Assembly (NCBI GenBank): GCA_043767805.1
Contig: JAYUGC010000131.1
Location: forward strand, 1-26,935
Direction of reading: 5' to 3'
From: Pseudomonadota bacterium
GTDB lineage: Bacteria; Bdellovibrionota; FAC87; UBA2466
DNA length: 26,935 nt
Shown piece by piece: positions 1 through 26,935 of this stretch. Below the pieces are notes generated by a model. That model saw only the letters and a list, made by a program, of their open reading frames with translations, did not search any database and had not been told where the DNA came from. Positions within the stretch are counted from its first letter, which is position 1; each line of letters starts with the position of its first letter. A program made the position numbers and the translations under genes.

Positions 1-609
1 GCCCAAAAGATAGTTCGAAGGAATCGCAAAATTCAGATTTTGCCCTTTACGGATCAGCGCAAAGGAGATTCCGATCACCTCGCCGTTCACGTTCAGCACG
101 GGTCCGCCGCTACTCCCTTTCGATATAGGCGCTGAAATCTGCAATACAGACGATTCCTCACTTCCGCGCACGGAGCTGACCAAGCCATCCGTAAAGGTGC
201 CACTCAACCCACTCGGGCTGCCGGCCACGTAGATTTTATCCCCGACGCTTACCTCGTTGCTCGTGGCGACCTTCAACGGTGCCGTTTCAGCATCATCGAC
301 TTCGATAAGGGCAAGGTCGTTGCCCTTATCGAAAGCGATGATATTCGTAATGTCCTTCGTGCCAACTCCGTCGAAAGGCTCGATGCGACCGGACTGAGCA
401 TCTTCAATCACATGATGGTTCGTCACCACCACGTTCCTCATGATGAAGAAGCCAGAGCCGACGACCGTGTCCCCGTCCTTGTTGGTCGTGTAGATCGTGA
501 CCACCGAGGGAAGGGTGCTCGCTGCGATTTCTTTCGCGGTCTTCGCGTAGATTTTCCCAGGCTGAAGGCAAACGAGTGCCATCAGCGCCATTAAGCGCAC
601 GTGCTTCAT
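1..609 (-). CDS. Secreted trypsin-like serine protease (S1C/HtrA-like protease domain), 3' end runs off the window
   Basis: Not in the ORF track; translated by hand from ATG at 609 with AGGAG upstream: MKHVRLMALMALVCLQPG (signal-like)...GSGF...VTNHHVI...NDLALI...ISKGSSGGPVLN..GEVIGI...NFAIP. His/Asp/Ser triad motifs are present and the frame is open to base 1. Confidence 0.9.
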   Translation of the reverse strand, partial: MKHVRLMALMALVCLQPGKIYAKTAKEIAASTLPSVVTIYTTNKDGDTVVGSGFFIMRNVVVTNHHVIEDAQSGRIEPFDGVGTKDITNIIAFDKGNDLALIEVDDAETAPLKVATSNEVSVGDKIYVAGSPSGLSGTFTDGLVSSVRGSEESSVLQISAPISKGSSGGPVLNVNGEVIGISFALIRKGQNLNFAIPSNYLLG

Positions 610-627
610 AGTTATCTCCTGTTAAAG

Positions 628-1752
628 TTAGCCGACTAAGAGGCCAGTTTCCCGGCCGCGTTCTTTGCGAAAGCTCATGCCCGTGCCCAGCGCTCCGGGG
701 TGGAGGCGCTCGTGAATCTCACGGGCGGTGAGCGTTGAGAGGGACTCTGGAAGCAGCGAATGCCGAGCTACGCCCGCGTCCATTTCGGTGAGGAGCACTT
801 GCCCCGACTCCAAGTTGAAAGTCTGCGGTAGAGCGGGCAGCACTTCGAGCCAGCCCCGGTTCTCTTGCGAAACCGTCAAATAAAAAGCGTCGTCTTGATC
901 GACGGGCACGCAAACGATGCCCATCTTCTCGCCGACAAAAGCGCCAGTGTCGCGCTCTTCTTGGGAGGAAAAGCGCAAGACCGCCACTTTCGAGTTCGTT
1001 ACTACCGCACTCGGCTGAGGCCCGAGCCCGATGACGCTACCGACGGTGCCATCGCCCGTTCCCCGGCAAACGATGCGAACGCCGGTAAGCTTTGCGTAAC
1101 TGACCGCGCCGTGGTGCAAAACCTTCGCGCCACTGCGAGACAAAGTGATGATGGCGTCGTACGGCACTTTTGCCATGGGTTTTGCCTGAGGCACCACATA
1201 AGGATCCGCCGTGTAAACGCCGGGGACGTCTGAGAAGATCTCGCACTCACCGGCCCCCAGCATCGACGCCAAGATGACCGCCGACAAATCGGAGCTGTTA
1301 CGACCGAGCATGGTGATTTGCCCGTCCGCGTTCACGGCCTGGCCGCCCGCGACGACCACAACCTTGTGGTTCATGAAGGCCTTCTCCAAAGCGGAGGAGT
1401 CCGTGCCCAGGATAGAAGCCCGCGTGTGCTTAGAGTCCGTGAGAATCCCGACCTGATAGCCCGTGAAATGCGTCGCGGGGATTTTTTCCGCTTCCAAAGC
1501 CGCGCGCATCAAACAAGCCGCGGTCATCTCGCCCGTGGCCAGCAACGAATCGGTCAAAGCCGAAGACATTTCCGGGTTCACGGAAAGCCCGGCCTCTTGG
1601 ATACGCCCCGTAGTTCCCGACATGGCGCTGACCACGACCACCAGCCGATCCGTGTCGGTGAGCAGGCGTGATCCCAAGTAACGCGCGATTTCCCGATAGC
1701 TCTCCATCTTGGGAAACGAAGAGCCGCCAAATTTAAGCACCCGTGTCTTCAT
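628..1752 (-). CDS. lysC: Aspartate kinase family protein (cluster-associated, divergent C-terminus)
   Basis: VLKFGGSS, VVVVSAM, LATGE, LGRNSSDLSA, DVPGVYTADP and GAKVLH motifs; 2 nt downstream of asd. Confidence 0.88.
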   Translation of the reverse strand: MKTRVLKFGGSSFPKMESYREIARYLGSRLLTDTDRLVVVVSAMSGTTGRIQEAGLSVNPEMSSALTDSLLATGEMTAACLMRAALEAEKIPATHFTGYQVGILTDSKHTRASILGTDSSALEKAFMNHKVVVVAGGQAVNADGQITMLGRNSSDLSAVILASMLGAGECEIFSDVPGVYTADPYVVPQAKPMAKVPYDAIITLSRSGAKVLHHGAVSYAKLTGVRIVCRGTGDGTVGSVIGLGPQPSAVVTNSKVAVLRFSSQEERDTGAFVGEKMGIVCVPVDQDDAFYLTVSQENRGWLEVLPALPQTFNLESGQVLLTEMDAGVARHSLLPESLSTLTAREIHERLHPGALGTGMSFRKERGRETGLLVG

Positions 1753-1754
1753 AC

Positions 1755-2780
1755 TTACCTCCCGACGACTTTCTCCGCGATTTGAATGGCGTTTAGCGCC
1801 GCTCCCACTCTCAAATTATCCGCGACGACCCAGCTCCAGAAAGCCGTGAGGCTTTGCGGATCGAGGCGAACGCGCCCGACATGCACATGATTGCTGGAGG
1901 ACAGCATCCGAGGCGTCGGGTAGTCGGACGTGGTCTGCGAGTCGTACACGATGATCTCTTCGCCGCTCTTGATGACCTTTAGCAATTCGCCGCGATCGAG
2001 CTTCTGCTTCGTCTCGACGTAAATCGCTTCCGAGTGACCGTTCAAGACGGGCACGCGGACGCAAGTCGCAGTCAGCTTAAAGCCGGGGATACGCAAGATC
2101 TTTGCCGTCTCCTGCACCATCTTCTGCTCCTCCAGGGTGAAACCATTCTCCTGAAACACGTCGACCTGGGGGACGACGTTAAAGGCGAGAGGCTGCGGGA
2201 ACTTCTTCGATTCGAAAGGCGCGGAAGGATCTTTCATGAAACCCGCGATGCCGCGGTTCAACTCTTCCATGCCGGTCAACCCGCCCCCGGAAGCCGCTTG
2301 GTAGGTGCTCACGATGACGCGGTCGATGCCGAAAGCCTTCTCTATGACGTCCAGCAGGCGCACCATCTGAATGGTCGAGCAGTTTGGGTTTGCGACGATG
2401 CCGGACTTCGGGCGGGTCTTCAAAAGATCGCCGTTTACTTGCGGCACGACCAGAGGGCTATCCGGATCCATGCGATGAGCGTTGGTGTTATCGATGACCA
2501 AGGCGCCTTGGCCCGCGGCCCGGCTCGCCCAAATCTTACTCGTGCCGGTTCCGGCCGAGAAGAAGGCGATGTCGGTCTTGGAGAAATCGAAAGTCTCGAG
2601 ATCTTCCACCACGTAGTCTTTGCCGCGGAAGGGAATCTTGGTGCCGGCCGAGCGCTTAGAGGCAACGAGCTTCATTTCCGAGAAAGTGAAGTTACGCTCC
2701 TGCATCAGCGTCATGAGCTCTTTACCGACGGCGCCCGTGGCTCCGACGATGGCGACTCTGGGGTTCATTCCGTTAAGCAT
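1755..2780 (-). CDS. asd: Aspartate-semialdehyde dehydrogenase
   Basis: GATGAVG Rossmann motif, catalytic [39 protein letters not shown]. Confidence 0.96.
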
Positions 2781-3678
2781 TTTTGACTCCTAAAGTTTTG
2801 CGCTCGGCCTTGAAAAGATCCGAGAATAATTGGGTACCGGGCTTCTTCAAGGCCACGTAACTCGAGGCGATGATGAGAAGCCCTCCGAAGACCGTCGGCA
2901 AGGCCACCGCTTCCCGGAAGAACAACACACCGAAGACGATGGTCGAGAGCGTGTAGACGTATTGCAAGATTCCGGCGACGGCCGCCTTAACCGTCTGAAG
3001 CGCTTTAAAGTACATCAAGTAGGGCACCGCGGTGTGAAAAACTCCCATGGTAACGAGGACCGCCCACTGGGTTCCGGTCAATGGCGCCGAGATATGGCTC
3101 AAGCCCACCGGGAGGAAGAGCAGAGCTCCCACGGTCGTCTGAAACAGGGTGATGGCCAAGGCTGGAAGGTCCTTTAAGTAACGGCCGAGTACCGTCACCT
3201 GCGAGAAGAGCGCCGCCGCGACCATGGCGTAGAGGCAACCGGGGTCGACGTTACTCAAATGGAGGCCCTTCGCCGCCAAGATGAAGACGACTCCCAGGAA
3301 CGAGATCCCGATGCACATGACCTGACGGACCGTTGGCGACTCCTTCAAGAACACCATGGCCGAGAGAAGCACGAAGATGGGAGCGAGGTTATAGAGCAAA
3401 ATGGAGTTCGTGATCGTGGTCGTTAATACCGCCTTGAAAAAGAAGAACCAATTGGAGGCCATGAAAAGCCCGGTGAGGCACAATAGACCCAGGGTCTTGT
3501 TCCACCGAAGCAGTCCTTTCAGGGAGCCGCGGTACAAAACGACTCCGACAATCGCCAGAGCGCCTATCCCGCAGCGAAAAAGCACGATGCTTTCCGCGGG
3601 AAGGTTCGCCCAGCGGGCGAAGGCCGCGACACTACCCAGCATCACCTGGGAAATCGTTAGCATTAAATAACCGTTCAT
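2773..3678 (-). CDS. EamA/DMT family exporter
   Basis: 301 aa with about 10 hydrophobic segments and duplicated EamA halves (APIFV...FLKE; ...FFRE..); overlaps the asd start. Confidence 0.9.
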   Translation of the reverse strand: MNGYLMLTISQVMLGSVAAFARWANLPAESIVLFRCGIGALAIVGVVLYRGSLKGLLRWNKTLGLLCLTGLFMASNWFFFFKAVLTTTITNSILLYNLAPIFVLLSAMVFLKESPTVRQVMCIGISFLGVVFILAAKGLHLSNVDPGCLYAMVAAALFSQVTVLGRYLKDLPALAITLFQTTVGALLFLPVGLSHISAPLTGTQWAVLVTMGVFHTAVPYLMYFKALQTVKAAVAGILQYVYTLSTIVFGVLFFREAVALPTVFGGLLIIASSYVALKKPGTQLFSDLFKAERKTLGVKNA

Positions 3679-3692
3679 AACTTACGTCCTAT

Positions 3693-4853
3693 TTACATTT
3701 GGATCATGGTCCGAAGAGCTTCCCCTTCGGAGAGCAGCGCGACTTCCCCCATGGTAGGCGCGCGGCTGATCGTTTCAAAAACTTGCCCAATCGCATTGAG
3801 CAGTCCCCAGTTTTCGGCGTAGGGGCTCGGCCATCCGGGGCATCCGTTCTCGATGTCCCGCTGGCGGGTATAAAGGTAGTCCGCCCATTCGGGGCACCGC
3901 GCGTGGCGGTGGTGGTAATCGTGAACCGGCAAATCGCCCGTCAAGACCGCGACCCGAATCGGAAGGTGAAAGAACGCCATCCGCGCCGTCCACTTCGCCC
4001 AAGCGCCGAGCGAATCCGTCCGAGGCACCGCCTCGCCGACAAAACGGCCCGCGGTGAGCGTGCAAATCGTTTCCTTCGGCGTCGCCCCCGCTTTAGGCAC
4101 TTTCAGCCAGAAGTGGAGTGACGAGAAGTTGAGCAAAGCCGCGACGTGATAAGGCGCGGTCAAAGGCAAAACCCAGCCCACGAGAAAACCGGTCCAGCCG
4201 CCGAGATAAGTCACCATGCCGGGCAGCGCGCTATAGAAAAGGACCGCGCTCAAGCGGCGCAAAGGCGTGCCGGTCACGAAGTTCGCGAGCAGGCGGCCTT
4301 TCATAAACTTGCCGTGGAAGCGGGGAGACACCACCGTGTAGCGGAGTTGTCTCCACAACGCTTCGACGGTCATGCCAGGTTTGAAGCCTAGCTCGAGTAA
4401 AAACTTACAATCCGGATCCACGGGCGAAGCGAGGCGCTTCGTGTGATGGATCTCGACGTGCTCGTGGTAGTACGAGTCGAAGTGATCGACCAGGATCAAG
4501 GTCGTCAAAGCTTGGCCAATCAGGCGATCGATAAGGCGATGCCCGGTCAAAGCGTAATGCGCGCACTGGTGAGCGAGCGTCACTTGAATCTTTCGCGCGG
4601 AGCCCACGAGAATAATCCAGCAAGGCAGAATGCCGACCCAAGCGACGGGTCCCACCCGAAAGAGCCAGGAGGCAGTAACGGCACTTCCGAGGAGACCCGC
4701 CAAAGCGAGAACGACGTGCCCGATACCGTTCGAGCGCCACAAGGCGTTCTGACCCTGATGGGCTTTTCCGGTGAGAAGGGTGAGGGCGGGCTGCGCCCAA
4801 CGGGGCAGCCGCCGCATTCCTTCCCGCACGTCGAGGTTAGAGGACGGGTTCAT
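3693..4853 (-). CDS. Membrane fatty-acid-desaturase-superfamily diiron enzyme (probably a small-molecule desaturase/hydroxylase)
   Basis: Three His boxes HQCAH, HVEIHH and HDYHH with intervening hydrophobic segments; ATGA overlap with the mutase S gene. Confidence 0.85.
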   Translation of the reverse strand: MNPSSNLDVREGMRRLPRWAQPALTLLTGKAHQGQNALWRSNGIGHVVLALAGLLGSAVTASWLFRVGPVAWVGILPCWIILVGSARKIQVTLAHQCAHYALTGHRLIDRLIGQALTTLILVDHFDSYYHEHVEIHHTKRLASPVDPDCKFLLELGFKPGMTVEALWRQLRYTVVSPRFHGKFMKGRLLANFVTGTPLRRLSAVLFYSALPGMVTYLGGWTGFLVGWVLPLTAPYHVAALLNFSSLHFWLKVPKAGATPKETICTLTAGRFVGEAVPRTDSLGAWAKWTARMAFFHLPIRVAVLTGDLPVHDYHHRHARCPEWADYLYTRQRDIENGCPGWPSPYAENWGLLNAIGQVFETISRAPTMGEVALLSEGEALRTMIQM

Positions 4854-5269
4854 ACCGCTCTCCGCATCCGGCGCTCTTCGCTGAGCCGGTCGAGTAAAGG
4901 AAGAATCCCGGTGTGCGAGGGCAAAACGTGATCGACGCCGAGGGAGAAAAACCGGCGAAGGTCGCTCTCCTTCTTATCTGCGCCGACCGAGAGATTGCCG
5001 CCGATCAAAACGGGGCAACGGATGTCGCCGCATTGTTTGGCATCACGCAAACCTTGGAGATCGGAAGCGGCATGGCCGTTCAACGAGCCGATGAGCATCG
5101 CTTCGGCATCCGGATGATTTCTCGCGGCCTGGGCGAACTCGGTGACCGGCGTGCAGGCGCCGAGATTAACGACCTCGAAGCCCTTTTCACGGAGCCAGAA
5201 GGCGATCATATGATTTCCGACGACGTGGGCGTCGCTCGCGGTGACGCCCAGAATGACTTTTCTTTTCAT
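4850..5269 (-). CDS. glmS: Glutamate (methylaspartate) mutase S subunit, cobalamin-binding (MamA/MutS-type)
   Basis: DAHVVG (DxHxxG), GSLNGH and IGG B12-binding motifs; 139 aa; adjacent to the E subunit; AAGGAG RBS. The symbol refers to the mutase subunit, not glucosamine synthase. Confidence 0.93.
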   Translation of the reverse strand: MKRKVILGVTASDAHVVGNHMIAFWLREKGFEVVNLGACTPVTEFAQAARNHPDAEAMLIGSLNGHAASDLQGLRDAKQCGDIRCPVLIGGNLSVGADKKESDLRRFFSLGVDHVLPSHTGILPLLDRLSEERRMRRAV

Positions 5270-5284
5270 GTCCCGCTCCTTTGG

Positions 5285-6667
5285 TTAGTCGGACAGCCTC
5301 GCCGTCCGTTGCCGATAAAAATTGCCGCTGAAATACTGAATGTCTCGAAAGACACGCTCGATGCTGTCGTTACTGGCCTTTCCAGAGCAGATGAGTCTCG
5401 AGTTGCGCTGCTTCGTCTTCTCCGAGAAAGGAAGCTTTCCCGGGTTCAGGTACCGGATGGCGCCTTTGCTGTCTCTCGCCGGAATCACTTCCGACTTCGC
5501 GTGCCGGCTCGTACTGAACGGCATATCCAACCTGCCGACTCGAAACGCTCGCGCGATGGCTTCCATTCGATTGGGCTCGGCGAGAACCGGCTCCACCAGT
5601 TCTTCGACTTCGCGCCGGATCCAGTAAGCTTCCTCTTCAACCCTTCCATCCTCTAGACTGATGAAGTCCAGCATCGGGAAGGCCGCCATCTTCGCGGTGA
5701 GTATCCCCTCGGCATTCGACATTGCATTTGGGATGCCAAAAGCTTCTTGGTTCGTTTTCGTGATGAGCTTCGTTGCCCGCCCCAGCTTCGCGGTCAGTGA
5801 GCCGTAGAAAATCAAAGAGTCGGCTTCCACGCGATCTTTTGGGAAGGCTCCCATGAACTCGTGTAGCACCGGGAACACCTCCACATCCTTGGGGAGGTAG
5901 TCCCGAGCTAGACCACGAATCGCATGGAGTGCGGCCACGTCCTGAATGAGATTGCCGCCTTGGGGGTAGGCAACGGACAGGCATTTCACTCCGGCACTCG
6001 TCGCTAAAATTGCCTCGAACAGCGTTAAGGCGAGACTGATGGAAGGGGGAACGAGGACGGCGGATAGCGTTCCGAACAACTCTCTATCGATGAGGATGCC
6101 CGCAAGCGCGAGCTCACCACAGACGCGATCGACGTAATCCCAAGCCTTTAACGACTCGAGGATAGGGACGTCTTTCGCATAGGGCAGGTTGTAACAGATG
6201 CCTCCGCCTTCGAACGAAGTTATCCCGGCCGCCACCGCGGTCTCGAAGAGGAGCCTCGCGTCCGGAGAGCCGTGGCGCACTTCCAAGGGTGCGTCCACGG
6301 ACGCTTCAAGCGCGCGGCCTTTCATCCAGCCGTGATTGACGAGGGGATATCCATTGAGTTGAGAGGGGTCTTTCTTGAGAACTTCTCCTCCCCGCTGAAA
6401 CTGTTTGAGGCGCGTGTAGGAGTCGATGGTGATGGAAAGAATGTCGGGTTGTGCCGTCTTCTCAATGTCCTGGAGTAACTGAACCATGGGCCCGTGCCCG
6501 CCGACACCGCAACGGGGCTGGAACAACAGCTTGCCATTGCGATCTGCCGCGCGAAGCACTTGGGCGACTGTAGGCTTCGTTCTCCGCCGAAGAAACGCAT
6601 TGGTCTCTTCGAACGTCGGTAGAGAGAAACCGGATTCTTGTACTAGTTGTTTTCTTTCCTCTTGCAT
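5285..6667 (-). CDS. glmE: Glutamate (methylaspartate) mutase E subunit (MamB/MutE-type)
   Basis: QPRCGV, ITIDSYTR, LNGYPLVNHG, VRHGSPDARLL, SFEGGGICYNLPY and RELFGTL motifs; ATG at 6667 is 6 nt from GGGAG. Confidence 0.93.
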   Translation of the reverse strand: MQEERKQLVQESGFSLPTFEETNAFLRRRTKPTVAQVLRAADRNGKLLFQPRCGVGGHGPMVQLLQDIEKTAQPDILSITIDSYTRLKQFQRGGEVLKKDPSQLNGYPLVNHGWMKGRALEASVDAPLEVRHGSPDARLLFETAVAAGITSFEGGGICYNLPYAKDVPILESLKAWDYVDRVCGELALAGILIDRELFGTLSAVLVPPSISLALTLFEAILATSAGVKCLSVAYPQGGNLIQDVAALHAIRGLARDYLPKDVEVFPVLHEFMGAFPKDRVEADSLIFYGSLTAKLGRATKLITKTNQEAFGIPNAMSNAEGILTAKMAAFPMLDFISLEDGRVEEEAYWIRREVEELVEPVLAEPNRMEAIARAFRVGRLDMPFSTSRHAKSEVIPARDSKGAIRYLNPGKLPFSEKTKQRNSRLICSGKASNDSIERVFRDIQYFSGNFYRQRTARLSD

Positions 6668-6724
6668 CAACGACTCCCGGAGGGTCGCTAGAGCAAGGGT
6701 CGTGCCGAAAGATGTTTCGAGGTG

Positions 6725-7516
6725 TTACGGGAGCTCGCCGCGAGAGACGAGAACGGCTTCACCGGAGATGAAAGTGCGCTCTTCTTCGGGGCGCACGCGA
6801 ACGAATCCGCCGCGCTTGGAAGACTGATACGCGCGCATCTCGGGTTTTTTCAGTTTCTTTTTCCAGTAAGGCCCGAGGAGGCAATGCGCGGCGCCGGTCA
6901 CGGGATCTTCATTCACGCCGATTTTAGGGCCGAAGAAGCGCGAAACGAAATCCGTTTTGCCGGTGCCTTTGGCCGTTACGATTACGGCGCGAGGCTCCAG
7001 AGCTTTCAGCTTTTCGATGTCGGGCGTGAGCAACCGGACTTTGTCTTGATTGCCGATATTGACGAGGAGAAAGCCCGCCGAATTAATGCCCACGTAGCTG
7101 GGAGCTTCGGTGAGACCGAGCGCTTCGCGAAGCCCTTTCGGCTCATCGCAAACCGTCGGCGCGAGGGTCGGAAAATCCAAGGTGATCCACGTGTCGTTCT
7201 TGCTGGCGGTGAGCCGCCCGCTCAGCGTATCGAATTGGAGTTTCTGATTGCCGGGAACGATGCCTTCGCTCCAGAGCACGAAGGCCGAGGCGAGAGTCGC
7301 ATGCCCACAAAGATCGATTTCGATCGTGGGGGTGAACCAGCGCAGGCCCCACGATCCGGCTTCCTTTTTCAGGAAGGCGGTCTCCGAGAGATTCATCTCG
7401 GCGGCGACCTTTTGCATCCACGCATCCGTCCGATTCTCATCGAGAATGACGACGGCGGCGGGGTTTCCGCGGTTGGCTTCCTTGGTAAAGGCATCGACCA
7501 GAAATAGACGGTTCAT
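6725..7516 (-). CDS. PhzF/YddE family isomerase-epimerase (DAP-epimerase fold)
   Basis: VDAFT, GNPAAV, EMNLSETAF, LRWFTP, EIDLCGHATLA, EDPVTG; ATGA overlap with the regulator stop. Confidence 0.93.
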   Translation of the reverse strand: MNRLFLVDAFTKEANRGNPAAVVILDENRTDAWMQKVAAEMNLSETAFLKKEAGSWGLRWFTPTIEIDLCGHATLASAFVLWSEGIVPGNQKLQFDTLSGRLTASKNDTWITLDFPTLAPTVCDEPKGLREALGLTEAPSYVGINSAGFLLVNIGNQDKVRLLTPDIEKLKALEPRAVIVTAKGTGKTDFVSRFFGPKIGVNEDPVTGAAHCLLGPYWKKKLKKPEMRAYQSSKRGGFVRVRPEEERTFISGEAVLVSRGELP

Positions 7517-8901
7517 GGCGTTTCTTTACGGTCTTCTCCGGCTCGATACAAGCCAAATCTCTTCATGATGGAGTGGAGCGTGCTCGGCGATATTCCGAGG
7601 CGCTGCGCCGCCTGGAATTTGTTCTTGGACGACTGAATAATCGTCTCGATGTGCTTTCTCTCTTCGGACTCGTGTTTCGTTTTTAGCTCTGTGAGAGAGA
7701 GGCTCGCCGTGACGGTCTCCGTCGAGAAAAACTTCGCGTCGAGCTGCTCGGGGGTGACCTTATCGTCTGGCGATTCGGTCAAAAGGCGATAGACCGTGTG
7801 CTCGAGCTCTCGCACGTTCCCGGGCCAGTCGTAGGTCTCGAGCTGGCGGACGGTGCGCATCAAAAACGACTTCTTGTTGCCGGTCTCTTCCGCGATTTTG
7901 CGGCAAAAGTGAGCGACCAACGGCTCGATGTCCTCGGGGCGATCTTTCAAGCGCGGTAGACAAAGGCTCAGGACGTTCAAGCGATGATAAAAATCGAGGA
8001 GGAACTCACCGCGATCGGCGCGCGCGCCGAGATCGGGCTTCGCCGCCGCAATCAAACGGAAGCGGACGTCGATCTCTTTCGCTCCACCCACGCGGCGGAT
8101 TTTCTTCTCCTGAAATACGCGCAAAAGTTTCGCTTGAGCCGTTAGGGAAAGCTGATGGATCTCGTCGAAAAAAACGGTCCCGCCGTTCGCGGTCTCGAGG
8201 ATGCCTTTCTTCTCGGCATTGGCTCCCGTGAAGGCACCTTTCTCGTAACCAAATAATTCCGATTCCAAAAGATCCGTACTGCCCTGATACGCGGCGCAGT
8301 TAATCGCAAAGAAGGGACCTTTCTTCGAATCGTGAAGCGCGCGAGCGACGAGTTCTTTACCGGTTCCGGTGTCGCCCAAAATCAAAACGTTTTGATTGTT
8401 CTCTCGGTAGAGCACCGCTTTACGAGCTAGCTCGGCGAGAGATTCGGATCGTCCCACCATGCTGATGCTCGCGATGATTTTTTCCTTCTCGGTCATCGCG
8501 AGATTCGTGTTCAGCGTGCGGTAGGTGTGATCGTACTTAAGGCACCAGTTGCGTACCGTCTTCAAAAACGTTTCGAAGTCGCCTTCCTTTTCGATGAACT
8601 CGACGGCGCCCGCGCGCCAGGTTTTCTGCATGGCGAGGCGAGAGGAATCGCCGGAATATATTAAAACGTACGCTTCCGGGTTCACGCGGCGGATGGCTTC
8701 CGCCGTTTCGGCGCCGTCCATGTCGCGCATCTGGTAATCCACGATGACCAGCGCATATTCCTGCGGGTTCTTACGGACCTTCTCGACGCCCTCCGCGCCA
8801 CTCTGGGCCGCGTGAACGGAGTAGCCGTTTCGCTCTAAGAGGAAACGGGTCGCCTGAAGATTCAGCGGGTCGTCATCGATCAGCAGTAAGCGGTACGCCA
8901 C
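7513..8901 (-). CDS. Sigma54-dependent response regulator (NtrC/AtoC-type: receiver, AAA+, Fis HTH)
   Basis: Receiver LIDDD..IVDY..YSG..IEK; Walker A GDTGTGKE; ESELFG; GAFTGA; Walker B FFDEI; WPGNVREL; HTH AAQRLGISPSTL. GTG at 8901 is preferred over TTG at 8907 on RBS spacing. Confidence 0.96.
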   Translation of the reverse strand: MAYRLLLIDDDPLNLQATRFLLERNGYSVHAAQSGAEGVEKVRKNPQEYALVIVDYQMRDMDGAETAEAIRRVNPEAYVLIYSGDSSRLAMQKTWRAGAVEFIEKEGDFETFLKTVRNWCLKYDHTYRTLNTNLAMTEKEKIIASISMVGRSESLAELARKAVLYRENNQNVLILGDTGTGKELVARALHDSKKGPFFAINCAAYQGSTDLLESELFGYEKGAFTGANAEKKGILETANGGTVFFDEIHQLSLTAQAKLLRVFQEKKIRRVGGAKEIDVRFRLIAAAKPDLGARADRGEFLLDFYHRLNVLSLCLPRLKDRPEDIEPLVAHFCRKIAEETGNKKSFLMRTVRQLETYDWPGNVRELEHTVYRLLTESPDDKVTPEQLDAKFFSTETVTASLSLTELKTKHESEERKHIETIIQSSKNKFQAAQRLGISPSTLHSIMKRFGLYRAGEDRKETP

Positions 8902-8936
8902 GTTCAACTCCCTCCCGATCGATGTCGGGAGTGAGA

Positions 8937-8945
8937 TTTATAACA
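8937..8945 (-). promoter_or_regulatory. Possible extended -10 (TGnTATAAA) promoter for the leftward operon
   Basis: Minus strand reads TGTTATAAA about 35 nt upstream of the regulator start; no good -35 element. Confidence 0.3.
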
Positions 8946-8974
8946 TTTTCGCATCGCGTGGCGTTATGGAAATC

Positions 8975-9001
8975 TGCGAAAGTTCGCAGCGAACCTTCGC
9001 A
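8975..9001. promoter_or_regulatory. Tandem palindromic boxes 1 and 2 (candidate enhancer/UAS)
   Basis: TGCGAAAGTTCGCA (8975-8988) and AGCGAACCTTCGCA (8988-9001). Confidence 0.7.
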
Positions 9002-9023
9002 AAGTTTGAGGCAAATTATGGTA

Positions 9024-9040
9024 ACCTAATGAAATTAGGT
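9024..9040. repeat. AT-rich perfect inverted repeat ACCTAAT-GAA-ATTAGGT
   Basis: 7-bp arms with a 3-nt spacer, lying between the TGCGAA boxes. Confidence 0.55.
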
Positions 9041-9073
9041 GCTTATTATTCCTATCTGGTTTTTTGGAAAATC

Positions 9074-9087
9074 TGCGAAGGTTCGCA
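9074..9087. promoter_or_regulatory. Palindromic box 3 (candidate UAS)
   Basis: TGCGAAGGTTCGCA; its left flank TGGAAAATC nearly duplicates TGGAAATC before box 1. Confidence 0.7.
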
Positions 9088-9127
9088 ATGAATCCAGGCT
9101 CGGAGGTCTTTTGAGAGCAGGGCGACT

Positions 9128-9141
9128 TGCGAAGGATCGCA
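9128..9141. promoter_or_regulatory. Palindromic box 4 (candidate UAS)
   Basis: TGCGAAGGATCGCA, one mismatch, about 85 bp upstream of the -24 element. Confidence 0.65.
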
Positions 9142-9222
9142 AAACTTACTCGGAGTTCCAGCCTGAGAGTCAAAATGGCCCCGGATTTGGGCTTGAGCCA
9201 TGCCCAGAAACTCCGAATGAGC

Positions 9223-9240
9223 CTGGCACGGTGCGTGCTT
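9223..9240 (+). promoter_or_regulatory. Sigma54 (-24/-12) promoter of the rightward operon
   Basis: CTGGCACGGTGCGTGCTT: GG at 9225-9226 and GC at 9237-9238 separated by exactly 10 nt; TGGCACG is consensus; divergent from a GAFTGA activator gene. Confidence 0.85.
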
Positions 9241-9368
9241 AGTGTCCCTCCCGAGGCTCGCAGCTGGGGCTGCTAGCTAGGCTGACTAAAAGAGGCACCT
9301 TGGCACGGTGACAAAGGAGGGCACTTTCCTCCCGCGCGCTACGGCCGAGGCAAGAGGGAGTAGTTGAG

Positions 9369-10139
9369 ATGTCGATTCAGGAATACACGCCGACCCAGGA
9401 AAAAATCTTCAAGATGGACCACCCCGAGGTGGTCTCCACGACCGCGCTTTTTCACGCCGAGGTGATGAGCCGCCAGATTTTCGAGCGCTTCGAGATCACG
9501 GCCGGGGACCAGTCTTACGAGAAAGCCGTAGCTGTGGCTGGCGCCTGGCACGCCTTTTCCGAGTTCATGCCCTGGTTTCTCTGTGAAGCTTCCGCCCGCG
9601 TGAGCAATAACCGGATTCGCCACTACGTCATCCAAACCGCCTTCGAAGAGCTCGGCATGCGCCGGGAAGACGAGATTCACCACGAGATGTTCTGGTCCGC
9701 CGCCGAAGAAGTCGGCATCGGCCGCAACGTACGCGATCGTTACAGCCGCGATCCGAAAGTGATGGGCGCCCTTCAGATGTTGCGCGAGACGATTCTCAAC
9801 ACGACCTCGGACGCCGAGATTCTCGGCCTTCTCCTGGGACTCGAGATGCCCGCGGAAGAGAACATCGATACGGTGTTCTTCTCCATGAGCTACTCGGAAG
9901 AAGCCGAGCGCCGTCTCGGCGAAACTCACTTTTTCAAGATTCATAAGATGATCGAGATCGAGCACGTACGGCTCACCATCTCGAACTATCTGCGGTTTTG
10001 CGGAACGGATAAGAGGAAGGCCCAGTACCGGACCGGCTTCGAGGCCGGCACCCATTTCTGGGACAAGTTCTGGACCGCCTGCGGAGATTTGGTCCTTCAG
10101 GAGAAGCGCGGAGGATCCACGATTGCCCGGACGGCGTGA
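9369..10139 (+). CDS. Heme-oxygenase-like diiron oxidase (HDO; iron-containing redox enzyme / CADD-PqqC-like fold)
   Basis: FEELG..x..H (EIHHEMF), LGLE, and FFKIHKMIEIEH with H-x3-E-x2-H spacing; helical 256 aa; GAGGGAG RBS. Confidence 0.8.
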   Translation: MSIQEYTPTQEKIFKMDHPEVVSTTALFHAEVMSRQIFERFEITAGDQSYEKAVAVAGAWHAFSEFMPWFLCEASARVSNNRIRHYVIQTAFEELGMRREDEIHHEMFWSAAEEVGIGRNVRDRYSRDPKVMGALQMLRETILNTTSDAEILGLLLGLEMPAEENIDTVFFSMSYSEEAERRLGETHFFKIHKMIEIEHVRLTISNYLRFCGTDKRKAQYRTGFEAGTHFWDKFWTACGDLVLQEKRGGSTIARTA

Positions 10140-11289
10140 ATTCAAGCGGCTCCTCGTCGCGGCCTTCGTGTCGCAGACGGGGAGCCATTTTCTCACTCTT
10201 TCGATCACGGCCTTCGTGTATCTTGCGTCGGACTCCGCCCCGAAGGCCGCCATGGTCTTCGTCCTTTCCTATTTGCCCTCCGTTTTGATGAGCGGCACTT
10301 TCGGCCCTTGGGTCGATAAACGCATTTCCCGCCGGTTCCTCATCGCCAACGAAATGGTTTCGATTGCGGCGAGCGTGGCTTGCGGGCTCGCGCTCTGGGC
10401 AAAAGCTCCGCTCTTCGTCCTGGGATTTTTCATCGCGCTTCGCTCGCTCTGCCTCTTTACGAGCCGGTCGGGTCTCACCAAGTGGGTGAAAACGATTTCT
10501 CCTCCCGAAGTGCAGAAGGCGCGCATTCAGCTTTTCTTTCTCACCTTTTTCTTATCGACCGGCGTGTCGGGAATTCTGGCCGCGGTCGTACTCTCGAAGC
10601 TTTCCATTTTAACCATCATTGCTTTCGACGCGGCGACGTACCTGCTCAGTGCCTTACTCCTTTCGCGCCTTCAAGAATTGCCGAAAGCCGCAAGCGGACC
10701 GGCTGCGGTGGGTTTCCCGATCACGCGTGTGCTCGCGGATCCTTTGCTTCGCCCTGCCGCCGTCTCGGTGGCCTTTTCGCAAGCGCTCTTTCAAGGCGCC
10801 TATTCGGTTTTGGTGACCTATCTTCCCGTGCATCAGCTGGGACTCGGCCTTTCGGGCGTGGGTTTCTTTCAGCTCGCCGCGACGCTCGGCATCTTGGCGG
10901 GCTTCGTCGTTAACTGGAAGTCGAAGCGCCTCGTGTCTACGGAACTTTTGGCGAACACCGCGGGAGTGGCTCTGCTTTCTCTCGCGCAGATTTCGTCGTT
11001 GCCGGCGGCCCTCGTCTCTTTCTGGGTCCTCAACTTTGCCTATGAATGCGTTTGGCTCAATAAGAGCAGTGAGTTTTTTCAGGCGATGCCAGAGAACGAG
11101 AGCGCGAGCCTTCAATTTGCACTCAACTCGGGCGCCTCTTTCCTGATGGCCATCTTCACTCTCCTTTATGCTTTCGGCATTGAAGCTTGGGGCATTGGCT
11201 CGGCGCTTCCCGCCATAGCGATCGCGGGTGGCTTGGCTTGGGCGTTTCTGCTCCTGAAGAAACCCGTCCCCGCGGAGGCTCGGCCATGA
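10123..11289 (+). CDS. MFS transporter (probable exporter)
   Basis: About 12 TM segments; motif-A-like GPWVDKRISRR; FDAATYLLSA as in DHA3/macrolide-efflux-like MFS; TTG start after GGAGG. Confidence 0.88.
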   Translation: MPGRREFKRLLVAAFVSQTGSHFLTLSITAFVYLASDSAPKAAMVFVLSYLPSVLMSGTFGPWVDKRISRRFLIANEMVSIAASVACGLALWAKAPLFVLGFFIALRSLCLFTSRSGLTKWVKTISPPEVQKARIQLFFLTFFLSTGVSGILAAVVLSKLSILTIIAFDAATYLLSALLLSRLQELPKAASGPAAVGFPITRVLADPLLRPAAVSVAFSQALFQGAYSVLVTYLPVHQLGLGLSGVGFFQLAATLGILAGFVVNWKSKRLVSTELLANTAGVALLSLAQISSLPAALVSFWVLNFAYECVWLNKSSEFFQAMPENESASLQFALNSGASFLMAIFTLLYAFGIEAWGIGSALPAIAIAGGLAWAFLLLKKPVPAEARP

Positions 11290-12533
11290 CGATTCTTTTC
11301 TTGGAGCCCAAAGGCACGGCCCTCGAAGTCATTCGAGAGGCGAAGCGCCAAGGGTATAAAGTCGTCGCGCTCGTTTGCGATCCGACGATGCTCTCCGGTA
11401 CTCCGCTCCCTTATCGCACGGCGATTGCCTCCATCGATAAGACGGTGACGCTGAAATCTTGGTCCGACTGGGAAGCGCTTCTCGCCGCCGCCAAAACTTT
11501 GAACCGAGAAGACGCGGTCAAAGGCGTCTACTTCAGTCTCGATGCGGCGGCCGTTGCGGGAACGCGCTTGAGGAAGCATTTTAAGCTTCCTTCTCCCACC
11601 CCAGAGACGATGGCTCTGGTCCTCGATAAATACCGGCTTCGCCACGCGCTACGGGAAAAGGGGCTGTCCAGTCTCATGAGCTACCGAGGCGAAGAGGCGG
11701 ACGCTTGGACTTCGTGGAAACTCAAAGGCGAAGCCTATTTCAAGCCCGTGAATGGATCGTTTAGCGCGTTCGTCGAAAAATGCGCTTCGCTGGAGGATTT
11801 GCACCGCGCCCGTAAAGCTTGGTCGTCCATGGGAGCCGAGACGCCCGCGATGCTGCGTGACTACATCGGTGCCGGTAACGGCTACCTCGTCGAAGAAGCC
11901 TTCGACGGCGAGCTGATGTCTCTCGAAGGCATTTGCGTGAACGGTGAGTACAAAGCGCTCGGGCTTACCTCGCGCATTCTGTACTCGAAGAATCCCGTCG
12001 TCGAAATGGGCTCCGTTTTTCCGTACCCTCACAAGCTCGCCGCGAAAATCCAGGAATTCGTTCAAAGGGTGCATGAAGCGGTTGGTTTTACCGAGGGCCC
12101 GAGCCACGTCGAGCTCATGGTGGATGCTTCCGGCCATATGGAAATCATCGATTTCAACGCCCGCTTCATCGGCGCGGACGTAATGCAGTCGATTAATTTT
12201 GCGCTCGGCATTAAGATTCAGGAAGCGTTGCTCGATTTCGCCGTCGGAAAGGCGCCGAAGCTCGTTTACGAGCAAAAGAAGTTTGCTTGCCTGCAATACG
12301 CCTTGCCGCCGCAGGCGCTCGAAGTGAAGACGCTCGAATTTCCCAAGGGCGACGACGTGGTCTTTCATACCGCCTATATCGAGGCCGGACAAAAAGTGGA
12401 AAGCACCGAGCGGCAAATCGATTATTTGGGCTGCTATCTCACGCTGGGCGACAGTTTTGAGGACGCGCTGGCCAGAAGCCACGCGCACCGAGAAGGTTTG
12501 ATTCTCAACGGAAAGCTGAAGGGATCGTTCTAA
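11286..12533 (+). CDS. ATP-grasp ligase (L-amino-acid ligase-like)
   Basis: DKYRLR, FKPVNGSFS, LVEEAFDGELMSLEG, GPSHVEL, IIDFNARFIG, C-terminal YLGCY. True start is ATG 11286 (ATGA overlap, GGAGG RBS), not 11187. Confidence 0.88.
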   Translation: MTILFLEPKGTALEVIREAKRQGYKVVALVCDPTMLSGTPLPYRTAIASIDKTVTLKSWSDWEALLAAAKTLNREDAVKGVYFSLDAAAVAGTRLRKHFKLPSPTPETMALVLDKYRLRHALREKGLSSLMSYRGEEADAWTSWKLKGEAYFKPVNGSFSAFVEKCASLEDLHRARKAWSSMGAETPAMLRDYIGAGNGYLVEEAFDGELMSLEGICVNGEYKALGLTSRILYSKNPVVEMGSVFPYPHKLAAKIQEFVQRVHEAVGFTEGPSHVELMVDASGHMEIIDFNARFIGADVMQSINFALGIKIQEALLDFAVGKAPKLVYEQKKFACLQYALPPQALEVKTLEFPKGDDVVFHTAYIEAGQKVESTERQIDYLGCYLTLGDSFEDALARSHAHREGLILNGKLKGSF

Positions 12534-13243
12534 TGCTGAAATCGACGTTGGTAATCGCGGGCGGAAGTCAGGGAACCGGAGCGGCCATTGCGGAAGCCGC
12601 TTTGAAGCGAGGCATGGCGGTCGCCGTCGTCGCCCGCCGTAAGGAATTTTTGGACGCGCTTCAAAAAGAGCTCGGCTCGAACGTGTCCATCCACGTGGCG
12701 GATCTTTCCGACGTCGCGGCAACGCAAAGAGCCTTTCAGGAAATCGCGGCCACCCGGCCTCCGATCCGCGCCTTGGTTAATTGCGCGGCCACCTGGTTCG
12801 GCGGCAAGACGGTCGAAGAATGGACGGCCGAGGACATGGCCAATTCTTTCAAGCTCAACTTTCTCAGTACGTTCAATCCCATTCAGGAAACCCTGAAGGC
12901 TTGGCGGAAAACCGGTGGCGAGCTCGCCATCGTCAATCTCGGGGCGACCGCCGCCTTGCGAGGGCGTCAAAAGGTATCGCCGTTCGCCGTGGCCAAGGGC
13001 GCCGTGCGCCAGTTGTCGCAGAGCTTGGCTCGTGAGCTCGGTCCCGAAGGCGTGCATGTCGCCCACGTAATTTTGGATGGTCTCATCGATAACGCCCGCA
13101 CTCGCGGGCTCAATCCTGAATTAACGCAAGACAAGTACTTGAATCTCGCCTCCATCGCGAAGTCCGTCTTGAACGTCATCGAGGAAGACAAGAGCTGCTG
13201 GACCCACGAGTGGGATCTGCGGCCCAGCGTTGAGAAGTGGTAG
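12533..13243 (+). CDS. Short-chain dehydrogenase/reductase of the FxxxK subgroup
   Basis: AGGSQGTG, NCA, GATAALRG, FAVAK in place of YxxxK, ARELGPEGVHVAHVILDG; TAATG coupling to the upstream gene. Confidence 0.9.
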   Translation: MLKSTLVIAGGSQGTGAAIAEAALKRGMAVAVVARRKEFLDALQKELGSNVSIHVADLSDVAATQRAFQEIAATRPPIRALVNCAATWFGGKTVEEWTAEDMANSFKLNFLSTFNPIQETLKAWRKTGGELAIVNLGATAALRGRQKVSPFAVAKGAVRQLSQSLARELGPEGVHVAHVILDGLIDNARTRGLNPELTQDKYLNLASIAKSVLNVIEEDKSCWTHEWDLRPSVEKW

Positions 13244-13247
13244 TTTC

Positions 13248-14420
13248 ATGAAACGCGTAATAATCAGCTTGCTGCTCCTCGCCACCGCGGCCCAAGCTGG
13301 AACGAAAACGTTCCGCGTCGGCCAGATTTTCCGCTTTCAGGACAAGTTCAATGCGACCGTGGAAGAAATGCTCGCCGGCATGGAGCTCGCGCGCCAATTT
13401 TACGAAAAGGATCACCCGAACGTTCACATCAAGTTCTCCCGCATCGGCCACGCCGCCGACGATAAACTCGTCCGTAATCAGGAGACCAATCTCGCCTCCG
13501 TCGCCGAAGCCGCTCGTGAGTTTCTGGCCACCGACATTCCCGTCGCCATCGGCGGAGAGATGAGCGATGAGTCCATCGTTTTAGGCGACCTTTTCAAAGA
13601 TCAGCATCGGGTGCTCCTGACGCCGACCTCGACCAATCCGGCCGTTACCCTGGGTAAGCCCTTCACCTTTAGGGCGTGCTTCTCCGACGAATTAGTCGCG
13701 GACCGCATGGCGGAGTACGCCGTGACTCGCTTGAAGCCTCAGGCCATTGGCGTCCTTCATAACGTCTCTTCTCCTTATACCGATTTCTTGAGCCGGCGTT
13801 TCACGGAGAGGTTTCAGGAGCTCGCGGCCAAGATTCCCGGCTACCACCCCAGAGTGGTTGTTCAGAAGTACCTTCGCCGGCACATGGATTTTTCGCCTCA
13901 GGTGAAAGCTTTTCAGGATGCCGGCATCACGCACGTGGCGGCTTTTAACCACGACATGGAAATGTTGAACTATCTCGCCTTCAGCACGAAAGCGGATTTC
14001 AATCCGCTCTATCTGACGAGCGATGGCTGGGGCTCCAATAACTATATCTTCGATCAGTTCATCAAACAGAATCCCAAAGGGGATAAGTTCGTCGTCATTC
14101 GCAATTCCTACTGGAACGAAGCTTCCCAGGCGCCGCTTGCGGTGCGTTTTCGTAAAGCTCGCTTAAAACAGACGAAAGATCTCTCGCCCTCGGCGGCGAT
14201 GGGTTTCGATACGGCTTGGATGCTCTTTCACGCCATGGATAACGCCAAAGACGCGGGCAATGCGGACTCCATCCGTGAAGCTCTCATGGCGCTCAAAGGT
14301 CTCTCTTTGGTGACGAGCCGGACGCTCAGTTTCCCGAAGGACGACAACACGCCGGTCAAAGAGCTTCATCTCTATCGTATCGACAAGCTGGGCGTTCACT
14401 TCGAGGAGACGCTCAAGTGA
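13248..14420 (+). CDS. Periplasmic ligand-binding protein, LivJ/LivK (type I, amino-acid-binding) family
   Basis: Signal peptide MKRVIISLLLLATAAQA; TPTSTNPAVT..KPFTFRACFSD, SDGW, AAMGFD, IREAL patterns; start moved to ATG 13248. Confidence 0.85.
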   Translation: MKRVIISLLLLATAAQAGTKTFRVGQIFRFQDKFNATVEEMLAGMELARQFYEKDHPNVHIKFSRIGHAADDKLVRNQETNLASVAEAAREFLATDIPVAIGGEMSDESIVLGDLFKDQHRVLLTPTSTNPAVTLGKPFTFRACFSDELVADRMAEYAVTRLKPQAIGVLHNVSSPYTDFLSRRFTERFQELAAKIPGYHPRVVVQKYLRRHMDFSPQVKAFQDAGITHVAAFNHDMEMLNYLAFSTKADFNPLYLTSDGWGSNNYIFDQFIKQNPKGDKFVVIRNSYWNEASQAPLAVRFRKARLKQTKDLSPSAAMGFDTAWMLFHAMDNAKDAGNADSIREALMALKGLSLVTSRTLSFPKDDNTPVKELHLYRIDKLGVHFEETLK

Positions 14421-16198
14421 AGCTTCCTCTCTCCAACGCCCTGAAGCGCCACCCTCTGACCTACTTCACGGTCGGTTCCATGGTGGTCCTGTTTGTGTGC
14501 GCGACCGCGACCTGCCTTTGGTTTACGAAAATTTTCCTGGAAAAAGAACGGCACCGCGCCGAGACCTCTCTGATTCAACTCAAGCAGGCGTTCGAAGTGC
14601 AGTACAACTCCATGGCGGAGGCGATGTGGACCGGAAACCACGAGGCCATCGCTTTTCACGTCGATTTGGTGACCAAGCAGCTCGGCGAGGCGAGAAGCGA
14701 AGTGTACTTAACCGACGAAACGGGCCGCTGCCTTTTGAGTCGGGGCCGCGACGGCATCCTTTCCCGCTCCTGTGACGTGCCCGCGGATTTGAAGGCCACC
14801 CAAAGCGCCGAGAAGCAGGTCCAGTACGATTCTAGCCGCGCGGCCTACGTGTACAGCGCCCCGCTTTCGGTGGGAACGGTCTCCAAGGGCTTTCTCTTCG
14901 CGGTCATCACCGATCCTTATGACTTTTACCGGGGAAGTTTGGGCTCGGTTTTCTGGAAGACCCTTCCGCCCGCCATGATCCTCGTCTTGCTCGTTTGGTT
15001 TTTGTGGCTTGGTTTGTCTCGCCGTTTCTTGCTGAGACCTTACCTCCAGCGTGAGGTTTCCCTGGAGCGGAAGATGGCTCTCGCCCAGATGGCCTCTCAA
15101 GTCGCTCACGATATCCGTTCACCGCTGAGCGCTCTTAGTATCGCCATCACCTACGCCGAAGACCTTCCCGAGGACATTCGCACCATGATTCGTAGCGCGG
15201 TGGGGCGCATTCAGGACATCGCTCAAGGCTTGCTGGAAAAGCGGCGTGAGCTCGAGTCCACGGACCCGGCCCCTGGAAAAATGCTTTCTCCCGAAGCGGA
15301 GTCCGTGCAGCTCGTCTCCGCGCTTTTAGAAAGTCTTTTGACCGAGAAGCGCGTGCGCTATGCCGAAAAGGCCGGAGTCGAGATCGAAATGCAGCTCGAC
15401 GTTTCGGCCTACGGGCTATTTGCCAAGGTGAGGCCGACTCAGTTTAAGCGCGTGCTCTCCAACCTCGTCGATAACGCGGTGGAAGCCATCGAACGAGAAG
15501 GCAAAGTTAAGATCGGCATGTCTCGAGAGGGCGATGAAGTCGTCGTGACGGTGGTCGATGACGGCCGCGGTATCCCGGAAGACGTGTTGCCGTCGCTCGG
15601 ACGCGAAGGGATGTCCTACGGAAAGCTCGGGGGCTCTGGGCTCGGCTTGTTCCACGCCTCGCAAACGGTCGCTCAGTGGCAGGGCCGGCTCGATCTCGTT
15701 TCGAAGCCGGGGAAGGGCACGGTCGTTACGCTATCTCTGCCGCGCGCCGAGACTCCGATTTGGTTTTTGACCGAGCTCCGTCTGGCCGAGGGCATGACAG
15801 TCGTCGCTCTGGACGATGACCCCTCCATTCACGGCATTTGGAAAGAGCGCCTTGGTCCTTTCGGCAATGAGCTTGTGTCTTTCGTTTCGGGCTCGGCGTT
15901 TCTCGAGTGGTACGCGACGAGAAAGCCCGCCGGCAAAGTCCTTTATCTTTTCGACTACGAGCTCCTGGGCCAGGAAGCGAACGGCCCCGAGATCATCGAG
16001 CGCTTACGTCTGGAGGACGACGCGGTACTCGTCACTAGCCGCTTCGAGGAACCGGCGGTCCTCGCTCACTGCCGCAAGCTTGGCATCCGCATTCTTCCGA
16101 AGAACCTCGCCGGCCTCATTCCCTGCCTCTCCGAGCGCCGGGCCGGGCTGGCGGCAACGTCCGCTGAGTCTGAATCTTCCGTCATTCCAGGTAGATAA
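14417..16198 (+). CDS. Membrane-bound hybrid sensor histidine kinase with C-terminal receiver
   Basis: Two TM segments flank a ~140 aa extracytoplasmic region; H-box QVAHDIRSPL; N-box SNLVDNAVEA; DDGRGI; GSGLGL; receiver ALDDD..FDYE..VTS..PK; GTGA overlap with the binding-protein gene. Confidence 0.93.
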   Translation: MKLPLSNALKRHPLTYFTVGSMVVLFVCATATCLWFTKIFLEKERHRAETSLIQLKQAFEVQYNSMAEAMWTGNHEAIAFHVDLVTKQLGEARSEVYLTDETGRCLLSRGRDGILSRSCDVPADLKATQSAEKQVQYDSSRAAYVYSAPLSVGTVSKGFLFAVITDPYDFYRGSLGSVFWKTLPPAMILVLLVWFLWLGLSRRFLLRPYLQREVSLERKMALAQMASQVAHDIRSPLSALSIAITYAEDLPEDIRTMIRSAVGRIQDIAQGLLEKRRELESTDPAPGKMLSPEAESVQLVSALLESLLTEKRVRYAEKAGVEIEMQLDVSAYGLFAKVRPTQFKRVLSNLVDNAVEAIEREGKVKIGMSREGDEVVVTVVDDGRGIPEDVLPSLGREGMSYGKLGGSGLGLFHASQTVAQWQGRLDLVSKPGKGTVVTLSLPRAETPIWFLTELRLAEGMTVVALDDDPSIHGIWKERLGPFGNELVSFVSGSAFLEWYATRKPAGKVLYLFDYELLGQEANGPEIIERLRLEDDAVLVTSRFEEPAVLAHCRKLGIRILPKNLAGLIPCLSERRAGLAATSAESESSVIPGR

Positions 16199-16246
16199 AA
16201 TCTTTCTAGACTCGACGCATCTGAATGTTTTATTCCTTTAAGCATC

Positions 16247-16999
16247 ATGAAATCGAGCTTTCTCATCGCCTGCGTTCTCCTGGCTTCCCCCGCGTTTGGG
16301 GCGGCCGTCCCGAAGCATGAAGAAATGAATTTGGAGAGCGGTACCTGGAAGCTGCCGTCTAATATTTCAGTCGCTCGTCTCGAAGCCCTCCTTCAGAAGT
16401 TCTCCGATCAGGTGTACGGAACAGGTTTTAAGTACCTCGGCGTCGAGGAAGATTTTTTTCACGGGCACATGCTTTTCGAAGCGGTAGGGAGCGGAGCAAA
16501 CCGTCAGATTTTTCCGCGCGTGATTTTGTATCACACACAAGAACAGGCGTATAAAGCCCACTGGGAAAAGTCGTTGGACACCAAATACGATTATCTCAAC
16601 GTGACGACGCGCAACTGGCTTCAATGGATGAATGACGATCCGCTGGTAGACGGAACGATTATCGAGAATGCGCGTGCCTATTACGACGTTTCCACTACCA
16701 AGCCCGCCGATCGGGCCAAGAAAGACCCCATTCAGTTTTTTGACGAGTCGCTTCCCCCGAATCTGCTCTGGCATTACACGGTGCACTCGGCAAATCTGGA
16801 TCAGAAGAAGCTCGGTCTGACTTTCATGGCGGATCTCTCCGTCGATTTTTACAACGAGCCGTGCGGCCGCGTCCCGAGTGAGGACTATTACGCGCCGAAA
16901 GGCCCGATCACCGTGACGCTCCCTACCGGGGAAAAAGTCTGTCTGGGTCTCAAGACGACGGCGTTTCTGCCCTTGCCTTGGCCTTCCGCCCTCAAATAG
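16247..16999 (+). CDS. Secreted hypothetical protein
   Basis: Signal peptide MKSSFLIACVLLASPAFG; 250 aa; no family recognised. Confidence 0.75.
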   Translation: MKSSFLIACVLLASPAFGAAVPKHEEMNLESGTWKLPSNISVARLEALLQKFSDQVYGTGFKYLGVEEDFFHGHMLFEAVGSGANRQIFPRVILYHTQEQAYKAHWEKSLDTKYDYLNVTTRNWLQWMNDDPLVDGTIIENARAYYDVSTTKPADRAKKDPIQFFDESLPPNLLWHYTVHSANLDQKKLGLTFMADLSVDFYNEPCGRVPSEDYYAPKGPITVTLPTGEKVCLGLKTTAFLPLPWPSALK

Positions 17000-17065
17000 A
17001 ATTAGGCCCTGACTCCCTTAAAGCAAAAAATTCTCCTCGGGTTCTGCGCGGGCCTATCGGCGGTC

Positions 17066-18070
17066 TTGCTCCTTGTTTTATGCTTAGGGGTTTTTCTCAA
17101 CGCCACGAGAACCAAAGCGCGGCAGTGGTTCACTTTCACCACTCCGTTTTTCGTTCAAATAAAGGTTCCCTTCACTTACGACGCTCTCTTGGGCTGGGTT
17201 CCGCCCGCTGAGAAGCCGGGACTTCCGTATCCCTGGGGCACCGTGAGAACTTTGAAGGACGGGGCTCGCGCCAATGGAAACGCCCGGGTGCCAAACTCGG
17301 CGCCGCGGATTCTGGCGGTCGGAGACTCGTTCACGTTCGGCGACGGCGTGCGAGACAAGGAGACTTGGCCCTCAGCGCTCGAACGTAAATTAAAGCGCCC
17401 TGTGCTGAACGCCGGAGTTTATGGGTACGGTGTCGATCAGAGTTTTCTTCGCGCCTCGAAGCTCATACGGGAATTTCACCCGCGCACCGTCATTTTTAGC
17501 CTGATTGACGACGATATCCAACGGGCGGAGCACACCGTCTTGGGCGGAAACCCAAAGCCACATTTCATTTTGCAGGACGGCTTGCTCGTTCATGAGATTT
17601 ATCCCGCGCCCCATCCGGGCCAACGTTTCAAAGGCATGCTGTTTCCCTGGCTCTTGGAAAGTCCCTACGTCACCGCGTACCTGGCGAATCAGCCGCATCC
17701 CGCCCTTCTCAAGTGGGCCCGCTACACCGAAAAGGGAAAGGAAAGAGGCGGGGACCTTTTTTGCGCCATGCTCAAACAGATGGATCACTGGGCGGCTTCG
17801 CCGGAGCTGGAAGTGGTCGTGATGCTTCAGTACTACCTGGACTTCACGGGGTACGGCGCTCAACAAGAGCGGATGCACGAAGCGCTGAACTGCGCTCAGC
17901 CCAAAAATATTTCAGTCCTCGATCTTCGTCCCGCTCTCTCCGCGCTCCATGAGGCGGACCTCACGCGCTTCAACAGCTTATTCGACAGCCAGATGACGGC
18001 GGCGGGAAACGAATGGGTGGCGGATAGACTTTCCGAGCACCTCGCGCGGGCTAGCTCCGCCCTGCAATGA
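17066..18070 (+). CDS. Membrane-anchored SGNH/GDSL-fold protein (catalytic His apparently replaced)
   Basis: ILAVGDSFTFG, VLNAGVYGYG, C-terminal FDSQMTAAGNEWVA. The frame is open upstream to CTG at 17009, so the start is uncertain. Confidence 0.8.
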   Translation: MLLVLCLGVFLNATRTKARQWFTFTTPFFVQIKVPFTYDALLGWVPPAEKPGLPYPWGTVRTLKDGARANGNARVPNSAPRILAVGDSFTFGDGVRDKETWPSALERKLKRPVLNAGVYGYGVDQSFLRASKLIREFHPRTVIFSLIDDDIQRAEHTVLGGNPKPHFILQDGLLVHEIYPAPHPGQRFKGMLFPWLLESPYVTAYLANQPHPALLKWARYTEKGKERGGDLFCAMLKQMDHWAASPELEVVVMLQYYLDFTGYGAQQERMHEALNCAQPKNISVLDLRPALSALHEADLTRFNSLFDSQMTAAGNEWVADRLSEHLARASSALQ

Positions 18071-18071
18071 G

Positions 18072-18656
18072 CTACTGAACTTTCTTTTGGGCAAAGAAAT
18101 GACGGAGCGACTTCAGCACGTCGAGGTGCTTGAGCAGGCCCCGAAGCTCCTCGAGATCGGCTTCTTTTCCCTGCCAGAGCTCGCGGATGAGCGCCTTCTC
18201 GGCTTCGTTCTGACCGTTCAAAATCGAGTCGATTACCCAGATGACTAGTAAAACGTCGTCGACGTAGCCGATGGGCCCCAGTATCCCTTCGGGAAGAATG
18301 TCGATGGGCGAGATGAAGTACGCGATGGAACAGGCGAGCTTCGCCTTGGAGGACGACGAGACTTCGTGGTGATTGAAGAGAGACGCCGCGAGGTGCAGCG
18401 TATCGGCCGCTTGTAGCACGATCCAGCCGACGCGCTCACTGCCCAAAGTTTTGAGCATTGGGTACTTTTCGGAAAAGCGCGTGACGTCGTCCTGCACACT
18501 TTGCAGTGGCTCGCGAAGCTTCTTGTAGAGCTTATCGATGTCTTTTTGATCGAACTCGGGAACAAACTTCTCGAAGAATAGAGCGAGAAGCTCGTCGATA
18601 CGGGCTTTGGCCATCTGAGCGAACTCTTCAATGGGACTGCTTTTTTTGTCGGTCAT
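18072..18656 (-). CDS. YkvA/DUF1232 family protein
   Basis: AYFISPIDILPE..LGPIGYVDD signature. Confidence 0.88.
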   Translation of the reverse strand: MTDKKSSPIEEFAQMAKARIDELLALFFEKFVPEFDQKDIDKLYKKLREPLQSVQDDVTRFSEKYPMLKTLGSERVGWIVLQAADTLHLAASLFNHHEVSSSSKAKLACSIAYFISPIDILPEGILGPIGYVDDVLLVIWVIDSILNGQNEAEKALIRELWQGKEADLEELRGLLKHLDVLKSLRHFFAQKKVQ

Positions 18657-18694
18657 CTTGGCTTAATATTACGCCGGATGGGAGCGAAAGTGAC

Positions 18695-19030
18695 TCAGAA
18701 ATCGAGCAAGATGGTCTCACCGACTTTCGCATTGATCCTAAGGACTTTATTTCCTTCCCGCGACTGAACGGAGACTTCGAAAGGGTAAATAAAACAGCGG
18801 TTCTGCGGAGGCGTCTTGAAGACGCGTTCGCGGCCGGTTTTTCTCGTGCGATAGCCGTTGATGTGTACGACGGCGCTCGGATCGCGAAACGTCATGCGCA
18901 TCTCGAGGGGATAAAAGACGGAACAATCATCCGCCCCCAGAACCGGTGAGCTGGCTAGAAGCGTTCCTAGGAAGATAAGCACTGAGGTGATGAGCTTCCT
19001 TCTTTTGCCTTCTGTTTTTTCGCTCCTCAA
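18695..19030 (-). CDS. Small exported hypothetical protein (start uncertain)
   Basis: Signal-like KRRKLITSVLIFLGTLLASSPVLG and a Cys pair; fills the gap between neighbouring genes; TTG at 19030 chosen tentatively. Confidence 0.45.
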   Translation of the reverse strand: MRSEKTEGKRRKLITSVLIFLGTLLASSPVLGADDCSVFYPLEMRMTFRDPSAVVHINGYRTRKTGRERVFKTPPQNRCFIYPFEVSVQSREGNKVLRINAKVGETILLDF

Positions 19031-19138
19031 GAAAAAAAGCAAATGGTGAAGACGAGGGGGATCGCCAAAACGCGCTCCCCTCACTCCGTTGACCCCACTC
19101 GTCTCGTCGACGACGGTACTTTTTCAAAAGGAGGCCGT

Positions 19139-19717
19139 GTGAAATTCAGGTTAAGAAAATGTGTACCCGTTCTGTTTTTGATTTTTCTTTTCGCGTGCGG
19201 GAGAGAGGAGGCGGGAGTGCCCAGAAATATTTCTGTTGGGACGGATGGCGTGAACGTCGAAGGGGGAGACGAATCCATGGAGGCTCTCGTGAAGCCGGTC
19301 TCCTCTCCGGCGGGCGCCATCGCTTTAGCGAGAGGGAACGCTCGTAAGCTCATGCAGGCGGCCTCGCAGCGCACTTCCAGCGGGGAAGCGTCCGCGATCT
19401 TTCGAAAAATGGAAGCAGCGCTGGGCCGAGCGAAGATCAAGACTCCGAAACCGGGTCACGATCTCAAAGCATGTATTCAAGATCCGATGGTGCTCGCGTT
19501 CGTCATGCTGAAATCTCCAAATACGATCCACGTCTGCGCGCGGGCTTTGGCGGCGGATCCCAAAGAGCTGGCCCAAGTGCTAACCCACGAGACGGCCCAT
19601 GTCGTCGGAGTTCACGACGAGTGCGGGGCCACGCAGCTCGAAGTCGCCGTGATGCGCCTATCGGGCGTGGACCTGTCTTTTAGAAACGGATACATGAACC
19701 GGTGCGGGATTCGCTAA
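19139..19717 (+). CDS. Lipoprotein with HEXXH zinc-metallopeptidase-like motif
   Basis: GTG at 19139 after AGGAGG; lipobox LFAC; IHVC...VLTHETAHVVG..DE. Confidence 0.72.
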   Translation: MKFRLRKCVPVLFLIFLFACGREEAGVPRNISVGTDGVNVEGGDESMEALVKPVSSPAGAIALARGNARKLMQAASQRTSSGEASAIFRKMEAALGRAKIKTPKPGHDLKACIQDPMVLAFVMLKSPNTIHVCARALAADPKELAQVLTHETAHVVGVHDECGATQLEVAVMRLSGVDLSFRNGYMNRCGIR

Positions 19718-19718
19718 C

Positions 19719-20090
19719 TTACTTTTTGGGTTTCAGTAAGTCGGCAAGGGCCGCGAAAGGTTGATGAGACAGCTCGGGCTTTTTGACGCCGCCGGGAGCG
19801 TCGTCGGCGTACGAGTTAGCTACCGCGTTTCGCGCGTGCTCGTTCTCATGGCAGTAAATGCAGAGAAGCTCCCAGTTGCTGCCATCGGGAGGGTTGTTGT
19901 CGTGATTGTGATCCTTGTGATGGACGGTTAGTTCCTTGAGGCGCTTGCCGCTGAACTCCCGGGTGCATCGGCCACAGATGTGGGGGTACATCGCGAGCGC
20001 CCGGCCTCGGTAGGTTTTTTCCTGGGCCTGTTGGTGGCGTCGTACTCCCGAGATGAAGTCATCGTCGCTGGGCGGTTGGTTCGAAGACAT
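19719..20090 (-). CDS. yajD: YajD family HNH nuclease
   Basis: YRGRAL.MYPHICGRCTREF..LTVHHKDHNHDNNPPDGSNWELLCIYCHENEH; C-terminal PFAALADLLK. Confidence 0.92.
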   Translation of the reverse strand: MSSNQPPSDDDFISGVRRHQQAQEKTYRGRALAMYPHICGRCTREFSGKRLKELTVHHKDHNHDNNPPDGSNWELLCIYCHENEHARNAVANSYADDAPGGVKKPELSHQPFAALADLLKPKK

Positions 20091-20127
20091 AGGCCGAGAG
20101 TCCCAAGACTCCGGGCGAATTTCAAGA

Positions 20128-22266
20128 TCAGAGCTGAAGGCTTGGGTCGGAGAGCGCTTTGCGGCCCACTACGAGGGCGGTCAAAGTCTTTCGCGCCCGG
20201 TCCGGATCGGTCGTGAAAACGACCCCTTCGGCAAGCCGGGGGCTGGTGCCGGTGAGCTCGAGGCGAGGGGGATGACGTTGGGTGAGCTCGGCCGCCGCGT
20301 CGGCGGGATTTAAGGGAAGGCCCAGGCGCTTCAGGCCTTTGACGGGCAGAAAGAGCCAGGCCGCGGGTGTGCCGGGGAGTGCATAGGACTCGAGGGCAAT
20401 GGCCACCCGGCCCATGGTCCAGCGGGGGTTTAATTCCACGAGAGGTTTTAAGCGGTACCCACCGTCCTCTGCTTTCCAAACCATGGCGTCCAGGCCGGCG
20501 GGGCCTTGATACCCTAGGCTTCGTAAAGTTGCGCCGAGGGCGTCCGCAAAAACACGCCAGCGCTCCAAAGGCGCGCCGCTCGAGTTCAAAAAGCGTAAGA
20601 CGTCGGTGGGAAGCGATCGCAATTTCAGATCGAGATGCGTGCCTCGGTACTCGAGCCGCGAGCCGTTGACGAAATGACGAACGCCCAGCTGACGGGTGAC
20701 CTGGGGACCGACCGCGATCTGCAAAGAGAGATCGACCGTCTTATCGAGCCACTGTTCCAGAATAATGGCGCCTTGGGCTTCGATGGTATTCTCGATCCAC
20801 GCGCCGAGAGTGGAATCGAGCTCCTCTGCTTTCAAGACGCGTTTGTTCTGCGTGCCGGAAGTGCCGAGCGGCGCCTTCGCGAGAAGTGATTCGCTCGCGG
20901 CAAGCGCCTCGGAGAGCCGAGTCTTAGCCTGCTTCCAATCCGTAAACGTTTCTCCGACGATGTCGGGGATTCCGAAGAGTGCCTGATCTTCAGGATGATT
21001 CGTCAGCCAGGCTCTTAAAAATCCAGTGCTCCACACTTTCGAGTAGAGAGACGCGAGACCGGTCTCCGCAAAGTTCGCCTTTTTTAGCAGAGTCGTGGCC
21101 CAGGCACCGTTCGCGCTCTCGATGGGGATGAGCCTATCGCCGGCCGATCTAAAGCGCTCGAAAGTCTCGGGACTCCAGCCCCAGGGCTCCAGTCCCGCGA
21201 TTTTATTTTCGCGCGGCGTTTCGCCGGAGCGCGCGGGCAGCCTGAACTCAGGATTCGAGAAGCCCAAATCCTGGAGAGGTTTAAGCCACTCGGCGCGAGG
21301 CAGCTCGGCAACGAAGAGCACATCCGATTCGAGGGCGAGAAACATCGGTACCGTGCTGAGATCCTGTTCGATATCTTTTAAGGAATCCGGCGGAGTGAAG
21401 CCCGGTTTGCCGCGCGCGATTTCCGCCTCGCAGAGCGGATTGAAAAACCAGTACACGGGCGGACGCCCCTTCGAGCCAGTGAACACTTCGAGCTCGTGAA
21501 TGTAGCGCTCGGAAAAACCCGCGAGCCGGCGCGCTTCGGCGCTATAGACCGGGCCCTTCGCGCGCCGTGCGGTCATGGGCGGACCCAGCAGGCGAAGGTA
21601 AGCGTCCCAATCATCTTCCCCGCGCGGAGGCGCTGCTTCCGAGCGCCAACGATTAAACCAAATGAGGCCGTGCTTCACGTGTCCGATCTCTTCGCGGTAG
21701 ACGCGCTCCAAAATGGCGGCGGTCTTTTCGTCTCCGGCTTTCGCCACCGCTTTTTGGAAATAGAGCGAGAAATCGAGGTTGGCCTGCTCGAAGGTCAGGC
21801 TCATCTGCACGACGAATTGCAAAGGCGAGGTCATGTCCTTCATCGCCTTCCAGAAATATTCGTTCACGGGGAGCTCGCCGAAGCCAACGCCCAACTCGTT
21901 CATTCGCTCGACGTAGAGACGTAAGTGATTCTGCTCTTCTCGAATGGTCTCCGCGATGCCCGCGCGAAAGGGTTTCGCCGCGTCCGGAAATTTCAAAAGC
22001 ATGAGGGCCATGAGCTCCATGGCGAGCAGCTCGTGGTTGGCGAAAAAGTGGAGCAGCCTTCCGCGGTGACTGGCCTCGGCAAGCTTCGCGTCGGACGGAA
22101 ACTCCGCGCGGCCAAGACGCGAGAGATGGGCTGGCCTTCCCGGAAAGCTTGGGGCGTGCTGAAGCACCGCCCGCTTCGGCGAGTCTTGGAGCTTTTCCGC
22201 CGTGATTAGCTTGTCTTCCCAACGGCTCCCAAAGAGAACGGCGTGAGCGAGCTCTTCCAATTGCAT
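20128..22266 (-). CDS. DUF455 ferritin-like diiron domain fused to an ATP-grasp-like domain
   Basis: N-terminal LLHFFANHELLAMEL, EEQNH, FEQANLD, EEIGHV. C-terminal AKAPLGTSG, ILEQWL, GPAGLDAM, VELNPRWTMG. Start ATG 22266; the extension to 22596 overlaps the divergent gene. Confidence 0.82.
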   Translation of the reverse strand: MQLEELAHAVLFGSRWEDKLITAEKLQDSPKRAVLQHAPSFPGRPAHLSRLGRAEFPSDAKLAEASHRGRLLHFFANHELLAMELMALMLLKFPDAAKPFRAGIAETIREEQNHLRLYVERMNELGVGFGELPVNEYFWKAMKDMTSPLQFVVQMSLTFEQANLDFSLYFQKAVAKAGDEKTAAILERVYREEIGHVKHGLIWFNRWRSEAAPPRGEDDWDAYLRLLGPPMTARRAKGPVYSAEARRLAGFSERYIHELEVFTGSKGRPPVYWFFNPLCEAEIARGKPGFTPPDSLKDIEQDLSTVPMFLALESDVLFVAELPRAEWLKPLQDLGFSNPEFRLPARSGETPRENKIAGLEPWGWSPETFERFRSAGDRLIPIESANGAWATTLLKKANFAETGLASLYSKVWSTGFLRAWLTNHPEDQALFGIPDIVGETFTDWKQAKTRLSEALAASESLLAKAPLGTSGTQNKRVLKAEELDSTLGAWIENTIEAQGAIILEQWLDKTVDLSLQIAVGPQVTRQLGVRHFVNGSRLEYRGTHLDLKLRSLPTDVLRFLNSSGAPLERWRVFADALGATLRSLGYQGPAGLDAMVWKAEDGGYRLKPLVELNPRWTMGRVAIALESYALPGTPAAWLFLPVKGLKRLGLPLNPADAAAELTQRHPPRLELTGTSPRLAEGVVFTTDPDRARKTLTALVVGRKALSDPSLQL

Positions 22267-22311
22267 GGGGTATTCTTCCCAAGGACTGCGCCCTATGGCA
22301 ATCTCAGTCCT

Positions 22312-22833
22312 ATGAGAGCTCAACTCCTGCTTCTGCTGACCTTGCTGGCGCTGACGCCTCTGGCCCCGGGCGCCATCGGTGAGTTTGAAGAGGACGTCAA
22401 AGACGCCATCCAGAACTTCAAAAGAAAAGACCCGGGCATCGAGAAGTTCTTCGAGCGATCGCTTGGCTACGTCATCTATCCCAACGTCGGCAAAGCCGGC
22501 TTCATCGTGGGCGGCGCCCATGGGAACGGGCTCGTTTTCGAAAAGGGCGCTTACGTGGGGCGCTCTTCGCTGACGCAGGCCTCGATCGGCTTTCAATTCG
22601 GCGGACAGGAATTTTCCGAGATTATTTTCTTCGAGACCGAGAAGGCTTTGCGCGATTTCAAGAAGAGTCGGTTCTCGGTGAGCGCGCAGATTAGCGCGGT
22701 GGCCGCGGCCGAAGGCGCCGCGGAGAAAGCGAAGTACGAACTGGGCGTGGCGGTTTTCGTGACGCCGAAAAGCGGAATGATGGTGGAAGCGGCAGTCGGC
22801 GGACAGAAGCTCGATTTCGTCGCCAAGGAATGA
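22312..22833 (+). CDS. Exported YSC84/SYLF-domain (lipid-binding) protein
   Basis: Signal peptide; YPNVGKAGFIVGGAHGNG, ASIGFQFGGQ, GMMVEAAVGGQK. Confidence 0.88.
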   Translation: MRAQLLLLLTLLALTPLAPGAIGEFEEDVKDAIQNFKRKDPGIEKFFERSLGYVIYPNVGKAGFIVGGAHGNGLVFEKGAYVGRSSLTQASIGFQFGGQEFSEIIFFETEKALRDFKKSRFSVSAQISAVAAAEGAAEKAKYELGVAVFVTPKSGMMVEAAVGGQKLDFVAKE

Positions 22834-23393
22834 AAAAGAAGCGCTGGCTCCTCAATTTGTTTCTGATCCTGAGCCTTCTCTCCATCTTGGCCCAAACCGC
22901 GAAGCGAGGGAATTCGGGACGCTCGGCACCCAGCCGTGATCCCTTTGATCGCGTGGTCATCGGCCGTCTCGAGGAGTCGGCTGCTTCGCCTCAGATCGAC
23001 ATGAAAACTTTCGAGGGCATTCGCATTACCACGCCGGCCAAGCGCTCGCTCGCTAGCGAGCGGCCTTTTCCCGTCTGTGGGACGTGGGTTTTCTGGGAGT
23101 CCGCTCTCTGGAAAATTCCTCACGTGGAGGACGAGCTCAAGTTCGAAGTGCACAACACGGACACGGGCGAAGTGGCCGCCGCCGGAAATTTGAAACCCAA
23201 GCCGGTGGTTTTTCCCAAGGTAACCCGTCCCTATGTCGCCGATCCCAAGCATCCCGAAGGCAAAGTGCAGGGTTGGTTCAACTACGAGTTGAGAGGACTT
23301 TGGCCGACGGCGAAGCCCGGCCATTACTCGATTAAGGTGTCGGTCCGCGACCAAGTCTCCAATGAGGCGGCCTTCGAAATCCTCGCGCCTTAA
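22830..23393 (+). CDS. Exported/membrane-anchored hypothetical protein, beta-rich C-terminus
   Basis: ATGA overlap with the upstream gene; MKKKRW plus a hydrophobic helix; PGHYSIKVSV (Ig-like strand pattern). Confidence 0.7.
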   Translation: MKKKRWLLNLFLILSLLSILAQTAKRGNSGRSAPSRDPFDRVVIGRLEESAASPQIDMKTFEGIRITTPAKRSLASERPFPVCGTWVFWESALWKIPHVEDELKFEVHNTDTGEVAAAGNLKPKPVVFPKVTRPYVADPKHPEGKVQGWFNYELRGLWPTAKPGHYSIKVSVRDQVSNEAAFEILAP

Positions 23394-23510
23394 AGTCAAT
23401 CCTACTTATTCTCCGAGGTAAGCCCGGGGAATGTTACGACAAGCGCGTGAGTACCCATAAACCATCGATTATGTTGTAGTAATGCCAATCGAAAGGTTTA
23501 GTGTGGAAGT

Positions 23511-23813
23511 ATGAGTAAGCGAATCTTCGTCGACAATTGCGCTCCGACCACCACCCGCGAATCTTTGGGCGAGCTCTTTAAGGGCGCGGGCACCGTCGCT
23601 TCCGTCGAGATTCCCGTCGATAAGAATCGGGGCGCAAGCGAAGTGCATGCCTTCGTCGTCATGGCGAGCATCACCGAAGCCTCGACCGCTATTCAAATGT
23701 TCAACGGTTCCAAATGGAATGGCCACAGTCTTACCGTGACTCGCGCGAGCTCACACCAGAGCCCCACTGGCTTCAGTGGCGGCAACAATCGACTCGAGCG
23801 AAAAAACCGCTAG
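23511..23813 (+). CDS. RNA-binding protein, single RRM domain
   Basis: KRIFVDN (RNP2-like), HAFVVM (RNP1-like), AIQMFNGSKWNGHSLTVTRA, Gly/Arg tail. Confidence 0.85.
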   Translation: MSKRIFVDNCAPTTTRESLGELFKGAGTVASVEIPVDKNRGASEVHAFVVMASITEASTAIQMFNGSKWNGHSLTVTRASSHQSPTGFSGGNNRLERKNR

Positions 23814-23837
23814 TCGCGTTCTTAGGCTTCCTCTCAT

Positions 23838-23889
23838 GCAAAAGAAAAGGCTCCCTTTCATCGCCCTAACCGGGCCTGCTTTCTTTTGC
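23838..23889. repeat. Inverted repeat downstream of the RRM gene (possible terminator/processing stem)
   Basis: GCAAAAGAAA (23838-23847) and TTTCTTTTGC (23880-23889), with inner AGGC/GCCT pairing. Confidence 0.45.
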
Positions 23890-23970
23890 CTTGAGATCCG
23901 CGCGGTCGATTGCCATCTCTCCTGGAGAGGAGTTGCGACTCCCGCGGTACTCCCTCCACCGGCTACTTTC

Positions 23971-24177
23971 CTCGCGGCCCATCGCGAGCGGGGCATGCCG
24001 CCTGGGCCTGCTAAACGCCCGGATTTAAAGGACGTCCTATTTAGCGGCGGACTCGTGCGACTGGGGGGTGGCCGCGCCGAGCTCTACGTCGGTGCGGGGG
24101 ATGCCGAGGTTTACCGAGTGAAACTGCCGGATCCCTTCGAAGAGTACGAAAATCTCGAGGCGGGTCCCCCGCCTTGA
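23971..24177 (+). pseudogene. C-terminal remnant of a DUF1861 (MTP/GT108-like, GH130-related propeller) gene
   Basis: PPGPAKRPDLKDVLFSGGLVR..GRAELYVGAGDAEVYRVKLPDPF resembles, from memory, the C-terminus of ~300 aa DUF1861 proteins; there is no room for the rest upstream. Confidence 0.6.
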
Positions 24178-24308
24178 ACGCTTTTTCATGCCTGGAAAGT
24201 CACTTTTTTCGATTTATGGGGCTTTGGTCACTTCAAACCTGCTAAAACTGGCTCTCGCTACTAGCTCCGACTTCACTAACCGGCCTTAGCATTAACGGGG
24301 TATTTGCC

Positions 24309-24806
24309 ATGTACAAACTGACTATCGATATCGGACTCATGACCGAGGGAATCAGCAGCGCGTCCATGGCGAAGCTTTTGAAATGGAAAGAGGCCGGCTT
24401 GGTCGAGCTCATCGAGGCCGGCGCCGTGAAAAAGACGGAGCCCGTGGCTCCTCCGCCGAAGCCCACGCCGGCGAGACAGCCTTATCAAGGCTCCAATCGC
24501 GGACGTTCCACGCCTATTGCCGGCTCGGGCAATGCGACGTTCAAAACGCTCGCGGGTATTTTGTTTCCCGATCGCGATTCCGCGAAGCTCCGCATGTCGG
24601 AAATCAATAACGTCGTCTATCTCATCAAGCATCACTCGACGAAGAACGACATCTTCGTCACCGCCAATACCAAGAACTACATCGAGAACGGTCACCAAGA
24701 GCGCTTGAAGAGCGCCTTCGGCATTCTCGCGATGACGCCGGAAGAAACCGTGCGCACGCTTAGCAAAATGGTCGGTGCCTCGGCTTCCGCCTCCGCCGCT
24801 CGCTAA
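24309..24806 (+). CDS. Hypothetical protein, degenerate PIN-like pattern
   Basis: N-terminal LTIDIG and C-terminal HH...DIFVTAN..NYI...GILAMTPEE; Pro-rich linker. Confidence 0.65.
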   Translation: MYKLTIDIGLMTEGISSASMAKLLKWKEAGLVELIEAGAVKKTEPVAPPPKPTPARQPYQGSNRGRSTPIAGSGNATFKTLAGILFPDRDSAKLRMSEINNVVYLIKHHSTKNDIFVTANTKNYIENGHQERLKSAFGILAMTPEETVRTLSKMVGASASASAAR

Positions 24807-24807
24807 A

Positions 24808-25944
24808 TCACGGCTTACTCAATTGGACCGCTTTCTCAAAGGCCCGCATCAGGTTCTCTCCGAGAATTTTGCGGATGTCCGCTTCCGTGTAGCCACGAGT
24901 GATTAGCTCCGCGGTGATGTTCGGGTATTTGGAAACGTCTTCCAGTCCGGCCGGCAAGATCGGCACGCCATCGAAGTCACTGCCGAGTCCCACGTTGTCG
25001 ATGCCCGCGACTTTGGCGATGTGCTCGATGTGATCGACGACGAGCTTCGTGTCGGCCACCGGGATGGTGCCGGTGAGATTCCACATCTGAAAATCGTGGG
25101 CGTAACAGTCATGTACCTCGACGCCCGTGAAAAACTGCGGCGGCGCCGGCACTTTGCGCGAGCCCAGGTAGGCCGGGTAAAAGTTCACCATCACCACGCC
25201 GCCGTTCTTAGCGACTTCCGTCAGCACGTCGTCCGGCACGTTACGCGGATGGTTCTTCAAGGCAAAGGCGGAGGAATGCGACGCAATCACCGGAGATGTC
25301 GCAACTTTCAAGACCTCGCGCATGGCGCTCGCCGAGATGTGCGAAATGTCGACCAGCATGCCGAGGCGATTCATCTCGCGCACGACTTGTTTCCCGAACG
25401 CGTTTAACGACTCGCGCATCGGTACATCCGTCGCCGATTCCACCCAAGCCAAGTTCTTCGAGTGCGAAAGCGTCATGTAGCGGGCGCCCTTGGTGTAGAG
25501 CTCTTTAAGTGTGGCCAGCGAATTGTCGATGGAATGGCCTCCCTCGATGCCGATGAGCGAAGCAATCTTGCCGTTCGCGCGCGCGTGGCGGATTTCGGTG
25601 GGATTCAGCGCCATCTCGAAGGTGTCCGGATAGCGGGCGACCATCTGATGGATAAGCTCGATTTGCTCGAGCGTCGTTTTCACGGCCGTTCCATCTTGCT
25701 TGGTGGAAACCGGTACGTAAGCCGACCAAAACTGCGCGCCCACATTGCCTTGGCGCAGGCGAGGGATGTCCGTGTTGAAACTGGATTGAGGTTGCTTCAA
25801 GTCAAATTTCGCGAGCCCTCCCGCTTCTCGAAGCGCCCAAGGAAGATCGTTGTGTCCGTCGATGACGAGCGCTTGATCGTGGATCCCGGCACTGGCTACT
25901 CCGCACAGGGCGACAAAAAGTAAGGACGTATGGATGAGCTTCAT
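24808..25944 (-). CDS. Secreted dipeptidase, peptidase M19 (renal dipeptidase family)
   Basis: Signal peptide from ATG 25944; IDGHND, IEGGH, TLSH, DISH, ASHS, HPRN, GSDFDG, ILGENLMR. Confidence 0.95.
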   Translation of the reverse strand: MKLIHTSLLFVALCGVASAGIHDQALVIDGHNDLPWALREAGGLAKFDLKQPQSSFNTDIPRLRQGNVGAQFWSAYVPVSTKQDGTAVKTTLEQIELIHQMVARYPDTFEMALNPTEIRHARANGKIASLIGIEGGHSIDNSLATLKELYTKGARYMTLSHSKNLAWVESATDVPMRESLNAFGKQVVREMNRLGMLVDISHISASAMREVLKVATSPVIASHSSAFALKNHPRNVPDDVLTEVAKNGGVVMVNFYPAYLGSRKVPAPPQFFTGVEVHDCYAHDFQMWNLTGTIPVADTKLVVDHIEHIAKVAGIDNVGLGSDFDGVPILPAGLEDVSKYPNITAELITRGYTEADIRKILGENLMRAFEKAVQLSKP

Positions 25945-26013
25945 GAGCCCAAGGTACTTTTCGTGAAGGGTAGCGTCAACGCGGGCTTGAGACCGAAGTG
26001 ATAGAATAGGCGA

Positions 26014-26607
26014 GTGAATCGCTTCGCCAGAGTCATTAATCGTGCGTTTACCAAACCTAACCCGCTCGCCATGGTGCCCATTCGGCCCGTGCCGACTCCC
26101 GTCGTCGATCCGAAGGGCGTGCACCCCGAGGTCGCGGCTTTAAAGCGCTACTGCGTGGGTAAGGGCATCGATGTGGGCTGCGGCGCCGATAAGGTGACGC
26201 CCGAGTGCATCGGCGTCGACATTTTACGGCCTGGGCAGGTCGGGGAGTACGGCGTGGTCGCCAATCGCAAGTCCTCCGCCGATGTGCATGCGTCCGGCGA
26301 CGAGTTAACGCCCTTTAAGGACGGGGAGCTCGATTTCGTCGTCGCAAAGCATAATCTCGAGCATTACGTCGACGTCGTAAAGACTCTCCAAGAATGGCGC
26401 CGCGTGCTCAAAAAAGGCGGGCACCTCGCGGTGGTCGTCCCCGACGAGCGAGCTGGCGATACGGTTTTTCTGGATCCGACCCACAAACACTGCTTCACGC
26501 CCGAGAGCCTGACCCGGCTCCTCGGTGTCATCGGAGGCTTTGAGGTCGTGGAGTGCCGGACCGCCGTGCCGCAGTGGTCTTTCGTGCTAGCCGCGCGAAA
26601 GCTCTAG
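26014..26607 (+). CDS. Class I SAM-dependent methyltransferase
   Basis: IDVGCG, PFKDGELDFVV..HNLEH, EWRRVLKKGG, DPTHK; start uncertain. Confidence 0.85.
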   Translation: MNRFARVINRAFTKPNPLAMVPIRPVPTPVVDPKGVHPEVAALKRYCVGKGIDVGCGADKVTPECIGVDILRPGQVGEYGVVANRKSSADVHASGDELTPFKDGELDFVVAKHNLEHYVDVVKTLQEWRRVLKKGGHLAVVVPDERAGDTVFLDPTHKHCFTPESLTRLLGVIGGFEVVECRTAVPQWSFVLAARKL

Positions 26608-26610
26608 AGC

Positions 26611-26935
26611 TCATTCACACCGGAGACGGTGCGTGAACCAGCGGTAGCTCGAGGCGGGCGCGGTCTGTCCGCGTCCCACGACATATAAGTTGCCGTCGGG
26701 ATCGGCGCTCAGGCGATAGCCCGCGGTGTCGGCATCGGCCGCTACTTGATAATCATGAAGCGTCGTCCACGTGGCTCCTCGATCGGCGGACTTTCTCAAA
26801 ACGAGATGGCGATGCGCCGACGCATCGACAGCGCTTCCCACGACGTAGAAATTCCCAAAGGGATCGATGACCGCGGAATTGGCCTGCGATTCCTGGCCGC
26901 TCGCCAGGGAGTACTCGTCCACGGTCGTCCAGCTC
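26611..26935 (-). CDS. C-terminal part of a repeat/beta-propeller protein (BNR/Asp-box-like); 5' end outside the window
   Basis: Repeats DPFGNFYVVG / DPDGNLYVVG and Asp-box-like SADRGATW; WTT.D/HDY repeated. Confidence 0.65.
   Translation of the reverse strand, partial: SWTTVDEYSLASGQESQANSAVIDPFGNFYVVGSAVDASAHRHLVLRKSADRGATWTTLHDYQVAADADTAGYRLSADPDGNLYVVGRGQTAPASSYRWFTHRLRCE

Follow-up and report, generated by a model that had tools for sequence, protein, structure and literature searches.

A candidate biosynthetic gene cluster under sigma54 control, composed of two modules and with its own sensor genes, in a Bdellovibrionota bacterium

Results and Discussion

Genes of the locus

The window, ie the whole 26,935-nt stretch of DNA analysed here, comes from an uncultured, predatory-type Bdellovibrionota bacterium. 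The locus at positions 628 to 16198 consists of two tightly packed divergent operons (Table 1). Counting from the activator gene, the minus strand (8907 to 628) carries the activator, PhzF, GlmE, GlmS, GntB-like, EamA, ASD and aspartokinase (AK) genes; on the plus strand (9369 to 16198) the order is HDO, MFS, ATP-grasp, SDR, Peripla_BP_6 and histidine kinase. Profile searches returned the inventory given in the initial annotation, namely seven enzyme types plus an SDR, two transporters (there called exporters), one binding protein, one kinase and one activator. The ATGA, TAATG and GTGA overlaps described there are present at the gene junctions, and its reading of the locus as biosynthetic and export-oriented is supported. 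In what follows, module A denotes the glutamate mutase, the GntB-like membrane hydroxylase and the extra aspartokinase and ASD, and module B the HDO-MFS-ATP-grasp-SDR-binding protein-kinase set, usually with the activator.

Table 1. Features of the locus, with window positions, strand and the basis of each assignment
Feature	Position	Strand	Basis
Extra aspartokinase paralogue (AK)	628..1752	-	AA_kinase 1e-40
Extra aspartate-semialdehyde dehydrogenase paralogue (ASD)	1755..2780	-	NF011456 417 bits (cut-off 223); TIGR01296 401 bits (cut-off 324)
EamA-family transporter	2773..3678	-	EamA 1.4e-36; weak 2A78 and YddG matches; multiple TM segments
Membrane diiron hydroxylase, FA_desaturase fold, GntB-like	3693..4853	-	NF041365 GntB 57.6 bits (cut-off 380)
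Glutamate mutase S subunit, B12-binding (GlmS)	4850..5269	-	PF02310; NF002612 107.5 bits (cut-off 110)
Glutamate mutase E subunit (GlmE)	5285..6670	-	Met_asp_mut_E 404 bits; TIGR01503 367.6 bits (cut-off 390.1)
Sigma54-type -24/-12 promoter for GlmE..AK	6692..6707	-	CGGCACGACCCTTGCT; CGGCAC-N5-TTGCT, 1 mismatch
PhzF-family isomerase	6725..7516	-	PhzC-PhzF 2.6e-65
Sigma54 enhancer-binding response regulator, REC-AAA+-HTH_8	7513..8907	-	profile search
Four TGCGAA-N2-TTCGCA palindromes	8975..9141	.	sites at ≤1 mismatch
Sigma54-type -24/-12 promoter for HDO..kinase	9224..9239	+	TGGCACGGTGCGTGCT; TGGCAC-N5-GTGCT
Heme-oxygenase-like diiron oxidase (HDO), Haem_oxygenas_2	9369..10139	+	PF14518
MFS transporter	10123..11289	+	MFS_1; TIGR00900 43.5 bits (below cut-off)
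ATP-grasp ligase, L-amino-acid-ligase kind	11286..12533	+	ATP-grasp_4 4e-16; weak BacD and DdaF matches
Short-chain dehydrogenase/reductase (SDR)	12533..13243	+	profile searches
Secreted LivJ-class binding protein	13248..14420	+	Peripla_BP_6; signal peptide
Membrane hybrid histidine kinase, TM-periplasmic domain-TM-HisKA-HATPase-receiver	14417..16198	+	profile search, TM prediction, orthologue alignment

GlmE, GlmS and AK score slightly under their NCBIfam equivalog cut-offs. When aligned with 6H9E/1CCW, GlmE retains R66, R100, R149, E171, Y177 and Y181, which we take to be functional residues, and GlmS has a DAHVVG motif (DxHxxG) at residue 13. The aspartate kinase models give AK 170-215 bits, every one under its cut-off; it comprises the catalytic domain only, the profile search finding no ACT match in the 140-aa C-terminus. 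Two further AK-like genes (40% and 35% identity) and a second ASD (38%) lie elsewhere in the genome, and judged by sequence the AK and ASD of the locus are extra copies in addition to the housekeeping ones. The EamA protein is probably an amino-acid or metabolite exporter. The GntB-like hydroxylase, whose His boxes H95xxxH, H132xxxHH and H311xxHH are invariant across 23 sequences, is a fixed partner of glutamate mutase; of 80 metagenome loci, 23 have its gene adjoining GlmS/GlmE, and among the 55 with at least 700 nt on both sides the number is 16. Four such loci were detailed; in three (L091, L110 and L112) ATP-grasp ligases and aminotransferases are encoded too, and L091 and L110 have MFS exporters as well.

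The sole PDB sequence match of the HDO is BesC (E 0.004). Its structure model (pLDDT 87.6) gave UndA, BesC, PolF, CADD, HrmI and RohS as best Foldseek matches, and E93/E94, H104, E159/E164 and E196/E198/H199 are invariant. The MFS protein is weakly DHA3/H+-antiporter-like. The ATP-grasp gene likely starts at ATG 11286, in an ATGA overlap with the MFS gene; its relatives fall into 77 homologue clusters, some with LAL_C2 (PF18603).

The sensor genes

The binding protein has a signal peptide and its closest structures are Leu/Ile/Val-binding proteins. No ABC permease or ATPase was found among the ORFs of the window, so that the description of it as an orphan stands. The kinase receiver is weak in Pfam (E=0.07), but DDD466-468, D513 and K562 are invariant across eight orthologues and the label 'hybrid' therefore holds; H231, N349, D381/G383/G385 and the periplasmic C105/C119 are likewise invariant. 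The periplasmic domain, about 140 aa with these two cysteines, matches no known family. A model of the binding protein in complex with this domain scored 0.89 in three runs, compared with 0.00 for the best of three controls; the runs share at least 97% of contacts and the partner pLDDT is at least 81. Of 157 solved complexes 116 attain that score, as do 2 of 215 mismatched pairs; these counts apply only roughly since the complex was built from 7-row alignments of our own making. The model supports contact between the kinase and the binding protein as its co-sensor.

The activator has the expected GAFTGA motif (residue 224), a Walker A GDTGTGK and D57, read as the acceptor. A hybrid kinase normally requires an Hpt domain. 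None was found in the window, three Hpt-domain ORFs lying elsewhere in the genome, and the 'self-contained' character given to the circuit in the initial annotation is therefore not confirmed. The evidence does support binding protein, kinase and activator as a dedicated regulatory set for the locus.

Distribution of the two modules

Module B recurs in eight other Bdellovibrionota loci, with MFS and ATP-grasp each in seven and SDR in six. Binding protein and kinase are present in six, a seventh locus ending at a contig edge, and the activator lies directly upstream in five. Identity to the window is 34-46% for the binding protein and 30-54% for the other operon proteins; activator orthologues upstream of HDO show 44-52% in four loci and 30% in L020. 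Locus L015 retains HDO, MFS and ligase without sensor genes. In genome G023 the activator is absent within about 14 kb of the HDO operon, and a stand-alone activator-binding protein-kinase triad is present.

Module A recurs, as GlmE-GlmS-GntB-like-ASD-AK, in two other genomes, G256 and G080, in the latter with PhzF after AK. In G256 it is divergent from a LAL-type ATP-grasp gene and EamA, and lies near a FAD-monooxygenase-LysE-GNAT-binding protein-kinase set. That binding protein is 23% identical to the one in the window and the periplasmic domain differs, while the kinase core is 46% identical over 357 aa. None of the eight other HDO loci carries mutase, AK, ASD, PhzF or GntB-like genes; conversely, no HDO match was found in G256 or G080 and no GlmE match in G004 or G023. 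The modules are thus separate in every other genome examined. The divergent operons had been proposed as a single co-conserved cluster, and this is not what relatives show: the locus joins two modules that occur separately in other Bdellovibrionota. The expectation that sensor genes co-occur with the enzymes fared better. A binding protein-kinase pair recurs with the HDO operon and another pair lies beside the G256 mutase, which indicates that sensors travel with biosynthetic genes.

Promoters and palindromes

The anticipated -24/-12 promoter between the operons is found at 9224-9239 (+), 145 nt 5' of the HDO ATG. A second one, absent from the initial annotation, lies at 6707-6692 in the 54-nt gap between PhzF and GlmE, 22 nt before the GlmE start, which has a GGGAG ribosome-binding site. 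At ≤1 mismatch these two sites compare with 0.30 expected, and two were reached in 3 of 100 shuffles. The repeated palindromes noted between the operons were also recovered: four TGCGAA-N2-TTCGCA sites compared with 0.21 expected, a number reached in none of 100 shuffles, and at ≤1 mismatch there are none in the window outside 8975-9141. They are presumed to bind the activator. This palindrome is not conserved in relatives, where GTCC-N8-GGAC is found instead. Sigma54-type motifs precede the orthologous module B operons in L014, L015, L017, L018 and L019, and in L014, L017 and L018 a sigma54 promoter lies 5' of the activator gene itself. Binding protein and kinase are located within a sigma54 operon, as had been claimed, and this gives positive feedback on sensor dosage.

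The palindromes are 2.3 kb from the 6707 promoter with none closer, which makes activator control of module A tentative. The sensor set might thus control the HDO operon only, with GlmE..AK under another activator of the genome, which contains at least seven activator matches (E ≤ 1e-60), the window's own included. G256 has sigma54-type promoters in both directions at its module A locus, including one before GlmE, and no orthologous activator (best match 36% identity, none on the module A contig). However, enhancer-binding proteins can act across kilobases, and the activator gene points the same way as module A, directly upstream of it and overlapping PhzF. In G256, the two promoters have between them a palindrome of the GTCC-N8-GGAC kind, such as L014, L017 and L018 have 5' of their module B operons. 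Separate activators for the two promoters seem to us somewhat unlikely.

Relation to known systems

In Vibrio, LuxP/LuxQ/LuxU/LuxO bring together a binding protein in the periplasm, a hybrid kinase in the membrane and a REC-AAA+ activator of sigma54. The likeness to this system that had been pointed out holds for architecture only. The window's binding protein is of the LivJ/Peripla_BP_6 class and LuxP of the ribose-binding class, the kinase periplasmic domain matches no known family, the LuxO model gives the activator 209.6 (cut-off 800), there is no linked LuxU-like Hpt gene, and the sensor genes lie within an operon of enzymes. TorT/TorS/TorR similarly has an orphan periplasmic binding protein that relays a small-molecule signal to the hybrid kinase, with induction of a linked operon, but TorS has its own Hpt, TorR is not a sigma54 activator and the target is respiratory. 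The bacilysin operon bacABCDE, for a dipeptide antimetabolite, shares SDR, ATP-grasp ligase and MFS exporter; its prephenate-derived steps are missing from the window, and the BacD match of the ligase is 23.9 bits (cut-off 850).

AdoCbl glutamate mutase is also a building-block supplier in secondary metabolism, reportedly providing 3-methylaspartate for macrolactams such as sceliphrolactam; friulimicin is a further case. GntB of guanitoxin is, like the window's hydroxylase, a membrane FA_desaturase-fold enzyme, there acting on a free amino acid. What differs here is that the mutase is fixed beside a GntB-like hydroxylase and AK/ASD paralogues, a combination for which a full-text literature search found no description.

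A further close system is that of mangotoxin, whose mboABCDEF operon in Pseudomonas syringae pairs the HDO MboA with the ATP-grasp ligases MboC/D (PMC13185094), and which belongs with at least 25 HDO/ATP-grasp cluster types (Badding et al. 2026; PMC13185094; PMC13725569). Like these, the window encodes an HDO together with a stand-alone ATP-grasp amino-acid ligase in a single small operon that lacks NRPS genes, and a short modified peptide is the expected product. Relative to the mangotoxin genes so described, the window has no MboB-type reductase, no MboE deiminase and one ligase only; its HDO is not close in sequence, its operon includes an MFS transporter, and it adds the SDR, the glutamate mutase/AK/ASD module and the in-operon sensor pair. 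The claim of new chemistry can therefore be kept for the specific product and not for the kind of cluster, which PMC13185094 already describes.

Proposed product and its control

We put at about 0.5 the probability that the locus represents a biosynthetic gene cluster under sigma54 control, assembled from two separately inherited modules. By analogy, its product is probably a small, unusual amino-acid or peptide compound that is exported, with the cluster governed by an outward-facing sensor of its own. In module A, glutamate mutase would convert L-glutamate to 3-methylaspartate, the GntB-like hydroxylase would modify this skeleton, and the AK and ASD paralogues would activate and reduce a carboxylate to give a non-proteinogenic amino-acid aldehyde, with PhzF as a possible isomerase and EamA as exporter. 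In module B an amino acid or peptide may be oxidised or tailored, ligated into a small peptide and exported by the MFS protein. The product would be a small ATP-grasp-built peptide comparable to mangotoxin or bacilysin, and might act as an antimetabolite. The secreted binding protein is predicted to dock onto the kinase periplasmic domain, and the kinase to control the activator directly or via an Hpt protein from another part of the genome. The activator would bind the four palindromes and open the promoter at 9224, probably also that at 6707; binding protein and kinase being encoded in the activated operon, the sensor would amplify itself.

Module B could instead serve substrate-induced uptake and conversion, or detoxification, of an external amino acid or analogue, module A being an unrelated biosynthetic neighbour that chanced to insert beside the activator gene. 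Binding protein-kinase pairs more commonly serve nutrient sensing, following TorT/TorS or DctB/DctD logic. The independence of the modules elsewhere, the stand-alone triad of G023, and L020, where ligase and MFS are missing and an APC-family amino-acid permease lies between HDO and binding protein, would all fit. Against it, the ligase in seven of eight loci is an anabolic feature and the DHA3-like efflux-type match, for the window's copy only, an export feature; GNAT genes, found after the sensor genes of L020 and also at the G256 locus, possibly confer self-resistance; and the sigma54 promoter of module A, together with the activator/PhzF overlap, suggests functional integration. HDO with ATP-grasp is, moreover, a documented biosynthetic pairing (PMC13185094). 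We regard this explanation as improbable.

With biosynthesis and export as the preferred reading, the exported product could itself be the ligand, the cluster sensing it and amplifying its own expression in a quorum-sensing-like loop of new chemistry. The sensor genes are in their own sigma54 operon, as is the activator in L014, L017 and L018, and are co-inherited with the enzymes in six or seven of eight module B loci, another pair accompanying module A in G256. There, different tailoring genes go with a divergent binding protein and periplasmic domain and a similar kinase core, as product-matched sensing predicts, and an amino-acid-class binding protein fits an amino-acid-derived product. 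Autoregulated two-component operons are, however, common without autoinduction. It also counts mildly against such a loop that the binding protein is an ordinary orthologue of those in loci without module A, and further that it is orthologous to that of L020, with its permease in place of ligase and MFS; if the ligand is conserved across these orthologues it cannot be an end product specific to the window. A closed loop is on balance unlikely. The ligand is most likely an alpha-amino-acid-like molecule. An external or precursor amino-acid cue is somewhat favoured over the finished product, given the LivJ-like character of the binding protein and its retention in loci whose enzyme sets differ.

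Gene content and relation to known clusters

The window is the whole of one contig (26,935 bases) from a 4.5-Mb metagenome-assembled genome. Two groups of genes are distinguished here: module A, on the minus strand, comprises GlmE, GlmS, a GntB-like hydroxylase, aspartate-semialdehyde dehydrogenase (ASD) and aspartokinase (AK), with PhzF and EamA alongside; module B is the plus-strand operon running from a heme-oxygenase-like diiron oxidase (HDO) to a histidine kinase. The overlapping operon junctions claimed in the initial annotation were confirmed in the sequence, the stop of the binding protein and the start of the kinase sharing GTGA.

Genes and sites located in the window
Feature	Position	Strand	Remarks
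AK catalytic domain	628-1752	minus	no ACT-domain match
ASD	1755-2780	minus	above two equivalog cut-offs
EamA	2773-3678	minus	
FA_desaturase-fold membrane protein, GntB-like	3693-4853	minus	closest named relative GntB
GlmS	4850-5269	minus	
GlmE	5285-6670	minus	
PhzF	6725-7516	minus	
REC-AAA+-HTH sigma54 activator	7513-8907	minus	GAFTGA at residue 224
TGCGAA-N2-TTCGCA palindromes	8975-9141		four copies
Second exact TGGCACGGTG copy	9301-9310	plus	
HDO	9369-10139	plus	PF14518
MFS	10123-11289	plus	
ATP-grasp ligase	11286-12533	plus	11286 is the best start (ATGA overlap)
SDR	12533-13243	plus	
Peripla_BP_6 binding protein	13248-14420	plus	signal peptide
Histidine kinase	14417-16198	plus	
Secreted 250-aa protein	16247-16999	plus	no family match
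SGNH/GDSL-like hydrolase	17066-18070	plus	
822-aa fusion	20128-22596	minus	DUF455 (E 7.9e-48), weak DUF3182 match (E 0.0034)
268-aa ORF	22593-23399	minus	no family
Membrane dipeptidase (M19)	24808-26124	minus	

The combination of HDO and ATP-grasp is an already published class of cluster. Badding et al. describe 1447 HDOs adjoining ATP-grasp ligases, in at least 25 cluster types, and show that MboA, the HDO of mangotoxin synthesis, acts on a ligase-made tripeptide (PMC13185094; PMC13725569). Module B may be among the 25 types of PMC13185094. As in the mangotoxin-like clusters, the HDO of the window adjoins a free-standing ATP-grasp amino-acid ligase, and the two genes are also neighbours in 7 of 8 related loci. 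The MboB reductase, the MboE deiminase and a second ligase are absent from the window ORFs and, lacking these Mbo-specific partners, the cluster is not an mbo orthologue. Full-text searches gave no description of the mutase/AK/ASD/ATP-grasp combination, nor, for sigma54 and binding proteins in Bdellovibrio, of this cluster. The locus joins a known class (HDO plus ATP-grasp) to a new building-block module, putatively 3-methylaspartate-derived, and to an in-operon sensor in which a binding protein and a hybrid kinase are teamed with a sigma54 activator.

Predicted chemistry

In an alignment GlmE keeps R66, R100, R149, E171, Y177 and Y181, which we take to be the Arg claw for glutamate and the catalytic set, and the DxHxxG motif of GlmS is present as DAHVVG. 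GlmE, GlmS and AK score just below their equivalog cut-offs. At the sequence level, formation of 3-methylaspartate by GlmES is a well-supported prediction. A role for the mutase in glutamate fermentation was set aside: the window ORFs include no methylaspartase or mesaconase, and the fixed partners are the hydroxylase, AK and ASD.

The GntB-like protein is predicted to span the membrane and carries three His boxes, all invariant. It shares the fold of GntB, the guanitoxin L-arginine gamma-hydroxylase, but is probably not the same enzyme, scoring 57.6 bits against NF041365 (cut-off 380). Its family is small, with 28 clusters among 5.8 billion in a word-limited search. ASD (417 bits, cut-off 223) and AK are both extra copies, the genome having another ASD (38% identity) and two other AKs (40% and 35%). 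The AK of the window consists of the catalytic domain only, lies under all cut-offs and has no ACT match in its C-terminal 140 aa.

The HDO carries an invariant set of Glu and His residues consistent with carboxylate/His ligands. Its model (pLDDT 87.6) gave UndA, BesC, PolF, CADD, HrmI and RohS as top fold matches; in sequence, the only match to a solved enzyme was BesC, at E 0.004. We infer, rather than observe, the order of the chemical steps and the product of the cluster.

Distribution of the two modules

An HDO alignment scan of one genome per species (185,579 species) returned 8 loci. Related records bear labels of Bdellovibrionota type, among them Pseudobdellovibrionaceae, Bdellovibrionaceae, Oligoflexales and Bacteriovoracaceae; two are labelled Elusimicrobia and Polynucleobacter. 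The HDO operon is kept in all 8. MFS and ATP-grasp genes are each found beside the HDO in 7 (both missing in L020) and the SDR in 6 (L015 and L016 being the exceptions). Six loci have the binding protein together with the kinase, L018 ending inside the binding-protein gene and L015 being without both. The activator lies directly upstream of the HDO on the same strand in 5 (L013, L014, L017, L018 and L020). In the window its gene is inverted relative to this usual orientation and overlaps PhzF. GlmE, GlmS, AK, ASD, PhzF, GntB-like and EamA genes were beside the HDO in none of the 8 (E <= 1e-8), and no minus-strand enzyme was found within 10 kb.

GlmE is rare in the phylum (4 of 401 sampled genomes). 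The GlmE-GlmS-GntB-like-ASD-AK block is kept in two of those four, G256 and G080, at 60-61% identity (58-60% by tblastn), and the HDO is absent from both; GlmE had no match in the genomes G004 and G023. The proposal of a single conserved make-export-sense cluster therefore fails. Among the places seen, modules A and B are joined only in the window. Two homologous proteins, P0013 (GntB-like, 44% identity) and P0096 (ATP-grasp, 42%), each list 14,993 nt as the length of their longest contig; this may be a further locus joining the modules. In G080 an rpoN gene (L026, G080:C1, 7372-8931, minus) lies 1.2 kb past the module A block (GlmE to AK, and PhzF), probably by coincidence.

A metagenome scan for the GntB-like protein was also made, 80 of 92 confirmed loci being kept (L043-L122). 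GlmS and/or GlmE lie directly beside the GntB-like gene in 23 of the 80, and in 16 of the 55 that have 700 nt or more of sequence on either flank. AK, ASD, binding protein, kinase and HDO occur in none of the 80 (E <= 1e-6), and the activator gave one weak partial match (L075, 34%, E 3e-8). Because 23 of 80 loci pair hydroxylase and mutase without AK/ASD or sensor genes, we regard the pair as a building-block unit widespread in soil metagenomes, to which only the Bdellovibrionota versions add AK/ASD and the sigma54 sensor.

Four of the hydroxylase/mutase loci (L077, L091, L110 and L112; 48 ORFs) were annotated in detail. ATP-grasp ligases and aminotransferases are present in L091, L110 and L112, MFS exporters in L091 and L110, a PLP decarboxylase in L091 and an SDR in L110; no ligase, MFS or aminotransferase gene was found in L077. 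The regulators are of PucR (L091), SARP/BTAD (L112) and LuxR (L077) types. Together these loci look like an uncharacterised family of small 3-methylaspartate-based clusters, and the product family appears uncharted, since full-text searches found no description of the GntB-like/mutase pair.

The sensor

That the sensing genes co-occur with the enzymes in other genomes was borne out for module B, where 6-7 of 8 operons contain binding protein and kinase, with stop and start codons that overlap or abut in several loci, and also for the module A block of G256, which has another such pair nearby. In L014, L017 and L018 a perfect TGGCATG-N4-GTTGCT lies upstream of the activator gene itself, so that there activator, enzymes and sensor make up one self-activated operon.

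The kinase has two membrane segments and, between them, about 140 residues that form a periplasmic domain. Its C-terminal receiver matches Pfam at an E of only 0.07, yet the label of hybrid kinase is correct because the receiver residues (the acidic pocket DDD466-468, D513 and K562) are invariant in 8 orthologues. H231 and both the N and the G boxes are likewise invariant. The window kinase has a single receiver, compared with two receiver-like segments in those of L013, L016 and L020, the second with a further DDD motif (alignment columns about 650-777). A hybrid kinase usually requires an Hpt; the window has no gene for one, and the genome has three Hpt-domain ORFs on other contigs (C29, C96 and C172). 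The window ORFs include neither an ABC permease nor an ABC ATPase, so the binding protein is rightly called an orphan.

The mature binding protein and the kinase periplasmic domain were modelled as a complex using self-built 7-row alignments. Three runs scored 0.89 and the best of 3 controls 0.00. Of 157 solved complexes 116 score this high, and of 215 mismatched pairs 2 do, a calibration that is only rough with self-built alignments. At least 97% of contacts were common to the runs, and the partners had pLDDT values of at least 81. The modelled interface comprises kinase residues 65-84, including the invariant E68 and W71, and binding-protein residues 106-114 and 173-179, which also include invariant residues. 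The model supports a putative contact between the binding protein and the periplasmic domain. Complexes of this kind have been solved for LuxP-LuxQ and TorT-TorS; recall of one of them is unlikely to explain the score, because the binding protein is of a different class and the periplasmic domain had no family match in our scans.

The likeness to LuxPQ/LuxU/LuxO that had been drawn holds for the pairing of a periplasmic binding protein with a membrane hybrid kinase. It does not extend to orthology with LuxP or LuxO: the binding protein is Peripla_BP_6/LivJ-like, not of the ribose-binding class, and the activator scores 209.6 bits against a LuxO cut-off of 800. The model of the binding protein (pLDDT 85.8) is nearest in fold to Leu/Ile/Val-binding proteins (3TD9 at E 2e-23). 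By alignment offset, S106, T127-T129 and Y177 presumably correspond to the LivJ positions touching the main chain of the ligand. Such positional matches are a weak guide to the ligand, which is likely to be alpha-amino-acid-like.

Promoters and palindromes

A sigma54-type site, TGGCACGGTGCGTGCT, lies 145 nt ahead of the HDO start. A second, CGGCACGACCCTTGCT, falls in the 54-nt gap between PhzF and GlmE and reads on the minus strand. It is 22 nt upstream of the GlmE start, and a GGGAG ribosome-binding site comes after it. These are the two matches in the window at up to 1 mismatch (0.30 expected; 3 of 100 shuffles reach 2), and both point toward the first gene of an operon; at up to 3 mismatches there is no excess window-wide (56 against 57 expected). 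As CGGCACGACCCTTGCT precedes GlmE, the minus strand has at least two transcription units, activator-PhzF and a sigma54 unit from GlmE to AK. The second exact TGGCACGGTG copy is 77 nt past the HDO promoter's -24 element and has no GC at the -12 position. Scans for sigma-70 promoters and terminators gave nothing usable.

The four TGCGAA-N2-TTCGCA palindromes compare with 0.21 expected, none of 100 shuffles reaching 4, and no further site at up to 1 mismatch occurs elsewhere in the window. The presumed activator sites are 2.3 kb away from the module A promoter. The palindrome was rejected as a conserved operator, being absent from 10 related loci; in its place GTCC-N8-GGAC was read by eye in L014, L017, L018 and G256.

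What the sensor may detect

The headline of the initial annotation was autoinduction, the cluster product acting as the ligand of its own sensor. We treat this as a hypothesis with a probability of about 0.2-0.25. In its favour, the sensor genes are embedded in the enzyme operon and are co-inherited with the enzymes, and in G256 a different binding protein goes together with different tailoring genes. There an LAL-type ATP-grasp ligase and EamA run divergently from the module A block, which adjoins FAD-monooxygenase, LysE, GNAT, binding-protein and kinase genes; two divergent sigma54-type promoters have the GTCC-N8-GGAC palindrome between them. The kinases of G256 and the window share 46% identity over 357 residues (kinase core and receiver), and the periplasmic domain and binding protein (23% identity) of G256 differ from those of the window. 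No activator is found on the rest of the 45-kb contig, and the best in the genome is at most 36% identical and not an orthologue.

Against autoinduction, the window binding protein has ordinary orthologues, at 34-46% identity, in loci unable to make a 3-methylaspartate-derived product, and one also in L020, where an amino-acid permease replaces the ligase and MFS. In G023, where no activator lies close to the HDO operon, a second, stand-alone triad of activator (44% identity), binding protein and kinase (L042, G023:C24, 9638-14081) shows that such triads are not tied to one chemistry. The triad adjoins TraC/TraG/ParA-like genes and may be on a conjugative element. We give somewhat more weight to an external or precursor amino-acid cue as the ligand than to autoinduction.

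In the full closed loop, which we consider unlikely, a 3-methylaspartate-derived amino acid or dipeptide would be made, exported and recaptured by the LivJ-like receptor on the hybrid kinase, which would act through the sigma54 activator on both biosynthetic operons. If true, it would represent a new chemical class of autoinducer in the predatory-lineage Bdellovibrionota, and a receptor family not known to have served an autoinducer before. To our knowledge, little is known of specialised metabolism and chemical sensing in this phylum. The locus is a compact small-molecule cluster carrying its own extracellular three-component sensor, with promoters and candidate binding sites mapped, and the ligand would be informative either way, as a self-signal or as a prey or nutrient amino-acid cue switching on a possible antimetabolite.

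Other genes of the window

The secreted 250-aa protein directly after the kinase, and the SGNH/GDSL-like hydrolase beyond it, had no match in any related locus (E <= 1e-8). Further along, the 268-aa ORF overlaps the 822-aa fusion, whose DUF455 portion we take to be of a ferritin-like family, and the M19 dipeptidase lies 1.4 kb past that ORF. These three genes might be a second small tailoring/peptide unit, or might serve in processing a dipeptide product.

What the first reader, a model, noticed from the sequence alone, without database searches (positions are those of the whole stretch)
628..6667. Glutamate mutase + aspartate kinase + Asd: a likely route to 3-methylaspartate semialdehyde (a 'methyl-aspartate pathway')
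Seen: mutase E and S lie in one operon with an aspartokinase and asd, and the window has no methylaspartate ammonia-lyase or glmL/mutL. Established: glutamate mutase gives threo-3-methylaspartate and is recruited in natural-product clusters (vicenistatin, friulimicin, nikkomycin). Inference: Glu -> 3-MeAsp -> 3-MeAsp-4-phosphate -> 3-MeAsp semialdehyde, leading to 3-methylhomoserine (4-hydroxyvaline), its lactone, or a desaturated/cyclised analogue. I know of no described pathway that runs 3-MeAsp through dedicated kinase and Asd copies.
Basis: partly seen in the sequence, partly recalled or inferred. Interest (0 to 1): 0.85.

Follow-up and report, generated by a model that had tools for sequence, protein, structure and literature searches.

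The report
Glutamate mutase joined to aspartate-reducing enzymes
A small accessory gene cluster couples a B12-dependent glutamate mutase with its own aspartate-kinase-like and semialdehyde-dehydrogenase enzymes and a membrane oxygenase, probably to make and export an unusual branched amino acid or dipeptide by a route that has not been described.

Summary
On the minus strand, tightly packed, lie a sigma-54 response regulator, PhzF-like protein, MutE, MutS, a membrane desaturase/hydroxylase-like di-iron protein, an EamA transporter, Asd and an aspartokinase-like kinase.

The kinase and Asd are extra copies. The genome has two canonical aspartokinases and another Asd. It has no MutL. Its methylaspartate ammonia-lyase sits in a separate cluster that 16 mutase-less relatives also carry.

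The link between mutase, Asd and kinase recurs independently:
- two other genomes of the phylum
- a Mesorhizobium plasmid, with a class-III aminotransferase and an L-amino-acid ligase
- Streptomyces plasmids
- four natural MutS-Asd fusion proteins

The kinase belongs to a distinct clade. It keeps the residues that hold the amino and carboxyl groups of aspartate but replaces contact residue Phe184 with Gly or Ala.

Best reading (about 0.55): Glu is converted to 3-methylaspartate, then to its 4-phosphate, then to its semialdehyde. The oxygenase acts at some step. The product is exported, or first ligated by the neighbouring sigma-54-controlled L-amino-acid ligase operon.

Against this, most rhizobial copies of the kinase/Asd pair have no mutase nearby, so plain aspartate-semialdehyde supply remains a serious rival. 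No paper describing such a route was found.

The parts
1..609 (-). HtrA/trypsin-like serine protease, cut by the contig end, 18 nt downstream of the kinase gene. Whether it belongs to the cluster is uncertain.
   Evidence: PF13365, 99 bits. No counterpart was seen next to the cluster in G059. In G256 the contig ends there.
628..1752 (-). Aspartokinase-like kinase of a distinct 'cassette' clade, 374 aa.
   Evidence: PF00696, 140 bits. It falls below every NCBIfam aspartokinase cut-off, e.g. TIGR00657 at 202 against 208.7. It is 40% identical to the genome's canonical AK. LysC contact residue Phe184 is replaced by Gly. The AF2 model has pLDDT 92.6 and superposes on AK structures.
1755..2780 (-). 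Aspartate-semialdehyde dehydrogenase, second copy.
   Evidence: TIGR01296, 401 bits, above the 324 cut-off. Residues matching Cys135, His274, Glu241, Arg267, Arg102 and Gln162 are all kept. It is 37.5% identical to the housekeeping Asd on C144 and 55-57% identical to the Asd part of the MutS-Asd fusions.
2773..3678 (-). EamA/DMT family transporter, presumed exporter.
   Evidence: PF00892, 126 bits. An EamA gene also stands before Asd-AK in S. cattleya pSCAT (28% identity) and beside the G256 cluster.
3693..4853 (-). Membrane di-iron desaturase/hydroxylase-like oxygenase.
   Evidence: PF00487, 38 bits. The nearest curated family is GntB arginine gamma-hydroxylase, E 1e-15, far below its cut-off. 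Three His boxes are invariant in 9 sequences. It is adjacent to MutS-MutE in 7 of 9 actinomycete loci and 27 of 80 metagenome loci.
4850..5269 (-). Glutamate mutase small (B12-binding) subunit, MutS.
   Evidence: NF002612 gives 107.5 bits against a 110 cut-off; PF02310 also matches. The D-x-H-x-x-G motif is visible in the alignment. It is 56% identical to the N-terminal domain of fusion protein P0167.
5285..6670 (-). Glutamate mutase large subunit, MutE. The likely start is the ATG at 6667.
   Evidence: PF06368, 404 bits. TIGR01503 gives 367.6, below the 390.1 cut-off. E is 4.5e-79 to the solved glutamate mutase epsilon subunit. Seven substrate-site residues are conserved.
6692..6707 (-). Sigma-54 -24/-12-like element, 22-37 nt upstream of mutE.
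   Evidence: One mismatch to TGGCAC-N5-TTGCW. The window has 2 such sites against 0.52 expected. G256 has a perfect site at the same position before its mutE.
6725..7516 (-). PhzF-family isomerase-like protein.
   Evidence: PF02567, 221 bits. A PhzF-like gene (30% identity) follows the kinase in G059. None was seen in the G256 locus.
7513..8907 (-). NtrC-type sigma-54-dependent response regulator.
   Evidence: Response_reg, Sigma54_activat and HTH_8 domains. It overlaps the PhzF gene by 4 nt.
8975..9141 (.). Four palindromes, TGCGAA-N2-TTCGCA, probably enhancer-binding sites.
   Evidence: These are 4 of the 5 matches in the window and all matches with one mismatch or fewer. They cluster 85-250 nt upstream of the sigma-54 element at 9224.
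9224..9239 (+). Sigma-54 -24/-12-like element, 130 nt upstream of the HDO gene.
   Evidence: TGGCACGGTGCGTGCT, one mismatch.
9369..10139 (+). Haem-oxygenase-like di-iron oxidase (HDO). The overlapping minus-strand ORF at 9339-10253 is probably spurious.
   Evidence: PF14518, E 1.7e-11. The only PDB match is 4-chloro-allylglycine synthase, E 0.004. It was not found in related loci.
10123..11289 (+). MFS transporter.
   Evidence: PF07690.
11187..12533 (+). L-amino-acid ligase (ATP-grasp). The likely start is near 11283.
   Evidence: PF13535. Best solved relatives are L-amino acid ligase BL00235 (E 1.3e-11) and BacD. ATP-grasp ligases also flank the mutase in G256, Mesorhizobium AR07, L047 and L046.
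12533..13243 (+). Short-chain dehydrogenase/reductase.
   Evidence: PF00106, 106 bits.
13230..16198 (+). Periplasmic-binding-protein-like sensor (13230-14420) and histidine kinase (14417-16198), presumed partners of the response regulator.
   Evidence: PF13458 and HATPase_c. An HK (46% identity) and a PBP also stand beside the G256 cluster.

Best explanation
This is an accessory, sigma-54-regulated biosynthetic cluster.

1. Glutamate mutase (MutE/MutS) rearranges L-glutamate to (2S,3S)-3-methylaspartate.
2. A dedicated kinase of a special aspartokinase clade phosphorylates the 4-carboxyl.
3. The dedicated Asd reduces it to 3-methylaspartate-4-semialdehyde.
4. The membrane di-iron oxygenase hydroxylates or desaturates the branched skeleton, before or after these steps.
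5. The product leaves through EamA. Alternatively it is joined to a second amino acid by the L-amino-acid ligase of the divergent operon and leaves through the MFS pump, as a bacilysin-like dipeptide antimetabolite or signal.

Shown: gene identities, conserved linkage, fusion proteins, extra-copy status and the altered kinase pocket. Inferred: the substrates of the kinase, Asd and oxygenase, the order of steps and the product.
For: **1. Conserved array.** The colinear MutE-MutS-FADS-Asd-AK array is present in G059 and G256 at 47-63% identity. That makes 3 of 401 genomes of the phylum, each in a different family.

**2. Independent linkage elsewhere.**
- Mesorhizobium sp. AR07 plasmid: MutE, class-III aminotransferase, L-amino-acid ligase, MutS-Asd-AK.
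- Streptomyces sp. NBC_01006 plasmid: MutS-MutE-x-Asd-AK-oxygenase.
- S. cattleya pSCAT: MutS-MutE-x-EamA-Asd-AK.
- S. numidicum plasmid: MutS-Asd-AK.

**3. Fusion proteins.** Four 90%-identity protein clusters are MutS-Asd fusions. Their identity to the window is 56% (MutS part) and 55-57% (Asd part).

**4. Extra copies.** Two canonical AKs pass the family cut-off and a second Asd is present. G059 and G256 also have a second Asd.

**5. Mutase substrate site.** It is intact in 10 of 10 sequences (R66 could be judged in 9).

**6. Kinase pocket.** Glu119 and Arg198, which hold the alpha-amino and alpha-carboxyl groups, are kept. Contact residue Phe184 is Gly or Ala in 22 of 22 clade members and Phe in 3 of 3 canonical AKs.

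**7. No Asp-semialdehyde consumer.** None of the genes found in all three arrays is a known aspartate-semialdehyde consumer, so sequential action is the economical reading.

**8. Regulation.** Sigma-54 elements precede both the mutE operon and the ligase operon, here and in G256.
Against: - The same AK/Asd pair is widespread on rhizobial symbiosis plasmids without a mutase. In R. binae it lies between nifHDKEN-fdxB and fixNOQP. Only 3 of 114 plasmid records have MutS next to Asd. Only 4 of 67 records with the kinase also have a MutE match on the same record, and 1 of those 4 (R. sullae) is about 53 kb away and of the canonical type. The pair may therefore simply make aspartate semialdehyde, and Phe184Gly need not exclude aspartate.
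- Asd shows no change at the six catalytic and binding residues checked.
- Actinomycete FADS-MutS-MutE loci work without a dedicated AK/Asd: 0 of 9 genome loci and 0 of 80 metagenome loci have one, and no cassette-type AK was found in 5 of 5 such genomes.
- No enzyme that would take the aldehyde further is conserved in all three arrays.
- No biochemical data exist.
Confidence: 0.55

Rival explanations
1. Precursor supply. The kinase/Asd pair only makes ordinary aspartate semialdehyde from aspartate, as a dedicated copy outside the control of the housekeeping pathway. The mutase and oxygenase make a separate 3-methylaspartate-derived unit. The two units meet later, for example at the L-amino-acid ligase.
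For: The pair occurs without any mutase in most rhizobial plasmids. Asd passes the curated Asd equivalog cut-off and keeps all residues checked. The kinase keeps 4 of the 5 aspartate contact residues, plus Arg198. Specialised aspartokinases for precursor supply are known from ectoine clusters (recalled, not checked here).
Against: No aspartate-semialdehyde-consuming enzyme (aminotransferase, aldolase or homoserine dehydrogenase) is among the genes found in all three arrays. MutS-Asd fusion proteins and the repeated mutase-Asd-AK adjacency in three phyla are more than a supply role would predict. The Phe184 change is clade-wide.
Confidence: 0.25
2. Reverse, catabolic direction. The membrane oxygenase oxidises a methyl group of an imported branched amino acid such as valine to the aldehyde. 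Asd and the kinase then run backwards, giving 3-methylaspartate plus NADPH and ATP. The mutase converts 3-methylaspartate to glutamate, which is its favoured direction.
For: A Leu/Ile/Val-type periplasmic binding protein with a histidine kinase and a sigma-54 regulator stands beside the cluster here and in G256. That architecture is common for nutrient-induced operons. The thermodynamic argument is from recalled knowledge of the mutase and aspartokinase equilibria.
Against: Exporter-type transporters and L-amino-acid ligases recur next to the mutase in several lineages. The Mesorhizobium version has an aminotransferase and a ligase but no oxygenase. Distribution is sporadic, as for secondary metabolism: 3 of 401 genomes, and not found in the congeners searched.
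Confidence: 0.07
3. Classical methylaspartate pathway. The mutase feeds 3-methylaspartate to the ammonia-lyase encoded elsewhere, for glutamate catabolism. The neighbouring Asd and kinase are unrelated.
For: The genome does encode a bona fide methylaspartate ammonia-lyase (TIGR01502, 381 bits, above the 286 cut-off) on contig C173.
Against: The lyase was found in 17 of 401 genomes of the phylum and MutE in 4 of 401, with only G000 having both. The lyase sits in its own M24-BCCT-oxygenase-ALDH-MAL cluster, which is conserved in the mutase-less congener G171. G059 and G256 have the mutase cluster but no lyase (0 of 2). No MutL was found.
Confidence: 0.03

Closest known systems
Glutamate mutase recruited in natural-product clusters (vicenistatin-type macrolactams, friulimicin-type lipopeptides)
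   Same: Two-subunit B12 mutase with an intact glutamate/3-methylaspartate site. The window's MutE is 56-59% identical to Streptomyces MutE sequences that lack the desaturase partner. It is only 38-41% identical to catabolic-type enzymes. Reviews that name glutamate mutase and 3-methylaspartate in macrolactam biosynthesis appeared in search listings only.
   Different: In those pathways 3-methylaspartate is decarboxylated or loaded on an NRPS (recalled). Here it is linked to a kinase, Asd and a membrane oxygenase. No PKS or NRPS is in the window.
Aspartate pathway enzymes LysC and Asd, and specialised aspartokinases of ectoine clusters
   Same: Same folds and catalytic residues. It is an extra copy placed inside a pathway-specific operon.
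   Different: The kinase forms a separate clade that falls below all curated aspartokinase cut-offs. In it Phe184 is Gly or Ala, Gly199-Gly200 is Asn-Ser, and the C-terminal region is shorter. It is linked to a mutase, not to ectABC.
Rhizobial symbiosis-plasmid asd-'uridylate kinase' pair
   Same: Same kinase clade (38-43% identity, full length) and same Asd type (48-50% identity), adjacent and co-directional. In Mesorhizobium sp. AR07 it is preceded by MutS, with MutE, an aminotransferase and a ligase nearby.
   Different: Most rhizobial copies have no mutase on the same plasmid and no desaturase-like gene. No statement of their function was met: in the two papers opened, only passages matching the search terms were read, and one of those merely lists Asd and LysC in sym-plasmid inter-gene regions.
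Bacilysin-type dipeptide antimetabolite clusters (L-amino-acid ligase plus MFS exporter)
   Same: The divergent operon encodes an L-amino-acid ligase related to BL00235 and BacD, an MFS pump and an SDR.
   Different: The presumed warhead pathway is unrelated to prephenate chemistry. The ligase substrates are unknown.
GntB, the membrane desaturase-like L-arginine gamma-hydroxylase of guanitoxin biosynthesis
   Same: It is the nearest curated family to the window's oxygenase, and a precedent for this fold acting on a free amino acid.
   Different: The score is 57.6 bits against a 380 cut-off, so the window protein is not a member. Its substrate is certainly different.
Clostridial methylaspartate (glutamate fermentation) pathway
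   Same: The mutase subunits are homologous.
   Different: There is no MutL, no adjacent ammonia-lyase, and different partners.

Membership tests
Glutamate (methylaspartate) mutase, EC 5.4.99.1 | Large subunit of the Met_asp_mut_E family | tested here: met
   PF06368, 404.5 bits against a 26.6 cut-off. E is 4.5e-79 to the solved glutamate mutase. The stricter equivalog TIGR01503 scores 367.6, below 390.1.
Glutamate (methylaspartate) mutase, EC 5.4.99.1 | Small B12-binding subunit with the D-x-H-x-x-G motif | tested here: met
   PF02310 matches. NF002612 scores 107.5, just under 110. The S-D-A-H-V-V-G stretch is seen in the alignment.
Glutamate (methylaspartate) mutase, EC 5.4.99.1 | Substrate-site residues matching GlmE R66, R100, R149, H150, E171, Y177 and Y181 (their roles are recalled from the structure literature) | tested here: met
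   All seven are conserved in the window and in all sequences compared: 10 of 10, with R66 judged in 9.
Glutamate (methylaspartate) mutase, EC 5.4.99.1 | Catalysis of Glu to threo-3-methylaspartate | not testable with these tools
   Needs an enzyme assay.
Aspartate kinase, EC 2.7.2.4 | Amino-acid-kinase fold of the aspartokinase type | tested here: met
   PF00696, 140 bits. The AF2 model has TMq 0.67-0.82 to aspartokinase structures.
Aspartate kinase, EC 2.7.2.4 | Score above a curated aspartokinase cut-off | tested here: not met
   The best scores are 214.6 against 376 (NF005154) and 202.2 against 208.7 (TIGR00657). The two other AKs of the genome pass.
Aspartate kinase, EC 2.7.2.4 | Full set of residues contacting L-aspartate in E. 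coli LysC: Ala40, Thr45, Glu119, Phe184, Ser201, plus Arg198 | tested here: not met
   Five are kept. Phe184 is Gly in the window and Gly or Ala in 22 of 22 clade members. The residue list comes from passages of PMC5481828.
Aspartate kinase, EC 2.7.2.4 | C-terminal ACT regulatory domains | tested here: inconclusive
   Pfam finds no ACT match. The model's residues 249-350 form alternating strands and helices, and the whole chain aligns with aspartokinases.
Aspartate-semialdehyde dehydrogenase, EC 1.2.1.11 | Equivalog score and catalytic/binding residues Cys135, His274, Glu241, Arg267, Arg102 and Gln162 | tested here: met
   TIGR01296, 401 bits against 324. All six residues are kept in 20 of 20 sequences. 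Substrate preference was not tested.
Membrane fatty-acid desaturase/hydroxylase superfamily | Three histidine boxes and a Pfam FA_desaturase match | tested here: met
   PF00487, 38.1 bits against 29.7. The stretches HQCAH, EHxxxHH and HDYHH are invariant in 9 sequences.
GntB arginine gamma-hydroxylase | Equivalog score | tested here: not met
   57.6 bits against 380.
Methylaspartate (glutamate fermentation) pathway operon | Mutase together with MutL and methylaspartate ammonia-lyase | tested here: not met
   No MutL in the genome. The lyase is on another contig in a cluster shared with mutase-less relatives.
L-amino-acid ligase dipeptide clusters | ATP-grasp ligase of the Lal family next to an exporter | tested here: met
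   3VOT (L-amino acid ligase) E 1.3e-11, and BacD E 2.6e-5. An MFS gene is adjacent. The product was not tested.

The most novel reading that the evidence does not exclude
The mutase-kinase-Asd module defines an undescribed branch point, 3-methylaspartate-4-semialdehyde, that parallels the aspartate pathway. Different lineages would turn it into different branched C5 amino acids.

- **Rhizobia:** a class-III aminotransferase would give 2,4-diamino-3-methylbutanoate. I recall this amino acid being reported long ago from Lotus nodules, but could not verify it in the library.
- **This bacterium:** its phylum is Bdellovibrionota, inferred from a source's label on the G256 homologue. Here a membrane oxygenase and an L-amino-acid ligase would make an exported, oxidised dipeptide antimetabolite.

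The whole Phe184-to-Gly kinase clade would then be methylaspartate kinases rather than aspartokinases.
Probability: 0.4. Interest if true: 0.85.

Novelty: new variant of a known kind. Interest (0 to 1): 0.72.

Why it matters
If the kinase/Asd pair really accepts 3-methylaspartate, several things follow:
- A textbook two-step activation and reduction has been copied onto a B12-rearranged skeleton, which opens a family of branched non-proteinogenic amino acids.
- Hundreds of rhizobial and actinomycete genes now labelled 'uridylate kinase' or 'aspartate kinase' would get a function.
- It would offer a candidate gene set for a nodule-specific amino acid that I recall but could not verify.
- It would point to an unexplored exported metabolite in this bacterium, whose phylum (Bdellovibrionota, so perhaps predatory) is inferred only from a source's label on the G256 homologue.
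- The Phe184Gly signature would be a simple marker for genome mining.

All of this is directly testable with a coupled NADPH assay.

Tried and rejected
**Literature.**
- Seven full-text searches for the gene combination or the predicted intermediates and products found no paper on such a pathway.
- A search on 'aspartate-semialdehyde dehydrogenase', 'uridylate kinase', 'nifA' and 'symbiotic plasmid' gave two rhizobial papers. Only the passages matching search terms were read. None of those passages assigns a function to the asd/kinase pair.
- A search on GntB and guanitoxin gave listings only.
- A DOI look-up and one guessed PMC id for an old paper on the Lotus nodule compounds found nothing. 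That lead rests on recall alone.

**Earlier scan findings.** Three look-ups returned nothing.

**Cluster membership look-up.** The query for the fusion proteins could not be made because the database was off. Their organisms and contexts are therefore unknown.

**Other dead ends.**
- Desaturase-like relatives at 30-35% identity lie beside histidine kinase, FIST and GGDEF genes and say nothing about this subfamily.
- The Atlas look-up only returned 'fatty acid desaturase'.
- The terminator and sigma-70 promoter scan was uninformative.
- A first spacing guess for the upstream palindromes missed them. The corrected pattern found them.
- The idea that the kinase lacks a regulatory domain was dropped after the fold model.
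- The HDO gene was not found in any related locus, so it is not counted as core.
- G296 has a canonical-type mutase with no Asd or AK within 9 kb of the mutase on either side.

**Cap reached.** The Streptomyces 'oxygenase' and several neighbours therefore remain unnamed.

Full report
**What is in the window.** The window is a whole 26,935-base contig, C131, of a 4.5-Mb genome rated 100% complete.

On the minus strand eight genes follow one another with gaps or overlaps of -8 to +57 nt:

| Gene | Coordinates |
|---|---|
| NtrC-type sigma-54 response regulator | 7513-8907 |
| PhzF-family protein | 6725-7516 |
| MutE | 5285-6667/6670 |
| MutS | 4850-5269 |
| Membrane fatty-acid-desaturase-like di-iron protein | 3693-4853 |
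| EamA transporter | 2773-3678 |
| Asd | 1755-2780 |
| Aspartokinase-like kinase | 628-1752 |

A protease fragment follows at 1-609.

Divergently, on the plus strand, lie six more genes:
- a haem-oxygenase-like di-iron oxidase (9369-10139), which a longer but family-less ORF on the other strand had hidden
- an MFS pump
- an ATP-grasp enzyme whose best solved relatives are L-amino-acid ligases (BL00235, E 1.3e-11; BacD)
- an SDR
- a Leu/Ile/Val-type periplasmic binding protein
- a histidine kinase

**Are the kinase and Asd spare copies, and does a catabolic route explain the mutase?**

The genome has two other aspartokinases that pass the family cut-off (C176 and C89), one other Asd (C144) and ArgC. 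The window copies are only 40% (AK) and 37.5% (Asd) identical to them.

No MutL/GlmL was found. There is only one MutE.

A genuine methylaspartate ammonia-lyase exists on contig C173. It lies in its own cluster: an M24 hydrolase, a BCCT transporter, a HalD-like oxygenase, an aldehyde dehydrogenase and MAL. Three results separate it from the mutase:
- In 401 genomes of the phylum the lyase was found in 17 and MutE in 4. Only this genome has both.
- The lyase cluster is conserved at 69-81% identity in the mutase-less congener G171.
- The two other genomes that carry the mutase cluster have no lyase (0 of 2), and each has a second Asd.

**Is the linkage conserved?**

A search with the desaturase-like protein over 401 genomes of the phylum found it in three, including this one. 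The three belong to different families, and it was not found in the congeners searched. G256 and G059 both carry the colinear array MutE-MutS-FADS-Asd-AK at 47-63% identity. Their extra genes differ:
- G256 adds a divergent ATP-grasp plus EamA operon, a histidine kinase (46% identical to the window's) with a binding protein, a GNAT, a LysE exporter and a flavin monooxygenase.
- G059 adds a PhzF-like gene.

Six further contigs appear to hold close relatives of all three of FADS, Asd and AK.

**Linkage outside the phylum.**

*Asd search.* It turned up four protein clusters (P0164, P0167, P0172, P0201; 495-521 aa) that are natural fusions. An N-terminal B12-binding domain is 56% identical to the window's MutS. 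The Asd part is 55-57% identical to the window's Asd.

*Plasmid searches.* They found these arrangements:

| Record | Gene order |
|---|---|
| Mesorhizobium sp. AR07 pMspAR07d | MutE (51% identity), class-III aminotransferase, a transposase, L-amino-acid ligase, then MutS-Asd-AK. No desaturase-like gene. |
| Sinorhizobium numidicum plasmid | MutS-Asd-AK among transposases. The kinase matches in two pieces. |
| Streptomyces sp. NBC_01006 plasmid | MutS-MutE-x-Asd-AK-'oxygenase', with an ATP-grasp-like gene upstream |
| S. cattleya pSCAT | MutS-MutE-x-EamA-Asd-AK |

All these MutE sequences keep the seven residues that align with the glutamate/methylaspartate site of the solved enzyme. This includes the divergent Streptomyces sequences at about 30% identity. 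The residue roles are recalled; the mapping comes.

*Kinase tree.* The kinase clade is separate from canonical aspartokinases. Mutase-linked members sit in at least three of its deep branches. I take this as strong evidence that mutase, kinase and Asd work in one pathway.

**The other constant partner.** The closest MutE relatives in reference genomes are actinomycete, at 53-59% identity. In 7 of 9 such loci, and in 27 of 80 metagenome loci found with the desaturase-like protein, the order is FADS-MutS-MutE. None of these has AK or Asd nearby. Five such genomes have only canonical aspartokinases. Many of the remaining metagenome contigs are too short to judge.

Neighbours of this three-gene unit vary:
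- MFS pumps (6 loci)
- PF13454 flavoproteins (6)
- ferredoxin-reductase genes, with or without MOSC (5)
- PLP decarboxylases (3)
- ATP-grasp ligases (3)
- a class-III aminotransferase (1)
- EamA (1)

The oxygenase has all three histidine boxes. Its nearest curated family is GntB, which hydroxylates free arginine, but it scores far below that family's cut-off. The window therefore combines two modules that also occur apart: mutase plus oxygenase, and mutase plus Asd/kinase.

**What the enzymes' sequences say.**

*Asd.* It passes its equivalog cut-off and keeps the residues matching E. coli Cys135, His274, Glu241, Arg267, Arg102 and Gln162 in 20 of 20 sequences. The roles of Cys135, Glu241 and Arg267 come from passages of PMC5481828.

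*Kinase.* It falls below every curated aspartokinase cut-off. [quoted passage not shown] Ala40, Thr45, Glu119, Phe184 and Ser201 touch the substrate. I compared 22 members of the kinase clade with 3 canonical aspartokinases:

| LysC position | Clade (22 sequences) | Canonical AKs (3) |
|---|---|---|
| Ala40 | kept (Gly in 3) | Ala |
| Thr45 | kept | Thr |
| Glu119 | kept (Asp in the two Streptomyces-plasmid sequences) | Glu |
| Ser201 | kept | Ser |
| Arg198 | kept (Lys in the same two) | Arg |
| Phe184 | Gly in 20, Ala in 2 | Phe |
| Gly199-Gly200 | Asn-Ser (Asn-Ala in 1) | Gly-Gly |
| Thr195 | Met, Phe or Trp | Thr |

This fits an amino-acid substrate of the aspartate type with more bulk. 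I could not establish which substrate atom Phe184 faces.

A confident fold model (pLDDT 92.6) aligns over its whole length with aspartokinase structures. The short C-terminal region is therefore probably still ACT-like, although Pfam does not see it.

**Regulation.** The window has two matches to the sigma-54 consensus with at most one mismatch, against 0.52 expected.
- One lies 22-37 nt before mutE.
- The other lies 130 nt before the HDO-MFS-ligase operon. Four TGCGAA-N2-TTCGCA palindromes sit 85-250 nt upstream of it.

G256 has a perfect site at the same place before its mutE. A second site faces its ATP-grasp operon. These are the only two matches in 16 kb. The two operons thus look co-regulated by the adjacent two-component system.

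**Interpretation.** The most economical scheme runs as follows:

1. Glu is rearranged to 3-methylaspartate by the mutase.
2. 3-Methylaspartate is phosphorylated to its 4-phosphate by the kinase.
3. The 4-phosphate is reduced to the 4-semialdehyde by Asd.
4. The membrane oxygenase hydroxylates or desaturates the skeleton at an undetermined step.
5. The product is exported by EamA, or ligated to another amino acid and exported by the MFS pump.

The Mesorhizobium version gives the clearest chemical logic: semialdehyde, then aminotransferase, then a 2,4-diamino acid, then ligase. I recall that 2,4-diamino-3-methylbutanoic acid was reported from Lotus nodules. No paper in the library mentions it, so this is only a lead.

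I put 0.55 on sequential action of the kinase and Asd on a mutase-derived substrate.

**Evidence against, and rivals.**

The main counter-evidence is that the same kinase/Asd pair is common on rhizobial symbiosis plasmids with no mutase in sight:
- In R. binae it lies between nifHDKEN-fdxB and fixNOQP.
- Only 3 of 114 plasmid records have MutS beside Asd.
- Only 4 of 67 records with the kinase have any MutE match on the same record.

Chromosomes of those strains could not be searched. In those strains the pair may simply make aspartate semialdehyde, so the Phe184 change need not exclude aspartate. I therefore give 0.25 to a pure precursor-supply role.

A reverse, catabolic reading takes a branched amino acid to the aldehyde, then methylaspartate, then glutamate. 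It fits the binding-protein sensor but not the recurring ligases and exporters, nor the oxygenase-free rhizobial version (0.07).

The classical methylaspartate pathway is effectively excluded (0.03).

**Novelty.** Seven full-text searches on the gene combination and on the predicted intermediates found nothing describing such a route. Subscription journals and supplements were not searched.

All the parts belong to known families. The new elements are their combination, the kinase clade with its pocket change, and the MutS-Asd fusions. I class it as a new variant of a known kind: glutamate-mutase-dependent specialised amino-acid biosynthesis.

Noticed in passing
G000:C173:15176-21415 (L011 7177-13416): There is a second methylaspartate-related cluster: a DddP/ectoine-hydrolase-like M24 protein, a BCCT transporter, a HalD-like oxygenase, a betaine-aldehyde-dehydrogenase-like ALDH and methylaspartate ammonia-lyase. 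It is conserved in relatives that have no glutamate mutase. It looks like a catabolic route that reaches 3-methylaspartate through an aldehyde from an imported solute. The contig ends 300 nt after the lyase gene.
   Followed up: partly
Proteins P0164, P0167, P0172, P0201: These are natural fusions of a MutS-type B12-binding domain with a complete Asd. Their organisms and gene contexts could not be retrieved.
   Followed up: partly
L109 7979-10101 (Rhizobium binae plasmid p4): The same Asd plus kinase pair lies between nifHDKEN-fdxB and fixNOQP, with the kinase annotated 'uridylate kinase'. Dozens of Sinorhizobium, Rhizobium, Mesorhizobium and Bradyrhizobium plasmids carry it. None of the passages I read assigns a function to it.
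   Followed up: partly
window 9339-10253 (-) versus 9369-10139 (+): The longest ORF here, on the minus strand (304 aa), has no family match. The overlapping plus-strand ORF is a haem-oxygenase-like di-iron oxidase (PF14518). The minus-strand ORF is probably not a gene.
   Followed up: yes
L062, L067, L090, L093, L095, L096, L104 (metagenome loci): A sister group of the desaturase-like protein (30-35% identity) lies next to a histidine kinase gene in all seven loci. FIST-domain genes and response-regulator-GGDEF genes are also adjacent in four of them (L062, L067, L090, L093). There is no mutase. Its function is unknown.
   Followed up: no
window 20128-23399 (-): An 822-aa protein with a DUF455 (ferritin-like) domain at residues 132-366 is followed by a 268-aa protein with no family match. 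An M19 membrane dipeptidase lies at 24808-26124. None of these was examined further.
   Followed up: no
L111 13451-14582 (Sinorhizobium numidicum plasmid): The kinase gene after MutS-Asd matches in two pieces in different frames and is flanked by transposases. No MutE was found within 12 kb. It looks like a decaying copy of the module.
   Followed up: no
L047 2295-12436 and L070/L031 (metagenome loci): Some actinomycete-type FADS-MutS-MutE loci carry a group-II PLP decarboxylase. One also carries a class-III aminotransferase, an ATP-grasp ligase and an MFS pump. That set resembles the diaminobutyrate aminotransferase/decarboxylase pair.
   Followed up: no

Follow-up and report, generated by a model that had tools for sequence, protein, structure and literature searches.

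A predicted operon joining a putative diiron oxidase, an L-amino-acid-ligase-type enzyme, a transporter and a periplasmic sensor behind a sigma-54 promoter-like site

Organization of the locus

The DNA analyzed here, referred to as the window, is the whole stretch of 26,935 nucleotides (GCA_043767805.1, JAYUGC010000131.1:1-26935), and all positions are counted from its first letter. On the plus strand, genes that overlap or abut from 9369 to 16198 encode in this order an HDO (a putative diiron oxidase, 9369..10139), an MFS transporter (10123..11289), an ATP-grasp enzyme of the L-amino-acid-ligase type (11286..12533; hereafter ligase), a classical short-chain dehydrogenase/reductase (SDR; 12533..13243), a secreted LivJ-like binding protein (13248..14420) and a hybrid sensor histidine kinase (14417..16198), and the set is predicted to form one translationally coupled operon. 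The gene of a sigma-54 enhancer-binding response regulator (the activator; 7513..8907, minus strand) is divergent from it, and an adjacent minus-strand operon continues from the activator gene (628..7516). The original prediction had delimited a cassette of HDO, MFS and ATP-grasp genes at 9369..12533; the three genes were found at these coordinates and are real, but the bounds cut an operon running to 16198, and also belonging to the unit, though missed, are the genes of the SDR, binding protein, hybrid kinase and sigma-54 activator together with the promoter and operators.

The MFS protein (388 aa, TTG start assumed) matched PF07690 with 46.4 bits (cut-off 33.4) and the TIGR00900 H+ antiporter subfamily weakly (43.5 bits against a cut-off of 319.6). 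It is presumed to export the ligated product, a reading that was already given in the original prediction and that we find reasonable; export is here assigned from family membership, because the matches of the MFS protein and of the permeases described below fall under the TIGR00900 and YjeH cut-offs. The SDR (236 aa) matched PF00106 at 2.6e-30. The only sequencing runs in which this DNA was found were DNA runs from a single sediment-metagenome study, and no RNA set was listed; a terminator scan was uninformative, returning 17 candidates against 12.0 +/- 3.7 in shuffled sequences.

The putative oxidase gene

The only Pfam model matched by the HDO (256 aa) was PF14518 (E-value 1.7e-11; 44.7 bits, cut-off 28.9); PF03070 (TENA_THI-4) gave no match at E <= 0.01, none of the NCBIfam models fitted, and a search of the ESM Atlas returned only generic "iron-containing redox enzyme" clusters. 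The sequence contains the motifs E93/E94...H104, E159 and H192-x3-E196-x2-H199, and all seven motif residues, representing six metal-ligand positions, were invariant in an alignment of 26 homologues with a mean column identity of 37%. The HDO is thereby predicted to carry a complete 3-His/3-carboxylate ligand set on its core helices, in agreement with the complete-looking diiron set noted in the original prediction. Its AlphaFold model (pLDDT 93.1) is all-helical with 12 helices, and the structure prediction and Foldseek comparison that had been proposed as a check ranked BesC (7twa) first among PDB structures (E-value 3.7e-5, TM 0.66/0.74), further matches being UndA, PolF, CADD and RohS. By predicted fold and ligand set the protein is thus placed in the HDO superfamily, with its heme-oxygenase-like all-helical fold.

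Sequence searches against the PDB pointed to the same relative: BesC alone was found at E < 0.1 (0.004 with the single sequence, 8.2e-5 with a profile), at an identity of 15-17%. All six ligand positions of the HDO match those of BesC in the profile alignment, and in the single-sequence alignment the third carboxylate of BesC falls opposite E164 and not E159. TenA-like, PqqC and CADD structures also occur in the Foldseek list with similar TM values (0.55-0.70), as would be expected by a reading in which the protein is not an O2-activating dimetal enzyme at all and is instead of the cofactor-less TenA/PqqC type or self-sacrificing like CADD. We judge this highly improbable in view of the family-wide invariance of the six ligand positions and their correspondence to BesC, the match to PF14518 without PF03070, and the standing of BesC as sole PDB sequence under the threshold. 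The metal-free TenA/PqqC-type protein that had been named as a possible refutation was therefore not upheld, and since BesC is the closest solved relative and the ligands are invariant, the HDO is best described as a ligand-complete putative dimetal oxidase.

BesC, the 4-chloro-allylglycine synthase of Streptomyces cattleya, acts on a free amino acid and is the nearest solved protein both by sequence and by its heme-oxygenase-like helical fold. The HDO falls in another clade and was not assigned as a BesC-type lysine oxidase, and in place of the Bes genes it is accompanied by those of an MFS transporter, ligase, SDR and two-component sensor. According to the original prediction, BesC works in a pathway with BesA, an ATP-grasp enzyme. 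Because the identity to BesC is only 15-17%, any reaction and substrate named below are guesses. HDOs perform unusual amino-acid oxidations, and new clades have so far tended to yield new chemistry. In 5.8 billion searched proteins the clade of this HDO numbered 77, counting the query. Almost all of these come from uncultured bacteria, and a characterized member was not found among them.

The ligase gene

As listed, the ligase reading frame opens with a TTG (11187). Its orthologues take as their start the ATG at 11286, which overlaps the stop codon of the MFS gene as ATGA, and the gene was therefore set to 11286-12533 (plus strand, 415 aa; PF13535 at 4.3e-16). In the original prediction the motifs DFNAR and GSFS had been noted as departures from the usual ATP-grasp pattern. 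Both motifs are present (D289-F-N291-A-R293 and G157-S-F-S160) but are not unusual: K153, P154, G157, S160, E276, D289, N291 and R293 were invariant in eight orthologues, and KPVNGSFS aligned with KPVNGFSS of the L-amino-acid ligase BL00235 (3vot), so that both are regarded as normal traits of the ligase family and not as oddities, defects or signs of decay.

BL00235 was the best phmmer match in the PDB (1.3e-11), and Foldseek comparison of the ligase model (pLDDT 87.8) gave as ranks one to four 3vot (two chains), RizA (4wd3) and BacD (3vmm), with TM values of 0.70-0.81; a match to the LAL_C2 domain stayed under its cut-off (18.1 against 29.4 bits). The assignment as an amino-acid ligase made earlier agrees with these nearest neighbors by fold and by sequence, and from the modeled fold and the conserved ATP/Mg residues the enzyme is placed in the L-amino-acid-ligase type. 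With BL00235, RizA and BacD/YwfE it shares the KPxxGxxS loop, the E276-type Mg ligand and the x-N-x-R motif at 15-20% identity; it differs at the second Mg-ligand position, which is an invariant Asp (D289) in this family and a Glu in the L-amino-acid ligases. Bacilysin-type clusters likewise combine a ligase with an exporter.

Presumed periplasmic sensor and hybrid kinase

The binding protein (plus strand; Peripla_BP_6, PF13458) begins with MKRVIISLLLLATAAQA followed by G, which read by eye resembles a signal peptide, and is presumed to be a ligand sensor. In a profile search of the PDB its best matches were branched-chain amino-acid binding proteins (first 3td9, 5.5e-35, then LivJ/LivK), and neither an ABC permease nor an ATPase gene was found within the operon. 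The kinase gene, on the same strand, overlaps the binding-protein gene by 4 nt; its product (HATPase_c 2.2e-22, HisKA) has two transmembrane segments around a periplasmic domain of about 145 amino acids, then the DHp/CA region and a C-terminal receiver. Invariant in 12 orthologues were H231, the N and G boxes, D466-468, D513 and K562, as well as the periplasmic cysteines C105 and C119. No Hpt gene was found in the cassette, though the kinase is of the hybrid type; the genome holds three Hpt domains outside it.

In the host family and its sister family this kinase core (DHp-CA-receiver) is expanded, with as many as 11 copies in one genome. Several of them stand behind differing binding proteins, near differing small-molecule enzymes and efflux-type transporters, for example an AurF-like oxygenase, an ATP-grasp enzyme and a GNAT (locus L060) or an FAD monooxygenase, LysE and a GNAT (L051).

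Predicted sigma-54-type control

The activator (minus strand; REC, AAA+ and Fis-type HTH) was recognized by PF00158 (8.2e-56), PF00072 (1.3e-21) and PF02954 (9e-07), and its gene shares 4 nt with the PhzF-like gene downstream. Between it and the HDO gene lie four palindromes of the form TGCGAA-N2-TTCGCA (14 bp; 8975..9141, without strand), presumed to be activator sites (UAS), with copies at 8975, 8988, 9074 and 9128 that each have 0-1 mismatch. The exact pattern occurs in only two places in the 4.52 Mb genome, both of them here, and a reversed control pattern in none. A sigma-54 (-24/-12) promoter-like site, TGGCAC-N5-GTGCT (9224..9239, plus strand), with one mismatch to TGGCAC-N5-TTGCW, is located 130 nt upstream of the HDO start; no sigma-70-like site was seen between 8900 and 9369, and rpoN is present in the genome. 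A second sigma-54-like site, CGGCAC-N5-TTGCT (6692..6707, minus strand, one mismatch), falls in the 54-nt gap preceding the gene for glutamate mutase E. It is suggestive only, because the two sites in the window compare with 0.52 expected and two were reached in 7 of 100 shuffles.

Together the secreted binding protein, kinase, activator and promoter appear to fit binding-protein-dependent hybrid-kinase/sigma-54 signaling, for which the LuxP-LuxQ-LuxU-LuxO system of Vibrio is presumably the closest analogue. Both place the gene of a periplasmic binding protein beside that of a hybrid kinase carrying a periplasmic domain, and both include a sigma-54 response-regulator activator; the likeness is one of layout, and orthology is not claimed. 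The cassette differs in its LivJ-type binding protein, in lacking an Hpt gene, and in that the genes of its sensor belong to the very operon that they are presumed to control, beside putative synthase genes.

Related loci and two types of cassette

The set of activator, HDO, MFS, ligase, SDR, binding protein and kinase recurs in metagenome contigs and in MAGs titled Bdellovibrionota, Oligoflexales, Elusimicrobia, "Deltaproteobacteria" and Polynucleobacter. True orthologues of the cassette were found in two of 40 relatives and were missing from the same-genus genome, and the distribution is patchy. For the locus comparison 26 related HDO loci were used, 23 of which carry a transporter. An MFS gene immediately follows the HDO gene in 16 of the 26, and a ligase follows the MFS gene wherever the contig is long enough (12/12). 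In seven loci an APC permease replaces the MFS transporter, with neither MFS nor ligase present; three of the seven permeases were scanned and had the YjeH model as best NCBIfam match (164-187 bits, cut-off 284). The permease-type loci also hold tailoring-type enzymes (GNAT, AIG2-like, aminotransferase). The HDO tree has a basal polytomy with unsettled bootstrap values, and permease-type loci fall in at least two places in it.

The sensor and the SDR are not obligatory, because L003 and L037 have HDO, MFS and ligase without a binding protein or kinase, and the SDR is missing from L003, L004 and L037. An SDR was found in 8 of 11 MFS-type loci of adequate length, and among the permease-type loci in L007, L031 and L009 (24% identity). 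Activator orthologues (43-51% identity) stand immediately upstream of the HDO gene in nine related loci; no activator was within reach in 8 of the 23 transporter-carrying loci (L003, L004, L007, L008, L010, L031, L037, L041), nor was one seen in L032, L042 and L043, of which L032 and L043 have less than 1 kb upstream. Sites similar to the sigma-54 promoter occur upstream of HDO in L001, L003 and L008. The palindrome search found no shared operator upstream of HDO in other related loci, so the operator appears to be lineage-specific.

The adjacent glutamate mutase operon

According to Pfam and NCBIfam the adjacent operon encodes, on the minus strand and continuing from the activator gene, a PhzF-like protein (6725-7516), glutamate mutase E (5285-6670), glutamate mutase S (4850-5269), a GntB-like membrane desaturase-family protein (3693-4853), an EamA transporter (2773-3678), an ASD paralogue (1755-2780) and an aspartate kinase (628-1752). 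The original prediction had drawn on 3-methylaspartate and on two diiron oxidases in one small cluster. This was not borne out: none of the 26 related HDO loci carries any of the seven genes, and a search for MutE found it in none of 40 relatives, the two possessing the HDO cassette being among them. The gene order of the mutase operon recurs in two other genomes (L051 and L052), and in L052 no HDO was present within the 16 kb examined. The mutase/desaturase-like/aspartate-kinase operon is thus a separately conserved module that is not co-conserved with the HDO cassette, which works without it elsewhere, and a 3-methylaspartate link is local at best.

What local link there is would run through the activator gene, which is common to both blocks, and possibly through shared sigma-54 control. 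A single pathway, in which the mutase operon supplies a 3-methylaspartate-derived amino acid that the HDO oxidizes or the ligase couples, would be in keeping with the position of the activator gene at the head of the mutase operon and its overlap onto the PhzF-like gene, with the sigma-54-like site just upstream of the mutase gene, with the ASD being an extra copy (a second ASD is encoded elsewhere in the genome), and with L051, where the mutase module adjoins another ATP-grasp gene, an EamA transporter gene and a binding protein-kinase pair with 46% identity to the present one in the kinase core. Set against the distribution in the HDO loci, the relatives and L052, and the statistical insecurity of the site at 6692, such a merged pathway seems unlikely to us.

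Proposed function

Gene content, its conservation, the conserved ligand and catalytic residues, the folds and the promoter and operator sequences were established directly and are the basis of the following scheme, in which metal identity, substrate, product, transport direction, binding protein-kinase contact and sensed ligand are inferred. The HDO would bind two metals, most likely iron, through its 3-His/3-carboxylate set and use O2 to oxidize a free L-amino acid, for which an aliphatic, branched-chain-like substrate is a guess from the partner families. The SDR, where present, may tailor the product, the ligase would couple it to a second amino acid with ATP, and the MFS transporter would export the dipeptide; in the ligase-less sister cassettes export of the free amino acid would fall to the YjeH-like efflux-family permease. 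In the periplasm a ligand would be read by the LivJ-like binding protein and the hybrid kinase, which may signal to the sigma-54 activator directly or through a phosphorelay, and the activator, bound to the four palindromes, would fire the sigma-54 promoter of the whole operon, sensor genes included. For this predatory-type bacterium we take the probable role of the operon to be the synthesis and export of a modified amino acid or dipeptide, a product that its periplasmic sensor may detect. That it is a self-contained, horizontally spread operon making and exporting a small amino-acid-derived molecule under its own envelope sensor is a reading to which we give slightly better than even chances.

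Sigma-54 two-component systems with periplasmic binding proteins often govern nutrient uptake, and APC permeases are mostly importers or antiporters. The same genes might accordingly serve uptake with catabolism or detoxification, the sensor reading an external amino-acid-like nutrient or toxin, the transporter importing it, the HDO and SDR degrading it, and the ATP-grasp enzyme activating or conjugating an intermediate (cf. gamma-glutamylation). Catabolic roles are conceivable for the SDR and for the aminotransferase of L010, and in several loci kinase paralogues adjoin unrelated genes such as TrkAH or housekeeping genes. The transporters that recur with the cassettes and kinase paralogues are however relatives of amino-acid efflux proteins (YjeH-like, LysE, EamA, YdcZ), the L-amino-acid ligase, GNATs and AIG2-like proteins are of biosynthetic or tailoring types, downstream catabolic genes are not conserved in the related loci, and the covariation of MFS and ligase (12/12) better fits a changed export product than a changed import substrate. 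We consider uptake improbable and keep to production and export.

A further step would be a circuit of production, export and sensing, in which a non-proteinogenic amino acid made by the HDO, and here ligated into a dipeptide, would be a secreted signal that the LivJ-like binding protein and hybrid kinase of the same operon read back, with positive feedback driven by sigma-54; this is put forward tentatively, the odds being against it.

Precedent and implications

Clusters of an HDO with an ATP-grasp ligase are a published class making small peptides, with 1447 HDOs near ATP-grasp genes and at least 25 cluster types reported (PMC13185094). The mangotoxin system MboA-MboC/D and the clusters of PMC13185094 resemble the cassette in placing an HDO beside free-standing ATP-grasp amino-acid ligases, and make a small oxidized peptide. 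Compared with mangotoxin-type clusters as described there, the cassette has one ligase and not two, lacks both an amidinotransferase-like gene and a dedicated flavin/Fe-S reductase as partner, and adds the binding protein, hybrid kinase and sigma-54 activator. In the literature found, this HDO clade and its built-in sensor were not described, and the cassette may be among the 25 types of PMC13185094. Searches returned no paper on PF14518 with ATP-grasp by those names and, among the papers listed, none on an L-amino acid ligase linked to a histidine kinase, sigma-54 or an autoinducer; glutamate mutase with aspartate kinase and 3-methylaspartate led to macrolactam papers only, and Bdellovibrionota BGCs to surveys only.

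The two natural versions of the cassette, with and without the ligase, are a built-in experiment for product identification. Since receptor, kinase, activator, promoter and operators all come with it, the operon could be transferred whole to a sigma-54 host to see directly whether its product acts as the inducer. If so, the pair of sensor and promoter would be compact and ligand-specific for engineering, and the product would be a bacterial signal of a new chemical class, in a phylum whose cell-to-cell signaling is little known. If it exists, the circuit would be an amino-acid-based autoinducer system of a kind not described before, and there may be many more like it: the expansion of the kinase core would fit a set of private chemical channels operating in parallel in predatory-type bacteria.

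Operon Organization and Predicted Regulation

Two divergent gene blocks are arranged in the window around a 461-nt gap (8908-9368). The plus-strand genes are contiguous, without real gaps between them, and encode a heme-oxygenase-like putative diiron oxidase (HDO; PF14518, 9369-10139), an MFS transporter (10123-11289), an ATP-grasp enzyme (open reading frame opening at 11187; its orthologs start at a position matching an ATG at 11286 that shares bases with the MFS stop codon), an SDR (12533-13243), a Peripla_BP_6 binding protein (13248-14420, from a probable ATG), and a histidine kinase (14417-16198). The original prediction described a three-gene cassette of HDO, MFS transporter, and ATP-grasp enzyme. 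All three genes are present, and since the gene run extends past the ATP-grasp gene they are the first three of a six-gene operon. The most interesting feature of the locus, missed in that first reading, is a putative envelope sensor encoded within the cassette itself, together with a private sigma-54 switch.

The divergent gene (7513-8907, minus strand) encodes a response-regulator-type sigma-54 activator. In the gap, a sigma-54 -24/-12 site (TGGCAC-N5-GTGCT) was located at 9224-9239, no sigma-70-like site was found, and four copies of the palindrome TGCGAA-N2-TTCGCA lie 83 to 250 nt upstream of the -24/-12 site. Across the 4.52 Mb genome the exact palindrome occurs at two positions only, both among these copies (reversed control: 0), and rpoN is present in the genome. 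The layout of the gap is the usual one for sigma-54 promoters that depend on an activator, here with an operator private to the locus. Sigma-54-like sites also precede the HDO gene in three related loci (L001, L003, and L008); the palindrome of the window is not shared by the other HDO loci.

Read by eye, the N-terminus of the binding protein is a typical signal peptide, and the family profile of the protein best matches branched-chain amino-acid binding proteins (3td9 at 5.5e-35, followed by LivJ and LivK). No accompanying ABC permease or ATPase gene was found in a Pfam scan of the window. The kinase has two hydrophobic segments flanking a predicted periplasmic domain of approximately 145 residues (38-183) with two invariant cysteines. 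Its phospho-accepting His, its N and G boxes, and the acidic pocket, Asp, and Lys of a C-terminal receiver are invariant among 12 orthologs; it is a hybrid kinase. The cassette contains no Hpt gene; three Hpt domains are encoded elsewhere in the genome.

The HDO and the ATP-Grasp Enzyme

PF14518 is the only Pfam family matched by the HDO, above its curated cut-off. The diiron ligand pattern originally proposed for it was recovered, with E93, E94, H104, E159, H192, E196, and H199 invariant in an alignment of 26 homologs (37% mean column identity). The only credible sequence match in the PDB was BesC (E-value 0.004 with the single sequence and 8.2e-5 with the family profile). In the profile alignment all six ligand positions of the HDO stand opposite those of BesC; the single-sequence alignment differs in placing the third carboxylate of BesC opposite the nearly invariant E164. 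The structure model built from the alignment is all-helical and of high confidence (pLDDT 93.1, pTM 0.90), and Foldseek ranked BesC first against it (TM 0.66/0.74, 15-17% identity), followed by a TenA-like archaeal protein, UndA, PolF, CADD-like proteins, PqqC, and RohS. The protein belongs to the HDO superfamily, has a complete ligand set, and forms a separate clade. This family is small, comprising 77 proteins including the query (E ≤ 0.001 among 5.8 billion searched), almost all of them metagenomic. Two more PF14518 proteins are encoded in the same genome (G000:C182 21318-21833 and G000:C26 4475-4927, with 89 and 53 bits) and fall outside the clade.

In sequence, the solved proteins nearest to the ATP-grasp enzyme are L-amino-acid ligases, with BL00235 first (1.3e-11) and BacD among those that follow, and ranks one to four of the fold search were likewise BL00235 (two chains), RizA, and BacD, ahead of biotin carboxylases. 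The expected ATP/Mg-binding residues are invariant among eight orthologs, including D289-x-N291-x-R293 and K153-P-x-x-G157-x-x-S160. The motifs DFNAR and GSFS, initially pointed out as departures from the usual ATP-grasp pattern, are both present. BL00235 has a Glu at the position of D289 and a nearly identical Lys loop, so that DFNAR, with its Asp fixed in the family, is a conservative change and GSFS is normal for this kind of ligase.

Clusters that combine an HDO with an ATP-grasp ligase are a published class. In PMC13185094, 1447 such HDOs and at least 25 types of cluster are reported, and the mangotoxin case is solved. In searches of open-access full text, no paper was found that describes the present HDO clade, or a ligase cluster that includes its own binding protein, kinase, and sigma-54 sensor.

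Conservation and Distribution of the Cassette

All proteins of the window were compared with 26 loci that encode HDO relatives, twelve of them in species-representative genomes and fourteen on metagenome contigs. An MFS gene directly follows the HDO gene in 16 of these 26 loci, a count that includes L036, where 42 residues are left before the contig end and the match was seen only at a looser threshold. The ligase gene comes next in all 12 MFS-type loci that extend far enough. Where there is room for the remaining genes (11 MFS-type loci), the SDR was found in eight and the binding protein and kinase in nine, the kinase of L006 being cut by the contig end. The activator gene lies just upstream at 43-51% identity in nine loci and, more weakly, at 29-31% in four.

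Seven loci (L007, L009, L010, L031, L041, L042, and L043) have an APC permease gene beside the HDO gene, without MFS transporter or ligase. Three of these permeases were scanned, and in each the top NCBIfam match was the YjeH model (164-187 bits, below the cut-off of 284); YjeH belongs to an amino-acid efflux family and is described as exporting Met, Leu, Ile, and Val (PMC8140960). Further genes in permease-type loci encode GNAT proteins (L009, L031), AIG2-like proteins (L041, L042), and an aminotransferase (L010). The other three loci are two distant outgroups (L011, L012) and one contig end (L038). The HDO and a transporter are the constant pair; in loci with the ligase the transporter is an MFS protein, and in loci without it a relative of an amino-acid exporter.

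A true HDO ortholog was found in only two of 40 relatives of the window's genome (E-values 1e-79 and 4e-59; loci L002 and L008), and a genome of the same genus has only a 21-bit HDO paralog. Record titles of the loci name Bdellovibrionota, Elusimicrobia, "Deltaproteobacteria", Gammaproteobacteria, and Polynucleobacter; the cassette is mobile. The HDO tree is a polytomy at its base, with permease-type loci in at least two places. The HDO of L005, from a metagenome-assembled genome titled Polynucleobacter, is nearly identical to those of L006 (titled Bdellovibrionaceae) and L035 (a metagenome contig), with a tree branch of about 0.04, which could reflect recent transfer or a binning error.

The Neighboring Glutamate Mutase Operon

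The activator gene overlaps by 4 nt a PhzF-like gene, the first of a minus-strand operon (628-7516) that continues with glutamate mutase E and S, a membrane desaturase-family protein, an EamA transporter, an aspartate-semialdehyde dehydrogenase (ASD), and an aspartate kinase (AK). The top NCBIfam match of the desaturase-family protein was the arginine hydroxylase GntB (1.3e-15, far below the cut-off). This operon probably makes an unusual amino acid derived from glutamate or 3-methylaspartate; a second ASD, above the cut-off, is encoded in the genome. Its genes are absent from all 26 HDO loci, and MutE was found in none of the 40 relatives. For the desaturase-like protein, 28 relatives were found in the database, the protein itself counted, and orthologs in two of 400 other genomes of the phylum, both with the order MutE-MutS-desaturase-like-ASD-AK (L051 59-5251; L052 54-5981, with an extra PhzF-like gene). 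The shared gene order and the absence from HDO loci mark the mutase operon as a second, independent module. The original proposal, in which the HDO oxidizes an unusual amino acid that the ligase builds into an exported dipeptide-like product, is reasonable for the three genes themselves; its tie to 3-methylaspartate and to a second diiron oxidase finds no support in conservation.

A sigma-54-like site (CGGCAC-N5-TTGCT, 6692-6707, minus strand) lies 22 nt upstream of the mutase E start, in the 54-nt gap after the PhzF-like gene. Two such sites occur in the window against 0.52 expected, and seven of 100 shuffles were as good, so a promoter here is only suggested. Facing the mutase module in L051 are a further ATP-grasp gene (27% identical to that of the window over 96 residues), an EamA gene, and a block of FAD monooxygenase, LysE, GNAT, binding protein, and kinase genes (G256:C16, 7890-13558). 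The cytoplasmic part of this kinase is 46% identical to that of the window, its periplasmic part is without similarity, and the binding proteins share only 22% identity.

Paralogs of the Kinase Core

Of 41 genomes searched with the kinase core (DHp-CA-receiver, residues 225-570), 22 gave matches at E ≤ 1e-40. By family, the counts are 17 of 24 for that of the window and four of four for its sister family, and the nine further families sampled from the phylum gave no match. The positive genomes (G002 and 21 others) carry up to 11 copies each, the window's genome two. Eighteen regions around high-scoring copies were selected, and 132 ORFs were annotated from 16 of them (L056, L058, and some flanking ORFs were left out).

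A recognized solute-binding-protein gene lies directly upstream of six of the 17 kinase copies covered (Peripla_BP_6 in L060, L061, L065, and L066; SBP_bac_5 in L063; NMT1-like in L064); in L057 one lies two genes upstream, and L068 has a lipocalin-like gene. ATP-grasp genes were found within 6.5 kb in four regions (L060, L065, L066, and L067), and GNAT genes in two (L060, L070). Nearby transporter genes are of the EamA (L064), YdcZ (a pair, L057), and MFS (L061) types, and aminotransferases, cupins, a methyltransferase, and an AurF-like diiron oxygenase are encoded as well. In L060 (G004:C80, 1048-8210) the AurF-like oxygenase, of the diiron N-oxygenase family, an ATP-grasp enzyme (673 aa), a Peripla_BP_6 binding protein, kinase, receiver, and GNAT form one run, which repeats the logic of the window's cassette with a non-homologous oxidase. 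The genome carrying L060 also has an HDO cassette (L002). Other kinase copies adjoin unrelated genes, namely TrkAH and deoxyhypusine-synthase-like genes (L054, L055) and housekeeping genes (L062); the picture is mixed and the sample not random. The second kinase core of the window's genome (L069, G000:C147 6527-10485) adjoins genes for a PLP-dependent decarboxylase, a sigma-54 response-regulator activator, and a phosphopantetheinyl transferase.

Putative Function

In the simplest account, the core product would be made from a common amino acid by the HDO alone and would leave the cell in free or dipeptide form. An aliphatic molecule resembling an amino acid is weakly indicated by the LivJ-type sensor and by the YjeH-type permease; PolF, another HDO among the fold matches, was solved with L-isoleucine according to structure titles. 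The circuit may be triggered either by the product or by an outside amino acid. Once triggered it would be self-reinforcing, because the sensor genes are part of the operon expected to be turned on by the activator.
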